A DNA stretch of 64,000 nt from Epiperipatus broadwayi. Its lineage: Eukaryota; Animalia; Onychophora. Position 1 is the stretch's first letter. Each line of letters opens with the position of its first letter. Below the pieces are notes generated by a model. It saw only the letters and a list, made by a program, of their open reading frames with translations. It had not been told where the DNA came from and searched no databases. The DNA is taken from positions 12,710,001 through 12,774,000 of the forward strand of contig JAQFVV010000004.1 of assembly GCA_028023455.1 (NCBI GenBank), written 5' to 3'. Positions 1 to 64,000 of this stretch are shown one piece after another. Position numbers and translations under genes: made by a program.

Positions 1-1268
1 AACAATTGGCTCACTTATCAACTTGGATATACCCCATTTACAATTAAATCATCTTTTGGGTGTGTTCACAAAATTAAAAATACAATAATTAATAATTAGT
101 ATAGACTCGCATCATCAGATATTACAGAACTATATGGATCTACATCTAGAAAACATTTAATTGAGATAATTAAGAACGTGTTAATAAATTCTAATTGCCC
201 ATCTAGGAGAACCAACTTCATTACTAAATACCTTAATTGGATTACTGAAAACATAACTGCCCTCTTCAACAATGTTAGTATAAAATGTAAAATAGTTGGC
301 CAATGGGACTGCCTACTAATGGCATAATATCTAGCATCATGTTAAACTGTGTTGAATCAGGGTCCTTCAACATATTTCCAACCCACACCTGAAATTATAT
401 ATGAGATATATCATTTTTATTTGTGTTTCCCAGCCTCAAATCAATAATATAAAACATGATTTAGCACAAAAATTCTTATTGACCTGGATGATCAAGCATG
501 AAGATCCCCTCAAAAAAAGAAAATTTATCAACTTGTATATTAAATGGACAGTGGCCAACTAAACTATAAAATGATAATAAAACCCATCCACAATAGAGGT
601 ACAATATACTAGAATCCTTGATTTCCAATACACATAAATTCACAGGTTAGAAAGTATTTCTACATAGAAACTTCAGTTTGTGCAAACTCAAATCAGATTA
701 AAAATCTAATATTGACAATTATATCAAAGACTTATGACACTTTGGATATAAATTCATGATGCTCATTAATATTGTTAATAAATATTATACCAAAATCAAT
801 TCCAGACCGACACCAACTAATGTTAAACCCTGGATATCTCTATTATACACATGTCCAAAAGTATAAACATTTTCTCAAAGCATATAGAAACAACTTCTGC
901 ACCCCATCCACTCTAAACCACTTAATTAATAACTCCAAAGATAAACTCTCTCCTCGAACAGAGCCCCCAAATTGGGTACAAGATTTCCTGTTATCATACT
1001 AACTGCAATGCAGTCTATTTTGGAAAATCTCATGCAGGATAGTGCACAGCACCAATATTTGTATAAAAGAGCCAAGAACAACTCCTATCATAAATCCGTA
1101 TTTGTAGATCGTAAAAATAAACTCAGTCATACATCGGCCAGTGTGGTAGGTTTAGAATGGAATGATGCAAAATGTAAGGTAATGGAAGCTTGGCATATCA
1201 CCAACAATGGTAATGCCATAAACAAAAAAGAATCCTTCCTCCTCCTCTCTAAAAAGTGGATCATGTAA
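1..1268 (+). mobile_element. Decayed Penelope-like element (PLE): RT plus GIY-YIG endonuclease pseudogene, continuing beyond the left window edge
   Basis: Frameshifted or stopped translation gives ordered PLE motifs. YRLASSDITELY (100+), PMGLPTNGIISSIMLNCVE (300+), NYI*DI (YxDD position), LINNSKDK, GYKISCYHTNCNAVYFGKS (~975-1040, GIY-YIG), then KVMEAWHITNNGNAINKK to a stop at 1268. Confidence 0.85.
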
Positions 1269-1321
1269 ACCTACTTATTTACATATTATTATATCACACT
1301 ATTCACCCACACTTTGCAGCT

Positions 1322-1376
1322 GTATTACTATGATTATGATATCATTATAAAGATATCGAAAACATGATCAGCGTAC
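1322..1376 (+). ncRNA. Variant minimal type-I hammerhead motif (A3-U8 core) in the PLE 3' region
   Basis: ATGATTA-T, stem II GATATC/attataaa/GATATC, GAAA, A-CATG-A, TC, with an imperfect stem I (GTATTACT/AGCGTAC). About 55 nt after the PLE stop codon. Confidence 0.6.
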
Positions 1377-2142
1377 TCTATTAAGATTATAAGAATTCCA
1401 TTTAAGACTGTTTTTATATCTCACTTCATATAAGAATTTCATTTTCAAGCTTTTCTTAATTTGCACTTCCAAGCATTTTAATCTGAATTAAAATTGGATA
1501 AAAAAGTTTAAATATGTAATAAAATTATAAAGTAGTATGGGTTTGCATCATAAACACAAGGTATTATTTAAAACTTGCAAGTCAATTAGTGTTCTAGTCG
1601 AAAGAATTAATTTCCTGGAAATGTTCTCAAAATACAAAATATTTCTGAATTGCTGTAAGCGACAGATAAATAACACAATTCACAACCATGACAAAATTCT
1701 AACAATTTTATAGTATGCCACTTTTAAATCTACAAAAAGTATAATTATTGATGACTCTTTGCTGCTGATGCCATGTTTATTAATTATATTTGCTTTTTGA
1801 TGATGATTTGCAGATTCTTTGCTCAAAACTTTCATTCAATTGCAAATGGTGCTCTAGCAAGTATTTAGATCCATTATAAATTGATAATAATTACAAATAT
1901 TCTCAACTTTTTCTCAAAGCAATGTGAAGGTCCTCAATCAGAGAAATTCAAGAAAATTGCTGTAGTCACGTTCTCTTAAATTGTACTTGTATAATTATCT
2001 GTTGAGATAGTCAAAATAAGAGTCATGGGTATCACATGACCCTATCTCTTAAGCTTGTAAGTTATAAAATGATGAGGAGTGTCAATTCCTCTACAAGCTT
2101 TGTGATAAATGCTTGCCAGAGCCAGCAGGAACCCCTCCCCAA

Positions 2143-2183
2143 ACCCCTGATCATGGTTTCGTGCTTTGGTACTCCTCAGAGGT
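2143..2183 (-). ncRNA. Family A hammerhead, degenerate copy
   Basis: Minus strand ACCT CTGAGGA GTAC-CAAA-GCAC GAAAC CATG ATC AGGGGT; mismatches in stems II and III. Confidence 0.75.
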
Positions 2184-2324
2184 GTCAGAGTAGGTTCAGA
2201 CACTAGATTTAAAAATACCAACCCAAGGCCAGCATTTAACTAAGTTATCTATTGAGTGGAAAATCTGAAAATTTTCAGACATCTACATGTCTTCAAACCC
2301 AGCTATCCAACTCAAATAGCTATC

Positions 2325-2366
2325 CAACTCTGAGGAGTGCCAAAGCACGAAACCATGGTCAGGGGT
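2325..2366 (+). ncRNA. Family A type-I hammerhead, catalytic core intact, 5' strand of stem I truncated
   Basis: CTGAGGA (2330-2336), GTGC-CAAA-GCAC, GAAAC-CATG-GTC, AGGGGT. Predicted cleavage after 2360. Confidence 0.85.
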
Positions 2367-2731
2367 TGGGGAGGGGTTCCTGACACAGATATTTTAAGTG
2401 TTGCCTCTGGCTAAGCATTTATCACAAAGCTTGTAGAGGAATTGGCAATCCTCATTGTTTTATAACTTACAAGCTTAAGAGATAGGATCATGTGATCTAT
2501 GACTCTTATTTTGACTATTTATAGTCTCTGCCATAAGTCTTATGCAATTTTTATATTGCTAAGACTACTACTATATGGTATGGCTGAAGATCTATCAGCC
2601 CCATATAGCTATTTGAGTTGGATAGCTGGGTTTGAAGACATGTAGATGTCTGAAAATTTCAGATTTTCCACTCAATAGATAACTTTTAGTTAAATGCAGG
2701 CTTTGGGTTGGTATTTTTAAATCTAGTGTCT

Positions 2732-2801
2732 GAACCTATCCTGACACCTCTCTGAGGAGTGCCAAAGCATAAACCATGGTCAGGGGTTTGAGGAGGGGTT
2801 C
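2732..2801 (+). ncRNA. Family A extended type-I hammerhead with mutated GAAA
   Basis: GAACCTATCC-TGAC-ACCTCT CTGAGGA GTGC-CAAA-GCAT AAAC CATG GTC AGGGGT-TTGA-GGAGGGGTTC. Stem Ia is 6 bp and stem Ib pairs at 9/10 positions; G12 is lost. Confidence 0.8.
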
Positions 2802-3945
2802 CTGACACATATATTTTAAGTGCTAGCTCTGGCTAAGCATTTATCACAAAGCTTGTAGAGGAATTGGCAATCCTCATTGTTTTATCTATTGAGATATCTC
2901 ACTATTTTTTTTAAATGGTAAAATCATATAAGTCAAAGTATTTCAATACTGCATTCACATGTTGGTGGATTTACTTCTTTGTAATCTGTTTCAAGATTAT
3001 TTGTGACATTATTTTGAAAAAAGTTTCTCAATAATTAAAGGCTGATATTTCATTGTGAAGATTATTAAGATTCATGATTATTTTTACCCCAAAATTGTGT
3101 AATAATTATTAAAGACCAAAATTTACATGATTATACTTTTATTTTATAAGTATATGTTTTATTTTTAAAAATGGAAAATAATAACTTCTAGCATAACATT
3201 AAGAATCAGCAAACCTTATAAAACTGATCACTAAACTTTACTGTTAGTATCATTTGAAATATTCTAAAAGCAATTTTAATATTTTAAAACAGAATTTTAT
3301 AGATTTATCAGAAATTAACATTTATTCATTCACATATTAAAACCAAATTTCAATCAAAAAAGATTTCATTGACTTTCTAAAGTCCCTCTACTCTTACAGA
3401 TTACTCAGTAATAAAAACATTCATTGTTCTCATTACAGGCTCATTTTTTCAAATACAATTTTTTAGGATGTTTTTCATTTATAAACATTTATTTCTATTA
3501 AATCAAGTCCAATTTACTGAATTCTGATGTAGAATAATGGTTTGAGATTGAAAAGTTAAAACATTCCAAAGAATATCATCAGGGACAACAATGGACCTGT
3601 AGCAGTGCAGGAGGTTAACCATTTCAGATTTATTACAAACTTTTTATACAAACTAACTTTTTTGATTCAATACTATAATATTTTACTGGTTTTTTTTCCT
3701 GCTACTATTTAATGGTTAATTGCCATTTTATTGCTTAAGGAAAATATTTAATGAATTCTCTTGAATTTCATAGAATTTTTAGTTTTATATTGGAAAATAT
3801 TATATGACATGAAATATATTGTACCATATCAAATTTTTAGAAGAAAAAAAAGAGAAAAAAACTATGCATGTGAATTCAGTAAAACTGGAAGAAATATTAA
3901 GCATCACCTGATCACTATATCTTAATACTAGCCCATATTTGTTTA

Positions 3946-3984
3946 TAAACAAAGCAAAACTCTCCATACAGTATCGCCACCCTG
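3946..3984 (+). repeat. Isolated terminal fragment of family C
   Basis: TAAACAAAGCAAAACTCTCCATACAGTATCGCCACCCTGT matches the termini at 22903 and 62403/62687. Confidence 0.55.
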
Positions 3985-4842
3985 TATTGCTTTGGAAGAA
4001 ATATTATTAATGAAAAAATGACTGCAACCATGTTGTAAAATTTATTAAATTTACATATTTTAATATTTTTACTTTTTAATTATTTACATTTTTTAGATAA
4101 TATATAATTGAAGTAATGTATGTGCATTTTGTGGGTGCGCTGAATGAGTTGTTCATGGAAAACACAAAAAAATATAAACCAATCAAATATTTCCAATTTT
4201 TGAAAATATCTAATTCAATAACATAAATAACTAATTTAAGAATTTCATCAAAACTACAATTAGATGATGTTAACTTTAGAGCACAAAACATTCTACGTTC
4301 ATGAAAACAAATTTATGGATCTAAGTAAATGGAAAGAAAACAATTTTATAAATGTTGATAAGTAAATAAGGTAAATAATTACTTGCACATTTGATTCTAT
4401 AATTCATTTAACATGTGATTTAAAATAAATATGTTGGTGCACTTAATCAAAATAAAATTAAATTAAAATACAAAACTATATAAAGTGATAGATTTAACAG
4501 AAAATTTAATATAATTCAATTTTATGCATATTATTACTGTATATGATGTTCTTGTAATAAAAATCATTTAATTTAATAATTATCATGAATTGAATAAAAT
4601 TACCATCATCAATGAGTCCATTTTGTTTCAATATTTTTATACATTGAACAATCTGGGAGACATAGGCATGTAAACATTAATTTGTCTCAAAGAGTGGCAC
4701 TATACAATCTAAAGCTGATACAAAGTTTTAAAAATATGCAATGACTGAAGAGGTTATGTCTGCCAATAATGAGCTGCTATTATGTTTCCTTAAAAAAGTT
4801 ATTGAAAAAAAAAAGGATATTTGTCAGATAATGCTTAATGTA

Positions 4843-5822
4843 CACCTGGGTCTCATTTTATGCGGATTATTTTAATGCGATTTTGAAGTTATGCGATTCA
4901 TGTTTCTTCTTAATATCTTTCATATTTCACTATATTTATTAGATATCAAGAAATTTAAATTATTAATAACTTATTTTCACTTGAAATACTTTTTTTTTTT
5001 TTTCAAAAATATAACGTTATATTAGCAGCTAACATGAATATGGCCTGAAGCAGTATTTAGATTTTTAGCTTCTATACAAATAACCTATTTATACTAATGA
5101 GTAAATAATAATAATAATAGATTTATACTTACATATAAAAATATTGCAATAAATATTCAAAAAATTTAAACTTTTAAACCGTACTTTGTTATATATAACA
5201 GAAATAAATAATCTTTTAGATTTTTAAAATAAAAAAGGAAGATTTTATAAACTGAAAATAATCTTCCTAATGATAATGTATAATATTTTGTTTTGATTGC
5301 GATTTCATTTTTTTAATATAGAAACAGAGAACCATTAACACAACACAAGACTGAAACTGTCACTAGTTGTACATCACATCACGAATAAAAATAAAGTGGC
5401 TAACAGGTTTCTCTGGGCATAATTGCTGAGAGATTCTTGACTTCATTTAAGGAGAAGCCACAATACACCACATTGAATCTGATTTCTTACCAGTTTACAA
5501 ATGAACACTAGTGGTAATGATTAAAATATGTATGAAAAATGTAAAATTAAATTCTGTAGTAATAAAAAAAGTAAAAAAAAGTTTGTCTTGTATTAATTTT
5601 TTTCAAATATTTGAAATTTTTTATTAGTCATACTTTAATTGCTTATTTTTTTAATGCAAATTTTAAAGTAATTCTTCATTGTTACTTTTCTTTTATGCGA
5701 ATTCTGAAAATTATAGCACCGATCCCCCATTTTTCAAGGTAAGTAAAGTCTATTTTGGTGTGATTTTTTTTAATGCGGGTTATCTGTGGAACCTATCTAC
5801 CGCATAAAATGAGACCCAGGTG
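4843..5822. mobile_element. Non-autonomous Tc1/mariner-superfamily (pogo/Tigger-like) DNA transposon, 980 bp
   Basis: Perfect 23-bp TIR CACCTGGGTCTCATTTTATGCGG (4843-4865) / CCGCATAAAATGAGACCCAGGTG (5800-5822). TA on both sides. Repeated subterminal (T/A)ATGCG motifs; no transposase ORF. Confidence 0.85.
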
Positions 5823-7249
5823 TAATAACTATCAATTTATTTTTCTCTATTAATTTTTTTTAGTGAACACAATATAAATATATGGGTAATTGTGTTTTCT
5901 TGATTTACTATTAATAACTATCTCTTTAAACAATTTTGTCAACTATAGAATTAATATATTATATGTGGCAAAAAATGTTACATATATATATATATAATAA
6001 TCCCAGTGCATAACGCTATACTGAAATAAATATACAAATATTAAGCAATTAAATCACCCCACATGGTTAAGAAATCTAGTATTGCCCTCTGTGGAAAAAA
6101 AAATGATATACCGGTCGAAAAACGCACATCGATCCAACAAGACTCGGAATACAGGTAAAGTACCCGGAGTCTGACCATGTAAAAGATATATGTCAGGTAC
6201 ATCATGGATTCTGCCCTATTTACCTACATCCCCAGGTCAAAGATCTAATCAATAACCTTTCTCAACGATATGATCGAATTCCTTTACTTTCACCGTGCCA
6301 GCAGCTGAGTCTTAAAGCATGAAATTCATTTTTAATTATATATTTTAGTGAGACCTTGGGTGATTGATTGATTGATACATTTAAAATCAAAAAAATAATT
6401 TAAATTAAAAGTAAATAAAAATGATTCGAGGAACACTGGAAGTTTTAGTTTTAGTTATATATATATTTAAAAACCATTAAGCATGTTACATTAATATTTA
6501 ACTCAAGCTCTTAAAAAAAATAAAAATACAATCTTTAAATTAACTTTTATAATTATATAAGTTCATGACAACTTTATATTAGTGGTTAATACTTCATTTG
6601 TTTAGTTTATATACTTTTACTTTTGTCTACATTTATTGCAAAAAAAAAGATTTTAAAATTAAATGATCACGGATTTTAAAATTATCCGGGCACATTTAGT
6701 ACAGGCTTATAAGATAGCGGCAGGTCTAAATATCTGCCTAACGGACATATATAAGAATGAATATTTTATTTCTTCTTTATACAAGATTTAAACAAAACAT
6801 TTTCTATTGAAACGGACATTAAATAAACGAGTATAATAAGACTAATTTGACGTCTTACTCCACTAACATATATAAAAAAAAATTGATTTTATTTCTCTTT
6901 ATAAAAATAATTTAGATTTCAAATAACTAATGTTTTATGACACTAATGGACCTTGCTGGAATAGCTTATAACCAACTTTACAGTGATTAAAACTGTAAGC
7001 GGTTATAACAAAAAAATAGATCAGTTAATTATCAAGCAAACAAGCCACTTTAGTTGGACTTACAATTAAAATCATACCTATAAGAACTATAACATGAATT
7101 AGCTAAAATCAAACGATTTTAACTAATTACGAAAACAAACAAAAGGGTTGATTACTCAAGTCGAAGATCCTTAAGTAGAATCATTTCCCTGTGGCTTATG
7201 TATTAGATAGGCAAAAGAAAAGCAAAACAATGTCGAGTTAATAATTATA

Positions 7250-7560
7250 CAAATGCAAAGGAGAGAAGAAATGTAGGTAGGAACATACGAGACAGATTAC
7301 AGACACTCGTATGCCTATTCCAATGAAGAATAAAAAGGGAAATCAATACGTCTACATTTCACGTCCATATACCGATAGGAGATAGGACTTATGGAGAGTC
7401 AACCTGCCCACCTGTACGGGTACCACACCGGAAAACCCACTCTTCTTAACAATGCTATCCGATTCATAGACGTATGTGAAAATGGAAGCTAACTCCAAAA
7501 CACCCAATGAATGACAGTTTTAGGTCTGTCCATGATACTCCAAGCATTCTTTATTAACCC
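7250..7560 (+). pseudogene. Possible decayed LTR-retrotransposon integrase fragment
   Basis: Frameshifted peptides MPIPMKNKKGNQYVYI, LYGYHTGKPTLL and LTPKHPMNDSFRSVHDT resemble, in order, the integrase core motifs PLP..GN.YIL, FG.P and T.YHP..NG..ER.H.T. Lies in a CpG-retaining block at ~6.0-8.4 kb. Confidence 0.3.
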
Positions 7561-8653
7561 GAGATATTATAATCATTAAATAAGAATGAATTATAATTAA
7601 ATAGCCTTAAATGATCTAATACTGCATAGAGACCAACCTGCGTAAACAACTACCTTATGTAAATATTTAACCTACAAAATCATACATATAGAAATAAGAA
7701 AATTTAATTCTCGAATAAATCCCTATCCAGCGGCACTGTTACAAGGTCAAAATCTATAGCATATTTTATTCTGTTTTAAATTTAAAGAGATCTAAAATTA
7801 TAGAATCCCATCCTGGGAAATCTATCATTAAACTATTTAAAAAAATTATAATAGATTTATTTAGAAATATATATATTCGACATAACTTCACTTACGAAAT
7901 AAAAATAGATCAACTTATTTTATTTTTAAAATTAAATCATTCTTTGTTAAAATTCCCTTCCCTTAATAAACATATTTTGATCTCTTAGCAAATTACTCTC
8001 TTTGAGCCCCCGCGAGTGAAGTTTGTCGAAATAAATAAAAAAATCAGAGCATGAAATCTCATGCTAAAATTACTATAAAAACAAATAAATAAATTCATAT
8101 TCAATCAAAAATATTAAAAATTATGGTGAGCTTGAGCTATGAAACATTATAATTTAAAAGAAAAGGGTTAAAGAATCAGTTAACAGAGTGTCAATAAACA
8201 ATAACTTTAGACATTCTTCTTTTTAGCTCTAAGAAATTATATTTACGTTCTAATAATAGTTTCTTCTAACTTCTTGATGAAAGTATAAATTTTAAGCTCT
8301 TTGGCATTTTATCTTGCCTGCTCCCCGGGATGAGTTCTGCGGGCGAACATTGATGGCTTGTGGCATTTGAAGGTCAGTTCTAGCAGCAGTATGTCAGGAG
8401 GTTTCACATCTCAGGAGGGAATGGGCAGTGAATTTCCCTTTTACTCCTCGCTCACCATTTCACAGATGTGGAGACTTTCTCTAACACTTTCTTTCCTTTT
8501 GTCTGTTTCTGTTTGTCTATCTCTCTGTCTCCCCATTCTCTAAAAATGGACCACTATTTATACCTTTCTAATGGTATACGATTTCTCTGCTGCCTGAGAT
8601 GATTTTCTTTTAGAAAACAATAGGAATTATGCTTTTGTTTTAATTTTAAAAAG

Positions 8654-8832
8654 TTTGTACCTCGATAAGGATCAATAGATTTCAATATAATTTTATTTTT
8701 CGTTTTTTACTTTGAGATAACGATATAGAATCTCTATTAATTAATCAATAGAGATTCCAAATTGAATAGATTTTGGTAATTTATCAATGCTTTAATTTAA
8801 CATTTAGTTTCAACTTCTTATCGAGGTACAAA
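8654..8832. repeat. Short MITE-like element with 16-bp TIRs and a central 11-bp hairpin
   Basis: TTTGTACCTCGATAAG (8654-8669) / CTTATCGAGGTACAAA (8817-8832); internal GAATCTCTATT (8728-8738) / AATAGAGATTC (8747-8757). Confidence 0.6.
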
Positions 8833-9360
8833 TCTTTCCAAAAAGGCCATCTTGGATTCTTAATCTAAAAAAAATAAGACATTTTAAACATACATATATA
8901 TATATAAAATATATAAAAAAATTCAAAATGTATTATTTGAATTTTTTTCCTTTTAATAATATAAATGGAATAACTGAGTGTGTTAGTACAAGTATCTATA
9001 TGATTAACACTATCCAAAATAAATTTTAGCGATTTATTCAGGATAGTTAAAAAAATGTTAAAAAATTTTTTATTACAATAATAAAAAGCAAACGTTAGTA
9101 AAATAAATGATTAGGTGGGTCAGATTGTGAAATGGCAAATGTGACTCAGATTTACCATTTCACACTCCCCCACTTCACAAAAAAAAATCTATACATATAT
9201 ATTTTTTTGAATATATATATGAAATGTTTAAAACCTTCCAGGTCATAGAGTCCCAACCAGCTATCTCTCCCCTTATGTATACTTTAATTACACCACCCTT
9301 CCCTCCTAAAACATCTCCTGATCTGTCGACTGCCTTTAGTAACAAAATTATTTGCCATTC

Positions 9361-9436
9361 AGCTATTTTCTTATATGAACAAAACAAAAAAAAAATTGAG
9401 CAAAATTAGCTATTTTCCTATATGAAACAAAACAAA
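9361..9436 (+). repeat. Short imperfect tandem duplication, ~47-bp period
   Basis: AGCTATTTTC(T/C)TATATGAA(A)CAAAACAAA at 9361 and 9408. Confidence 0.6.
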
Positions 9437-10091
9437 TTTATTTTTTTTACCTCTGGTTGCTCTCCTGTGCCTGGACAGATTTGACATTTGATCCTGCATC
9501 ACTTGGTTGATAACACTTAGTTTACATGATTTAATTTACATTTAAGATGTACCGACTCTTTAACCAATTTCATTCTTCCAGGTTCGAATCTTAAATAACA
9601 TTATTTTGTGTTTGAACATATTTAATTAAACTATTGGCAATTTTTTTTGTAAGGGCGCCAGCCAATAGAATATATATGCTTTATTTTTAAAAATTTATTC
9701 ACCCAAGTCTCTATTAACAAACATTTGTTGCTATTACATAATTTTCACTTAATTATTTTTTTATATCTCAATATTTTACAGACTGAAGATTTATTTATAT
9801 ACCAAAACATACAGTATTTGTTTTTTTTCTTTTACATTTTTACATATGAAAAAATAATACCACAGATACAAAAAAAATTTGATCTGTTTTCCTTTCTATT
9901 TTGAATCTGTGTACATATATCATTTTTAATTCTGCATACCAGCTATTTGTGGACCCATTATTTTTACTTTCTACCTCCAAACAAAGCCAAAAAAAAAAAC
10001 TACATGTATATTTCACATATTTCATTTTATCAACATATTCATTTATCATGGTGTAGGTATTTATCTAAAATCCCCACAGTTTTTGAGCATC

Positions 10092-10360
10092 CAAAGCTCA
10101 GGAAAAAAAATCTTACACATATACATTATTCATTGTTGTGTTAAAAAGCATTAAAAAACACATTATATACATTAAATACTATTCAGGGTTTTGCAGAGTG
10201 TGTAAAACATCATACAAACTTGGGAAAAAAATCTTACACATATTTATTATTTAGTGTTATTCAAACAAAAACATTATATATATGCTTAACATTATACAGG
10301 GTGTGGAAATATCTAATAGCCCCATGAATGGGCGTACAAACCCAGGAAAAAAAAATACGA
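10092..10360 (+). repeat. Degenerate tandem repeat, ~122-bp period, about 2.3 units
   Basis: CAAA..(CA/TG)GGAAAAAAA(A)T unit starts at 10092, 10215 and 10337, with shared CTTACACATAT, CATTATATA and CAGGGT blocks. Confidence 0.6.
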
Positions 10361-13300
10361 TGTATATATGTAATAATAAAAAATTAAAAAATTTATAAAT
10401 ATAACAGTGATTAACTATTGTACACAGTCTATCAATTCTCAAAGTACTTTAAGATAATTACCTTTGCAGATTGAAAGACTGTATATTATAGTTAATCATC
10501 ATTATATTTTTTTAATTTTATTATTACAATATTTATTAATTAATGAACATCTTATTTATAATATATGTGGGTATGTGAGAGGGAGGATATGTGTTGAAAG
10601 TAATATACACTTGTCAGACAGTCTAGAATATAATACATATTGTATTATCAACAAAGCTAATAAACTAAATATGAGTGAGTATCTATTACATGTGATATAC
10701 ACTTAAAAGCTTAAAACAAAATATAGCAAATATTGCAGCACTATTCTAATGATTTTTAAGTACTTTGAATTCAGTGGAAATTAAAGTTAATTGCAGTAAA
10801 GTTGTTGTAGATTGGCCTTAAAATTAATTATTAATCTCTGTTGAAACAACCTGAATTTTTTTGAAATGATCATGTAACAGAACTCTTTGAGTCAATTACG
10901 ATTTTTTTTTCATAAATATTATCTGTCATATATCAAAAACTTATCACTTAAGTGATGAATTAAGAGCTGCATAGAAGAATTATATAATTTAAATTAAAAA
11001 GTATGCAAAGTCTATACAGAGGATTATCATCCAGTTTGCCATACAGAATTCAATAAAACTTATCACCTAATCTTGAACCAAAAACTATATACCTTTTCTA
11101 CAAAAAATTATTGTGCAAAGTTTCTTCGAAAAATTAATTAAAAAAAAAAATTCCTGTCAATTATTTGCCTTGAATTTTGAATAAAGGAAGAAAGAACTCA
11201 AGTATTTATTTATTTATGCAAATATAGTTTATCAATATATATATACATTTATTGTTATTTACATATCATACATAAGATACAATTTTTTTATCCTTTATTT
11301 TATAATTTCAGTTGTTTTAAAATTTTCTCATGTAAACTATTATTAACATTTGTCTTTTTATTATTAATTTTTCAGACAAGATTTTCCTTAAACTATACTT
11401 TGATAAATTATATTTGAATCAAAACACTGTTCTCATTACAGGCTTATTTAATTTTGATAAGTTTAATTGTTTTAATAATGTAAGATCTTTTTCCATCTAA
11501 TCAAATTAGTTATAAAATTATCTTACACCTTCTGAAATAAGTTGTAATAATCAATTCATGTATACATCATAATTTGTTAATCACTACATTTGAAAATCTT
11601 GATTATATTGATGATAATGGTGATATATTTCCATATTGTAGTTTAGCAAAACAGCAGTTTAATATGCTGAGTGAATGCCTACTGGAATCACCAGTTAACA
11701 TTAATTTGCAGTAGCATATTTTACATAAATAAAACTAATAATTATATTTATAAAAGATAATGCTATCTTGACAGGGTTGCACATCAACTGCTTATCAGGC
11801 ATATAATATTGCAATTATCTAAATTTAGTAAATGATCATGAGGATAATAAAAAAATTGATACAATTTCAAGGACATGTAAAATTATTTCTGGTGTTATCA
11901 TCATTACACACCCACTGATGATTATTTCATTATACTAAATGACCCTTTCAATATGTTTCAATTGCGCACCTTGACAATATAATTTGTAAGCATATAGGCA
12001 TCATGCAAATGTCATGGAAAATATATAGCTTAGTATAAAATATATATTATAACAATAATATTGTATATATCAAATAAAAAATAACAATGATGAATTGGTC
12101 CCATATTGTTACATCAATTCGGTCCCATTTTATTTATAAATAAAATGCAATACATACATCTAATGGTACTGGTTACATTTCCAAGTATGTAATCTATTTG
12201 TAAACCAAACTCTTTCTTAGGTACACAAAGAGTTGTGTGGTAAAGAAGATTTGTAAGAACATGAAAAGAATTATATCTATTTACTGAAGATGGCATTTCC
12301 TATCTTTTAAGAAATTTTTTCTTACAAAGCTATGTTTGAACCATTCTAAAAAAAATATTGCCCACACATAACTATTCTTAAATGATGTTAAATATATACC
12401 TCAAGATCAAATGCATACGTATACACAAAAAATAATGGGAAGGAAATGGGCATTGTTATTAAAAACAACAATTTATTAACAACAAAATATTAGTATTATC
12501 ATGTCAGAGGACTAAATACATGTTTACAGTAGTAAAATGTAAAAGTTTGAATAGATGCATATGCTAAAAATTTTATTAATTAAATTGAGTTTAAATAAAT
12601 GTGAAGATTTACATTAAAGAATTTATCAATACCTTATTAAATGTGGTTATTCTATTATAATAATCTGATGAGAAAGTCAGAAGATACAGAAATAGAAAAA
12701 GATATATAATCTCATTTTACTCTATATAATTTGAGTTTTTCTTAAAAAAATTTACAAGTAATGAAAGAAAGAAAGAAGAAACTACACATAGATGATTAGA
12801 ATATGAATATAAATAAAACTAATTAATATTCTAATTGCAATAATATTAAGTATAACATTAGATGTTTTAGAAATTTAAAAAAACTATAAAACTCTTATGG
12901 TTTACTTGACTTAAAATATACAATTTCAATGCACCTGATATGGCTATATCTCTAAACTAACTCCAGGGGGGTTTCCTTTTAAAAAAAAAAAATTTTTTTT
13001 ACTCTTAATTAATATAAGAAATAATAAAAACTTCTGACTTTTTTTACTAAACTAACTATAGAAAATCCTGTATATTTTGTTATTCTCTTGGATAATGCTA
13101 TTTAAAGTAGATAGAATATCATATTCTGTAGCTTCTTTCATGATGTTGCTGTATCACAAATTCATCACTATGCTAAATTCTCAATTTTCTTTTAGGCAAA
13201 CAATTTAGACTATTTTTGGTTATTATATCAGTAAATCAGACCTGTCTATCATTTCAGGGCCTAATTTTGTAGCTTCTTCTAGAATAGTATCCTTTCAGCT

Positions 13301-13514
13301 CCAATAAATTACATAACATGAAGTAAAAGATCATACTTATGGAGAATAAGTTTCAATGAGAAATTCCATAGTTTTGGTTACAAAATATAATAAAAAGTCT
13401 TTTTTCAAGGTGATCTTATCATCTCCAGATAATCATGATCTCTGTTCAATGTAGAATTATCCAGTAATCTTCTGATTAAAATGTTACATGACCACCATTT
13501 CTTTCCTAGCACAA

Positions 13515-14155
13515 GCTATTAAAGTAGTAAAGCACACCTCTTGCAAGCTATAGTAATTAATAGATGCCAGAAGGTTTGTGCATTTAAATCTCTATCTAGT
13601 GCCTATTCAACCAATGTTACCAGAGTAATGTCTAGCTTATGGTTACCATTGGTGAGGAGCTTTGGATGTGAAAGCAATGCACCTAGACATTTGGATCTAA
13701 TATATCCCTTCGGCACCTACCTTTTGCCTATTTAATTCACTATAAAGCAAGGAGTCCAACTGAAAATACAATAATATTTTTAATCCAAGCTAATTTGCCT
13801 GTTTAGTCATAAAAGATCTCAATGCAGTTCAATATCTATACATTTTGGCATCTTTATGATTATGCAGGCAATTAGCTTGGACTGAAAACATTTTTGTGTT
13901 TTCAGTTTGGACTCAGGACTTTATAGTTGACAAAATAGATAAAAGGTAGTTACTGGGCGATGCATTAGAGCCAAAGTTTGCTCTCAGATTCAAGAAGTCT
14001 CACTGATGACAGCCATAAACTAAAAACTAATCTAGAAATATTACATGGATAGGCACTAAATAGGAATTTAAATTCTTGAACCTTCTGGTATCTAATGATT
14101 ACTATAGTTTGTATTAGGTGGCACTATTGGATAAAGAGTTGCTACTATTTTAAAC
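13515..14155. mobile_element. Family C long, old foldback copy (~640 bp)
   Basis: Left arm (GATGCCAGAAGG..CTAGTGCCTA..CCAAGCTAATTTGCCTG) is mirrored by the right arm (CAGGCAATTAGCTTGG..TAGGCACTA..CCTTCTGGTATC). Matches the elements at 22.9 and 62.4 kb. Confidence 0.85.
13998..14037 (+). ncRNA. Family C hammerhead, degenerate
   Basis: TCTCA CTGATGA C AGC-CATAA-ACT AAAAAC TA ATC TAGAA aligns to the 62527-62569 motif. The mirrored arm supplies CATCCAA-AGC-TCCTCA, which pairs with the family 3' strand TGGGGA-TA-TTGGATG. Confidence 0.6.
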
Positions 14156-17100
14156 TTATGATTTTTGTCACAGAATTCTCCTTTAGTTCTATTTTCAATT
14201 GACTTTTAGCCCAATTGTTTGTAATGACCTCAATGCTAGATAACAACTTTCTCCAACTCTTCAGCAACTGCTCACCAAGTAATTAAAAACAAGTATATTT
14301 TTCTAACAATTGTTTGGAAAAATATTTTCCTTCTACTTTTACAAATAAATGGCTTTCTGACAAAACAAAGATATCTTCTTGAAGTTGCATGTTAGTTTCC
14401 GCCATCTGCCCAGATCGTTGATAAAAAAGCGTATTATTGATAAACACTTTACTGATGAATTAATTATATCATTCCATTCAAACAAATATTGGAATCAAAA
14501 TACAAATCAATTATTCATAAATAAAAACATCATTTTAATTATAGATTTGTTTAAATTCTTATTCACTTATTATAGAAAATAAACTTCTAAATTCAATTCT
14601 CATTTATTCATTGTTAATGTCAAATACTTAATGAATTTCATTTTATTTATTGAAATATTTTGTTTCTTTTTAGAAATAATATTTTTTAAAACTTACTTCC
14701 TTTATTGCCCTTATTCTATGTAAATAAGACTTTTTACAACTAAGAAATGCGTCTATTTCTTTATTTAAAAAAAAAAAAAAAAATCATTTTAATTCATATC
14801 CTTTATTACTTAAATTTTTCACTTAATATATTTTTGTATTTTTCCAAAAACACAAGGAAAATAGAAAATAATGAATTCAGCAAATAATATATATTTATTA
14901 ATACTTTAAGGTATTTAAAGTAGTCATTTGACAATATATTTTTATCCATGAATATTTAAATATCATCATTTTATTCTTCATATTCTTTAATATTTAATAA
15001 ATTCAAGATTTATTATATCTAAAAAAATTCTGTCATTCTTGTTTAACTCTCTGTTTTCTATATCTTATGTAAAAACTACCTTTTCTACATTTTCATAATT
15101 GTAACACTCACTGGTATATTAATCAATTTTACACTATATTTTTTTTAAAAATAATTTAACTAATTAATTATGAGCAAAATTATTCAAACCAGCAATAAGA
15201 TAACAGACTTAAATTTTTGTCATTTAAAAAAAAAAAAAGTTCATAACTCTTCTTTCATCTTTTTTTTCAATCTAAATAGTAAAGCATATATATTTCCCAT
15301 TTAAAATATCAAAAACGTACTGCATGTATGTGTTACCACACACATTGTTATTATTAATATTACTTTTGCAAAACTACAAATTTATAAAGTTTTTAAAGCC
15401 TTCAAACTTTGTCCAAAAAAAATTCTCATGAAGGTAGATAAGCAAAAGACGTGTTTTAATTGTGCGACTCTATTTATTTCTTACTCTTAATTATTTTTTA
15501 AAAGAATGGAAAATATATGGTAAATTTGTTACTCCAAAAATTCTTTTTTTTTTTTTTTGTAACTAAAATTTGATTTAGATTTATCTAATCCTGTTCAAAT
15601 ATTCACATGACTAATATAATAATTCTCTGTTGTTAAAATTTTATTTTGTTTATCTGTAAAAGAATATTAAGGTTAAAGTGTAAGAAATATAATAATTAAT
15701 AATATCAATCCATAAAAACATTTAATTCAAATATATATATAGTTAAACTCATTGGGCATGTCTTTAAATTTTATTTCATAGCTAGATTGTAAGAAAATAA
15801 TTTACCTAAAAAGCACATCCAAGGTATGACAATTTAACTTCCAATTGTCAATGACATATGTGTAGAAAAATTGTATGTTCATTTTTGAATATATATATAT
15901 ATGTTGTAAAAGAATAAAAATTGTGATAGGTCCTTATTTAATAGCCCCACAGGGGCAGCATTTGTAACAGAATAAAAATATGATAAGAATAGGAAAGAAA
16001 GACTTTAATATAGCCTGAAAACTTAAGATACCAATTATAACAAAGTAAAAATATAACCCAATCAATGACCACCAATTGTAATGGAATAAAGTACAACATG
16101 CTAATATTTCAGATCATCCCACAAATTTGGGAGCCAATTGTAGTAGAATAAAATGAAAATAATGTTAACAAAACAACATTTATCTCATAGATATTAATAT
16201 GCCCTTGTTGTGTAAACCAATAGTAACAGAATAGAAATACTTAATAATTGTAAGAGGCTTTATTATCCTATAGATTTATGCACATTAATCTATCAGTAAT
16301 AAAATATATAAAATCCTGTTTTACAAGTTCAATATTTTTCATTTTAAACCAAAAATTCCTATTACATTTTTAATACTTTTTAACGAATATATATATATTT
16401 TAATAACATTTTCCAATAAATTAATTTATAAGAAAACATATATGAAACATAAAACATTTAATTTTATAATATGTGTCACTATGGTGATTGTAATAATAGA
16501 AATTGAAATGCATAAGACTTAATAATAATATTGACTTTATTCAAGTAATCTTTTATGATTCACTTAACAATTTCCAAAATCTATTTATTTATTTACTTGT
16601 TTATACTTTTTTTTGAAACTGATCACAACAGATTTATGATTTGATGTTAGAATTAATAGGAAATAATATTATTTTAAAATATTAGGTTGCCATGGTTATC
16701 TAGTTAACATTAATACGTTTACATCTCAATTATCCATAGATCAAGTGAAATGGAAATTAAACAAGATCAACAAATTTCTTTATTTTTTTTAAATACTGTG
16801 GCATATAGCACTAATCTAGGTACTTACAATATATATAAATTCTAACCAATGGAAATTTTAAAATGACTAAATATAGTAAATGTAAATATCATGGATGGGG
16901 CTCTTATGGATGGAAAATAGTGAGCTAAGTTCTGTGGTTGGTTAGTTATCTAATATTTAGCTATAGAGATATGCATTTAAGATAAAGGAAGAAATTTTTT
17001 AAATAATAATAAAGTATATTACTACAAAATGAATAAATAAATTTGGAAGAGTGAAAAACTTCACTCTCCTCCCCCCAACACATATTAAAATTTAAATATA

Positions 17101-18664
17101 TATCTCTCTCCATGAAACACATTCTTTGAGCTATAAATATTTACACTTAAAGTAACACCTTTGAACAGATTCTTATGTCTTATATAAATCTTATATATCT
17201 CATAATTATTTATTAATGATCTGATATATTCTACTATTGTAGAGTAAAATAAAAATTACTTTTCTAATATTATGTTAAATAACAATAATGAAATTTTTGT
17301 ACCACTATTAAAGTTATAATATGAACAATAAGTTGATAATTATTAAAATAATGTATAATGATCTCAGGATACTTTTTCTGATATAAGAATTATACTATTG
17401 TACTGTGTTGCTAAACAAATGATTGGCATACTGATAGACTATAGGAGACATATACTTCTCTTATAAGCTAATGTTTCCTATTCTAGGATAACAAAATGAC
17501 AATTATATAAAGAAGTGTTTAATCTGAATAATATTAACATACAGCAATTATATAAAATTTTGAATAACTATAGCCTTTTACACAGGATGTCACTTGAGAT
17601 AATAGAAAGAAATGAGTACCTTTTATATCATTCTACTACCCTTAACAACACTATAAAGAATTATATGATTCTTATTCTTTTATTAATCAAGTAAATAAAT
17701 AATGTGCAGTCTTAAGGATGGATACAATAATCCATTGCAAGATTAAATAAATATTTATTCTTCAAATTATAGCTCCAATTCTAGGATTGAGAATCTTATG
17801 GAATGTTTTGTTTACAAAACATTGAGACTTTTGAATCCGCATAAAGATTGTTTATCTGATTTACCAAGATTTCTGTTATTTAAGAATTCAGGATCAAAGA
17901 AAACTTTCATATAGAAAAACACACAAAAACTAGAGTTAAATAATTAACAAATACATTTATTAACAGAAAATATAACATAGAAAATATGTACAAAATAGTT
18001 TAAAAGCTGCAAGCCAGCACAAGCACTGTTTCTATTTAATATGATGTCATCATTACAAATCTGAGGTTGCCTTCTAATAAATTATCCAAATTATAATTTT
18101 TTTTACATTCTAATAATTTGATCATACAAAAAAAAAAAAAGTTAAATGGAATATCTATAATATTTTACTGATTCCTCTTTACTTTATCCCTGTGCTTTAA
18201 CAATAAGCTAACTAATATTTCTTTTACAAAATATTCCCTGTTCAGGAAACTATAAAATATCTCCATTACTATATGAAATATCACAGATTTAAACTAATTT
18301 TATCTAAACTGCAAAAGGTATGGGCTTGAACTACAATACTAATATGATAATGAGAATCATTATCATCATAATAAATAAATTAATAACTGTCATAGACTAT
18401 TTTAATAAATTAGCAAAGGGTATGAAGCATTCATGAGAAGTCATATATACACATATAAACTATTAATTCAATGTCCATACGAAAATAATAAAATATTAAA
18501 TCTGAATGACTTACTAGTCCAGCGATGAATATTTCTCAGATATTAATAAACAATTTAACATTGTATATGTGCATTCCTATAATGTCATGCATTTAAAATT
18601 AAAATTAATATCACTCTCTAGATTTACTTGTGGACTACTGGCAAAGCACAATAGCACAATACAG

Positions 18665-19260
18665 ACATTGCCATACATAACCAAAACCATTGCAAACAAT
18701 TAGATGCACCCTGAGAAATTAATTACCTCAAAACTAACTTATCATTGCCATAAACATTCTAAAAACACAACTTCACCTTCTTTGGATGAAAATATTCACT
18801 CACATCATGAGGGATAAAGTAACACAATGGCTCCTCAGAGCAAGACAATCTGAAAAAAGAAATGGTGGATTCCAAACCTATATATGTGGCAGAAAAGTAT
18901 GTGTGGACTCAGTTTCAAGAAAACAAAAAACCCACCATAAATAATCCTTCCTGGAATTTAGCTACATTAGCTACAATAATAATCAAAAAACCTCAAAATA
19001 TCAATAATCCTCTCATGGAAAATAAAGTAAGAACAGTGGAAGAGCATCTCAATCCCATGAAGTACAATATATAACTGACATTTAACAAAATATACAGCTC
19101 AAGAGCATAATCCAATACTAAACAATGGCAAGATAAACAGAGCTATCAATTACAACTAGACATTTCAATGTTATGCTACAATTGCATACACTAAGCAATG
19201 TCTGAAACCAAGGAGTAAAAATGATAGCCAAACAGCTATGAACATATTTTAAAATAGCAC
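18665..19260 (+). mobile_element. Probable third, heavily decayed PLE fragment (linker plus GIY-YIG region)
   Basis: TLPYITKTIANN matches PYVPHIANN of the 59.9-kb PLE, followed by RDKV, EKYV and KVRTVEEH in the expected order. Confidence 0.4.
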
Positions 19261-21000
19261 AATAAAAATTTGAATTTAATATAGAATACACAAAAGTACA
19301 ATGAATAGCATAAATATGTACTAAAATAATTGGACAAGTTAAAATAAATACCCTTGTTGAATAACTAAGGATAAAAATGAAATTCTGTTATAATATTGAA
19401 TTTGAAAATAAATTATTATAGCATGATAACTATAAAAAATATAAACTTATAATAAACTCTGTGGGCTGTCTTACCCACAATTTGCATTAAAAACTCATAA
19501 ATATGATGTAGTACCTTATGAGATAGATATCTCAATTGCATAAAATAAAAATTTAAATTTTACCTAAATCATTTCCTATAAGATAAGTAGATTTTTACCT
19601 GGATATGATAGGAATACCTACACATTCTATTATAACTCCTGAGAAATAAAATATAGTAAAACAAATATCTTTACACATGAATATCATATTGAAATTTAAA
19701 ATAATAAAAAAAAATATTATTTTTTTAATAAAAAAACACCTTAGTTCATAGTCAGACTACTTCTGCTGTGAGCAACCTGTTAAAAGTGTGAATTCCTTCT
19801 TCGGACGCTTGTCCATAGAAAGAGAAACATCTGTCGTAGAAAACAATTTTTATTTCATGGAAAATTAGGCACATATAACTTTTAAACTTAATCAAAGTTG
19901 CACAAAGTTGGATCATTTACGAAAACAAACACATGCTTAAATGGAACTTTAATTGGTAATGCATAATGGTCATAAGTGATCCACGACACTTTATATGGAA
20001 TCTGCAGCTCCATTGGAAATGTACAAGGCTTTCTGATTCTTTCATGTTCTTTACAGAACACATATATCAAAAGCAATTATCATTTTTTTAATAAATAAAA
20101 AAATAATGGAAAATATTCATTTAGCAATTGTCATAAAAACGACTTTTTTGAATTCTATACAAGGTATGATCAAACGTTGATTGTTTTAAATCTGCAAACT
20201 ATTTTTTTTTTTTTACAAAGCATTTCATTTTTGAAGCTTCTTTGGCTTAAAACTTTTCTTTACAATATTTCTAGTTTCTCAACAAATGTAGAGACAAGAA
20301 GCACAGTAAAAATTTCCCTCTGTTAAACATGATAAGTTATTTGTTTTGCAGAAATTTAATACTGATAAAATTTGGTTAAATATTTATAGTAATTCAGGTA
20401 GTTAAGATTCAAAAATTAATACTTAGCACAAAGTCACTAAAAATAACTCATTATCATTAGCTTCAATATTTTTTTGAAAGTTTTCTTATCTCTTTCTTCA
20501 ATTAAACTAGTTTTTTAATCTACTCCTCCAAAATGTATTATATGATAAATGTTCTCTATGGCGTTATAAAATAATAGGTACTTGGGTATTATTCCTGCAA
20601 CCTAGGAAAGATAGGACGACTTTTTACATACGCGATAACAGACATAATGTTATGAACATTAAATAAACCCTTGCAATTTGAGTTTTTTCCCTCGTCAAAT
20701 AACGTGTTTTTGAACGTGCACAAAACGTGCTTTGAAACGTGTCAGCCGAAACTATTATGTAGATGCTTTTTTGGACATTTTGGTATTTTTTTTCTGATTC
20801 AAAAGTTTGTTGTTTGTACATTTTAAACTTACCATTTGTAATTATTGTGAATTTGGTTTAACATTTTTAATTTCAACTGCATTATTTACTTCTGTATTTA
20901 TTTATTTTTTTCCAATTTCAACTTGGTTATTAACTGACTTCTGCGTTTTTGAATTAAAAGTTTATTATTTAATTGTAATTGAATAAAGACGTTGACTTTG

Positions 21001-21659
21001 TTATTTGTTTATTCTAAAAATTAGATTGCCTGGCAGAATTCCATTTACAGCATATACTGGGCAATCACTTGTTCCACAAATCTTTCGGAGAAGGAAAAAG
21101 GACGATGGGAGGGGGGGGTACTACTGACAATCGCCATTATGTATGCTAGAATCGTCTGCATAAATATGTATTTCATAGAATATTTTTTCTTTTTTACTTT
21201 TATAAAAATATATTTATTTTGGCTTTTTTTTTTTAAATTGATCGAATTAAGTAAGCATCAAAAGTTAGTTTGTGTCCGTGTATAATTTGTAAAAGTACGT
21301 GTATATCTCGTATAATATTTTGTCTGTTTTTGTAGAACTATATAGAGTATTATTTCTGCAACCAAGAAAAGATAGAAGGACTTATTTGTTTATTCGAAAA
21401 ATTAGATTGCCTGGCAGTATTCCATTTAGAGAATGTACTGCTCAATCACTTGTTCGACAACTTTTTCGGAGAAGGAAGGGGGGGGGGTGCTACTGACCAT
21501 CGACATTTTTGTATGCAAGAATCGTCTCCGTAAGTATATATTTCATAGTTTATATTTACTTTTATAAAAATATATATTTATGTTGGGTTTTTTTTCCTCC
21601 TAAAACTCGACCACATATTTTTTTTTTTAAATTGATCAAATTAAGTGTCAAAAGTTAGC
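21001..21659. repeat. Diverged direct duplication of a ~270-bp unit (21001-21268 and 21382-21659)
   Basis: Shared TTATTTGTTTATTC..ATTAGATTGCCTGGCAG..AATCACTTGTTC..TTCGGAGAAGGAA..poly-G..CTACTGAC..GAATCGTCT..CAAAAGTTAG. Confidence 0.85.
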
Positions 21660-22902
21660 TTAACAGTCATCATCCGGTTCCTTTTAGAATTTAATTTTAA
21701 ATATAACTGTTGAAATTTAGTTATTATAACTCTACTATTTTCCAGAGCAACATATTATTAGCAAGAAAGTTCATAATTAGGGTTAAGCAATAAAAGAAGA
21801 TACCTTTTTAAGTTTAGCAAAACATGGCTAATAAATTAATTATAAAATATACTAATTTAAACTTAGATAATAAAAAAAAAAAAAAAGAAAGTTACAACTG
21901 TTTAATATGCTGTGGTCAGTCAGAGATGATGATCAGGAAAGCAATCGGGGAAACAAGAGAATCAAAGTGAACCCTCTCTGACATGAGCAATTCTGGTTTT
22001 ATACTGAGCTTAACAGGTGTCAACAGTTAGTATCATCCCATAACACTAATGATATCTTTATTAAAATATTTTAATTAGAACATGGAACTAATTAGTAATT
22101 ATATAATATTTAAACTCACATGATCTTCAACGACCGAGGTTGAATAAAAGTTCAACTTTTATTTTATTAAAGATTTAGCAAGTTAAAATAAAATATAATT
22201 ATTATTTATTATTATTTTTAACAAACATATTTTTCTTTTAACTTTATCAGAAATTCAAAGTTAACTTTTTATTTAACCCTTAATTGACTATAGTAATAAA
22301 ATATTAATTTTAAATATTTAATAGTTAAATTTAAATATCTTGCCAATTTAAACCAAGATAATAGCACATACACACGCACATACATTCTGAATGCACACGC
22401 GAACCGGAAATTGTATTTATCTACAGTAAACTTATTTAAAATTAATTAATTTAGTTTTCTTACACCTATTTAAATATTATAAAATCACATTAATAAACTT
22501 TACTAAATTTTACCTGGAAATAATTTATACTCTTTGAATTTGCTAAACAAAGATTTTGATTGACTTATTATCCATTATTTGATTATTAAATAACGCTTTA
22601 ATATTCAAAATGACATTATTAGTTCCATTAATCTTCCTTCTTAAATTAAAGTCTACACAATTAAATAGCAACTTTTAACACCTTAAGCTTACATTTACTT
22701 AAATATTAGAGTGATATTTTTATACTATTTATACAAATTATACAATGTTATTTATGTTAAACTCATAGTAAATTAAACATATAAAATATTACTATGGAGA
22801 GTTAAACAACTGCTTCTAATGTGACATGCTAGATATTTTGATAAAAATAAGGTATATTTTATGTTCACATGATCACCATCTCTTATACTAGCACATAATT
22901 GT

Positions 22903-23117
22903 TATTAAACAAGGCAAAACTCTCTTCATACAGTAGTGCCACCCTGTGCCAATCAATGTAATCAATGGATGCCAGAAGGCTTGTGCATTAAATCCCTATC
23001 TAGTGCCTACTCATCCAATATCCCCAGACTAATGCATAAGCCTTCTGGCATCCATTGATTACTCTGGTTGGCACAGGGTGGCACTACTGTATGGAGAGAG
23101 TTTTGCCTTGTTTAATA
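22903..23117. mobile_element. Family C short palindromic copy
   Basis: Arms TATTAAACAAGGCAAAACTCTC..GAAGGCTTGTGCAT / ATGCATAAGCCTTC..GAGAGTTTTGCCTTGTTTAATA. The left arm runs on to CCCCAGACTA (23031), the reverse complement of the HHR cleavage-site region. Confidence 0.9.
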
Positions 23118-24134
23118 TTTTATGTTCTTAATCTCTATTTTTTTTTTCCAATTTTAAAGTGTGATTTCTTAAGCCCATTCATTATATGTAATTTAATTAT
23201 TTTAATTTTTGTCAAATAATCTATAAAAGGATGTTAATATTTGTTGTTATAAACTATTATAACTACTAAATCATATAGCTATTGATTTATATTAGATTCT
23301 TAAATGAACATTTCACACTAATGAGATTTTCTCAAATTATTGTAAATTTTAATAACTTTTCTGATCTTTGGTGAATGAGAAACATTTTTAACAGATATAA
23401 TTATATATTTAATGCTAAAGACATCTCATTGCATAGTGAAAAATAATATAAGATATGTTAAAAGGATGACTTAAAATTAGTGTTAGATGAAACAGATAGA
23501 TAGTTTTGAAAATTAGAGTAATCAATTATATTTATAAAGTACAAATCTGAATTTAATTTAAAATTTTGGACTAAAATTGTTTATGTACTGAAATTAACTA
23601 AACAATTGAAAGTAAATTCATTTTTCTCCCCAAAAATAAGATAAATTGAACTTCATTCAAAAACAGAATTATTACCAAATTCCTGATAAATCTCATCAAT
23701 TCAAAAAAAGCAAAAACAACAACACTATGAGAATAATTTAATTAGTGATTGCAATTTTGGTGATATATAACATCTTAAAAATATAAAGAGCTTCATGGAA
23801 GCTTTAAAACTAAGAGCTCACTATTAACTTAGGTGTTGTTCTAGATATTAAATGATGGACAAAATTGAGATAAGGGTTAGCAAAAAAAAAGCAATCACAA
23901 CGTCATACCTAAAACCTAAATAGTAATATCTACAAATAAAATTGGTAAAATAATTTTGTTCATAAAGAATTCTGCTAAATAAATGCCAAAATGCAACTCC
24001 ATAAAAAAAGTAAGTAGAAAAATTAGTTGGTAAGTTTGTAAATTTCCAGGAGCACATTTTGAATAGTTTACCATTTTATTTTTGTACTTTACCTAAGACT
24101 ATCTATTAAATAGTTAATTAGATCACCTATAGAA

Positions 24135-24230
24135 TTGCTAACTGGCTGAAAGATCTAAGCCTCATTACTCTGAAAAAAAAAAAAACGATCGTGTTTTTCC
24201 CAGTTGAGGTTCAAATCTAGATTATGGACA
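24135..24230 (+). mobile_element. Possible degenerate tRNA-derived SINE head
   Basis: A-box-like TGGCTGAAAGAT (24143) and B-box-like GGTTCAAATCT (24208); no cloverleaf recoverable. Confidence 0.3.
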
Positions 24231-25087
24231 TAGCAAATGGAAACATAATCACTGCACAAAATGTCATATTGTCATTAATTTTTGATATTAAGATATTTAA
24301 TGTAAGCTGTCTGATATTTAATAAAAATATATGACAGAACTTACATCAACATTAAAAGTTGCTAAAAATAATTTTATTGCCAATCTTTAAAAATATAACA
24401 TTTTCTAAAACTGCAGATCATGCAAGGTATAAATAAATTCATTTTTTTTTTTCAATAAAAAGTTTTTTTTTATTTAAACAAAAGCAAAACATTGCAGTTA
24501 TATTGATTCAACCAAAAATTGTAGAAGTGATTAATTTAAATTTTAATAGAAATTCTAAAATGCAGAATCAGTAATATTCCATACACATACAGTACATTGA
24601 CATTTAACATATTATATTTGTTTAATAAATTAAATATAAAATATAAATAATTGTAGGACTAATATTAACACAAATAAATTAAATTAAAAAAAAGAGATTT
24701 TAATTATTTCCGTTACACTTCGTTATGAAATACTTTACATTTAATAAGCCTAAATCTTATTTTAAGATATATGATAAAAAATTAAAAAGATTGTTGTTTA
24801 AATATGAAAATATGTTTAACTATAATAAACAAATTAATACAAAAGTAATAATTACAATATTAATTTACATGTAATTGATTGAAAAATACCTACATAGTAA
24901 AGATCAGGAAACAGAAAGGAGCTTACTGCTAACTGAAAGGACATACTTAGAGAAACTGAACAGGACAGATTTCTAATATTCGCACTCAATGATCTTATCA
25001 CTGCAGTTACAATGAAATTATTCACATGTTGAATAAACATAGATTGCTAACAATATAATTATTCACATGTTTAAATAATAAAGATAA

Positions 25088-25385
25088 TTTTTTTTATATA
25101 TTAAATGCTTTTATTTACTGCTAACTAAATAGAAAAAAAAATAATTGTTTCTTCAACCACAATTGGGGGTTTTAAATTTAACTTGAAATAAAAACATAAG
25201 GGCTCCACAAATTAACTAAGTCAGTCCCTTATTATAAAAAATACTGATTGACTTAATTAATTTCTGGATCCCCCATGCTTTTATTTCAAACTAAATTTAA
25301 AAACCCCAATTGTGGTTGAAGAAACAATGTACCTTATTTTTCTTTTTAGTGAATGGTAAATAAAGCATTTAATATAAAAAAAAAT
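25088..25385. repeat. Family F imperfect palindrome, ~130-bp arms
   Basis: TATTAAATGCTTT..TTGTTTCTTCAACCACAATTGGGG..TTGAAATAAAA mirrored by TTTTATTTCAA..CCCCAATTGTGGTTGAAGAAACAAT..AAAGCATTTAATA. Confidence 0.85.
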
Positions 25386-26229
25386 GTCTAGTGCTATTAT
25401 TTTTAACTTTTTAATATTGGCACAGTAAATAAAAATGTAAAACTATATTATACTTAAAGTCAATTGGACACTTATAGTTGATATATATATATAACAGGGA
25501 CTGCGTTTAAACCCTGTTACAAGGTAAGGGATTCGGTAGCCATGCATATATATATAGAGATAAGGTTACTACATATATGTTGATGTATTTATTTCATTTT
25601 TGTGTTTTTTTCTAAAAGGATTAAATAAAGAGTTAAAATGGATGTAGTAAGAGAGTAGTAATTTGTGCTTATTTATATTAATGAAATATGTGTATGTATA
25701 TAATCAAACATACAGAAGGAATCTTCTGAAATACCACATACTATATGTTTTATCTTTGCATCTAATTGTGTTCCATTTTTAATAAAAAAAATAAGAAATA
25801 TGTAAATGAAAAATAAGGAGAAACTAAACAGATTATTATCTGCAGAATGCTTATACGGAGATATTGTTTGAAGTTATTTTGCAAGGTGTTTGACGAAACT
25901 TTTTAAGAAAAAAGATGAAAAGATGCTAAAATCTTTTTCTAGGCAAAGAAAAAAAAAATTAGAACAAAAGAAGCCAGACCTCGGATACCATGTGATGGGA
26001 TAGAAAATACCTAACATTTTTGAGATTAGAACTTTCGAGAGAAAAGAAAAAATAGAGTATAAATAGAAAAAATGAGAAGACCATTTTAGTTTTTATACTG
26101 TAATTTGTTCATTGATATATTTTATTAATGTTGGAAATTTGTCAATATTGATTTTTTCTTAAAAAAGGTATATATTCACCAGCTAAAGTGAACAGGCTGG
26201 GGTAAATCTCTAAACATACTGGGCTTTTA

Positions 26230-26450
26230 TCCCATGATGCCACGAAGACACAGAAGCTGCTACATGATAGTAAAACTGCCTGAAGTTAAAGATGACCATC
26301 CATCTGCATATCTCTTTATCAATATCAAGTATCATGATTAAGCCATCAGAGATTTAAAAAGAAAAAATAAGGACAAGATATCCTTGCCGAACAATTTTCA
26401 TGACCATAGTGTTTCCGAATGAATTAACTTTCATTATGAATCTGAATAAG
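26230..26450 (-). pseudogene. Decayed non-LTR RT fragment
   Basis: Minus strand VRQGYLVLIF followed about 60 nt later by RYADG, matching the QG and YADD motifs in order. Confidence 0.4.
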
Positions 26451-29400
26451 CATCCCCAGGAAACTCAAGGTAGTATGTACATTATTCTAACTCATATTAA
26501 CACGCACTTTCAATGTTATATTTAGAGACCTTAATTCCTAGTTATATTAAATCATTGTTCACATCTCAAAGATAAATTATTCAGTATTTGCAATGATTAC
26601 ACATTTTTGTTGTTTGTCTGTATAAATATATGTGTATATGCTATTGTTTCATTAAATATTTGAGCATTATTAATTATTCTCTTTTCATTATTTCATATCT
26701 TATTTATTTAGTTTAAAAACATATACACATGTTGTAGTTAGTGAATTATTTAATTAATTGGAATCTTAATGTCTTATATATATATATATATATATATGTT
26801 TCTGTCAGTCTAAGTACCACCCACCCTGAACGAGTTAGCCAGTGGCCATGCATTTATTAACAGGCGATGATTACTCTTCTCATCCCTTCCAGTATAATTC
26901 TTATGCAAGCATAAGATTGGTACTTGGAATCAAAATAAGTTGATGTCCATAAATATACTGTTTGGGAAGTGCTAATAAATAATTAAGTGACATTAAGGTC
27001 ATCTCAGTTGATTAAATGGTGTCATTCATTAAGAAGTCTTGTTAATAATAAATGTAGTTATACCAAAGAAATAATTTGTAGGATAGCATTAGACTAAATG
27101 AAGAAAATCATAATGAAAAAAAAGGATAAATAGCCCTAGATATTTCTGCTATAAGTTAATATATATAACCCTTATGTATATATCACATTTAGGGTGTATA
27201 CATAATATATATATATATATGTATATAAGTGATTAAAATATGAAATATTCTTTTAAATGATAAGTATTTGACAATTCTGCTTTCCATTGGAAATTTTTAT
27301 CTTTTAAAACAAAAAAGTGTTTACCAAAACTATATCATAAATGAACTTTACTTTTTACATATAATAATTTTACTTTAAATCAATTTCGCACATAGTGTAT
27401 ATATATCAATAGATATTTCTGAAATAAGTTAATATGTATACTTTTTATGTATATATCATATTCAGTATGTTTCCATAATTATATATGTATAAGACATCAG
27501 TAAATAACTTTTCCATTTCAAATTGTTTGACATTTTTCTTTCTTACTTAAAAAAAATTTTTTTTTTAAAAAAAAGCTTAACAAAACTGTATTTTAAACAA
27601 ACAATCTTATTATTTAAATGAGCGTTACAATTGCAACCAATAAAACTGTGAGTATTGTGTAAAACACTGAAGCTTTTTCCCCACTGTTCCATATCTAAGA
27701 AAGTAAGTCACCTATTTAAAATATTAATGGGTCCTATCACTTTCATTGAGATTTTTTAAAAATGTACAAAACTCCAACAAATTAAATTGAACTTAGCTCT
27801 AATAAATCTCAATTTTAAATTGTTATTAAAATGAGACAAATAAAATCTCTATATTGCCCTCTTATAAGCTATATTTAAAACAAATAAAAGTTCTAAGAAG
27901 AATTTTTAAATTTGAAATATCTAATAATTCAATATTTTTCTTCTCTCTGTTCCATATTTAAGAAACTATGTGACCTACTGAAAAGAATAATGTCTCATGT
28001 GGATTAGCCTGGTATTAATTAGTTTTATAACAGATTTCAAATAATTCTAATGAATTTAAATCTATAAAACCTCAATTTTAAAATTTCATTCTAACTTTAA
28101 AAAGATCAAAAATGTACAAACATGCCTACAAACAATCTGATTTTCCAACTCCAATAGAAGCATTTAAAAATAATAAACTTCGCAATTTTGATACAAAACT
28201 GAATTTAAAATGGGGAACATAAATAAATGCATTTGCCATTATATATGTTAGGTGTGCCATAATATGAATGTTATGTTATTTATAATCACATTATTTTGAT
28301 ACTTACATTATTTTGATCATCTAGATCTTTTTAAAAAAAAAATCATACAAGACACACTAAAATAAAATTTCCTGTAAACATGAAAAAATAAAATTGAAAA
28401 ATAAATGTTCCAAATAAAAATAATATTTTTATAATTTTTATTTAATTTCACATTAATTTTAATTTACTACTATTAAGAATTCAATTTGATATGCATATAT
28501 GTATAATATATCTTAACTAAAAAAAGCCTCTTTCATTTCTCACTAAAGCCTTAGTTAAAATCTTCATTTCCACGTATACCTACATATCATGGTTGTTATT
28601 ATGGGTAGGTTCACTTGATAAATAAAAAAAGATGCATTATCTAACAATTATTCTCATAAGCTTTCCATCTTTTGGCTGATAATTGTTGGATTTTCATGAA
28701 ATCAAAATAAATATTCATATTCGTGTATGTTAAAAGATACATGAATGCTTATAATGTGCTGTGATTCCATTTATTATTGTCTGAAGCATATAATTACCAA
28801 CAATTGCATGACTTTAGTTATGATAATGTAATTGACTAAATCTGTATACATCAATATTTGTTACATTCAACAAAAAAATTACGTACTCATTGATCAAAGA
28901 AGTTAAGGTTTTATATCTGCACAATAGTGAATGATTAAAGATAGACATTTGTAAGAATTACGAGGTTTTAGATCTTCATTGTAATTCATCAGTCCACCTA
29001 TAAATGCAAGTTATTTTCAAATAAATGATGATTTCACATATAATTCAATGGAATATTGGATGACTTTGTGAAGTTAGACAAACTATGATTCAAAAAAAAG
29101 ATTTAATAAGATGACTATACTTTATTAAAAACAAAAGCTGAATTATATTTTGACTATCAAATTCATATATTTCAAGACTGAAGTGTGCTTAATATATTTA
29201 ACTTTGGAAGTACTCATTGATTAATGAGACTGGTTAAAAAGATAATATTTGTTTTAAAAAAATACAATAAAAATAGTTGCTATCTTTAACATTCACAAAA
29301 AAGCAAAAAGACAAAACTTTCAAATCATTTTAAAATCACAAATTATATTGAAGTTAGCAAATAATTGGGCAAGATCTCTAAAAAAAAAAAAAGTTGCTTT

Positions 29401-29792
29401 GCTATATACAGCTATACAAATAACAAGATAAAAACACTAAGTCAACAGTAATTTTAAATTGAACAATAAAATATATAAAAAAAAAAAACAATCCACGCAA
29501 TAGTCAAAATGAATCATTTAAAAAAAGAATAAACTTATTAAAATAATATGGAACAAAAGTAATAATGATATAAAATATTTTATAGTGAAATGTCAAGAAA
29601 AACTATATATACTAAAAAATATCTCAAAGATATAAAATGTTTTCTTGATAATGTCAAAAAAGTTATTTCCCCAATAAAATGAATGTAACAAATAGTTACT
29701 AAAATATACCAGATATATGAAAAGGCGTAGAAGAATTTTACAAAGAATTATATATAAATAAGCATTTATTTTATATAGTGCATGTTTATAAA

Positions 29793-30395
29793 TTGTAATA
29801 CATTAAATATCAGCCTGTCAAGCTATTGTGCAAACGCTTGTAACAAGTGTTAATAATAAATGAATACTTTGACTTCCAACACAAGATATAGTATTTAGGA
29901 AAGAATAAAATGAATCCACTTATTCTATCCAACCCAAATGCTTATTTATGGGCAAATCTTAAGTACTGGAAGTGAAAGCGTGAGGATAGACCACTCACTT
30001 TAAATTACTGTTTACGATGTCTGAATGAATGATGCCGACGAAATTATCTAGAATTTACTAAACGTCATTCTCAAATGAAACTTAATGCTTATTTACATAT
30101 GTTTAAGTTTCATTTGAGAATGACATTTAGTAAATTCTAGGTAATTTTGTCGACGTCATTCATTCAGACATCGTAAACAGTAATTTAAAGTGAGTGGTCT
30201 ATCCTCACGCTTTCACTTCCAGTACTTAAGATTTGCCCTTATATAAGTATTTGGGTTGGATAGAATAAGTGGATTCATTTTATTCTTTCCTAAATACTAT
30301 ATCTTGTGTTGGAAGTCAAAGTATTCATTTATTATTAACACTCGTAAAAAGCGTTTGCACAATAGCTTGACAGGCTGATCTTTAAGGTATTACAA
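29793..30395. repeat. Family E near-perfect ~600-bp palindrome (arms ~293 bp, 17-nt spacer 30086-30102)
   Basis: Arms mirror each other almost base for base, e.g. ATCAGCCTGTCAAGCTATTGTGCAAACGC / GCGTTTGCACAATAGCTTGACAGGCTGAT. Several differences are CpG transitions. Confidence 0.95.
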
Positions 30396-31121
30396 AGAAT
30401 TATATAGTAACAAAGGTAATAAAAAACAGATAATCTATACAATAGTTATAATATCAATTAAAATTCTACTTATTTTAAATGAAAACTTTAAACATACAAT
30501 TAGATATATTAAAAGTTAAAAATATTCTAAAAATGGTGTAATCAATATTATTAAAAAATAAAAAATTTAAGAAATTGTTAAAAAAATCATAGATGAAAGA
30601 TTAAAATAATATACTATAGAACTAGAGTAGTGAAAAATTCAATGATAGTGATATTTTGCAAAAAATTTAAAAGAACATCACTAAAATATAATTATAAATT
30701 ATCTACAAAAAACTTTAAATGCAAGCAACATAAAAGAACAAGCTGGACTTTAAAAAATTTACAGTATAGGAAATCTTGTTCAATGTAAAGAGAAGTTATA
30801 TAATAGACTGAATATGAGTTGCCATTTTGCATTGGAAGTGTATATTATAGTAAGACTCATAACAATGTAAAATTCTAAAGATAATTGGGTATTAGAATAT
30901 ATAGTGATATTAAAAAAATTTATATTGGTAAAGAAATATGGAAGAATTTTTCTACTTTTCAAATAATTTTTTATAACAAAAATAATGAAAAACAAATGGA
31001 ATAAAAATCAATTATTTAAATTAAAATATAGGGGATTTGAACTCAGTGTTTCAAGCCCCTTCACTATCCACACTATCTCATACTACTAATACACATGACC
31101 GCACACATGCAGAAAAGATAA

Positions 31122-31180
31122 ATAATCACCAATATATGTATTTTGTGCTAAACCAGCACTCATCAGTTGATCCAGATTAC
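31122..31180 (-). ncRNA. Family D extended type-I hammerhead (single G12 to A lesion)
   Basis: Minus strand GTAATC-TGG-ATCAA CTGATGA GTGCT-GGTTT-AGCAC AAAA TACATA TA TTGGT-GATTAT. Stem I has 5+6 bp around a 3-nt bulge; stem II is 5 bp. Confidence 0.85.
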
Positions 31181-31257
31181 CATCTCCCATACATATATAT
31201 AATCAGTGCTCAGTTCATATTAAGATAACTAATCCTTACACTTTAATGGACCGACTT

Positions 31258-31295
31258 GTGCTGGTTTAGCATGAAATATGTATATTGGTGATTAT
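31258..31295 (+). ncRNA. Family D hammerhead, 3' half only (arm starts at stem II)
   Basis: GTGCT-GGTTT-AGCAT GAAA TATGTA TA TTGGTGATTAT; CTGATGA is absent upstream. Confidence 0.75.
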
Positions 31296-31399
31296 TTATC
31301 TTTTCTGCATGTGTGTGGTCATGTGCATCAGTAATATGAGATAGTATAGATAGTGAAGGGGCTTGAAAGTCAGAGTTCAAATTCCCTATATTTATAATT

Positions 31400-32250
31400 A
31401 GGCTCCAGGTATAGGAGTGTCTGGTATTTCAAATCTTATTTAAATTAACTGAATTTTCAAACGATTCATGGTTGCAGCAATTATTTTCAGAGCATTCAAA
31501 TGATGACTTCTTAAGACATTTGGATTACAGAGGGTATTATTTCTGCAAATAATTATCTAGAGCTTCAGAAAATATTATGAAATCTATCATATTATAGTAA
31601 GAATATAAAAATAAATCAGATAACAAAAAAAGCAACGACTGATACAATAAAATAGAATTTAATAATATGGATAGAAATATAATTCACAAAATTTATCACA
31701 GAATTAATTCAAATAACGCACCTTTTAATAAGTATGTTTATCTAAAGATCTAAGATTTGATAAACTTAATAGAAGACAAATACAAATATTGCAGAAAACA
31801 TATCAAAATGAAAAGAGATATTATTACCATCATCAGGTTTCAACTGTAAATGAGTATGTCAGAATGGTATATTAAGAACAAAAGTGAATACAAAGATTAG
31901 AGAATAAGCAAGAATCACTGACATTTTTTAAGTGGTAGGAATTACTGACGTTAAAGTTAGACTGGCTGTTTTGAAAAAACAATAGATGCACTGAAATTAA
32001 AGAAAAATTTTAAAAACCTATAAAAAGATTATATGTGATGTGAATACAAAATTATTCAAACATTTTTTGAGTGATATGACAAAAGGAAATCATGAATCAA
32101 AGGTATTAAAATAAACTTGAAGAGACTTGAAGAAAGCATTATCCATCAATTTATCAATATTTTTTGAAAATAATGATGACATATATATATAATTCTTAGA
32201 CATTATTTTATGATAAAAATATAAAAAAGAGTTAAAGTTATTTTGTAAAA
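31400..32250 (+). pseudogene. Possible highly decayed LINE RT region
   Basis: Broken peptides APGIGVSGI, LSRASENIMKSI, LQKTYQNE and KQESLTFF follow the order of non-LTR RT subdomains; many stops. Confidence 0.3.
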
Positions 32251-34779
32251 AATAAACAAATTTTCCAAAGAAATGAAAAATTTGAAAACATGTATAGTAT
32301 TATATATATATATTCTAACCTTGTCTTTGTGTAGCTCCACTACACATCATGGCAACCACGTTGGGGGGCCATAATCTAACCTTCATCTCGTGCATCCTCA
32401 CTTCCAGATAATATATGATATAAAATAAAATGGGTTCTATCTCAGTTAATAATTAATAACTAAAATATTCAGCATTAAAATTAAAATATTTCACTAGCTC
32501 AAATTTAAAATACGAATAAGGTTCAGTTTATAAAAATAAAATAAATAAATATTTAATATTTTCATGAGACTTGAAGTGAAAATACAGGTGACAAGATAGA
32601 TTACATTGAGCCAATATCCCACAGGATATTACCTCAATGGCATAAGAACACTACCCCCCCCCCCTTTATTACTATTTCAAATAACAAACTCATAGTATTC
32701 TTACGACTTTAATAACTTCTACTCACTAAGATTAAACTAATAATTAAGTCTTAATCTTCTATTTGTAATAATCTAGCTCAATAAAATAATCTCTGGTTCA
32801 TAAAGTTTATTCTAAGTTAATTTAAAAATACGGTAGTAAAATATGAGAAGGGATTTTATGTCATAATCTACTACACTGAAACTAATAATAATAAATAACA
32901 GTAATAATATTCTTCATTGTTTAACTAATTCTGTATAACTTTTCTTTTTACTATAATTTTATTACCATAATAAAATAATGAAATAATATAATATGGTCTT
33001 ATATCTTCATGTAATGATATAATAAATACGTGATAGCATTTTAATAATCTGACAAACAAAATATGTGTGGCAACTGATAGCATATAATTTAATATAATAT
33101 TGTGATAACTGATTTATGATCAACAAAATAATGTAAGATTATGATTATTTAATTAAATGAATACCAATAAAATATTTAAAATTCTTAAAATAATTCTCTA
33201 TTTATCTTTTGTGCAAAATTATATATTTGTTTCAATTATTATGCATATATCGTGTTTTCATGCAGCGATGTGGAGAAATAAATAACTCGGACACAAAATT
33301 TTTGAAATAACAAAATTTAACAAAGTTTATTACTAACAACAAATAAATAAACAATTTATTTACACTATTTACAGTGGATATCCTTAACTTTTTTACTTTA
33401 CAGTTTGATCTACCAGGTTATAAAAAATAATAATTTATATTTCAATTATATCTTTATTTAGATTTAGGACAAAATTTTAAAAAAATGTTACTATTTGGTT
33501 TCTCATTATGGTTAACTTATTACAAATATATTTATCTACTTTATTAGCAACAGCATTTTATCCTTAATATTATTAAACTATCTTATTTTAAAAAAATTCA
33601 TACTTAGAAAACATTCTATAGAAAACAAAATTTTATAATGAGTATGGATTTCTCAAAATATTAAAATTGTTTCATCTTGCAAAGTCAAAGATGTTACACA
33701 AAATATTATCCAAAATTCAGTATTGGATTTTAGTATTTATCACACAATGTTTACTAATCATAATATATTCTTCTTTAAGCCTTACTTTACTATGATATAA
33801 GTGTAATCATCAATATATTTCTGTTAATCAATAAACAAAAAATATACTATGCATATTGTTTACATAATTGACTTTGTACTATTGTATTTTAAAAATATGC
33901 AATACTTATTTTCTCTTAAAAAAAAATAATACGAAAGCATTTAAAATTATTATCACCTTAAAGAAAATATCTTTGTTTAGATACTTTATTTTAAAAAAAT
34001 TTATATTTCATTTCCGAAATAAAATTCAAAATATATTCTATGATTCTTTTCTTTCCTTAGGATACTTTGGATCTTCAATTTTAAGTTATAACGTCCTATT
34101 CCTTCTAAGCAAATAAACCAATCTTATACAAAACGATAGCATAACCTAAGTTCTAAATTATTTATCATTTCTCTTAAACATATCTTATTGAACGATGCAG
34201 TTACATGAAATAAAGATAGCGAAAACAGATGCATAGGATTAAGGAAGAAAGCTAGAGTATTACTCTTAACATATCTCAAAATCATGGCACAGTGCGAAGA
34301 GGTATGACATTTACCTGCCTAATATCCTCTAGTACAGGGACGATGTTAAAGCTATTTCTTCAGCTTTATTAGAACATCAAATATTTAAAGAAATATAAAC
34401 ACTGTCCAAATAAAATGTGTATCAATCATAGGGCTTTGTTAACTATGTGGATAACCACATAAAGACTAAATATTATTCCCCTTCCTTATCATATCCTATT
34501 TTAAAAATACATCATCTTGGTTTCCTGCTAACTATAGTACTTCCAAGCCACTATCTCAACATTATTTCTCAAGATTTTTCTACATCTTACATCGATAAAT
34601 AACTATCTGCATTTACAAAAACAATAAATAAAATTCATTAATAGTTAAACAATCTAGTGGTTCCACAAGAAAAGTCTGCTTACTTCATTATTCTATATGT
34701 CTAATCATATACAATCTACTTAGACAATATTTGAATATCCAATAACATGAAAATTTTAAAAGAATCACATAATTATTTG

Positions 34780-36100
34780 TTATGTTGGATTATATCACTA
34801 ATAAAAAAAAAAAATAATAATAATAATCTCGTATGCATATTTTCAAATCAATCCTATCTTATAATGTTTTTTTTTTAAAATGTTGTATGAAAATGCATTA
34901 CATATAATTAAAAAACTTTTACACTTCATTCTTCCAATTTATGGATGATCTAAAGAAAACAAAAAAAATATACATTATAAATTATCAATAGTTATTATTA
35001 TTACCAATAACCTTTATCTAGTCATCGTGTTCAGTAGGCTTCCTTTATCCACTTGAGCATTGCAGATATAAAAAATTCACACCCATACATTTTATATTAA
35101 AATATTTTTAGCTAAATTATTAGATTGTTATATTATAAAATTTTAATATTAATAAATTAATGTTTTTATGTTTTTCCTAATCTTATATAAAAATTTAGAT
35201 TTAAACTAGGTTAACAAAATAAAAGGAATCAAAACTATAATTACATATTTTCTTGACGATAGTTCCTGATAAGTCCAAAATGCTTATTATTTTCTCTAGA
35301 GTTCTTAAAAATGTTCTCCAAGTGCGTTAAAGTTTAAAATAAAAATAATTATTAAACCATTTAGTAAAATTTATAGAAAATAATCCTTGGTTTTAGTATT
35401 TAGGATGATAATTATTAAATCATAATATTAATTAATCCCATGAAGCTTCTTAATCTTCTCTACCAATATTCTCTGTGTATCCGATGCATCAATCCATCTA
35501 ATTTAACTTTAAAAATATTCGATAAACTTTTAAGTACTATTTGTATTTCCATGGATCCATCTTTTATTCAACTATATGTTCACTTTTTTATATAAGTTTC
35601 CTTCTTGATACATTTAAACTTTTGTTTGGTATTTTTATAAATCTCTTTTAAAATAAAAAAAAACTTCAATTACTTTTAAACAAATCTTTTCTAAATACAT
35701 TTTAAATAATTCTAAGACCGGATATTTTAATATCAAAACGCTTCTGTAACATATTCTCCTGGGTTCTTTCTTTAATTCTTGAAAATATTTTTTAAAAATG
35801 TTACCTTCAGAAAGGATATAACATTTTACTCCTTTGAATATCATATTATATAAAATAATTCATGAAATATAATTGTCTTATTACTATTTAAAAAAATAAA
35901 TCTTGGATAGGCTTATAAATAATACGTTTCAATACATTTTTTAGACTCTGTATAATGTCCAAGCTGTGGTTTTTTATGTACCAGAACAGTTCTTCGGTGA
36001 AGTATTAATAAAGCTGTATCAATAAATATTTCAAATATTTTTTCAGCATTACAACTTATATCCATTTTATTTCATAGTATATCCATCCTTTATTGCGAAG
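34780..36100 (-). pseudogene. Decayed LINE ORF2 (pre-RT linker plus RT)
   Basis: Minus-strand fragments in order: ELKKEPRRI, EIQIVLKSLSN..LDGL, FLRTLEKII, KMYGC..LKWIKEAY, KYAYEII (degenerate YADD). Confidence 0.45.
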
Positions 36101-39100
36101 TTTAGGTTAAACTTTTAGATAAAATACGACTGATAAAGGAACTTTAAAAAATTTAACAAAGCATGTTAAACGAAATTATTAAAATATTTTTTAGTTTACA
36201 CTCTCTTTTTTTTTTGCAAGTTACTTTTAAAATATTAATTAGTTTTTGCAAATAAATTATGAGAGAGCGCTAAAATTGACTAAAATAAAAAAATTTTAAA
36301 AATACTATCTTTTTGATAGTTATAATTTACCTTTCTCCGGTTTCAATACATTATTAATCTCTCCCGATAACTTAGTTACGACGATATTTATAGTCTGTAA
36401 GAATACCTATTCCTATTGGTTAATTCTTACTTTAGCTTGAGAACAAATTTACATATTTTTAGTTTATAGTAGAATTAAATTTCAAAATTAGAAATTATGA
36501 CGTAATAAACTTAAAATATTATTTAAAATATTACTTTTAAATAAATTATTATTTTATTAAAACTATTTAAACATTTAAAATATCTTTTAAAATAACTTTT
36601 AATAACTTATTCCATTTCTTAATATTCAATTTATCTATTTTTATTTAAATAAAATATTTAATTTTTTTATTATTAACTGTATTCGTCTTTATTACATCAT
36701 TTAAACATGTTATACGATAGTTAACTTAATATTTATTATTATTTTATGCTAGGTGACAATTCCATCCAATTCTATAATATAACTTTTAAAATATTTTAAA
36801 CTTTGTTATTAATTCAAACAAGTGTGTGTGTGAAAGAATATAGTATACAAGTCACATGATTAATAACTTTGACAGACGATTTTTAATCTATTTCTCTGCC
36901 TAGATTTATAAAATTGATACACTTATTATATTATATAATATAATTATAAAATTTGGAAGAACAATTTAGAAAATATAGAATTAAATACAATTTTCACCAT
37001 CACAAAGTTTATTTTAAAATATACTATATTAATTTTGACTATTTAAATATGATTACAAATTTAAATATAGCATTTATTAAATTATACATTTTAAACTATT
37101 AAAATCGAATTTTTAAATATACTTTTAATATTTATAGCTGTGTTATTTATTATGGCCAGCTTTTACAACCATATGCAACAATATTTAAAGCTTTACATAA
37201 CTATTTTTTAAATGATTTTATATATAGTATTCTCTTTAGCTTCAAATTGTACTTTAAAGATATAATTGACTTAATATAATTAATGTATTAAAAGAACATA
37301 TTCTAAAATTTAAAATTTTTAGTAATTGACTGTTATAAACTATTACTGACCTATGCACAATATATATATATATATACTTGTAGATATATATAATGAAAAC
37401 AAAGGAATAAGTGAATTTATTTCCATGTAATGACTAAAAAAAATGTTAGCATTGGTATTTCTATGTTACTATCAATTACCACTAACATACTTAAAGTTAA
37501 ACAATTTGTTTTATTAGTCTATAATAGGTTTTTTGTTTTGAGTTTACTTAGAAGTAAAAGGTCTTCTTTTATTTGCAATCCAAGATAAAAAATAAAAAAA
37601 AAAACTAATGTGGACTATTACAGCAAATTATTTAACTTAAAGTCTGATATTAGTAATTGTTAATTATCTAGCAACACCAATGTTAACAAATTTCTCTAGT
37701 CATTACTCATTCCTTTATTTATATCATAATAAATAGTTAAAAAAATATTTAACATATATGTATATTATTACTATTCATTTTATAAACTTACATTCAATTT
37801 TTTAAAAAATCATTAATTAAAATAAAATCTAAAAATATATTTCTGTTTGATATTTGATCTATTCAAAAATTCAAAATGGTAATTTCATTATGCTATTTAC
37901 AAGTAGAATTATCAAGAAAAAATTGTGTTCGATTTCTAAAATTTCAATTTCCCATTCAAGATTTTAAAAAAAATTGAACAAAATTTTTTAATAGCCTTTT
38001 AAATATATATATATATTTATTTACTTTTCAAAAAAAAATGCATAAGCAAACAGTTAAAATTAATTAACTTTCAAAACATATATAAAAAAACACACACTTT
38101 AAATAATGCACTCATACAAACAAATACGTATATATATACAGTTTGTTTGTTTTTTTTTACAAAATACATATTATATTAAAAAAATATAAAAAATATTTTA
38201 TTTAAAATTTTCAATTATAAATGCTTAGGATAATCTCAGTAAGTAAGAAACTCCCAATTTGAATATAATTATAGAAACCTCAAAATCCGTCATTTTCAAG
38301 AACCTGCAGTGAATCAATGATGATACATAAAAAATGATTACATGGAAATCTATTTATAATAATAATAATAATTTAATGATTTTTCATTAAATACTGTTAG
38401 CTTTAATTATAACTTAAATATTGCAATTCCAAATATTCCACATGTATTATTAGCAGAATATATATCAAGTATAGTATATATAATTTTAGTATTATGATAA
38501 TTATATATATTTAAAAAATTGGCGCTAATGATAGCAGATTTCTTAAAATATTTTATTTACAGGAGCAATCACTTTTAATAGTATGCCAGTGCTGCCAACT
38601 AGTGTAAGCTTGAGCAATTAACAGTTACAATAGGTAATAAAACTGGAGTACTGTAAATAATTTACTATTAGAAAGCATTAAGCAAACTGGGATCATGCAT
38701 TTTTAGTTTGAATTTTATTTAAACATTATAAAAAGAAATTAATTTGTTTCAATTTTATAAATAATAAATAAAAATGCAATTATTATTTATTTGCTTTATT
38801 TACTTAGAGCTGATTTTATATGGCAATTGACCTTTGAATATGGAAAGATTTAAAAGATTTTAAACACTTTTACTTTTTTTTAAGAAAGGCAAAAAGTGCA
38901 GACAAATAAAAAACCTATGAATGAAGTTAGTTGTTTCTAATTTAAAAAAATAAATAAATGTAGCATTATCTCTAAATTATAAGAGTTAGGCTGTTATTTT
39001 TTTTAAATAATAAAAATGTCACAGCAGAGTATAATAATAAAATCAGCATCTGGCAGGCACATCTCCTGCTGAATCCTGAAAATACAGCTATTTATACTCA

Positions 39101-39129
39101 CCTAGGGTGCAGCAATCATAAAATCACCA

Positions 39130-39593
39130 GAATATTTAAATATCTGCTACTGGAGCCCAAACCTTTGGATTATCTGATCAAGGTAAATATGGGCTCCATG
39201 CCAATTAATTCATTCTTACACTACAAGCGGTTTCTAAATAAAATAGACCCAATTTGTCATGCCTGCTCTAGAGGAGAGGAGACCTTTAATCATCTGTTAA
39301 ATATATGTCCCGGCTATAATGGTATTAGAAGTGTCATCTCTCAACACTGCATTATAGCAGTGGATAAAATCCTAGACATCAGGGGTTGTCTTTCTTCTGG
39401 AGACTTTACAGTTATCAGGTTATCTATCTTCCTGACATATGCTTTTTGGTACACAAGATGCAGGACAAAGTTCACCCAACCAACACCGGATCCCAAAGCT
39501 ATATTTTGCGATAAGCTCAAAGCTCTTCAAAACAAGGATAAGATATTATCCTCTAGATTTTTATTTATTAATACATGGAGCCTACTAGTATGA
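39130..39593 (+). mobile_element. L1/Tx1-type non-LTR retrotransposon ORF2 C-terminal fragment (zf-RVT CCHC finger)
   Basis: Open 142-codon frame containing CHACSRGEETFNHLLNIC (CxxC..E..H....C), an upstream GSMP and a downstream FWYTRC (W..R) motif. Confidence 0.7.
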
Positions 39594-41689
39594 CCCACAG
39601 ACTCTACATAAATATTGGACCTGATATATCCACATTGTAGTGTATCGTAAATGAAGTAGTCTATGATGCAACATGCCGGATTCTACTAGAGAGGCATTGA
39701 TTTCATACATGTATCCCAGCTGATAAGTTAGCATTATTGGGCCAACCTTAAAAGAGGTGGTCAATACCAACAAAATGGAATGTATGTACTCATTTATCAA
39801 CCTGCTAGTGCAGAGAATGGCTCTGGCATATATCTACCAGACCAATTCCAGCAATGGATGAGCCAACATTAACAAAGTGCATTGATTTTTCATCTGTACA
39901 ATTTTATTATGTCAATAAATATATTTTTAAAATAAAAATGTCATTTCAAATTATCCATGCAGAAAGAACATTGTATCTGGGACTGTAATTTTTCAATGAT
40001 AGATATAATAAAATAATAGTTTGAAAAATAATGAATCTGTTAAAATAAAAAAAATCAAACTTACATTTCTATGATTCTGATTTTGTTGACAAAAGAACCA
40101 GGTTAAGCAATTAGTACATGTATACACTATAGATGAAGAGTGAATTAAACTCCAATACTACTTCATATATACATATAGTGTGTTAATCAAAAATTGGATT
40201 TACCATATAAAAATTATTATACCAATATTAAATTAATATTCAAACAAATATAATTTAGATTTAAATAATAATTATATGTATATTGATATATATTAAATGT
40301 TGATAGAATTAATCCAATTTTTTTTATTACCTATAAATTTTTATATATGTAACAAAGAAATAAATTAAACATGGCAACTTTTTAATGTTATATAACAAAT
40401 AAATGCAGTAGTACTTTCAATTACAGTCTCATAACATTATCAATTACTTTCAAACATAAATTGAATACTATTAAGTCCTTTCCAAGAGATCATAAAAAAT
40501 TTAAAAAAAGACCATATGTGAAATGAATGGATCAAATAAGAAAGAGTGCTAGAAAAAAGACCTTAGGAATCAGAGTAACTAGATTAAGCTTGTAAAGATC
40601 TTCATCTTGTATTTGATTGATTATGGTTGAAAATAATGGTAATGATTAATTCCTATAATGCAGTAAATCACATTATGCCTCATGACTTTTCACATTTTTA
40701 TCTTTATGAAATGTCATATATTGATTAGTCTTAATATTCATTTAAAAAACAAAGATTCAAAAACATCAATTATAATTTGTGAAATTTAAAGCACACAAAG
40801 AATGCTCAAACATAGGCAAGGTGCTAATATAAAAATTTATGAAGCATGAGAGAGACTTTGAAATAGTGCATTATGGAGTTAATTTTATGCATTTTATGTT
40901 TGAAAGCAGTTGGTAAAAATTATATGACAACAACTAAAAACTCTTCTGCAATTTATTTATTACTTAAGGTTATTACTTAAAAAACGCCATATTTTATTTA
41001 TTTGTTACATATATTATTTGCAGTTTGTATTGATTATATATATTATAATGGGCAGAAATTAATGTGCGTATATAAATAACTAATATACTAAGTATAAATA
41101 ATTAAAATGCTTAACAAAATCGTACATATACCTTTAATGTAATCACTATTCTGATGATGATCAAATAATTTCTATTGAAAGTTAAATTAATTGTATTTAT
41201 TCCAAAAGTATTTTTAATTTCTATATTCAATTTAAAATTAATCTTCAGGTGCAAAGCATTCTAAATAGAAAGCTTACTTCTGAAAATCTTAATACTGCTG
41301 ATCATCATCATCATCATTTAAATTTGTTGTGTCTCAGTCGATTGCATGATTTCTCAGGGTATCTGGATATCAATGGAATATGTTTGGAATGACTTTGAAA
41401 AGCAAAAACAAACTAAATTTGTTAATTAAAAAAATAAGCTAACAATTTATTTGTAATAAATTAAAAAAAAAGAAATCATTGCTTATACTTTTGCAATTAC
41501 TATCAGATAAATACAATACAAAATTTTGAAAGTAAGAACAAAAATAATACTTAATAGTATTATAATTTAAGACTTTATGGGTAAATATACAGATAAAATA
41601 TTAACAAATAACTTAAAATTTTAAATCGTGGTTTTCTGCAGATGCCATACATTTGTTATATGCGCACACAAGACTTTAGCAATCAGTTT

Positions 41690-41880
41690 CAAATGTGATT
41701 ATTCTTTTTGGATATTAATGACAATAGATAGTGTATATGACAGGTCTTACAGCAGAGTCCATTTCTTTCCTTATACATGATTTTCATCTTTAAAGCAGGC
41801 AATGTTGTATTATATCTCTGAATAGAACTGCATAGTTCAGGTTTTTCGCTTGGTGTGGTTAAAGTTTTCTGGCCAATCAT
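41690..41880 (-). pseudogene. Possible LINE RT thumb-region fragment
   Basis: LKMKIMYK then, after a frameshift, SAVRPVIY, resembling the RTE/CR1 motif K.KLY...VRP.L.Y. Confidence 0.3.
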
Positions 41881-43118
41881 GGTAAATAGCTATTTGTTAG
41901 TTACTCTCATCCTAATTTATAAAGTGTATGAAGTATTGAAAAATACTATAAAATAGCCAGTCAGTACAGCTATTGGAAGCTAATATGGAGGAACTGATTT
42001 TAACCAGTGATTAAAAAATAAATAAATAAAACATGCTATGTTTTTATAAAAAAAATAGCATAGTAATAATAATAATAATATATATTTGTGTTAAAAATCA
42101 CTAAAACAAAATACATCCATAAAACATTGCAAACTATAAGAACATTTTCCAAATGTATTAATATTAACTAATAATAATAGCAAGTAATTAGGAGTTTCAT
42201 GAAATTGATACGAAATCTGATCTCATATAATAATAAAGGGTCCAATCGATCAAACTTTGTAAGAGATTCTTATCTCGTCTAGACATAGATATTGGCCATA
42301 CATTCTACATAGGATAAATACCAATGACCATGATATAATAATGGGCATGTGAAATATTTTCATTATCATTTTATAGTGTACTTTCTTTATTATTGAGTTT
42401 ATGTTTAATGCTAAGATAAAACTGTCAATAGATTTTATTATACTAAGGTTTTTCTACCAAGTAATTACATGTTTAACACCTGATCTCACCACAGCATTTT
42501 TTCATGAAATATTCTCCTTTAAAACTTAATGGTCAATGAATTAATTTCCAAGAAATACAGGCAGTGAATATTTAGAGGCGAAATTAAATATTTAAATATT
42601 CTTTCTCCACATCTAATGTAAAATTCACAATCTTTTATATAATTCCAATAAAAACCAGCAATCCACTTATTTCTTCAAGTCAAAACACCCAAATTATTCC
42701 AAATAATAGGATTTATCTGGGTTAAGAAGCAATGGTTCACTGATATTCAAATCATTCTTGCAATCAGTATACATTAAATATGGAATATTATGAACTTTTC
42801 AGATTCATATATACATTATTACAAACAATACATTCTCTTATTTTTGAGACAACTGCTAACTCTGATCTGATTAACTCTTTTTCACAAATAAAATTTATAT
42901 TAGTTAAGTTTCAGTTAACACTTAAACAAAGAAACAGATTGATAAATCACTTTTTTTTTCTTTCAACCCTCAAATTGCTAATATACAAATGAAATCCTAA
43001 ATAATATTTCAATTTTATTTACTGTGAGTGTACTTCTATGAAGATATAACAATTTATTTATATTCAGACAGATGATTTCTTTCTATTGTTTTTCTTTTAT
43101 TTTATAAAATTAATATTT

Positions 43119-43252
43119 TTCAATATAAATAATACATATAACATGTATACTAAGAAAAGCTTGTTTAATACTTTAAAAATGTTAAATATATCAACATAAT
43201 ATGCTGAGCTTGCTTTCTTAGTATACATATTGTATGTATTATTTATATTGAA
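43119..43252. repeat. Family G small palindrome, ~45-bp arms
   Basis: TTCAATATAAATAATACAT..TGTATACTAAGAAA / TTTCTTAGTATACA..ATGTATTATTTATATTGAA. Confidence 0.8.
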
Positions 43253-43378
43253 TTACATTTTTTGGATTTAAGTTTTAAAAAATTGAAAATTAATATTAAT
43301 ATAAAATTAAAAACATTAATTATCAACAAGATTTAAATCCAAATACTTCCATTTTTTATAATGCACTATCCTCCATAG

Positions 43379-43743
43379 CAGTGGTAGTCAACCTGATCCC
43401 TACCGCCCACTAGTAGGTGTCCCAGCCTTCATGGTGGGCGGTAGGGGTTTTGTCCAACATTGAAGCACCTTCTTTTTTTTTTAAATTTAATTGACTTTTT
43501 AAAAAAATTTCATAGAGATTTATTCTGCCAAACTTAGCAAAAATCCAGCATAAAGTATTTGGTAAGTAATTATTATTATATGCTTTAGCTTGCTGTAACT
43601 CTGCTTTATAAATTTTATAAAGTAAAGTTACTTCCCTGTTTTATAAATCACCATTGCTGTGGAACCGGTGAGTGTTTAGAAAATTTTACTACTAACAGAA
43701 ATACAAAAGTGGGCGGTAGGTATAAAAAGGTTGATTACCCCTG
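43379..43743. mobile_element. Non-autonomous hAT (Charlie-like) MITE, 365 bp
   Basis: TIR CAGTGGTAGTCAACCT / AGGTTGATTACCCCTG; imperfect 8-bp TSD CTCCATAG (43371-78) / CTCTATTG (43744-51); repeated subterminal GTGGGCGGTAG / CTACCGCCCAC motifs. Confidence 0.9.
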
Positions 43744-46700
43744 CTCTATTGCAATAGGACCCTAATTCTATCTCAATCTAATTAATCAAATCTATTTTGG
43801 AATTATTCTTGCAGTATTTCCATATTTTTCAAAACAGCAGGAACCATTTCTTCTATTGGTAAACTTTTTCCAAATATGCTATATTTTCATTCTTCACAAA
43901 ATTTGCCTTTTCCATTTATTTCCAATTTGTAGCTAATTTTTTTTTGTTTATAATAGCCATAATATAAAGTTATAATAATAATACTTAAATTCATTTTATT
44001 AAATGATATTAAAGGCAATCAAGTGATTAAAAAAAAGTTTGGCTTTTATTTATAAAACGTAAAATGAATTACTTGTAAAATTTTAAACAAAACCAAAACA
44101 ACAACAACAAAAAAACATCAATTTTTAACATTCCATTCTGTTGTAATATTAAACAGACTTCAAAATAAGATTTGATTTCTTTAACCTGTAATGTTTCATT
44201 ACTAAAAAGAAAAATGGTTTAAGACAGTTGTGCCACAAAAGTAATTTAAATGTCATTTACCTGGGGAGAAGAAAATCTCAACTTTATCTGATAGCAACTA
44301 AATTATTTACAATAATTATTAAAGTTCCTTATTTGTGAAGTTAAAAATATATGTTATATATAAGTCATGAAGAATATTATATAGTTAAAAATATTATATT
44401 TTTAATAAAATTCACCATATCATATATAAAAGTTATCATGGTTTTTTTTATATATATTTTACAATATATGTTAAAAAGCTTTCCAATTTTATGAAAACCA
44501 CATGAAAAATTTTATGAGTAAATAGTAAAAAATTCTTATTGAATTTTATTCTTAAAGATTTCAGTGATCTTTAAAAGTAAAAATATTTTGGTATAACATG
44601 TTAATAATAGTCCTATAAAATAGCTTGAAGATTATAAATATGCAGTATGAGATAGTAGTTAATATGCCCTATACAATGTAACTTATAAAGATTAAGTATA
44701 AGTTAATTATACATTTACCACATAAAATAACAATTGATATTGAACCCATTACCAATATAAATAGAGTATCCAAAATGTTTTTTTTTTTTTATTGTAATAA
44801 GTCATGTTACTACAAAATGTTCTAGAAAAATGCAAAAATGTTTGCATTTTGATAAATAGTGTTACTTTAAATAATAAAAAAAGATGGACAGAATACTTAG
44901 CTACTATACACTGGAGTGAAATAAATTAAGAATAGTGATAGTATTGATGAACAAATTTAAAGGTCACAATTCTGAACAGTGAACTATATCTTGTTCCATC
45001 AGATAACACTTTATATGAATAATCAATTCCTTTAGAAATTATCGATCAAAATTGTCAAACACATGGCAACTTTCACCTTGATTCAGTTATATTTTTTCCC
45101 CAAAAATTTGATGCTTCTTTCCAAAAAGAACACATTCAATCTGATGATTTTTCAATAAATATTTTATTCAATATATGCATTAAAACAGTAAAATAGAGGC
45201 TACTACAAAAGTGCCTTATTTCTCCCACAAAAAAATGGAAACTCAGCATTCAACAAAATTATATAAAGGCAACAAGATTAACTCTTGCACTATAAAAAAA
45301 GAATTTTCATTTACAAAAACTGTGTCTGTAGTAAATTTTAAAAGAATCCAATGGCCCTCAATTATTTAGGTTAAAAATTCAGTTGTGAATATTGTATATC
45401 ATTGGTATTTCTATTATTACAACTGTGTTTAAAAAGACCCAAGTACTTTCCTATCTCACTGTTTCCATCTTTTTTTTATATTTATTTCAAATAAAATCTT
45501 TAATAACTAACATAAAAAGATAAATACTATATATTCTTATATACTTAAGAATGTCAAATTAATGAATTCATATTTTAACTTACAAAATTGATGATAAAAG
45601 ACACGTTATTCGTGAGTAAAATAATTCCTATCTTTGTAAATTTTTTCATATATTTCTTAATGTGATATGATGTAATTCAAGCCATACTTTCCATTCTTCA
45701 TTTATAAAAAGAATATACTGCATTAAGACTTGTATAGATAATGACACTTACTTATTCAAACCCAGAAATAAACTGTTTGCTAATGTGGAGTGCATAATTT
45801 AGCATTTTCATTGATTATGAGATGGTCAAATTATTCCTGGTTGTATTAAATTGTTCTCAAATCAATTTTTATAATGTTATGAATAAACTATAGTTTAAAA
45901 TGTTCCCAAACAACTAGCGGTCTATTTCAAAATTCGTTTCATACATAATAAAAATTATAAAAATCGACGAACAGCACTCAAATTATCATTATTATTACCA
46001 GTATGAGAATAAAATAGTTTTCAATAATACGTAAAGCAGAAAGGTAATGATAGTTATTTTTAAAAAAATAATTTTTTGTTTCTTTTTTATTTTTCAACAG
46101 ATATTTTGCAATTTTTACTTTTTTGTTTTTGATTAAATTAAAACGAATTTTTTCCCATTATTTTTCTTTCTTTTTTAAAAAACAACTTCTAAAAAAAAAT
46201 TCTATTAACAAGAATTCACAATGCATATATAATTTGTATACTCATGCGTGTGTTCGTGTGGATCAAACACATTTTCAACATATATATAAACTCATCTATA
46301 TATGAGTATGTACTAAAATTCATGTTATAGTAATTTATTATCCATGAATTGGAATATTCTAAACTAAAGTTAGAAATCAATTACTGTGAATATAGGATGT
46401 TACTATATATTTCTAAGTTTGTACTTCCTATTTTTAATTATGCATCTTAATAATGTAAAGGTCTCATTAAAGTTTAATATTAGCTCTAAATATTATTATT
46501 ATATTTATTCTTCCAAATATTATAGGTCTGAATAATATTTACAATTATAAAAAAATTTAAACATTTTACTTTCAATCTAACAACGGTATTTATTTAGCAT
46601 ATATATATAGTAATAAAATCAAGTCATATATCACATGCCTTTTATATATATATGTAATAATATTATTATTGAATGTCTGTATTTTTAAAGCAATATACGT

Positions 46701-46757
46701 AATTATATAACTGAATATTTGTAAATACAGTAAATAAATAATTAAAAATTTTATTCA

Positions 46758-46801
46758 CTTAGGAGCGCTTTCGATTATCTCAGTAATCTGTGTCAACTAA
46801 A
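46758..46801 (-). ncRNA. Variant hammerhead motif (U3-A8), left arm of family H
   Basis: Identical to the right-arm motif when read on the minus strand. Confidence 0.65.
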
Positions 46802-46901
46802 GCTTTGAAATGCTAACTTTCCCACAATTCCGTGATCTTAACGTTTGCTGCTTGCCTGTTAATTAAGTCATGTTTACATCTGTATATTAGCATTTCAAAG
46901 C

Positions 46902-46945
46902 TTTAGTTGACACAGATTACTGAGATAATCGAAAGCGCTCCTAAG
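46902..46945 (+). ncRNA. Variant hammerhead motif (U3-A8), right arm of family H
   Basis: TTTAG TTGACA-CA GATTA-CTGAGA-TAATC GAAA GCGC TC CTAAG: stem I, stem II, GAAA, palindromic stem III AGCGCT and a CUC triplet. Confidence 0.65.
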
Positions 46946-47686
46946 TGGATAAAATTTTTAATTATTTAATTACTGTATTTACAAATATTCAATTATATAA
47001 ATATATATTAACAGCATAACTATTAACAATATATAACAAAGAAAGTGTACAGATTTCAACCATAGAATATATTCTTTTTTGACTTTATTAAGACCTTCAA
47101 TTCCATTATAGACATTATTTGACAGTCATTAAAATGTGGTTCTTGCTATGTGTTTGTCTACATCTACATAATCAATGGTTTCTAAATTTAATTTGTGAAT
47201 CAGATGAGTGTAATGATCATTGGTAGTCCTAAATCTGTTGTCGAGACTTCCAATATGTACAAAAAGATCAAATCCAGCTGGCTTCATTGTAGGATCAGAA
47301 AAAAACATTTGCTAGAATCTCATAAAAATATCAATATTTTACATCATGCTTTTTCAATTGTAGATTCTCAATTGAACTTCACAAAGATGAGTCTTGAATA
47401 GTAAAATTATCAACAAATTCTAACTCATTTGCAGTTTTTTAAACATTTTCAGTAAAGCGTATATTTTCCTGAAGGTTTATGATGATGGTATTTTTAGATA
47501 TATATTGGACTATTTCCATCATCTAATATTAAGTAATGAATGTCTTTAGAAAAATTTAACTTTATTTAAGTAATCCAATTACATTCAACTGTTAATAATA
47601 GCACACAGATTATTATATGCACTATGTTTCAAGAAGTATTATTCTCCGCTCTTCTTTAGGTGTTGTTGGACAGATCAGTGATAGTA

Positions 47687-47762
47687 CTAGCATGGGAATC
47701 AAACCTGGATTCTTGAGTATTGAATTTTAAGGTAATGTTCTATCCATCTGAGCTATCCTGCT
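47687..47762 (-). mobile_element. Degenerate tRNA-derived SINE head or tRNA pseudogene
   Basis: Minus strand GCAGGA TAGCTCAGATGG (A box) ... GGTTTGATTCC (B box) at tRNA-like spacing. Confidence 0.55.
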
Positions 47763-50700
47763 AAATGTAGCAGTCAATATAAATTTCATATACTTATCTA
47801 TTGAGGTTCCTCCTGATTTCTCCACTTTTTTCTAAGTGGAAAGTTAATTAATGTTTTCCATACATTATGTATAGTCAACTTATGGGGTTATTCACCATTG
47901 TTATGTGATCATCTTTGAATTTTCTTCTTTTTACCTTTTCCTCTCTTCCCAACTGAACATAGTGTAGCGGTAATTCTGGTTAATAGAAGCAGCAAAATGT
48001 ACAAGTAAAATAGTACAAGATTAGTAGTTGATTAACAAAAGCTCATTTTTCATATAAACATTTATTTGCTTTAGCTATTAGACACTCCAAATGTTGCATA
48101 TCAGAGAGCATGTTCTCAGAGATATGGGGGTTATTCTATGAATAGTGTGTGTGGCATTAGTTGCATATATTTTTCCAGCAAGTGTTATGTATAAGATAAT
48201 GTATTACATCAATATGTTAATTTAATATAATTAATTAGTGTGATTTATAAAATAGCAAAATATTTCATTCTATATTTGCTTTAATGAATGGATGAAATAA
48301 CAATTAATAAGTTCGTAAATAAGAAAAGAATTTATTAATAATAAAATAAAATAATAAATCAATAAGTAGATAATAAAATACATCACCAGAATCTTCTTTG
48401 GAAGATTTTCTTTCTTGAGTACTTTACAAGTCAGAAATTATAATAAAAGTTCAAATGCTTTCTCTCTTTATAATTTTATCTGATAACTTTTCATATAACA
48501 AAAAATAATTATTATCATTTATTTCTAGATAGCTTTTCTGGAAATAATTTCATTTACTTTATTATTAGAAATTACAATACAATTCATGTTATAAATAATT
48601 CAAGTTCAAATATTATATTCTTCTCATTCTTTCATGATTAAAAAAAGTAATATCATTTTTTCATTCTTTACTTTTTTAAAAGTTCTATATTCTTTTCATT
48701 TATTTGTCTTGAATATTCATAAAGAAAAAAACCAATATCAAAGCATTAAAGGTACTGGCTGTAAAATATCTTACTGCCTTCTTGATATTCTTTTTTCCTC
48801 CTTTAAATATTTTTCTTCCTTTCAGTATTCTTACATTAAAGGCAATTACACAAGATGTTAGTATCCTTACTTCTCTGACAATCCATTTGCAGAGTTCCAT
48901 TTATCTATAGAAGTTTTTAAGTAGTTGATAAGAAAAATACATTACGCATTGCACTAGGGTAGAAAGCAATTAGCTATTTACTTTAAATTAGCAGTTCATC
49001 TTCCATACAATCCTTAGTACAAAGAGTATTTCCATCACTTTAAGTAAATTAAAAAATATAATTTATATTTCTCCTTTTACTTGATAGATAACGTATTTTG
49101 ATTTTTTTCTTCTACTTCAAAAAGAGTGAGAGAAAAAAAATATCTCATTTTAATATTTTTCAACTTCACTTACATATCAAAGCTTTAACTGTTTTTATAG
49201 TTTGGGGGGAGGGGTCATCTCCAAAATGAATTTAAAGAATCGTATTTTTAACAAAGGGGAAATTAAATAAATGAATATATCATGTTATTTTCCAAAAATA
49301 TAATGATGTAACTTTGACATTGCCAATATTACAATATGTTCAGTGGTACATATGTATTCTTCTACCTTAGATATCTGTTTTCTCTCTTCTAATCATCAGT
49401 TTGTGCTCTTTCAATTGTTTTTCAATAGGGTGACTGGTCTCACCAATACATATATTCTTCCCCATTCATATGGTATTTCATAGATGCAGTTTTAGCTTTT
49501 CAGCATTTCAAGTCTAGGCTTTGGAGAATCTAAGGATCCAGATACTGTCCCTGGACAGGCCAGCAAAACCTGAAGAAGAGAATAATACCTCTCAAAATGC
49601 TGTGCATATACTAAACTATATGCTATTACTAACAGTTGAATGTAATTAGAATATATAAATAAAGTTAAATTTTTCTAAAGAAATTCAATATGTAATATTA
49701 GATTTCAGCAAAGCAATAAGTCACTATAAAGAAAAAGGTATGAGGATGCCAATAATTTTTCTCATGATAATATTTGATCAAGTATCTAAACATTTAGTAT
49801 ATAAACTATTCCCTAAACAGGGATGCAATATACACCAGTTGAATATGCTCTTACTAAGATAACTAACTACCTATAAAGTACTTGCATTTGGCAATCATCT
49901 TTCCAATGAAGTTTTTAACCAACTTAAACATAAATAAATGAGAAAAATAAATTAAATTACAAATTAAGGTTATTTTGAAATGGCATGGGGTGAAAAGTGT
50001 ATGTTCAAATTACAATTTGTTTCCATGCTGTTTAGATAAAAAAGTGAACATACTGTTTTCATCGGATTAGAAAAAAGACCACATCCTTTGAAAATATTTT
50101 CAATTTTTTCATATTGAAAGACTTTTCTATTAAGAAAAAGAATTTCTTTTGATAAGTCAAAGCAATATCATCAGCATATATAAATGATATCAATTCTATT
50201 TCTAAAAGTTCACTAAATCAATGTATTAAATAAAGTAGGTGAGAGAACTGAATCCTAACATACATCATTTTATAAAATTTTGTATCTATTACAATTAATA
50301 TTTTCATTTGAAATTCTCTATTGGAGAGTTATTATATCAAGTAAATTAAGAGATTTCCTACAAGTAAAATTTTCAGATAGATTCAGAAAAAAAAATTACA
50401 CGTGGAATCATTAGCTAAAATTAGATAATAAAAGTAGTTCCATTTTTTTAATTTATTTTGAAAGCTTTTTCAGTGTGAATAATTAAAAACAAAACATTTG
50501 CAATAGCTTCTTCCTGCCCTGAACTAAATGGCTCTCATTAACAAAATTGTTATTATAATTATTTCAAAAGCTTACAGGAAATACATGGTAATGATATTGG
50601 CTTTTTGACTTTTGGATTTAGGTTTTCAGAAATTCTGGAACTATTCTATCTTTTCTTATGGCCTTTTCTTGGTTTAAGATAATCCAGAACATATTCAATT

Positions 50701-51879
50701 TCATCAACATCTATTGGTTTTATTAAAATGATATCAGAGAAATAATATGAAAGAAATTTTTCCCCATTTCTATTGATCTTGGATTTAGACTCTGAAATAT
50801 ATGATTGGCAATTTGATTAGCAATAACAAAGCATGTAAAGGTCATGTGATTAGATATGGTAAAGTTTTGCTTCTCTATAGATTTCATTTCACATTGCTGC
50901 TATTATTCAATGATTTAAAAAAATTAAAAATAATTTCTGGATTTTAGTAGACAAATTTGACTATAAAATGCACTGCTCATTTTGTTCCAACATGAAAAGA
51001 ATTATTTTCAATATCCACAAATAATGAATTTTCAGACAGCTGCTGACAATCGCTTGTAAAACCTATATCACAACAAGAGTAAATTGCAAAGATTCTATTA
51101 ATATCCTGTTTAAGATCCACTAAATCAACTTCATCTCCTATTCATTTTCCTTAAATTCCATCTAAGAAAAGAATAAATTTAACTATAAAATATGAATTCC
51201 AAGAGTGACCCAATTTAGTTTAGAATAACTATGAGAGAAATGCTTCAATCAGTATTTCACCAGACAGTGATGACATATTTTTTTATTGAAACAAAACATA
51301 AATAACGATTATTTTTTTTATCTCCATCTGATTGAATAAAATTTTCTACCTTGTTTAATATCATTAAGTATGTGTTAAGCCCATCTACTTTTAAAAGTTG
51401 ATGACCTGCTTAATCCTCATTCACTATTTCAAAAGATTATTATGCAAACTGAAACCTATATATACAGAAAATGTAAAAAGAGAAAGAAAGGGATATAGAA
51501 CTAGTTTTATTGACAACTTAAAAATGTTACATATGAAAATTATTCAAATAGTCAATGCAAAATTATTTGAATTATTTTTAACAAAAGTTTTGTGCTTTAC
51601 ACGATAATGTGAAACAAAAGCAACCACACCATATGTAAAATGCACTTTATCAATAATCAAAATAAATCCAAAAATTTTAAGAAGATACACATTATTTAAA
51701 ATATGCTTAATGTCCTTAATTGCATTAACTTAGTACTAATTAATTAATTTGTCAATATTTTTTTTTTATAAAATCTGGGTTAAATTGAAAAGAAGATTGT
51801 TCTAAAGAGGGTATATCTGTCACTTGAGATATCCAATGGTCTCCATCACTATACAGTCATTTTGCATTTTGAGAATCAA

Positions 51880-52120
51880 GGGTCCTCATTTTTAGAGTTC
51901 TGGCATGGCTTTCTCTGCAACACTATCAGAGTTCTTGCTAATAGCTCTATTATGTATTCTCATAGTCTTTGTGGGGGTGTTTCATTGTATTCAACACCAT
52001 ATAGTTTTTCATTTTTAATTCTAGAATCCTCATATCTGTGTTTCTGGCATGGCTATTCCCACATCCCAAGACACTGCTAGAGTTCTTATTAATAGCTTTA
52101 TTATGTATTTTCATATTTTA
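51880..52120 (+). repeat. Old imperfect direct duplication, ~145-bp period
   Basis: TTCTGGCATGGCT..ACACT..AGAGTTCTT..TAATAGCT(C/T)TATTATGTATT occurs twice. Confidence 0.55.
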
Positions 52121-55100
52121 TTGCCTTCAACCAAAAGTTTATCAAGCTGATATCTTTTCTAGGTAGAAACATTTGTTTCACAATATTTGCTGCTTGTAGG
52201 ATGGATCATGCGAAACCTGTCATCTACCCATCCCTCAGAATTCTATAAGCATGATAAACTATTACTAATTAATATCATGTGTTATGTTTTTGTTTGTAAT
52301 ATTCTAGTGGCTAACAACTTCAAACTACCTTCAGAAAAAAAATGTAAGATAGAATCCATAAATAGATTTTTTTTTAATATAAAAATAAAACAGACTTTAA
52401 ATAGTCCACTACAGGACAAAATGACTTTCCAATTGCCTCTCATAGAAAAAACAATGAATGAATTTGCATTAATCATTAGGTTTTCTAATTGCCAAGAATT
52501 TGAGTGGTTTTCCATTTCTCTTTCATCTTCTAACTAAGAATAAATGCACTTATTTATAAACCAATATTTAGATAGTTAGATGAATTATCTATGGGATGAC
52601 GATTTAAAAAAATAATATTAGGCTTGATTAGACCCTAACAAAAAAAATGAACTTTTAACCATTTTGAATTAAAATTCGATCATAGACATAGAAAGTAGAA
52701 ATATAATCACCATATCTTAATTATTGAATTGCCAAATCCATATAATATAATATTAAATCATCTATGCACTTTATTACTGTTTTACAATGCTTTATTTAAT
52801 AAAGAGCAGAAATGATTTAATATTATATTATATAGAAATATAATCAGTAAATCATAAAACATTTCAAAATGTATTTATACAATAGTACAATTAAATGATG
52901 ACATTTTTATGTAATAACTTTAGAAGTTGATAATCTTCTAGTATCATCCTTATTACATTTAATTAACTAACTCATATTATTTAAGGCCAAATTAAATCAG
53001 ACCATAAAACCTTTTCCTGAATAAATGACGTTTGCAAAACATCTTGTCCATATTTCCCACGTTAATAAAAACTTAAAAATACAGTAGTATGAAATAGTAT
53101 CTCTTTATCTGCTAAAGGCAATGGGATATACTATGAAAGTTAGTTAATTAAAGTAAATAAAAATGGAGATAGGAGTTTATCATCAGTTTCTAAAATTATT
53201 ATTATATACATGTATAAAAAAAAAAACACTATATATATATGTCATTAAATATTTTAGACGGAGACTGACTTTCATCAGAAACTAGACTGTCTGAGATATT
53301 GTGACGCATTTAATATATATCTCTCCATTTAATTTTTATTTACATATATTATCTTCAGTTAGTTACATATATATTGCAATGGTATGTAATGAAGTGGGTA
53401 AAAAAATAAATAGAAATCGCCATCCAAAATATGATTTTTCACTGACAAACGTATAGAAAATGGGCAAAAAATCAGCATTGGAAGTAAAAATATAAGTGAT
53501 CAAATGAAACCACCAGCAATTATCATCAAGAGTCATCATCATATTTTGTGACTGGAATTAAAAGAGGTATATTATAAAGAAGGCTAAAATCATTATCTAC
53601 ACCATGCCAAACTTAGGGCATAATCTAAAATCAATTAATAGTTCAATTGTATGCGCATGTGTAAGTGCTAAAATAATTACAGTAATAAACATATCAAAAA
53701 AAGAGCCGGGGTCAATGCTGATCATCATAAATGCTCCAGGTCATAAGATAACCAATGAGTGTATTGGTCATCTATAAAGGAATTAGCCGACTTATAAAAT
53801 AAACTGAAGTTGGTGGATTTTAAAGACATCATTACCTTTGCATCATCCAATTAACCCTATAGAAAATATCTGAATATCTATACACACATGTACCCCCACA
53901 TATATATACATACATATTATCGTCTGAGGTTTAGCTTTGGGATTATAAGATCCTTGATTAATATGACTGTGATCAAGAACAAAAATACACATATATAAAA
54001 CTTAATCTATTCTAGTATCAAATAACTTCACTGAAATAATTTAAAACAATGATTAATGCATTAATTAATTAGAAATAATAAAAAGTGAAACTATAGGTTT
54101 GTTTAAGTACCCTATAATACTAATGCATCTTTCTGATTTTGACTTACATATATAACTCAAGCAATTACACTTATATAATGCATATATACAGATTCCACCT
54201 TTATTGATAAAAGGAGGTTGCCTTGACAACAGTTTGAAATTCTTGATTGTTATTGATATTGGGATTATCTAAGTATTGACTGGTTTTTAATACATATATA
54301 AATCCATACATATACATGTATGGTAAAACAAAATATTCCAATAATTACTAAGCTAATAAAGATTATTCTAATTTAGTAGATAATGAATGATTTTAGATAT
54401 ACATTTATGTGTATAAATGGATGCACACACCATATGTGCTATAATATGCAAATAATATTTTATTTGTTAATATAGGCCAATATTATTATACATTAATAAT
54501 ATGCAAATCATTAAATAATAAACATATGCATAATCGCATGTAAACATCCTCTTGTTCTAAATAAAATATCTGAATAAATTACTTTAACATTTAAATAGAA
54601 TTTCTTCACCATCTTATTAACTCAATCACAATCAGTATTTTTACTTTTTTAATGAAACACATTGAGTCTGTTCTAAATAAAAACTTATTTTAAAATCTAA
54701 TCTCTGGAGACTTCTAAATTAATCCAAGCTAAGCCACTTTTACTTTTGTGGAACCTTTTGTTTCATTAGTTAATTTATTCCATAACTGTTTTGTCTTAAA
54801 TCTATCTAACCGATATTAAATATTTCTCTTTTAGACGATAAGTAGAAATAGACTTTTTTTACCTGCAAAATTTATGTCTGAAATATGTGATTGTCAATAT
54901 ATGCATTTTAGTCACTAGCTAATTTCTTCCATCTTTACTCAATACCTTTGTTCATCAAATAGTCATTCAGGAACAATGCACATATCATCAGCATTAACTT
55001 CTTTTATTTTTGCTTCTTATGCATATATAAATTAATATATATGTTATAACGGGACGGTCCTTTTCAGGCCTCGAGGAGGTAGCATCTAACTATGGTCGGA

Positions 55101-57490
55101 CTTACGGTCTTCTTATAGAATGTCATAAATGAAATGATGTACAAAAAATATCCAATCCACTGCTCTATTAATAACCTCGTTAATCTAGGAATTCGAACTC
55201 AAGGCAGAAATCGCAATTGACTCTCTTCAGGTATTTCCACAAATATTTCATAGTAATGATAAGCTATATAAAACTTATATATAAATATTAAATCATTAAG
55301 TTGATTTAATATATATGCGTGAGTATGTATTCTTCTAATTATTTATTTATTTTATAAAATGGCTAAATAAAATAAACAAATAAGACCCGTCAAATTTTAA
55401 AATCAAGTTTAACATGTTTATTAATCAGTAACAGAAACAAAAAAAATTATCACGTAAACAATAGAAAATATTAAAATTTATAACTATAACCTGTGCTTAT
55501 ATATAATACAATAATAAACTATATATATATAAATTCAAAATCATGCGTACAATAAAAAATAATATATATCATAAATCTATGTATAGTGTCACTAAAATTA
55601 TTCTGTGCTTGTTATATGTTTGTACAAGATATTATCCATTCAACCAGAATAACAATAAAATATATTCCTATATCAATTATGTTGGTGATTAAAAAGAAAT
55701 TATGATAGATGTCAAGTAATGTTCAATTTGGAAAGTAATAAACTTACATCCAAATTGAAATGATTTAAAATTTTTACCTTAATCAAGTATCAACACCTAG
55801 ATTTTATTAAAATAAACAATAATAAAAGTGTTCAACTTATTAGTTTTTTCTTATCCTATTAAAATCAATTTTATGAAAGGAAGTAATTTTTCCCTGTAAA
55901 TAATAATTACCCACAAAGGAAATAAAGTTTAAGAGTTATTAAATTACACAACGTGTATTCCAAGACTAGAAAGAATAATGGTTTTATGTTCCTCCTTAGA
56001 TGAAATAAAACGACCATGAATATAGAAAAATAAAGCTCATTGGTCATCATCCTTAGAAAAGGCAAGCCAAATCATCCTTTTAGATATTTTACTAGTAAAT
56101 AATTATCATCTTCTTCTGTAAAATACTCCATTATTAAGGCAGCTTTTTATTGGAAATTATGATGATTATATTTTAGGCATTAAGTAGGAATAAATTTACA
56201 TCTTTAGATTTTAAACATCAGCAGAAATCTTTGGCATTAATTATCTAGCCAGAAAACATCTTCGTAAATTTTTGACTTCTTAAACTTCTAGTTTGAATAA
56301 TCATTTCCAAAATGTTTCTTTCTCTTAAAACTTTGTCAAATTAAATGATCTTTCAGATCATTCATAAATATTAAGAAAAAATATATATTAATAATTACTT
56401 TTAAAAAGAACCCGATAAAGTTTATAAGTAGATTAATTCTTTTCTTAACTTAAACACAGTTTTGAAATAGTGAAATTCTTCTTTTTTTCTTAAATGTATT
56501 CTTAATTCGAATACATTTATATTTGCCAACGTAGTTATTAGATCAATAACTAAATAGAAGATTATTATATAACAATTTTAGTTCGTTTTTATACTTGGAT
56601 TAATTTCTGAACATATCACATAATCAAGCTCACCTCTTTATAGTTTAAATATACAGTACTTACAATTTGTAATGAACTCCAAAAATGTTTTCCTTTGTTT
56701 CAACTGATAAAATGCGATGTTGACATGGTTTTGTCAGTGTGAAGTTTTGGTTAGTAAAAATACCATTAGTTTTAAACAATTATTTATGTATGTGTATAAA
56801 TAAATTAAAATAATTAATTTTAGAATTATTCTTCTCATATTTAATCAGTTTAATATATATATATATATATATACCATATGACATGAAAATGTTAAGATAG
56901 GTGTATGTTATTTATATCTTTTGTTGATTTGATATAGGCACAATTAAATTCATAAACAAACAAATTATTTTAGATGAGGCTCATATGGTACTCTCACAAT
57001 GTATATAAAACATTTCTGGAATCTCAAGTTCTTATTATCAGGTCTGGAACATAGATAGTTGCAGTAATATTGGGGGCACTCAATTCAGTTCATCAGTCAA
57101 ACAAGTGGTCTAGTGCACACATATGAGCTATAAACCATAAAAAGTGCTCCTAACTTCTTATAAGTTCAACTTGATCAGTGTGGAACTAAAACTGGTTTTA
57201 TGCATTCTCTCCAATCTAATAACTAATCTCTAGTTGAATCCATTATTTATAGTCTATGCAACAATATCTAAAAACAGAATAATTATGAAAGCCACTTTCC
57301 ATATTAATCATTTAATTATTTTATCTGTTTTTTTCAATTTACATTCACTAAAACTAATAAGTTAAAAAAATAATACTAAAAACATTATATATATAACGTT
57401 GTTTATCCAAAAACATTTCTCTTTGTTTCACTAAAATATTTTACATTTGTCAAAATCAGAAAAATCAAATCAAATTATTTACACTAAAGA

Positions 57491-57600
57491 TTTTTTTTTT
57501 TTTTTCCATATGTCATAGCATCTGCCGGGACGTGAACCCACAACCATCTGCAACCAACTACTTGCTTACAAGGCAGCTGCAATGACCTCTCGGCTAACAT
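57491..57600 (-). mobile_element. Short tRNA-derived SINE with poly(A) tail
   Basis: Minus strand: A box TAGCCGAGAGGT, GCTGC-CTTGTAA-GCAAG arm, long variable region, GTGGG-TTCACGT-CCCGG, then GATGCTATGACATATG and an A15 tail. Sister copy at 61.6 kb. Confidence 0.75.
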
Positions 57601-57738
57601 AATTTTAAACAATTTATCGTACTTTAAAAATATCAAAATTATTATTTAATCATTATTCAAGTCATTCCAGACTACATGTTTTAAATAAATATATATAATA
57701 AAGTTTGATTGTATTCATTTCTAACTTTTCCTAAATTT

Positions 57739-57843
57739 AAAAATTTAAATATAAGTATACTCACATTAAGTTGTGTGCCATAAGACAATTAAAAAATTTA
57801 AATATAAGTATACTCACATTAAGTTGTGTGCCATAAGACAATT
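57739..57843 (+). repeat. Exact tandem duplication, 53-bp period
   Basis: AAAAATTTAAATATAAGTATACTCACATTAAGTTGTGTGCCATAAGACAATT twice. Confidence 0.95.
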
Positions 57844-58081
57844 CATCTCAACATATTTAAACACAATTTCTGGTTATCTTAAAAAGAAAAAAGCTTCTTA
57901 TTGTGATGTGGCCCCTAGAGAATTTTTCAAACAGATGCTATATATTTATTTCACAATTGGTGAAATTTATTAGAATTATATCAATCTATGAAGATGTAAA
58001 CAATGAGGTTTGCCAATTCCTCAACAAACTTTGTGATAAATACTTAGCCAGAGCCAGCACTTAAAATATCTCTGGGGTATG

Positions 58082-58151
58082 AACCCCCCCCCCAAACTCC
58101 TGACCATGGTTTCGTGCTTTGGCACTCCTCAGAGAGGTGCCAGGGTAGGTT
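58082..58151 (-). ncRNA. Family A extended type-I hammerhead, intact core (best candidate for activity)
   Basis: Minus strand AACCTACCC-TGGC-ACCTCT CTGAGGA GTGC-CAAA-GCAC GAAAC-CATG-GTC AGGAGT-TTG-GGGGGGGGGTT. Predicted cleavage between 58102 and 58101. Confidence 0.9.
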
Positions 58152-58196
58152 GGCACTCCTCAGAGAGGTGCCAGGGTAGAATGAACCTATCCTGGC

Positions 58197-58239
58197 ACCT
58201 CTCTGAGAAGTGCCAAAGCTCAATACCATGGTAAGGGGT
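58197..58239 (+). ncRNA. Family A hammerhead, inactivated copy
   Basis: ACCTCT CTGAGAA GTGC-CAAA-GCTC AATAC CATG GTA AGGGGT; several core substitutions. Confidence 0.75.
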
Positions 58240-59436
58240 TTGGGGGGGAGGGGGTCCTGACAGAGATATTTTAAGTGCTGGCTCTGGCTAAGCATTTATC
58301 ACAAAGCTTGTTGAGGAATTGGCAAACCTCATTGTTTATAACTTACAAGCTTAAGAGATAGGGTCATGTGATCTATGACTTTTATTTTGACTATGAAGAT
58401 GTGTCTCATAAATGCTAATGACTATCACTGCTATTTAATACAGCAAAAGTATCTTCAGTAATCTTATTTAATAGATCATGACTAATCACAGATGACTATT
58501 TCTCAGGGATTAAATATAGTTTTGAAGAATCAAAAACTATGGAAATGATTTAGTTTTCTTTACTAATCAAATGTAGGAAGTGTATCAAAAATAAAGATAT
58601 AATTTATATGCAATATTGCTATCACTAATTTAACCAAGGGCATTTGGCTCCATAATTCAGGGAGGTTAGATAACAGATGTTTATCCATAGCTACATAATA
58701 ACATAAATTAAATTGAGAAGGAGCGCTTGTGACTATTAGTAACCAATCAGATCTTAAGCGCTTGAGAAATTTGCACTCTCTTAATTTAATTTTCAATACC
58801 GTCTGTGCTTTATAAAATATTATAATAACATAAAGAGAAATGTTATTATCAATGATAAAAAATTTGAATATATGCTAATTCTGGATTGTTTTTTTAATCA
58901 CAATAGTTTTTGAAATAATTTATATCTAACTTCGTAATATGGACATCAAGATTAGGATGCTTGCCTAAGAATAATCTTTAAACTGCTATTGAATACAACC
59001 TATAAGAAGTTTCATATAGCTTATAAAGAACTTGTAGTAGTAATTTTCTGTTTGTAGGACCATAAACTTGAAAATATGGGTCAACTTTAAATATTTTGAT
59101 AGTTTTTTAGGTAAAAATGTGATTTTAAATATTAAAATGCAGCACAAATTCTAAAAAAAAAAAAAAAAAGTGGTTTTAAATATTAAATGTAATACAAATT
59201 CTAAAATGTTGTATCCAACAAAATAAAAGAGATAGTAATAGTGATATAACTAATTCAAATAAATTTAGTAGCAATATGGTTGTTATTCTCTCAAATTTAT
59301 TATATGGAAACGAGATGATTTTACTTTCATTGTAATACAAATAAGCAGAAAAAAATTATTTAAGAATACTTGTAATTCTAAAGCACTCATTGACTTCAAG
59401 TTCTGATGAAAAGATGTAATAAACATAAACTAATAA

Positions 59437-59482
59437 AGCACTGAGTCATCTTTCAGCAAAGCATTGCCAGAATCATAGTGCT
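59437..59482 (-). ncRNA. Variant type-I hammerhead motif (A3-U8) in the PLE 3' region
   Basis: Minus strand AGCACT ATGATT-CT GGCAA-TGCT-TTGCT GAAA GATGAC TC AGTGCT. Perfect 6-bp stem I; 84 nt past the PLE stop. Confidence 0.7.
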
Positions 59483-59565
59483 AAGTAATATTATGGAGTA
59501 CAGGTGTGCTTATATAAGTGATGTGATGTAATATGTAAATGAGGCACAATATGCAAATAAGGCAA

Positions 59566-60300
59566 TTAGATATTCAATTTTTCAGGCAATGGAACACATG
59601 AATCCTTTTTGTTCATAGAATGTCAACCCTTTGCAATTGCCCAAGTTTCTTTGTATTTTCCTTTCTTATCATCACTTTCAGAACAAATTGTTCTAACATT
59701 TGATGGAGAAATCATGTGACCTGTGGCATATTCATGATCAAGAAAGATTGACCTGTATTCAATCTTTTGTTTTGCTCTATTGTATAAATATGCATATTGG
59801 GCAATTCTTGTGGATCTATTTGTGTGAAATTCACTGTAATACACAGCTGCAGGAAGGATTACTGCATGTAATTTTATAGATCACCTGAGGAGCATGTTCC
59901 ATTGGTATCTTGTCTTTAGTATTGTTCAACAAATTATTAAGAGAACATGACCATCTATGCTAGTGCAAATATTTCTAAGGTTATTTGCAATATGAGGAAC
60001 ATAAGGAGGGCTATTCAGAAAATGCGATGTGAAGATCATAAGACCAATTAGCTATGTTCTTTAGCTTGCTGGATGTGTTGATAAGGAATCTACAATTACA
60101 AAGGTATATCTTCACTGCTCTGTGTGTATGAATAGAGACAAACAGTAACATACTTCCTAAAAATATATTTTACAATGAGCAACATGATTTTTGTAGGACA
60201 GGCAACTTAAATTTATGTTATGGATATTATAAAAAGATGCAATATGATTTTTTTCATTGGAAAAAGTTTTAAATCATTTACAAAAAGAAATTTGTTGCAT
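59566..60300 (-). mobile_element. Decayed Penelope-like element (RT thumb/linker plus GIY-YIG)
   Basis: PYVPHIANNLRNI, NLLNNTKDKIPMEHAPQVIYKITCSNPSC, then (frameshift) AVYY..HTNRSTRIAQYAYLYNRAK..IFLDHEYATGH..KYKETWAI..MNKKDS. Collinear with the PLE at 1-1268. Confidence 0.85.
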
Positions 60301-61538
60301 AAAAGATTAAAATACTTCCATTATACAATGTAACTAAAGGACTAGCATGTGACATACATAGTCATATTTGGCTTATAGCAAATCCTAATCTGTTTATTTC
60401 TTTATAGTCTTTTCCTCTTTTTTTTTTTTTGGAACATATACCCATTTAGAAGTAACTGCTAATAATATATATATATTGTGACAGTACATTCAGCTTGTCA
60501 AAAAAAAATACTATTGATTAAATTAGATTAAAATTAAATTATACATATAATCCTCCAATAGATTTTAAACTATTTCATTTAAGAATAATTAGTTTTTATG
60601 AGCAATGTATTTTAAATTAACCATTATTTTAGCGATGTCTAGTAAATTAAATTTGTTTTTTATTTAATAATTTGCATTTAGACCCGATATTTAAATAAGG
60701 GGTTTATGTGTACATACGCATGTATATATGGTTATATAAAATATCAAATGTCAAAAGCTAAAACTAATCAATATAATAAACTAAGTACACAAATTCACAA
60801 TTAAGTCACTAGTGAAAATTAAGTTACAAATCCACTAACAAAGATTTCCCTTGTCAAGAAGAACTTCTTGACAGGAAAACCATTAGTAGAAGATTTGTAA
60901 TTTAATTTTCGCTAGTGATAGTCAATTAGTTTATGTTTTATTTGTACATACATTGCTTGGGCATATTTATTTTAAAGAAATATATTTTTGTGTATTTATT
61001 TTAAGCAAGCAAATTTTACATTATATTATTATTGAAATAATGTAAAATGTTACAGCACAAAGATCTCATAATAGTATTAAACCAATAATTAATTAGGCTT
61101 GAAGAGTCAAGGGAATAGTGTGAATCGGGAGAGTGAAGGAGATCCTTTAAAAAAAATATATTCATTTAACAAATTATCTTTATATTATAGTGTATTTAAA
61201 GGGTAATTAAGAACTAATAAGCTGAAGTCAAACAGTTTCAAAAAAAAAAAATAGGTAACAAGTTTTATTTAAATAATTTAAGCAATTGACATTTCTCAGC
61301 AAAGCTATTAAATCGGTTGACAATTTATAATAGTTTAGTCTTTATTTATTACAAAAGTCTTACATGAAAAAAAAATCGCCATGATAAATGAATCAATAGC
61401 CATAAAGTTTGGTAGAGATCGTTACTTATTTGAACTTTCTTTCTACTGGATTAGAGAAAAAAAAATTTGCTCTTGTGATATTCAAATTTAAAATTCTTTA
61501 GAAATAAACCATTGCATCAAAAATAAACACTTTCAATA

Positions 61539-61640
61539 TTTTTTTTCTCATGTGTCATAGCATCAGCCGGGAAGCGAACCCGCTAACCCGGGATAACTGC
61601 TTGTAAAGCAGCTGTCGCTGATCTCTCGACCACCAATACC
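61539..61640 (-). mobile_element. Short tRNA-derived SINE, same family as 57.5 kb
   Basis: Minus strand GGTATTGG TGGTCGAGAGAT (A box), GCTGC-TTTACAA-GCAGT, GCGGG-TTCGCTT-CCCGG, GATGCTATGACACATG and an A-rich tail. Confidence 0.75.
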
Positions 61641-62402
61641 TGGCATACTTTTATTTTGTTGAAATAAATACACTATAAAATACTTAAATAATATTGTGTC
61701 AATAACGTCCAGCTGAAAAAGGAATAAACTGTAAACAGTGTACATTAAAACAATTGTGTTTATAAAGTATTGTTTTTATTCGTGAGATCAAAATGTTTAA
61801 TTTGTAAAGTTTATATTCATCTTTTTTAAGTGACGATACAAATTCATATGTCAATTATAAATTTATTACAGATAAAAAAAGAGATGGGGGGACTCTATCT
61901 ATTAAAGATGTAAAATAAATACATTGAACATTAAATACGTTACAATCGACTGACAGGTGATGTAAATATTTTACATTTATTATATCAATTAAAAGAGTAG
62001 TTTAAAAATGATTACCTACTGTTTATACACTTTCAAACATTAGAACATCGAGTAGATAGTGAGTAGTATGGCGTTGATAGTGCATTACGCTCTATAAATG
62101 GATGGAGGGGGTTAAATTGGCATACTTTATAACAGAATGAACAACTATTATTAATAATTGCCTACATATTCTTGTGCAATATAATTTTATTTTTTACTAT
62201 GATTTAAATATTTTAAGTTGTAATTATATATTTGTAATAGGGAATAAACATGGTATGATTTATTGTGAGAGAAACATTACATAAAAAACAGTTAAATAAT
62301 AAGTGCTATTATAGTTATACCTTTCATCACACTATATTTAAACAAAGTTAATATTTCATATAAGTAATGTTTTAAAAGTGATGACCAAATGTCAACAGAA
62401 AG

Positions 62403-62687
62403 TTATTAAAACAGGCAAAACTAGTGCCACTCAGTGCCAACTAGAGTAATCAATGGATGCCAGAAGGCTTGTGTATAAAATCCCCATCTAGTGCCTACTC
62501 ATCCAATATCCCCAGACTAGTAAGCTCCTCACTGACAAAGGCCACAAGAAGCCACAAACTAGTCTGGGGATATTGGATGAGTAGGCACTAGATGGGGATT
62601 TTATACACAAGCCTTCTGGCATCCCTTGATTACTCTGGTTGGCACTGAGTGGCACTACTGTATGGAGAGTTTTGCCTGTTTTAATAA
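62403..62687. mobile_element. Family C young palindromic copy with a central hammerhead
   Basis: 62403-62521 is a near-perfect reverse complement of 62558-62687, apart from an 11-nt deletion in the left arm. The spacer carries the 5' half of the HHR motif. Confidence 0.95.
62526..62570 (+). ncRNA. Family C type-I hammerhead, degenerate core
   Basis: TCCTCA CTGACAA A GGC-CACAAGAA-GCC A CAAAC TA GTC TGGGGA: 6-bp stem I, palindromic ACTAGT stem III and a GUC triplet; G8 and G12 are mutated. Confidence 0.65.
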
Positions 62688-63288
62688 GAGTTATGTGCTA
62701 GCATAAGAAATAGTGATCATGTAGTGTACAGTGGTTCACCAGAAAGTTGTGAAAATTATATTTATGGTTTATCATATATTTTTAAAGGATTATTCAAGTT
62801 AACAAAAGGGTTTTCTTTATAGTTATTTTACAAGCTGTGTAATTACTATATGGTAGGCAGCATCAAGGACACTTTTATCATAGATATCTCTTTAGTGTAA
62901 AAGGATTAGGTCTCTCTCACCATGGTCATAATTGGCTTATTATAGAAAAATCGAAGAAAAGATGTCCATCCTTGAATTCTTACATTTTAAGATACTGTCA
63001 AATTAGATTTATTATGTATTACTCTTTGTTACCTAGTATTACTTGACTAATATGAAATTCTATAATAGTATTATATATTCAATATGATTCATAATTATTA
63101 AGACATACTAAAGTAAATCAAAATAATTGTGATTTGATAAAGACCACTGTTTAGTTTAATAGAGGCATAATTGGTGTCATATAGGCAAGATACATAAGAA
63201 ATAATGTATCAATCAATGTCTGATACTCAAGTACTTTGTTTTAACACTCACACAATTTTTTAGTTATTAATAGTATGGCATAAAAACT

Positions 63289-63466
63289 CATTAATTTTAA
63301 ATAATATGATTGATTAAAGTGTGTCCTCTAAGTTTAAAATATGTAATTATAATGTAGAATCTAAAATATGCAGATAACATTAATTTTAAATAATATGATT
63401 GATTAAAGTGTGTCCTCTAAGTTTAAAATATGTAATTATAATGTAGAATCTAAAATATGCAGATAA
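63289..63466 (+). repeat. Exact tandem duplication, 89 bp x 2
   Basis: CATTAATTTTAAATAATATG...AAAATATGCAGATAA starts at 63289 and again at 63378. Confidence 0.95.
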
Positions 63467-64000
63467 TATTTTGTTCATTTATTTATTTTTCTTGTTGTCA
63501 TTAATAATGTAATTAATAAATATTATTTATTAATTGGATATCTTGGGAGATTCTCATTAATTAGAGAGTGAATGCATGAGATCTTGATCTTAGATTTTAT
63601 AATAATTTCAAACTGATTACTTAGTTTGGCACTGAAAAAAAAAGAATTTATGTCTATTTCCATGAAGAATGAGTGAAGTTAATGGGGATGAACTATAAGA
63701 ATCTTCAATATAATTATTTAAATTAATTTCATTTTATTGTTTTATAGGTGTTGGACATATCAATTGGACAGATCAGCTCAAAATGGGCTAGATATAGTAA
63801 AATGACTTTATAGTTAGGTATATTTTATTCGAAGAATAAATCTTTACTCAGTGACATCCAGTATGAAATATTTAAAATTGATTTATGCTTATAATAATTA
63901 TGTGCAAATGATACTCATTTGATATTTAATTAATTAAATATCTAGATATCTGAAAAATAAGGATAAGTTGATCTGAAAAATGCTGGATAAAATAAATAAT

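Follow-up and report, generated by a model that had tools for sequence, protein, structure and literature searches.

Head-to-head retrozyme-type insertions in the genome of Epiperipatus broadwayi, probably mobilised by Penelope-like machinery

Metazoan non-LTR retrozymes are non-coding units of a few hundred nucleotides, each with a type-I hammerhead ribozyme (HHR), that occur as head-to-tail arrays and dispersed monomers, have a low GC content and are flanked by target-site duplications (TSDs) longer than 4 bp. It has been proposed that they depend on Penelope-like elements (PLEs) (Cervera & de la Pena 2020, PMC7229834; Li 2026), and a relationship of animal retrozymes with the pLTRs of PLEs is described (Li, Clavereau & Pollet 2026 preprint, bioRxiv 10.64898/2026.07.22.740005). 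PLE insertions show 5' truncation, partial tandems, inverted pLTRs with a 5'-truncated copy that lies inverted at the 5' end, a tail extending one end only, a bias to AT-rich or microsatellite targets and, within the repeated part, a hammerhead (Evgen'ev & Arkhipova 2005; Arkhipova 2006; Craig 2021, PMC8557442). The purified PLE protein of Poseidon PAc cleaves an AT-rich target and extends both strands as primers, from two reverse transcription (RT) start sites that bracket the tail (Frangieh 2024, PMC11167929). In vitro, no difference in these start sites was seen between the top and the bottom strand, and HHR cleavage was not needed (PMC11167929).

The window analysed here is the whole stretch of 64,000 nt of AT-rich Epiperipatus broadwayi DNA on contig JAQFVV010000004.1 (12,710,001-12,774,000). 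Its elements share with the retrozymes the short non-coding units with a type-I hammerhead, the arrays and dispersed monomers, the low GC content, the TSDs longer than 4 bp and the proposed PLE dependence. Unlike here, inverted head-to-head insertion is not described in the retrozyme papers (PMC7229834; Li 2026), and the word 'inverted' is absent from the main text of PMC7229834; circRNA expression counts among the further marks of retrozymes. The truncation, tandem, inversion, one-ended extension, target and hammerhead features of PLE insertions were likewise found. In contrast to PLE insertions, the window units have no ORF and measure 120-560 nt per arm, so that the product resembles a MITE, and their tails are 40-52 nt long against 30-40 nt in known PLEs. 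The AT-rich target of Poseidon PAc has its counterpart here, and the two bracketing starts and the priming by both target strands would have theirs, but each complete pair in the present data has one of the two start sites at each end. The window palindromes are retroelement structures rather than DNA transposons. With a probability of roughly 0.78, the loci are short non-coding retrozyme-type insertions, most with a minimal type-I hammerhead, mobilised in trans by PLE machinery (RT plus GIY-YIG), a partner deduced from the footprint only. This kind of element has already been described, as animal retrozymes derived non-autonomously from PLEs and as inverted pLTRs, and the window palindromes are a clean and abundant example of it.

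A scan of the window located inverted repeats where an earlier note had placed them. In each palindrome the 5' ends of two copies meet, which leaves an element 3' end on either outer side. A long end carries a tail of 40-52 nt beyond the short end, and one of each was present per complete pair. The left arm of family A locus A1 (2010-2323, minus strand) has the long terminus (tail about 2010-2062) and a decayed HHR (2179-2149), and is truncated 5' at the end of the X module. The right arm (2325-2885, plus strand) comprises 1.3 tandem units with a short terminus and begins exactly at the HHR core. Its HHR at 2330-2360 has an intact core and no helix I 5' strand; a second, decayed HHR (2751-2781) lies 421 nt downstream of the first. 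The TSD reads CTGTTGAGATA on the left (1999-2009) and CTATTGAGATA on the right (2886-2896). Locus A2 has the opposite polarity of ends: its left arm (57996-58150, minus strand) stops at the short terminus at 57996 and holds an intact canonical HHR (58132-58102), and its right arm (58181-58390, plus strand) has a decayed HHR (58203-58233) and the long terminus (tail about 58338-58390). Its TSD is CTATGAAGAT (57986-57995 and 58391-58400).

The family C pair C1 (22867-23116) is also head-to-head, with a left arm of minus sense that has the long terminus and a right arm that has the short one. The central end of the left arm is the HHR cleavage-site triplet, and an 11-bp TSD, ATTTTATGTTC, flanks the pair (22856-22866 and 23117-23127). 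In the head-to-head pair C2 (62405-62739) the short terminus is on the left arm and the long one on the right arm, which contains a decayed HHR (62532-62564, CUGACAA...CAAAC); the 9-bp TSD is CAGAAAGTT (62396-62404 and 62740-62748). The family D locus joins a left copy with a short terminus (31025-31257, minus strand) to a right copy with a long terminus (31258-31435, plus strand; tail of about 41 nt, 31394-31435) within a 13-bp TSD, TTATTTAAATTAA (31012-31024 and 31436-31448). The left copy HHR (31166 to about 31127) has CUGAUGA and a 5-bp helix II with G12 mutated (GCACAAAA). The right copy starts inside the HHR, directly past CUGAUGA, and retains GCAUGAAA. At the family H locus, in a (TA)n target, a left copy with a long terminus (46654-46886, minus strand; tail of about 49 nt) meets a right copy with a short terminus (46887-47008, plus strand). 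The latter bears an HHR-like motif at 46899-45, made up of a 5-bp helix I, UUGACACA, a 5-bp helix II, GAAA, GCGC and UC. Elsewhere in the genome the usual form of H is a single-orientation unit like the left copy, extending further 5'.

Further loci were found beyond those that the earlier note had listed. One is a single 5'-truncated family C copy with a long terminus (3900-3993, minus strand) in a 13-bp TSD, GGAAGAAATATTA (3887-3899 and 3994-4006). Another is an older, diverged C-like head-to-head pair at about 13480-14100, with a tail motif near 13504 (minus strand) and a decayed HHR near 14000 (plus strand). The third is the largest palindrome of the window (29755-30395), which has no HHR. 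Its 293-nt arms are 96% complementary, an extension of about 40 nt is present at the left end only, and the TSD is 11 bp, AGAATTATATA (29744-29754 and 30396-30406); its sequence occurs elsewhere in the genome as tandem arrays of about 333 nt. Long and short ends were thus seen in the window at A1, A2, C1, C2, D, H and the HHR-less palindrome.

The genome-wide sample comprised 59 further loci of families A and C, with 29 family A loci beyond the window, and 13 copies of D. Families A, C and D each took three forms: single copies truncated at the 5' end, tandem arrays, and pairs in inverted orientation. Tandem units of retrozyme type measured 421-435 nt in A (at least 4 units in L014 and L023) and 410 nt in B, and in L025 D was directly repeated at a spacing of about 372 nt; a non-coding head-to-tail repeat unit with a type-I HHR, as in retrozymes, was present in A, B and D. 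No credible ORF was found in the arms, as had been stated. The units are of retrozyme type (A 421 nt, B 410 nt), and the earlier reading of the palindromes as 'pLTR-only' elements is at most a conjecture. The families are also not all unrelated in sequence, contrary to the earlier statement on A, C, D and H, since a 3' tail motif is common to A and C, and modules are common to A and B.

All inverted pairs were head-to-head, and their two outer ends coincided with well-defined 3' termini of the element; the view that both outward ends are RNA 3' ends is supported. Complete pairs had one long and one short end in 18 of 18 cases for family A (TSDs of 9-20 bp) and in 17 of 17 for family C (TSDs of 8-17 bp). 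Family A loci had tandem arrays, variable 5' truncation and solely minus-then-plus junctions, and the single copies with a long terminus were 8 of 8. No tail-to-tail case was seen among family C pairs, whose centres vary. A single TSD of variable length (8-17 bp) surrounds each whole pair, and each palindrome results from a single insertion event. Elsewhere in the genome, the coordinates of D and H copies likewise revealed both kinds of end and adjacent copies lying head-to-head, and D gave one tail-to-tail adjacency (locus L055). Three of the four family B loci, chosen by Rfam HHR score alone, were head-to-head. Of 21 A pairs, 19 had one or both arms beginning between -35 and +25 nt relative to the point where the HHR core starts (P = 2e-9). 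Variable 5' truncation, partial tandems, an adjacent inverted truncated copy and a variable TSD, the marks of PLE-type insertion, were all found. Arm likeness was 0.91 within pairs vs 0.885 between loci, a slight difference, and the partner arm was the nearest neighbour in 1/21 C pairs and 4/20 A pairs, a weak signal. Folding of the tails gave z-scores of -1.0 to +0.8 and no significantly stable hairpins. Both the slight likeness within pairs and this folding result count against the PLE reading.

Hammerheads were defined by the core CUGANGA ... GAAA ... UH in type-I order. A strict type-I descriptor matched the window at 2330-2360 (plus strand) and 58132-58102 (minus strand); with a helix I of at least 3 bp, 1 match was observed vs 0.015 expected from 200 shuffles. 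The Rfam scan of the window returned nothing at the gathering cut-off of Hammerhead_1 (RF00163; 34 bits), the best score being a sub-threshold 27.2 bits at 58096-58138. The family B HHRs, elsewhere in the genome, exceed this cut-off (35.4-40.2 bits). The type-I core was found intact in the window for A and across family copies for C and D, whose window copies are decayed and clear only in that comparison. Across 12 natural copies of A, B and C, RNAalifold identified 6 base pairs of helices I and II in which both partners had changed, and covariation backs these predicted HHR helices in the three families. The core of H (UUGACACA) has no A9 and falls outside the type-I definition, and a 111-nt Rfam scan of H gave no hammerhead match, so that the motif is hammerhead-like only, a putative ribozyme. 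Small-range Rfam E-value scans of H, D and both relic motifs (below) gave no hammerhead except a 13-bit Hammerhead_3 trace in D, and the U3-A8 architecture was not enriched over shuffles when the two H arms counted as one. Type-I HHRs had been proposed for A, C, D and H; this holds canonically for A and across copies for C and D, but not for H. In both arms of all four families the ribozyme or ribozyme-like strand does point outward as described, with the cleavage site about 60-166 nt from the terminus.

Two Penelope-like relics lie in the window. Relic 1 (279-1376, plus strand) runs, frameshifted, from RT to GIY-YIG, with an HHR-like motif at 1322-1376 (AUGAUUA core). In relic 2 (59437-59959, minus strand) the GIY-YIG part (59599-59959) is followed by an HHR-like motif at 59482-59437 (AUGAUUC core, perfect 6-bp helix I). 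Both match the RT/GIY-YIG-type ORFs of loci L020 and L029 by tblastn, and the Atlas clusters nearest the L020 ORF combine RVT_1, HTH_animal and GIY-YIG. Pfam found no RT or GIY-YIG domain in the relic ORF pieces or in the ORFs of L020, L029 and L055, and the PLE identity of the relics rests on tblastn and the Atlas look-alikes. By these matches, PLE RT/EN genes are present in the Epiperipatus genome. The relic-motif architecture was mildly enriched (2 with a helix I of at least 4 bp vs 0.08 expected); Rfam gave no hammerhead match on either motif, and as their cores depart from the type-I core they are classed as hammerhead-like only. What had been called two clear PLE relics ending in HHR-like motifs are thus real relics, but with motifs that Rfam does not match. 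The A/C tail motif was absent from both window relics and from the PLE fragments in L020, L029 and L017. In L020 and L029, A arrays have PLE relics close by.

The proposal that PLE machinery made the palindromes by priming on both target strands is supported, by analogy with known PLEs, by the head-to-head pairs, the variable TSDs and the one-sided tail. The one-long/one-short terminus agrees with the PLE 'tail' (PMC8557442) and is in line with the extension of both strands from two RT starts (PMC11167929). An endonuclease would make a staggered break, and the 3'-OH of each strand would prime reverse transcription on element RNA, either multimeric or two RNAs. Of the two RT start sites, the downstream one would serve one strand and the upstream one the other strand, and the two cDNAs would then be joined at their 5'-truncation points. 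These points pile up at the ribozyme 5' edge, which is probably where many of the template RNAs start or where RT comes to a halt. In L1 twin priming, reportedly described by Ostertag and Kazazian in 2001, the second-strand 3'-OH primes on the RNA and leaves an inverted segment inside one TSD-flanked insertion. In L1 it is a 5' stretch from within the same RNA that becomes inverted. In the present pairs each of the two arms begins at a genuine 3' initiation site, and hence a palindrome results.

A strict PLE rule for this genome, by which complete pairs combine one downstream (tailed) and one upstream start, singles are tailed and 5' ends lie at the hammerhead edge, is offered tentatively and may well not hold. 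As RT start sites were alike on both strands in vitro, the published data leave a strict long/short rule unexplained. If true, the rule would mean that the two break strands are served by non-equivalent initiation modes of one, possibly dimeric, RNP, and that the ribozyme region marks the meeting point of two cDNAs. Dimeric action is reported for minimal PLE-type HHRs whose helix III loops are palindromic (CAUG, ACUAGU). Speculatively, minimal hammerheads might dimerise through these loops and so hold two template RNAs head-to-head.

Many old copies of D and of the HHR-less palindrome are collinear through one central junction, which may point to descent from a palindromic master copy instead of fresh pairing at each insertion. 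An inverted dimer would then propagate whole, at least for D, the HHR-less palindrome and an A subclass of about 460 bp, the span of eight A pairs. We consider this unlikely. If a palindromic RNA were copied from its 3' end, the far end would not come to lie precisely at the second RT start, with a TSD. Within the A subclass both orientations of the central module are found, with junctions several bases apart, and family C centres vary. Slightly less probable again is a snap-back, in which a single TPRT event leaves a nascent cDNA that folds back and copies itself, the second target strand staying unprimed. The layout of two arms around a unique spacer, for instance 98 nt long in D and 142 nt long in eight A pairs, and the recurring junction positions would suit it. 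Self-copying should, however, give an identical terminus at both ends, whereas 35/35 pairs are long/short; the arms are often tandem multimers on one side, and in the published in vitro data both strands are extended. That two independent insertions are involved, a second copy homing into or beside an earlier one through an endonuclease that recognises element sequence, is very improbable: recognition of the tail region by the PLE endonuclease has been reported, and the D adjacency in L055 and the relics beside A arrays in L020 and L029 can be cited for it, but one TSD encloses the whole pair and none the inner copy, the orientation is always head-to-head and long/short complementarity holds in 35/35 pairs. 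Transposase-driven mobility, as of common MITEs or foldback DNA transposons, is suggested by long inverted repeats, small size, lack of an ORF and high copy number, but is largely refuted by the unfixed TSD length (8-17 bp), the varying centres, the 40-52 nt extension on one side only and the occurrence of the same sequences singly with 5' truncation and in head-to-tail arrays. Three outcomes had been named beforehand as speaking against a PLE origin, namely TSDs fixed at TA or 8 bp, symmetric TIRs and a random orientation of the ribozymes; all were sought and none was found.

Such families, which are very abundant, would be filed as MITEs or as miRNA-like hairpins, and Rfam miRNA models do match the palindromes weakly. 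Recognition of the variable TSD, the one tailed end and the head-to-head layout corrects repeat annotation in PLE-rich invertebrate genomes. Under the PLE reading, dozens of small clean insertions offer a record from nature of how PLEs integrate (priming on both strands, a pair of start sites, preferred 5' ends) and complement the sole in vitro PLE system published so far. Family A sequences were also found in sequencing-run contigs, of uncertain RNA or DNA type, of several coded organisms; one tandem-type joint was present among such contigs of uncertain type, which carry no read starts or ends and no circle information. ARAGORN found no tRNA-like part in family D. This family was met by chance in 11/64 unrelated 3-kb loci.

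The window is AT-rich (GC about 25%), comes from an assembly of 5.6 Gb and is nearly devoid of long ORFs. Inverted-repeat searching returned 19 inverted-repeat pairs, among which all the palindromic loci that the earlier note refers to were present: family A at 2007-2886 and 57986-58402, family C at 22903-23117 and 62422-62657, family D at 31024-31393 and family H at 46703-47000. The motifs of the two Penelope-like element (PLE) relics lie at 1322-1376 and 59437-59482.

Family A was searched for in the whole genome and its 421-nt unit was then aligned with 29 further loci. Three forms were found: head-to-tail arrays of 421-435 nt units, singles with variable 5' ends, and inverted pairs. At the 29 loci, all inversions were minus-then-plus, i.e. 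5'-to-5' (head-to-head). When copies were anchored on their 3' region, they proved to stop at either of two termini, some 52 nt from each other: a long end, which is the downstream terminus with its tail, and a short end, an upstream terminus without tail. Complete pairs had one long and one short end in 18/18 cases and were each surrounded by a single target-site duplication (TSD) of 9-20 bp; several pairs are within (TA)n. Singles had the long end in 8/8. Family C pairs were long/short in 17/17, none was tail-to-tail, their TSDs measured 8-17 bp and their centres varied between copies. The rule of one long and one short end is strict (35/35 pairs). Family B, a related family from elsewhere in the genome whose loci were picked solely by ribozyme score, was head-to-head in 3/4 loci. 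It has in common with family A a 134-nt module, X (window 2190-2323 and 2605-2738; L001:1460-1546 in family B, whose unit is 410 nt long). Eight family A pairs contained two ribozymes 137-150 nt apart, with the X module between them in either orientation.

The window loci of families A (A1, A2), C (C1, C2), D and H obey the same long/short rule. The long end is on the left and the short end on the right in A1 (TSD CT(G/A)TTGAGATA); the order is short left, long right in A2 (TSD CTATGAAGAT) and D (TSD TTATTTAAATTAA). C1 (TSD ATTTTATGTTC) and H (TSD in (TA)n) have a long left end, and C2 (TSD CAGAAAGTT) a long right end. A single 5'-truncated family C copy with a 13-bp TSD was located at 3900-3993. 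The same two end classes were found for D and H in genome coordinates, where H also had head-to-head neighbours and, mostly, single-orientation units. Family D copies were met by chance in 11/64 unrelated 3-kb loci (L025, L030, L033, L034, L037, L044, L047, L055, L059 and L060 among them), which implies that its genomic copy number is very high; in L055, two D copies also lie next to each other tail-to-tail. No hammerhead is present in the window's largest palindrome (29755-30395; 293-nt arms, 96%). Its TSD measures 11 bp, only its left end is extended (by about 40 nt), the same centre was found in at least 40 scored genomic copies, and its family forms tandem arrays of about 333 nt elsewhere in the genome, e.g. 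on contig C6567. The footprint is therefore independent of a recognisable ribozyme.

Nothing in the window reached the Rfam gathering score. At E <= 10, one Hammerhead_1 match was obtained (58096-58138, minus strand), which at 27.2 bits is under the 34-bit cut-off. A strict type-I descriptor was satisfied by two window sites, 2330-2360 (+) and 58132-58102 (-), both in family A and both with the core CUGAGGA, GUGC-CAAA-GCAC, GAAAC, CAUG, GUC; with helix I set to 3 bp or more, 1 site was observed vs 0.015 expected from 200 dinucleotide shuffles. Another three window copies of the family A ribozyme are decayed. The family C ribozyme, decayed in the window copies (CUGACAA, CAAAC), reads CUGA(C/U)GA-A-GGC-CACAA-GCC-A-GAAAC-UA-GUC over 37 genomic copies, with a 6-bp helix I and variants typical of CpG decay; it is near-canonical because of the A.A at positions 10.1/11.1. 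For family D, CUGAUGA, a 5-bp helix II and GAAA were present in 9-11 of the 11 chance copies from other loci. The left window copy reads GCACAAAA and the right one, which starts just past CUGAUGA, reads GCAUGAAA; the 'reciprocal CpG lesions' proposed for D are therefore correct. Related families elsewhere in the genome exceed the Rfam hammerhead cut-off (35-40 bits), and when natural copies of A, B and C were aligned, compensatory changes were seen at six pairs in helices I and II.

Hammerhead motifs had been claimed for all four window families, and hammerhead-like motifs for the relic ends. This observation was confirmed in part. Hammerheads were confirmed in A, C and D (decayed within the window for C and D); the motifs of H and of the relics are hammerhead-like only. 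In the H motif (46899-46945), both helices (I and II), GAAA, a GCGC loop and UC are present, and the core, UUGACACA, lacks A9; the motif gave no Rfam hammerhead match, even when the search was narrowed to 111 nt. The motifs 3' of the two relics, with cores AUGAUUA and AUGAUUC, gave no Rfam hammerhead match either. This layout, in which AUGAUU replaces CUGAUG (A3/U8 for C3/G8), was found in three unrelated sequences, 1322-1376 (+), 59482-59437 (-) and near the 3' end of L045 (-), two of which follow PLE ORF relics. A mild enrichment of the layout over shuffles was seen (2 observed with a helix I of 4 bp or more vs 0.08 expected), and it is retained as a lead only.

The ribozyme lies close to the centre of the pairs, and arm 5' ends are non-random in family A. 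At least one arm began -35 to +25 nt from the start of the ribozyme core in 19/21 pairs (P = 1.7e-9 vs uniform expectation), and 5/10 singles also started in this interval. A second cluster of arm 5' ends lies 130-175 nt upstream. In C and D, too, right arms begin at or within the ribozyme. Template RNAs often beginning just upstream of the ribozyme, or a reverse transcriptase (RT) stopping there, would fit this placing of the arm 5' ends.

Both window relics matched ORFs of the RT + GIY-YIG type that adjoin family copies in loci L020 and L029. In the protein atlas, the neighbours of the L020 ORF carry RVT_1, HTH_animal and GIY-YIG; Pfam detected neither RT nor GIY-YIG in the relic ORF pieces or in the L020, L029 and L055 ORFs. 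Non-PLE RT ORFs occur close to family copies in L016 (2360-3187 (-); RVT_1 E = 2e-16) and L045, so this genome contains other RT classes as well. Families A and C have a 3' tail motif in common, TAAGAGAT(A/G)G.GATCATGTGAT, which also occurs in a further, C-like family at about 13504; this likeness in sequence suggests one partner for the three. The D and H tails are unrelated. From the insertion footprint, we infer an autonomous PLE partner for these families. The mechanism put forward in the earlier note, head-to-head PLE-type insertion, was supported by every test proposed there that was run.

This kind of element is already known. PLE insertions have been described as 5'-truncated and partially tandem (Craig et al. 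2021, PMC8557442). In work with a purified PLE protein, the two target strands were both cleaved and extended; RT started at two internal sites, one on either side of the tail, and in vitro the start sites did not differ between the strands (Frangieh et al. 2024, PMC11167929). Metazoan non-LTR retrozymes were defined by Cervera & de la Pena 2020 (PMC7229834), in whose main text the word 'inverted' is absent, and animal retrozymes have been argued to derive from PLE pseudo-LTRs (pLTRs) (Li et al. 2026 preprint, bioRxiv 10.64898/2026.07.22.740005). Inverted pLTRs and PLE-dependent retrozymes are already named in a curation guide. The window adds new families that are very abundant and, as a point of practical use, shows that PLE-type dimers without ORFs imitate MITEs. 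The 35/35 rule and the ribozyme 5'-end hot spot go slightly past the published in vitro data.

Rfam miRNA-precursor models matched the palindrome centres 22938-23082, 30029-30159 and 58146-58221 weakly, well under cut-offs; such dimers could thus pass for hairpin RNA genes. Another palindrome of about 300 bp (25087-25385), with a similar palindromic copy at L007:173-364, showed no obvious TSD or hammerhead. Inverted repeats of 126 nt (84%) at 47521-47646 and 49578-49703 surround 1.9 kb, and copies of these arms were found in loci L012, L017, L025 and L056; 47521-49703 is possibly an element of another kind, bounded by terminal inverted repeats. Near the second PLE relic, ARAGORN detected an 83-nt tRNA-Val-like sequence (61558-61640 (-)), possibly the head of a SINE or a pseudogene.
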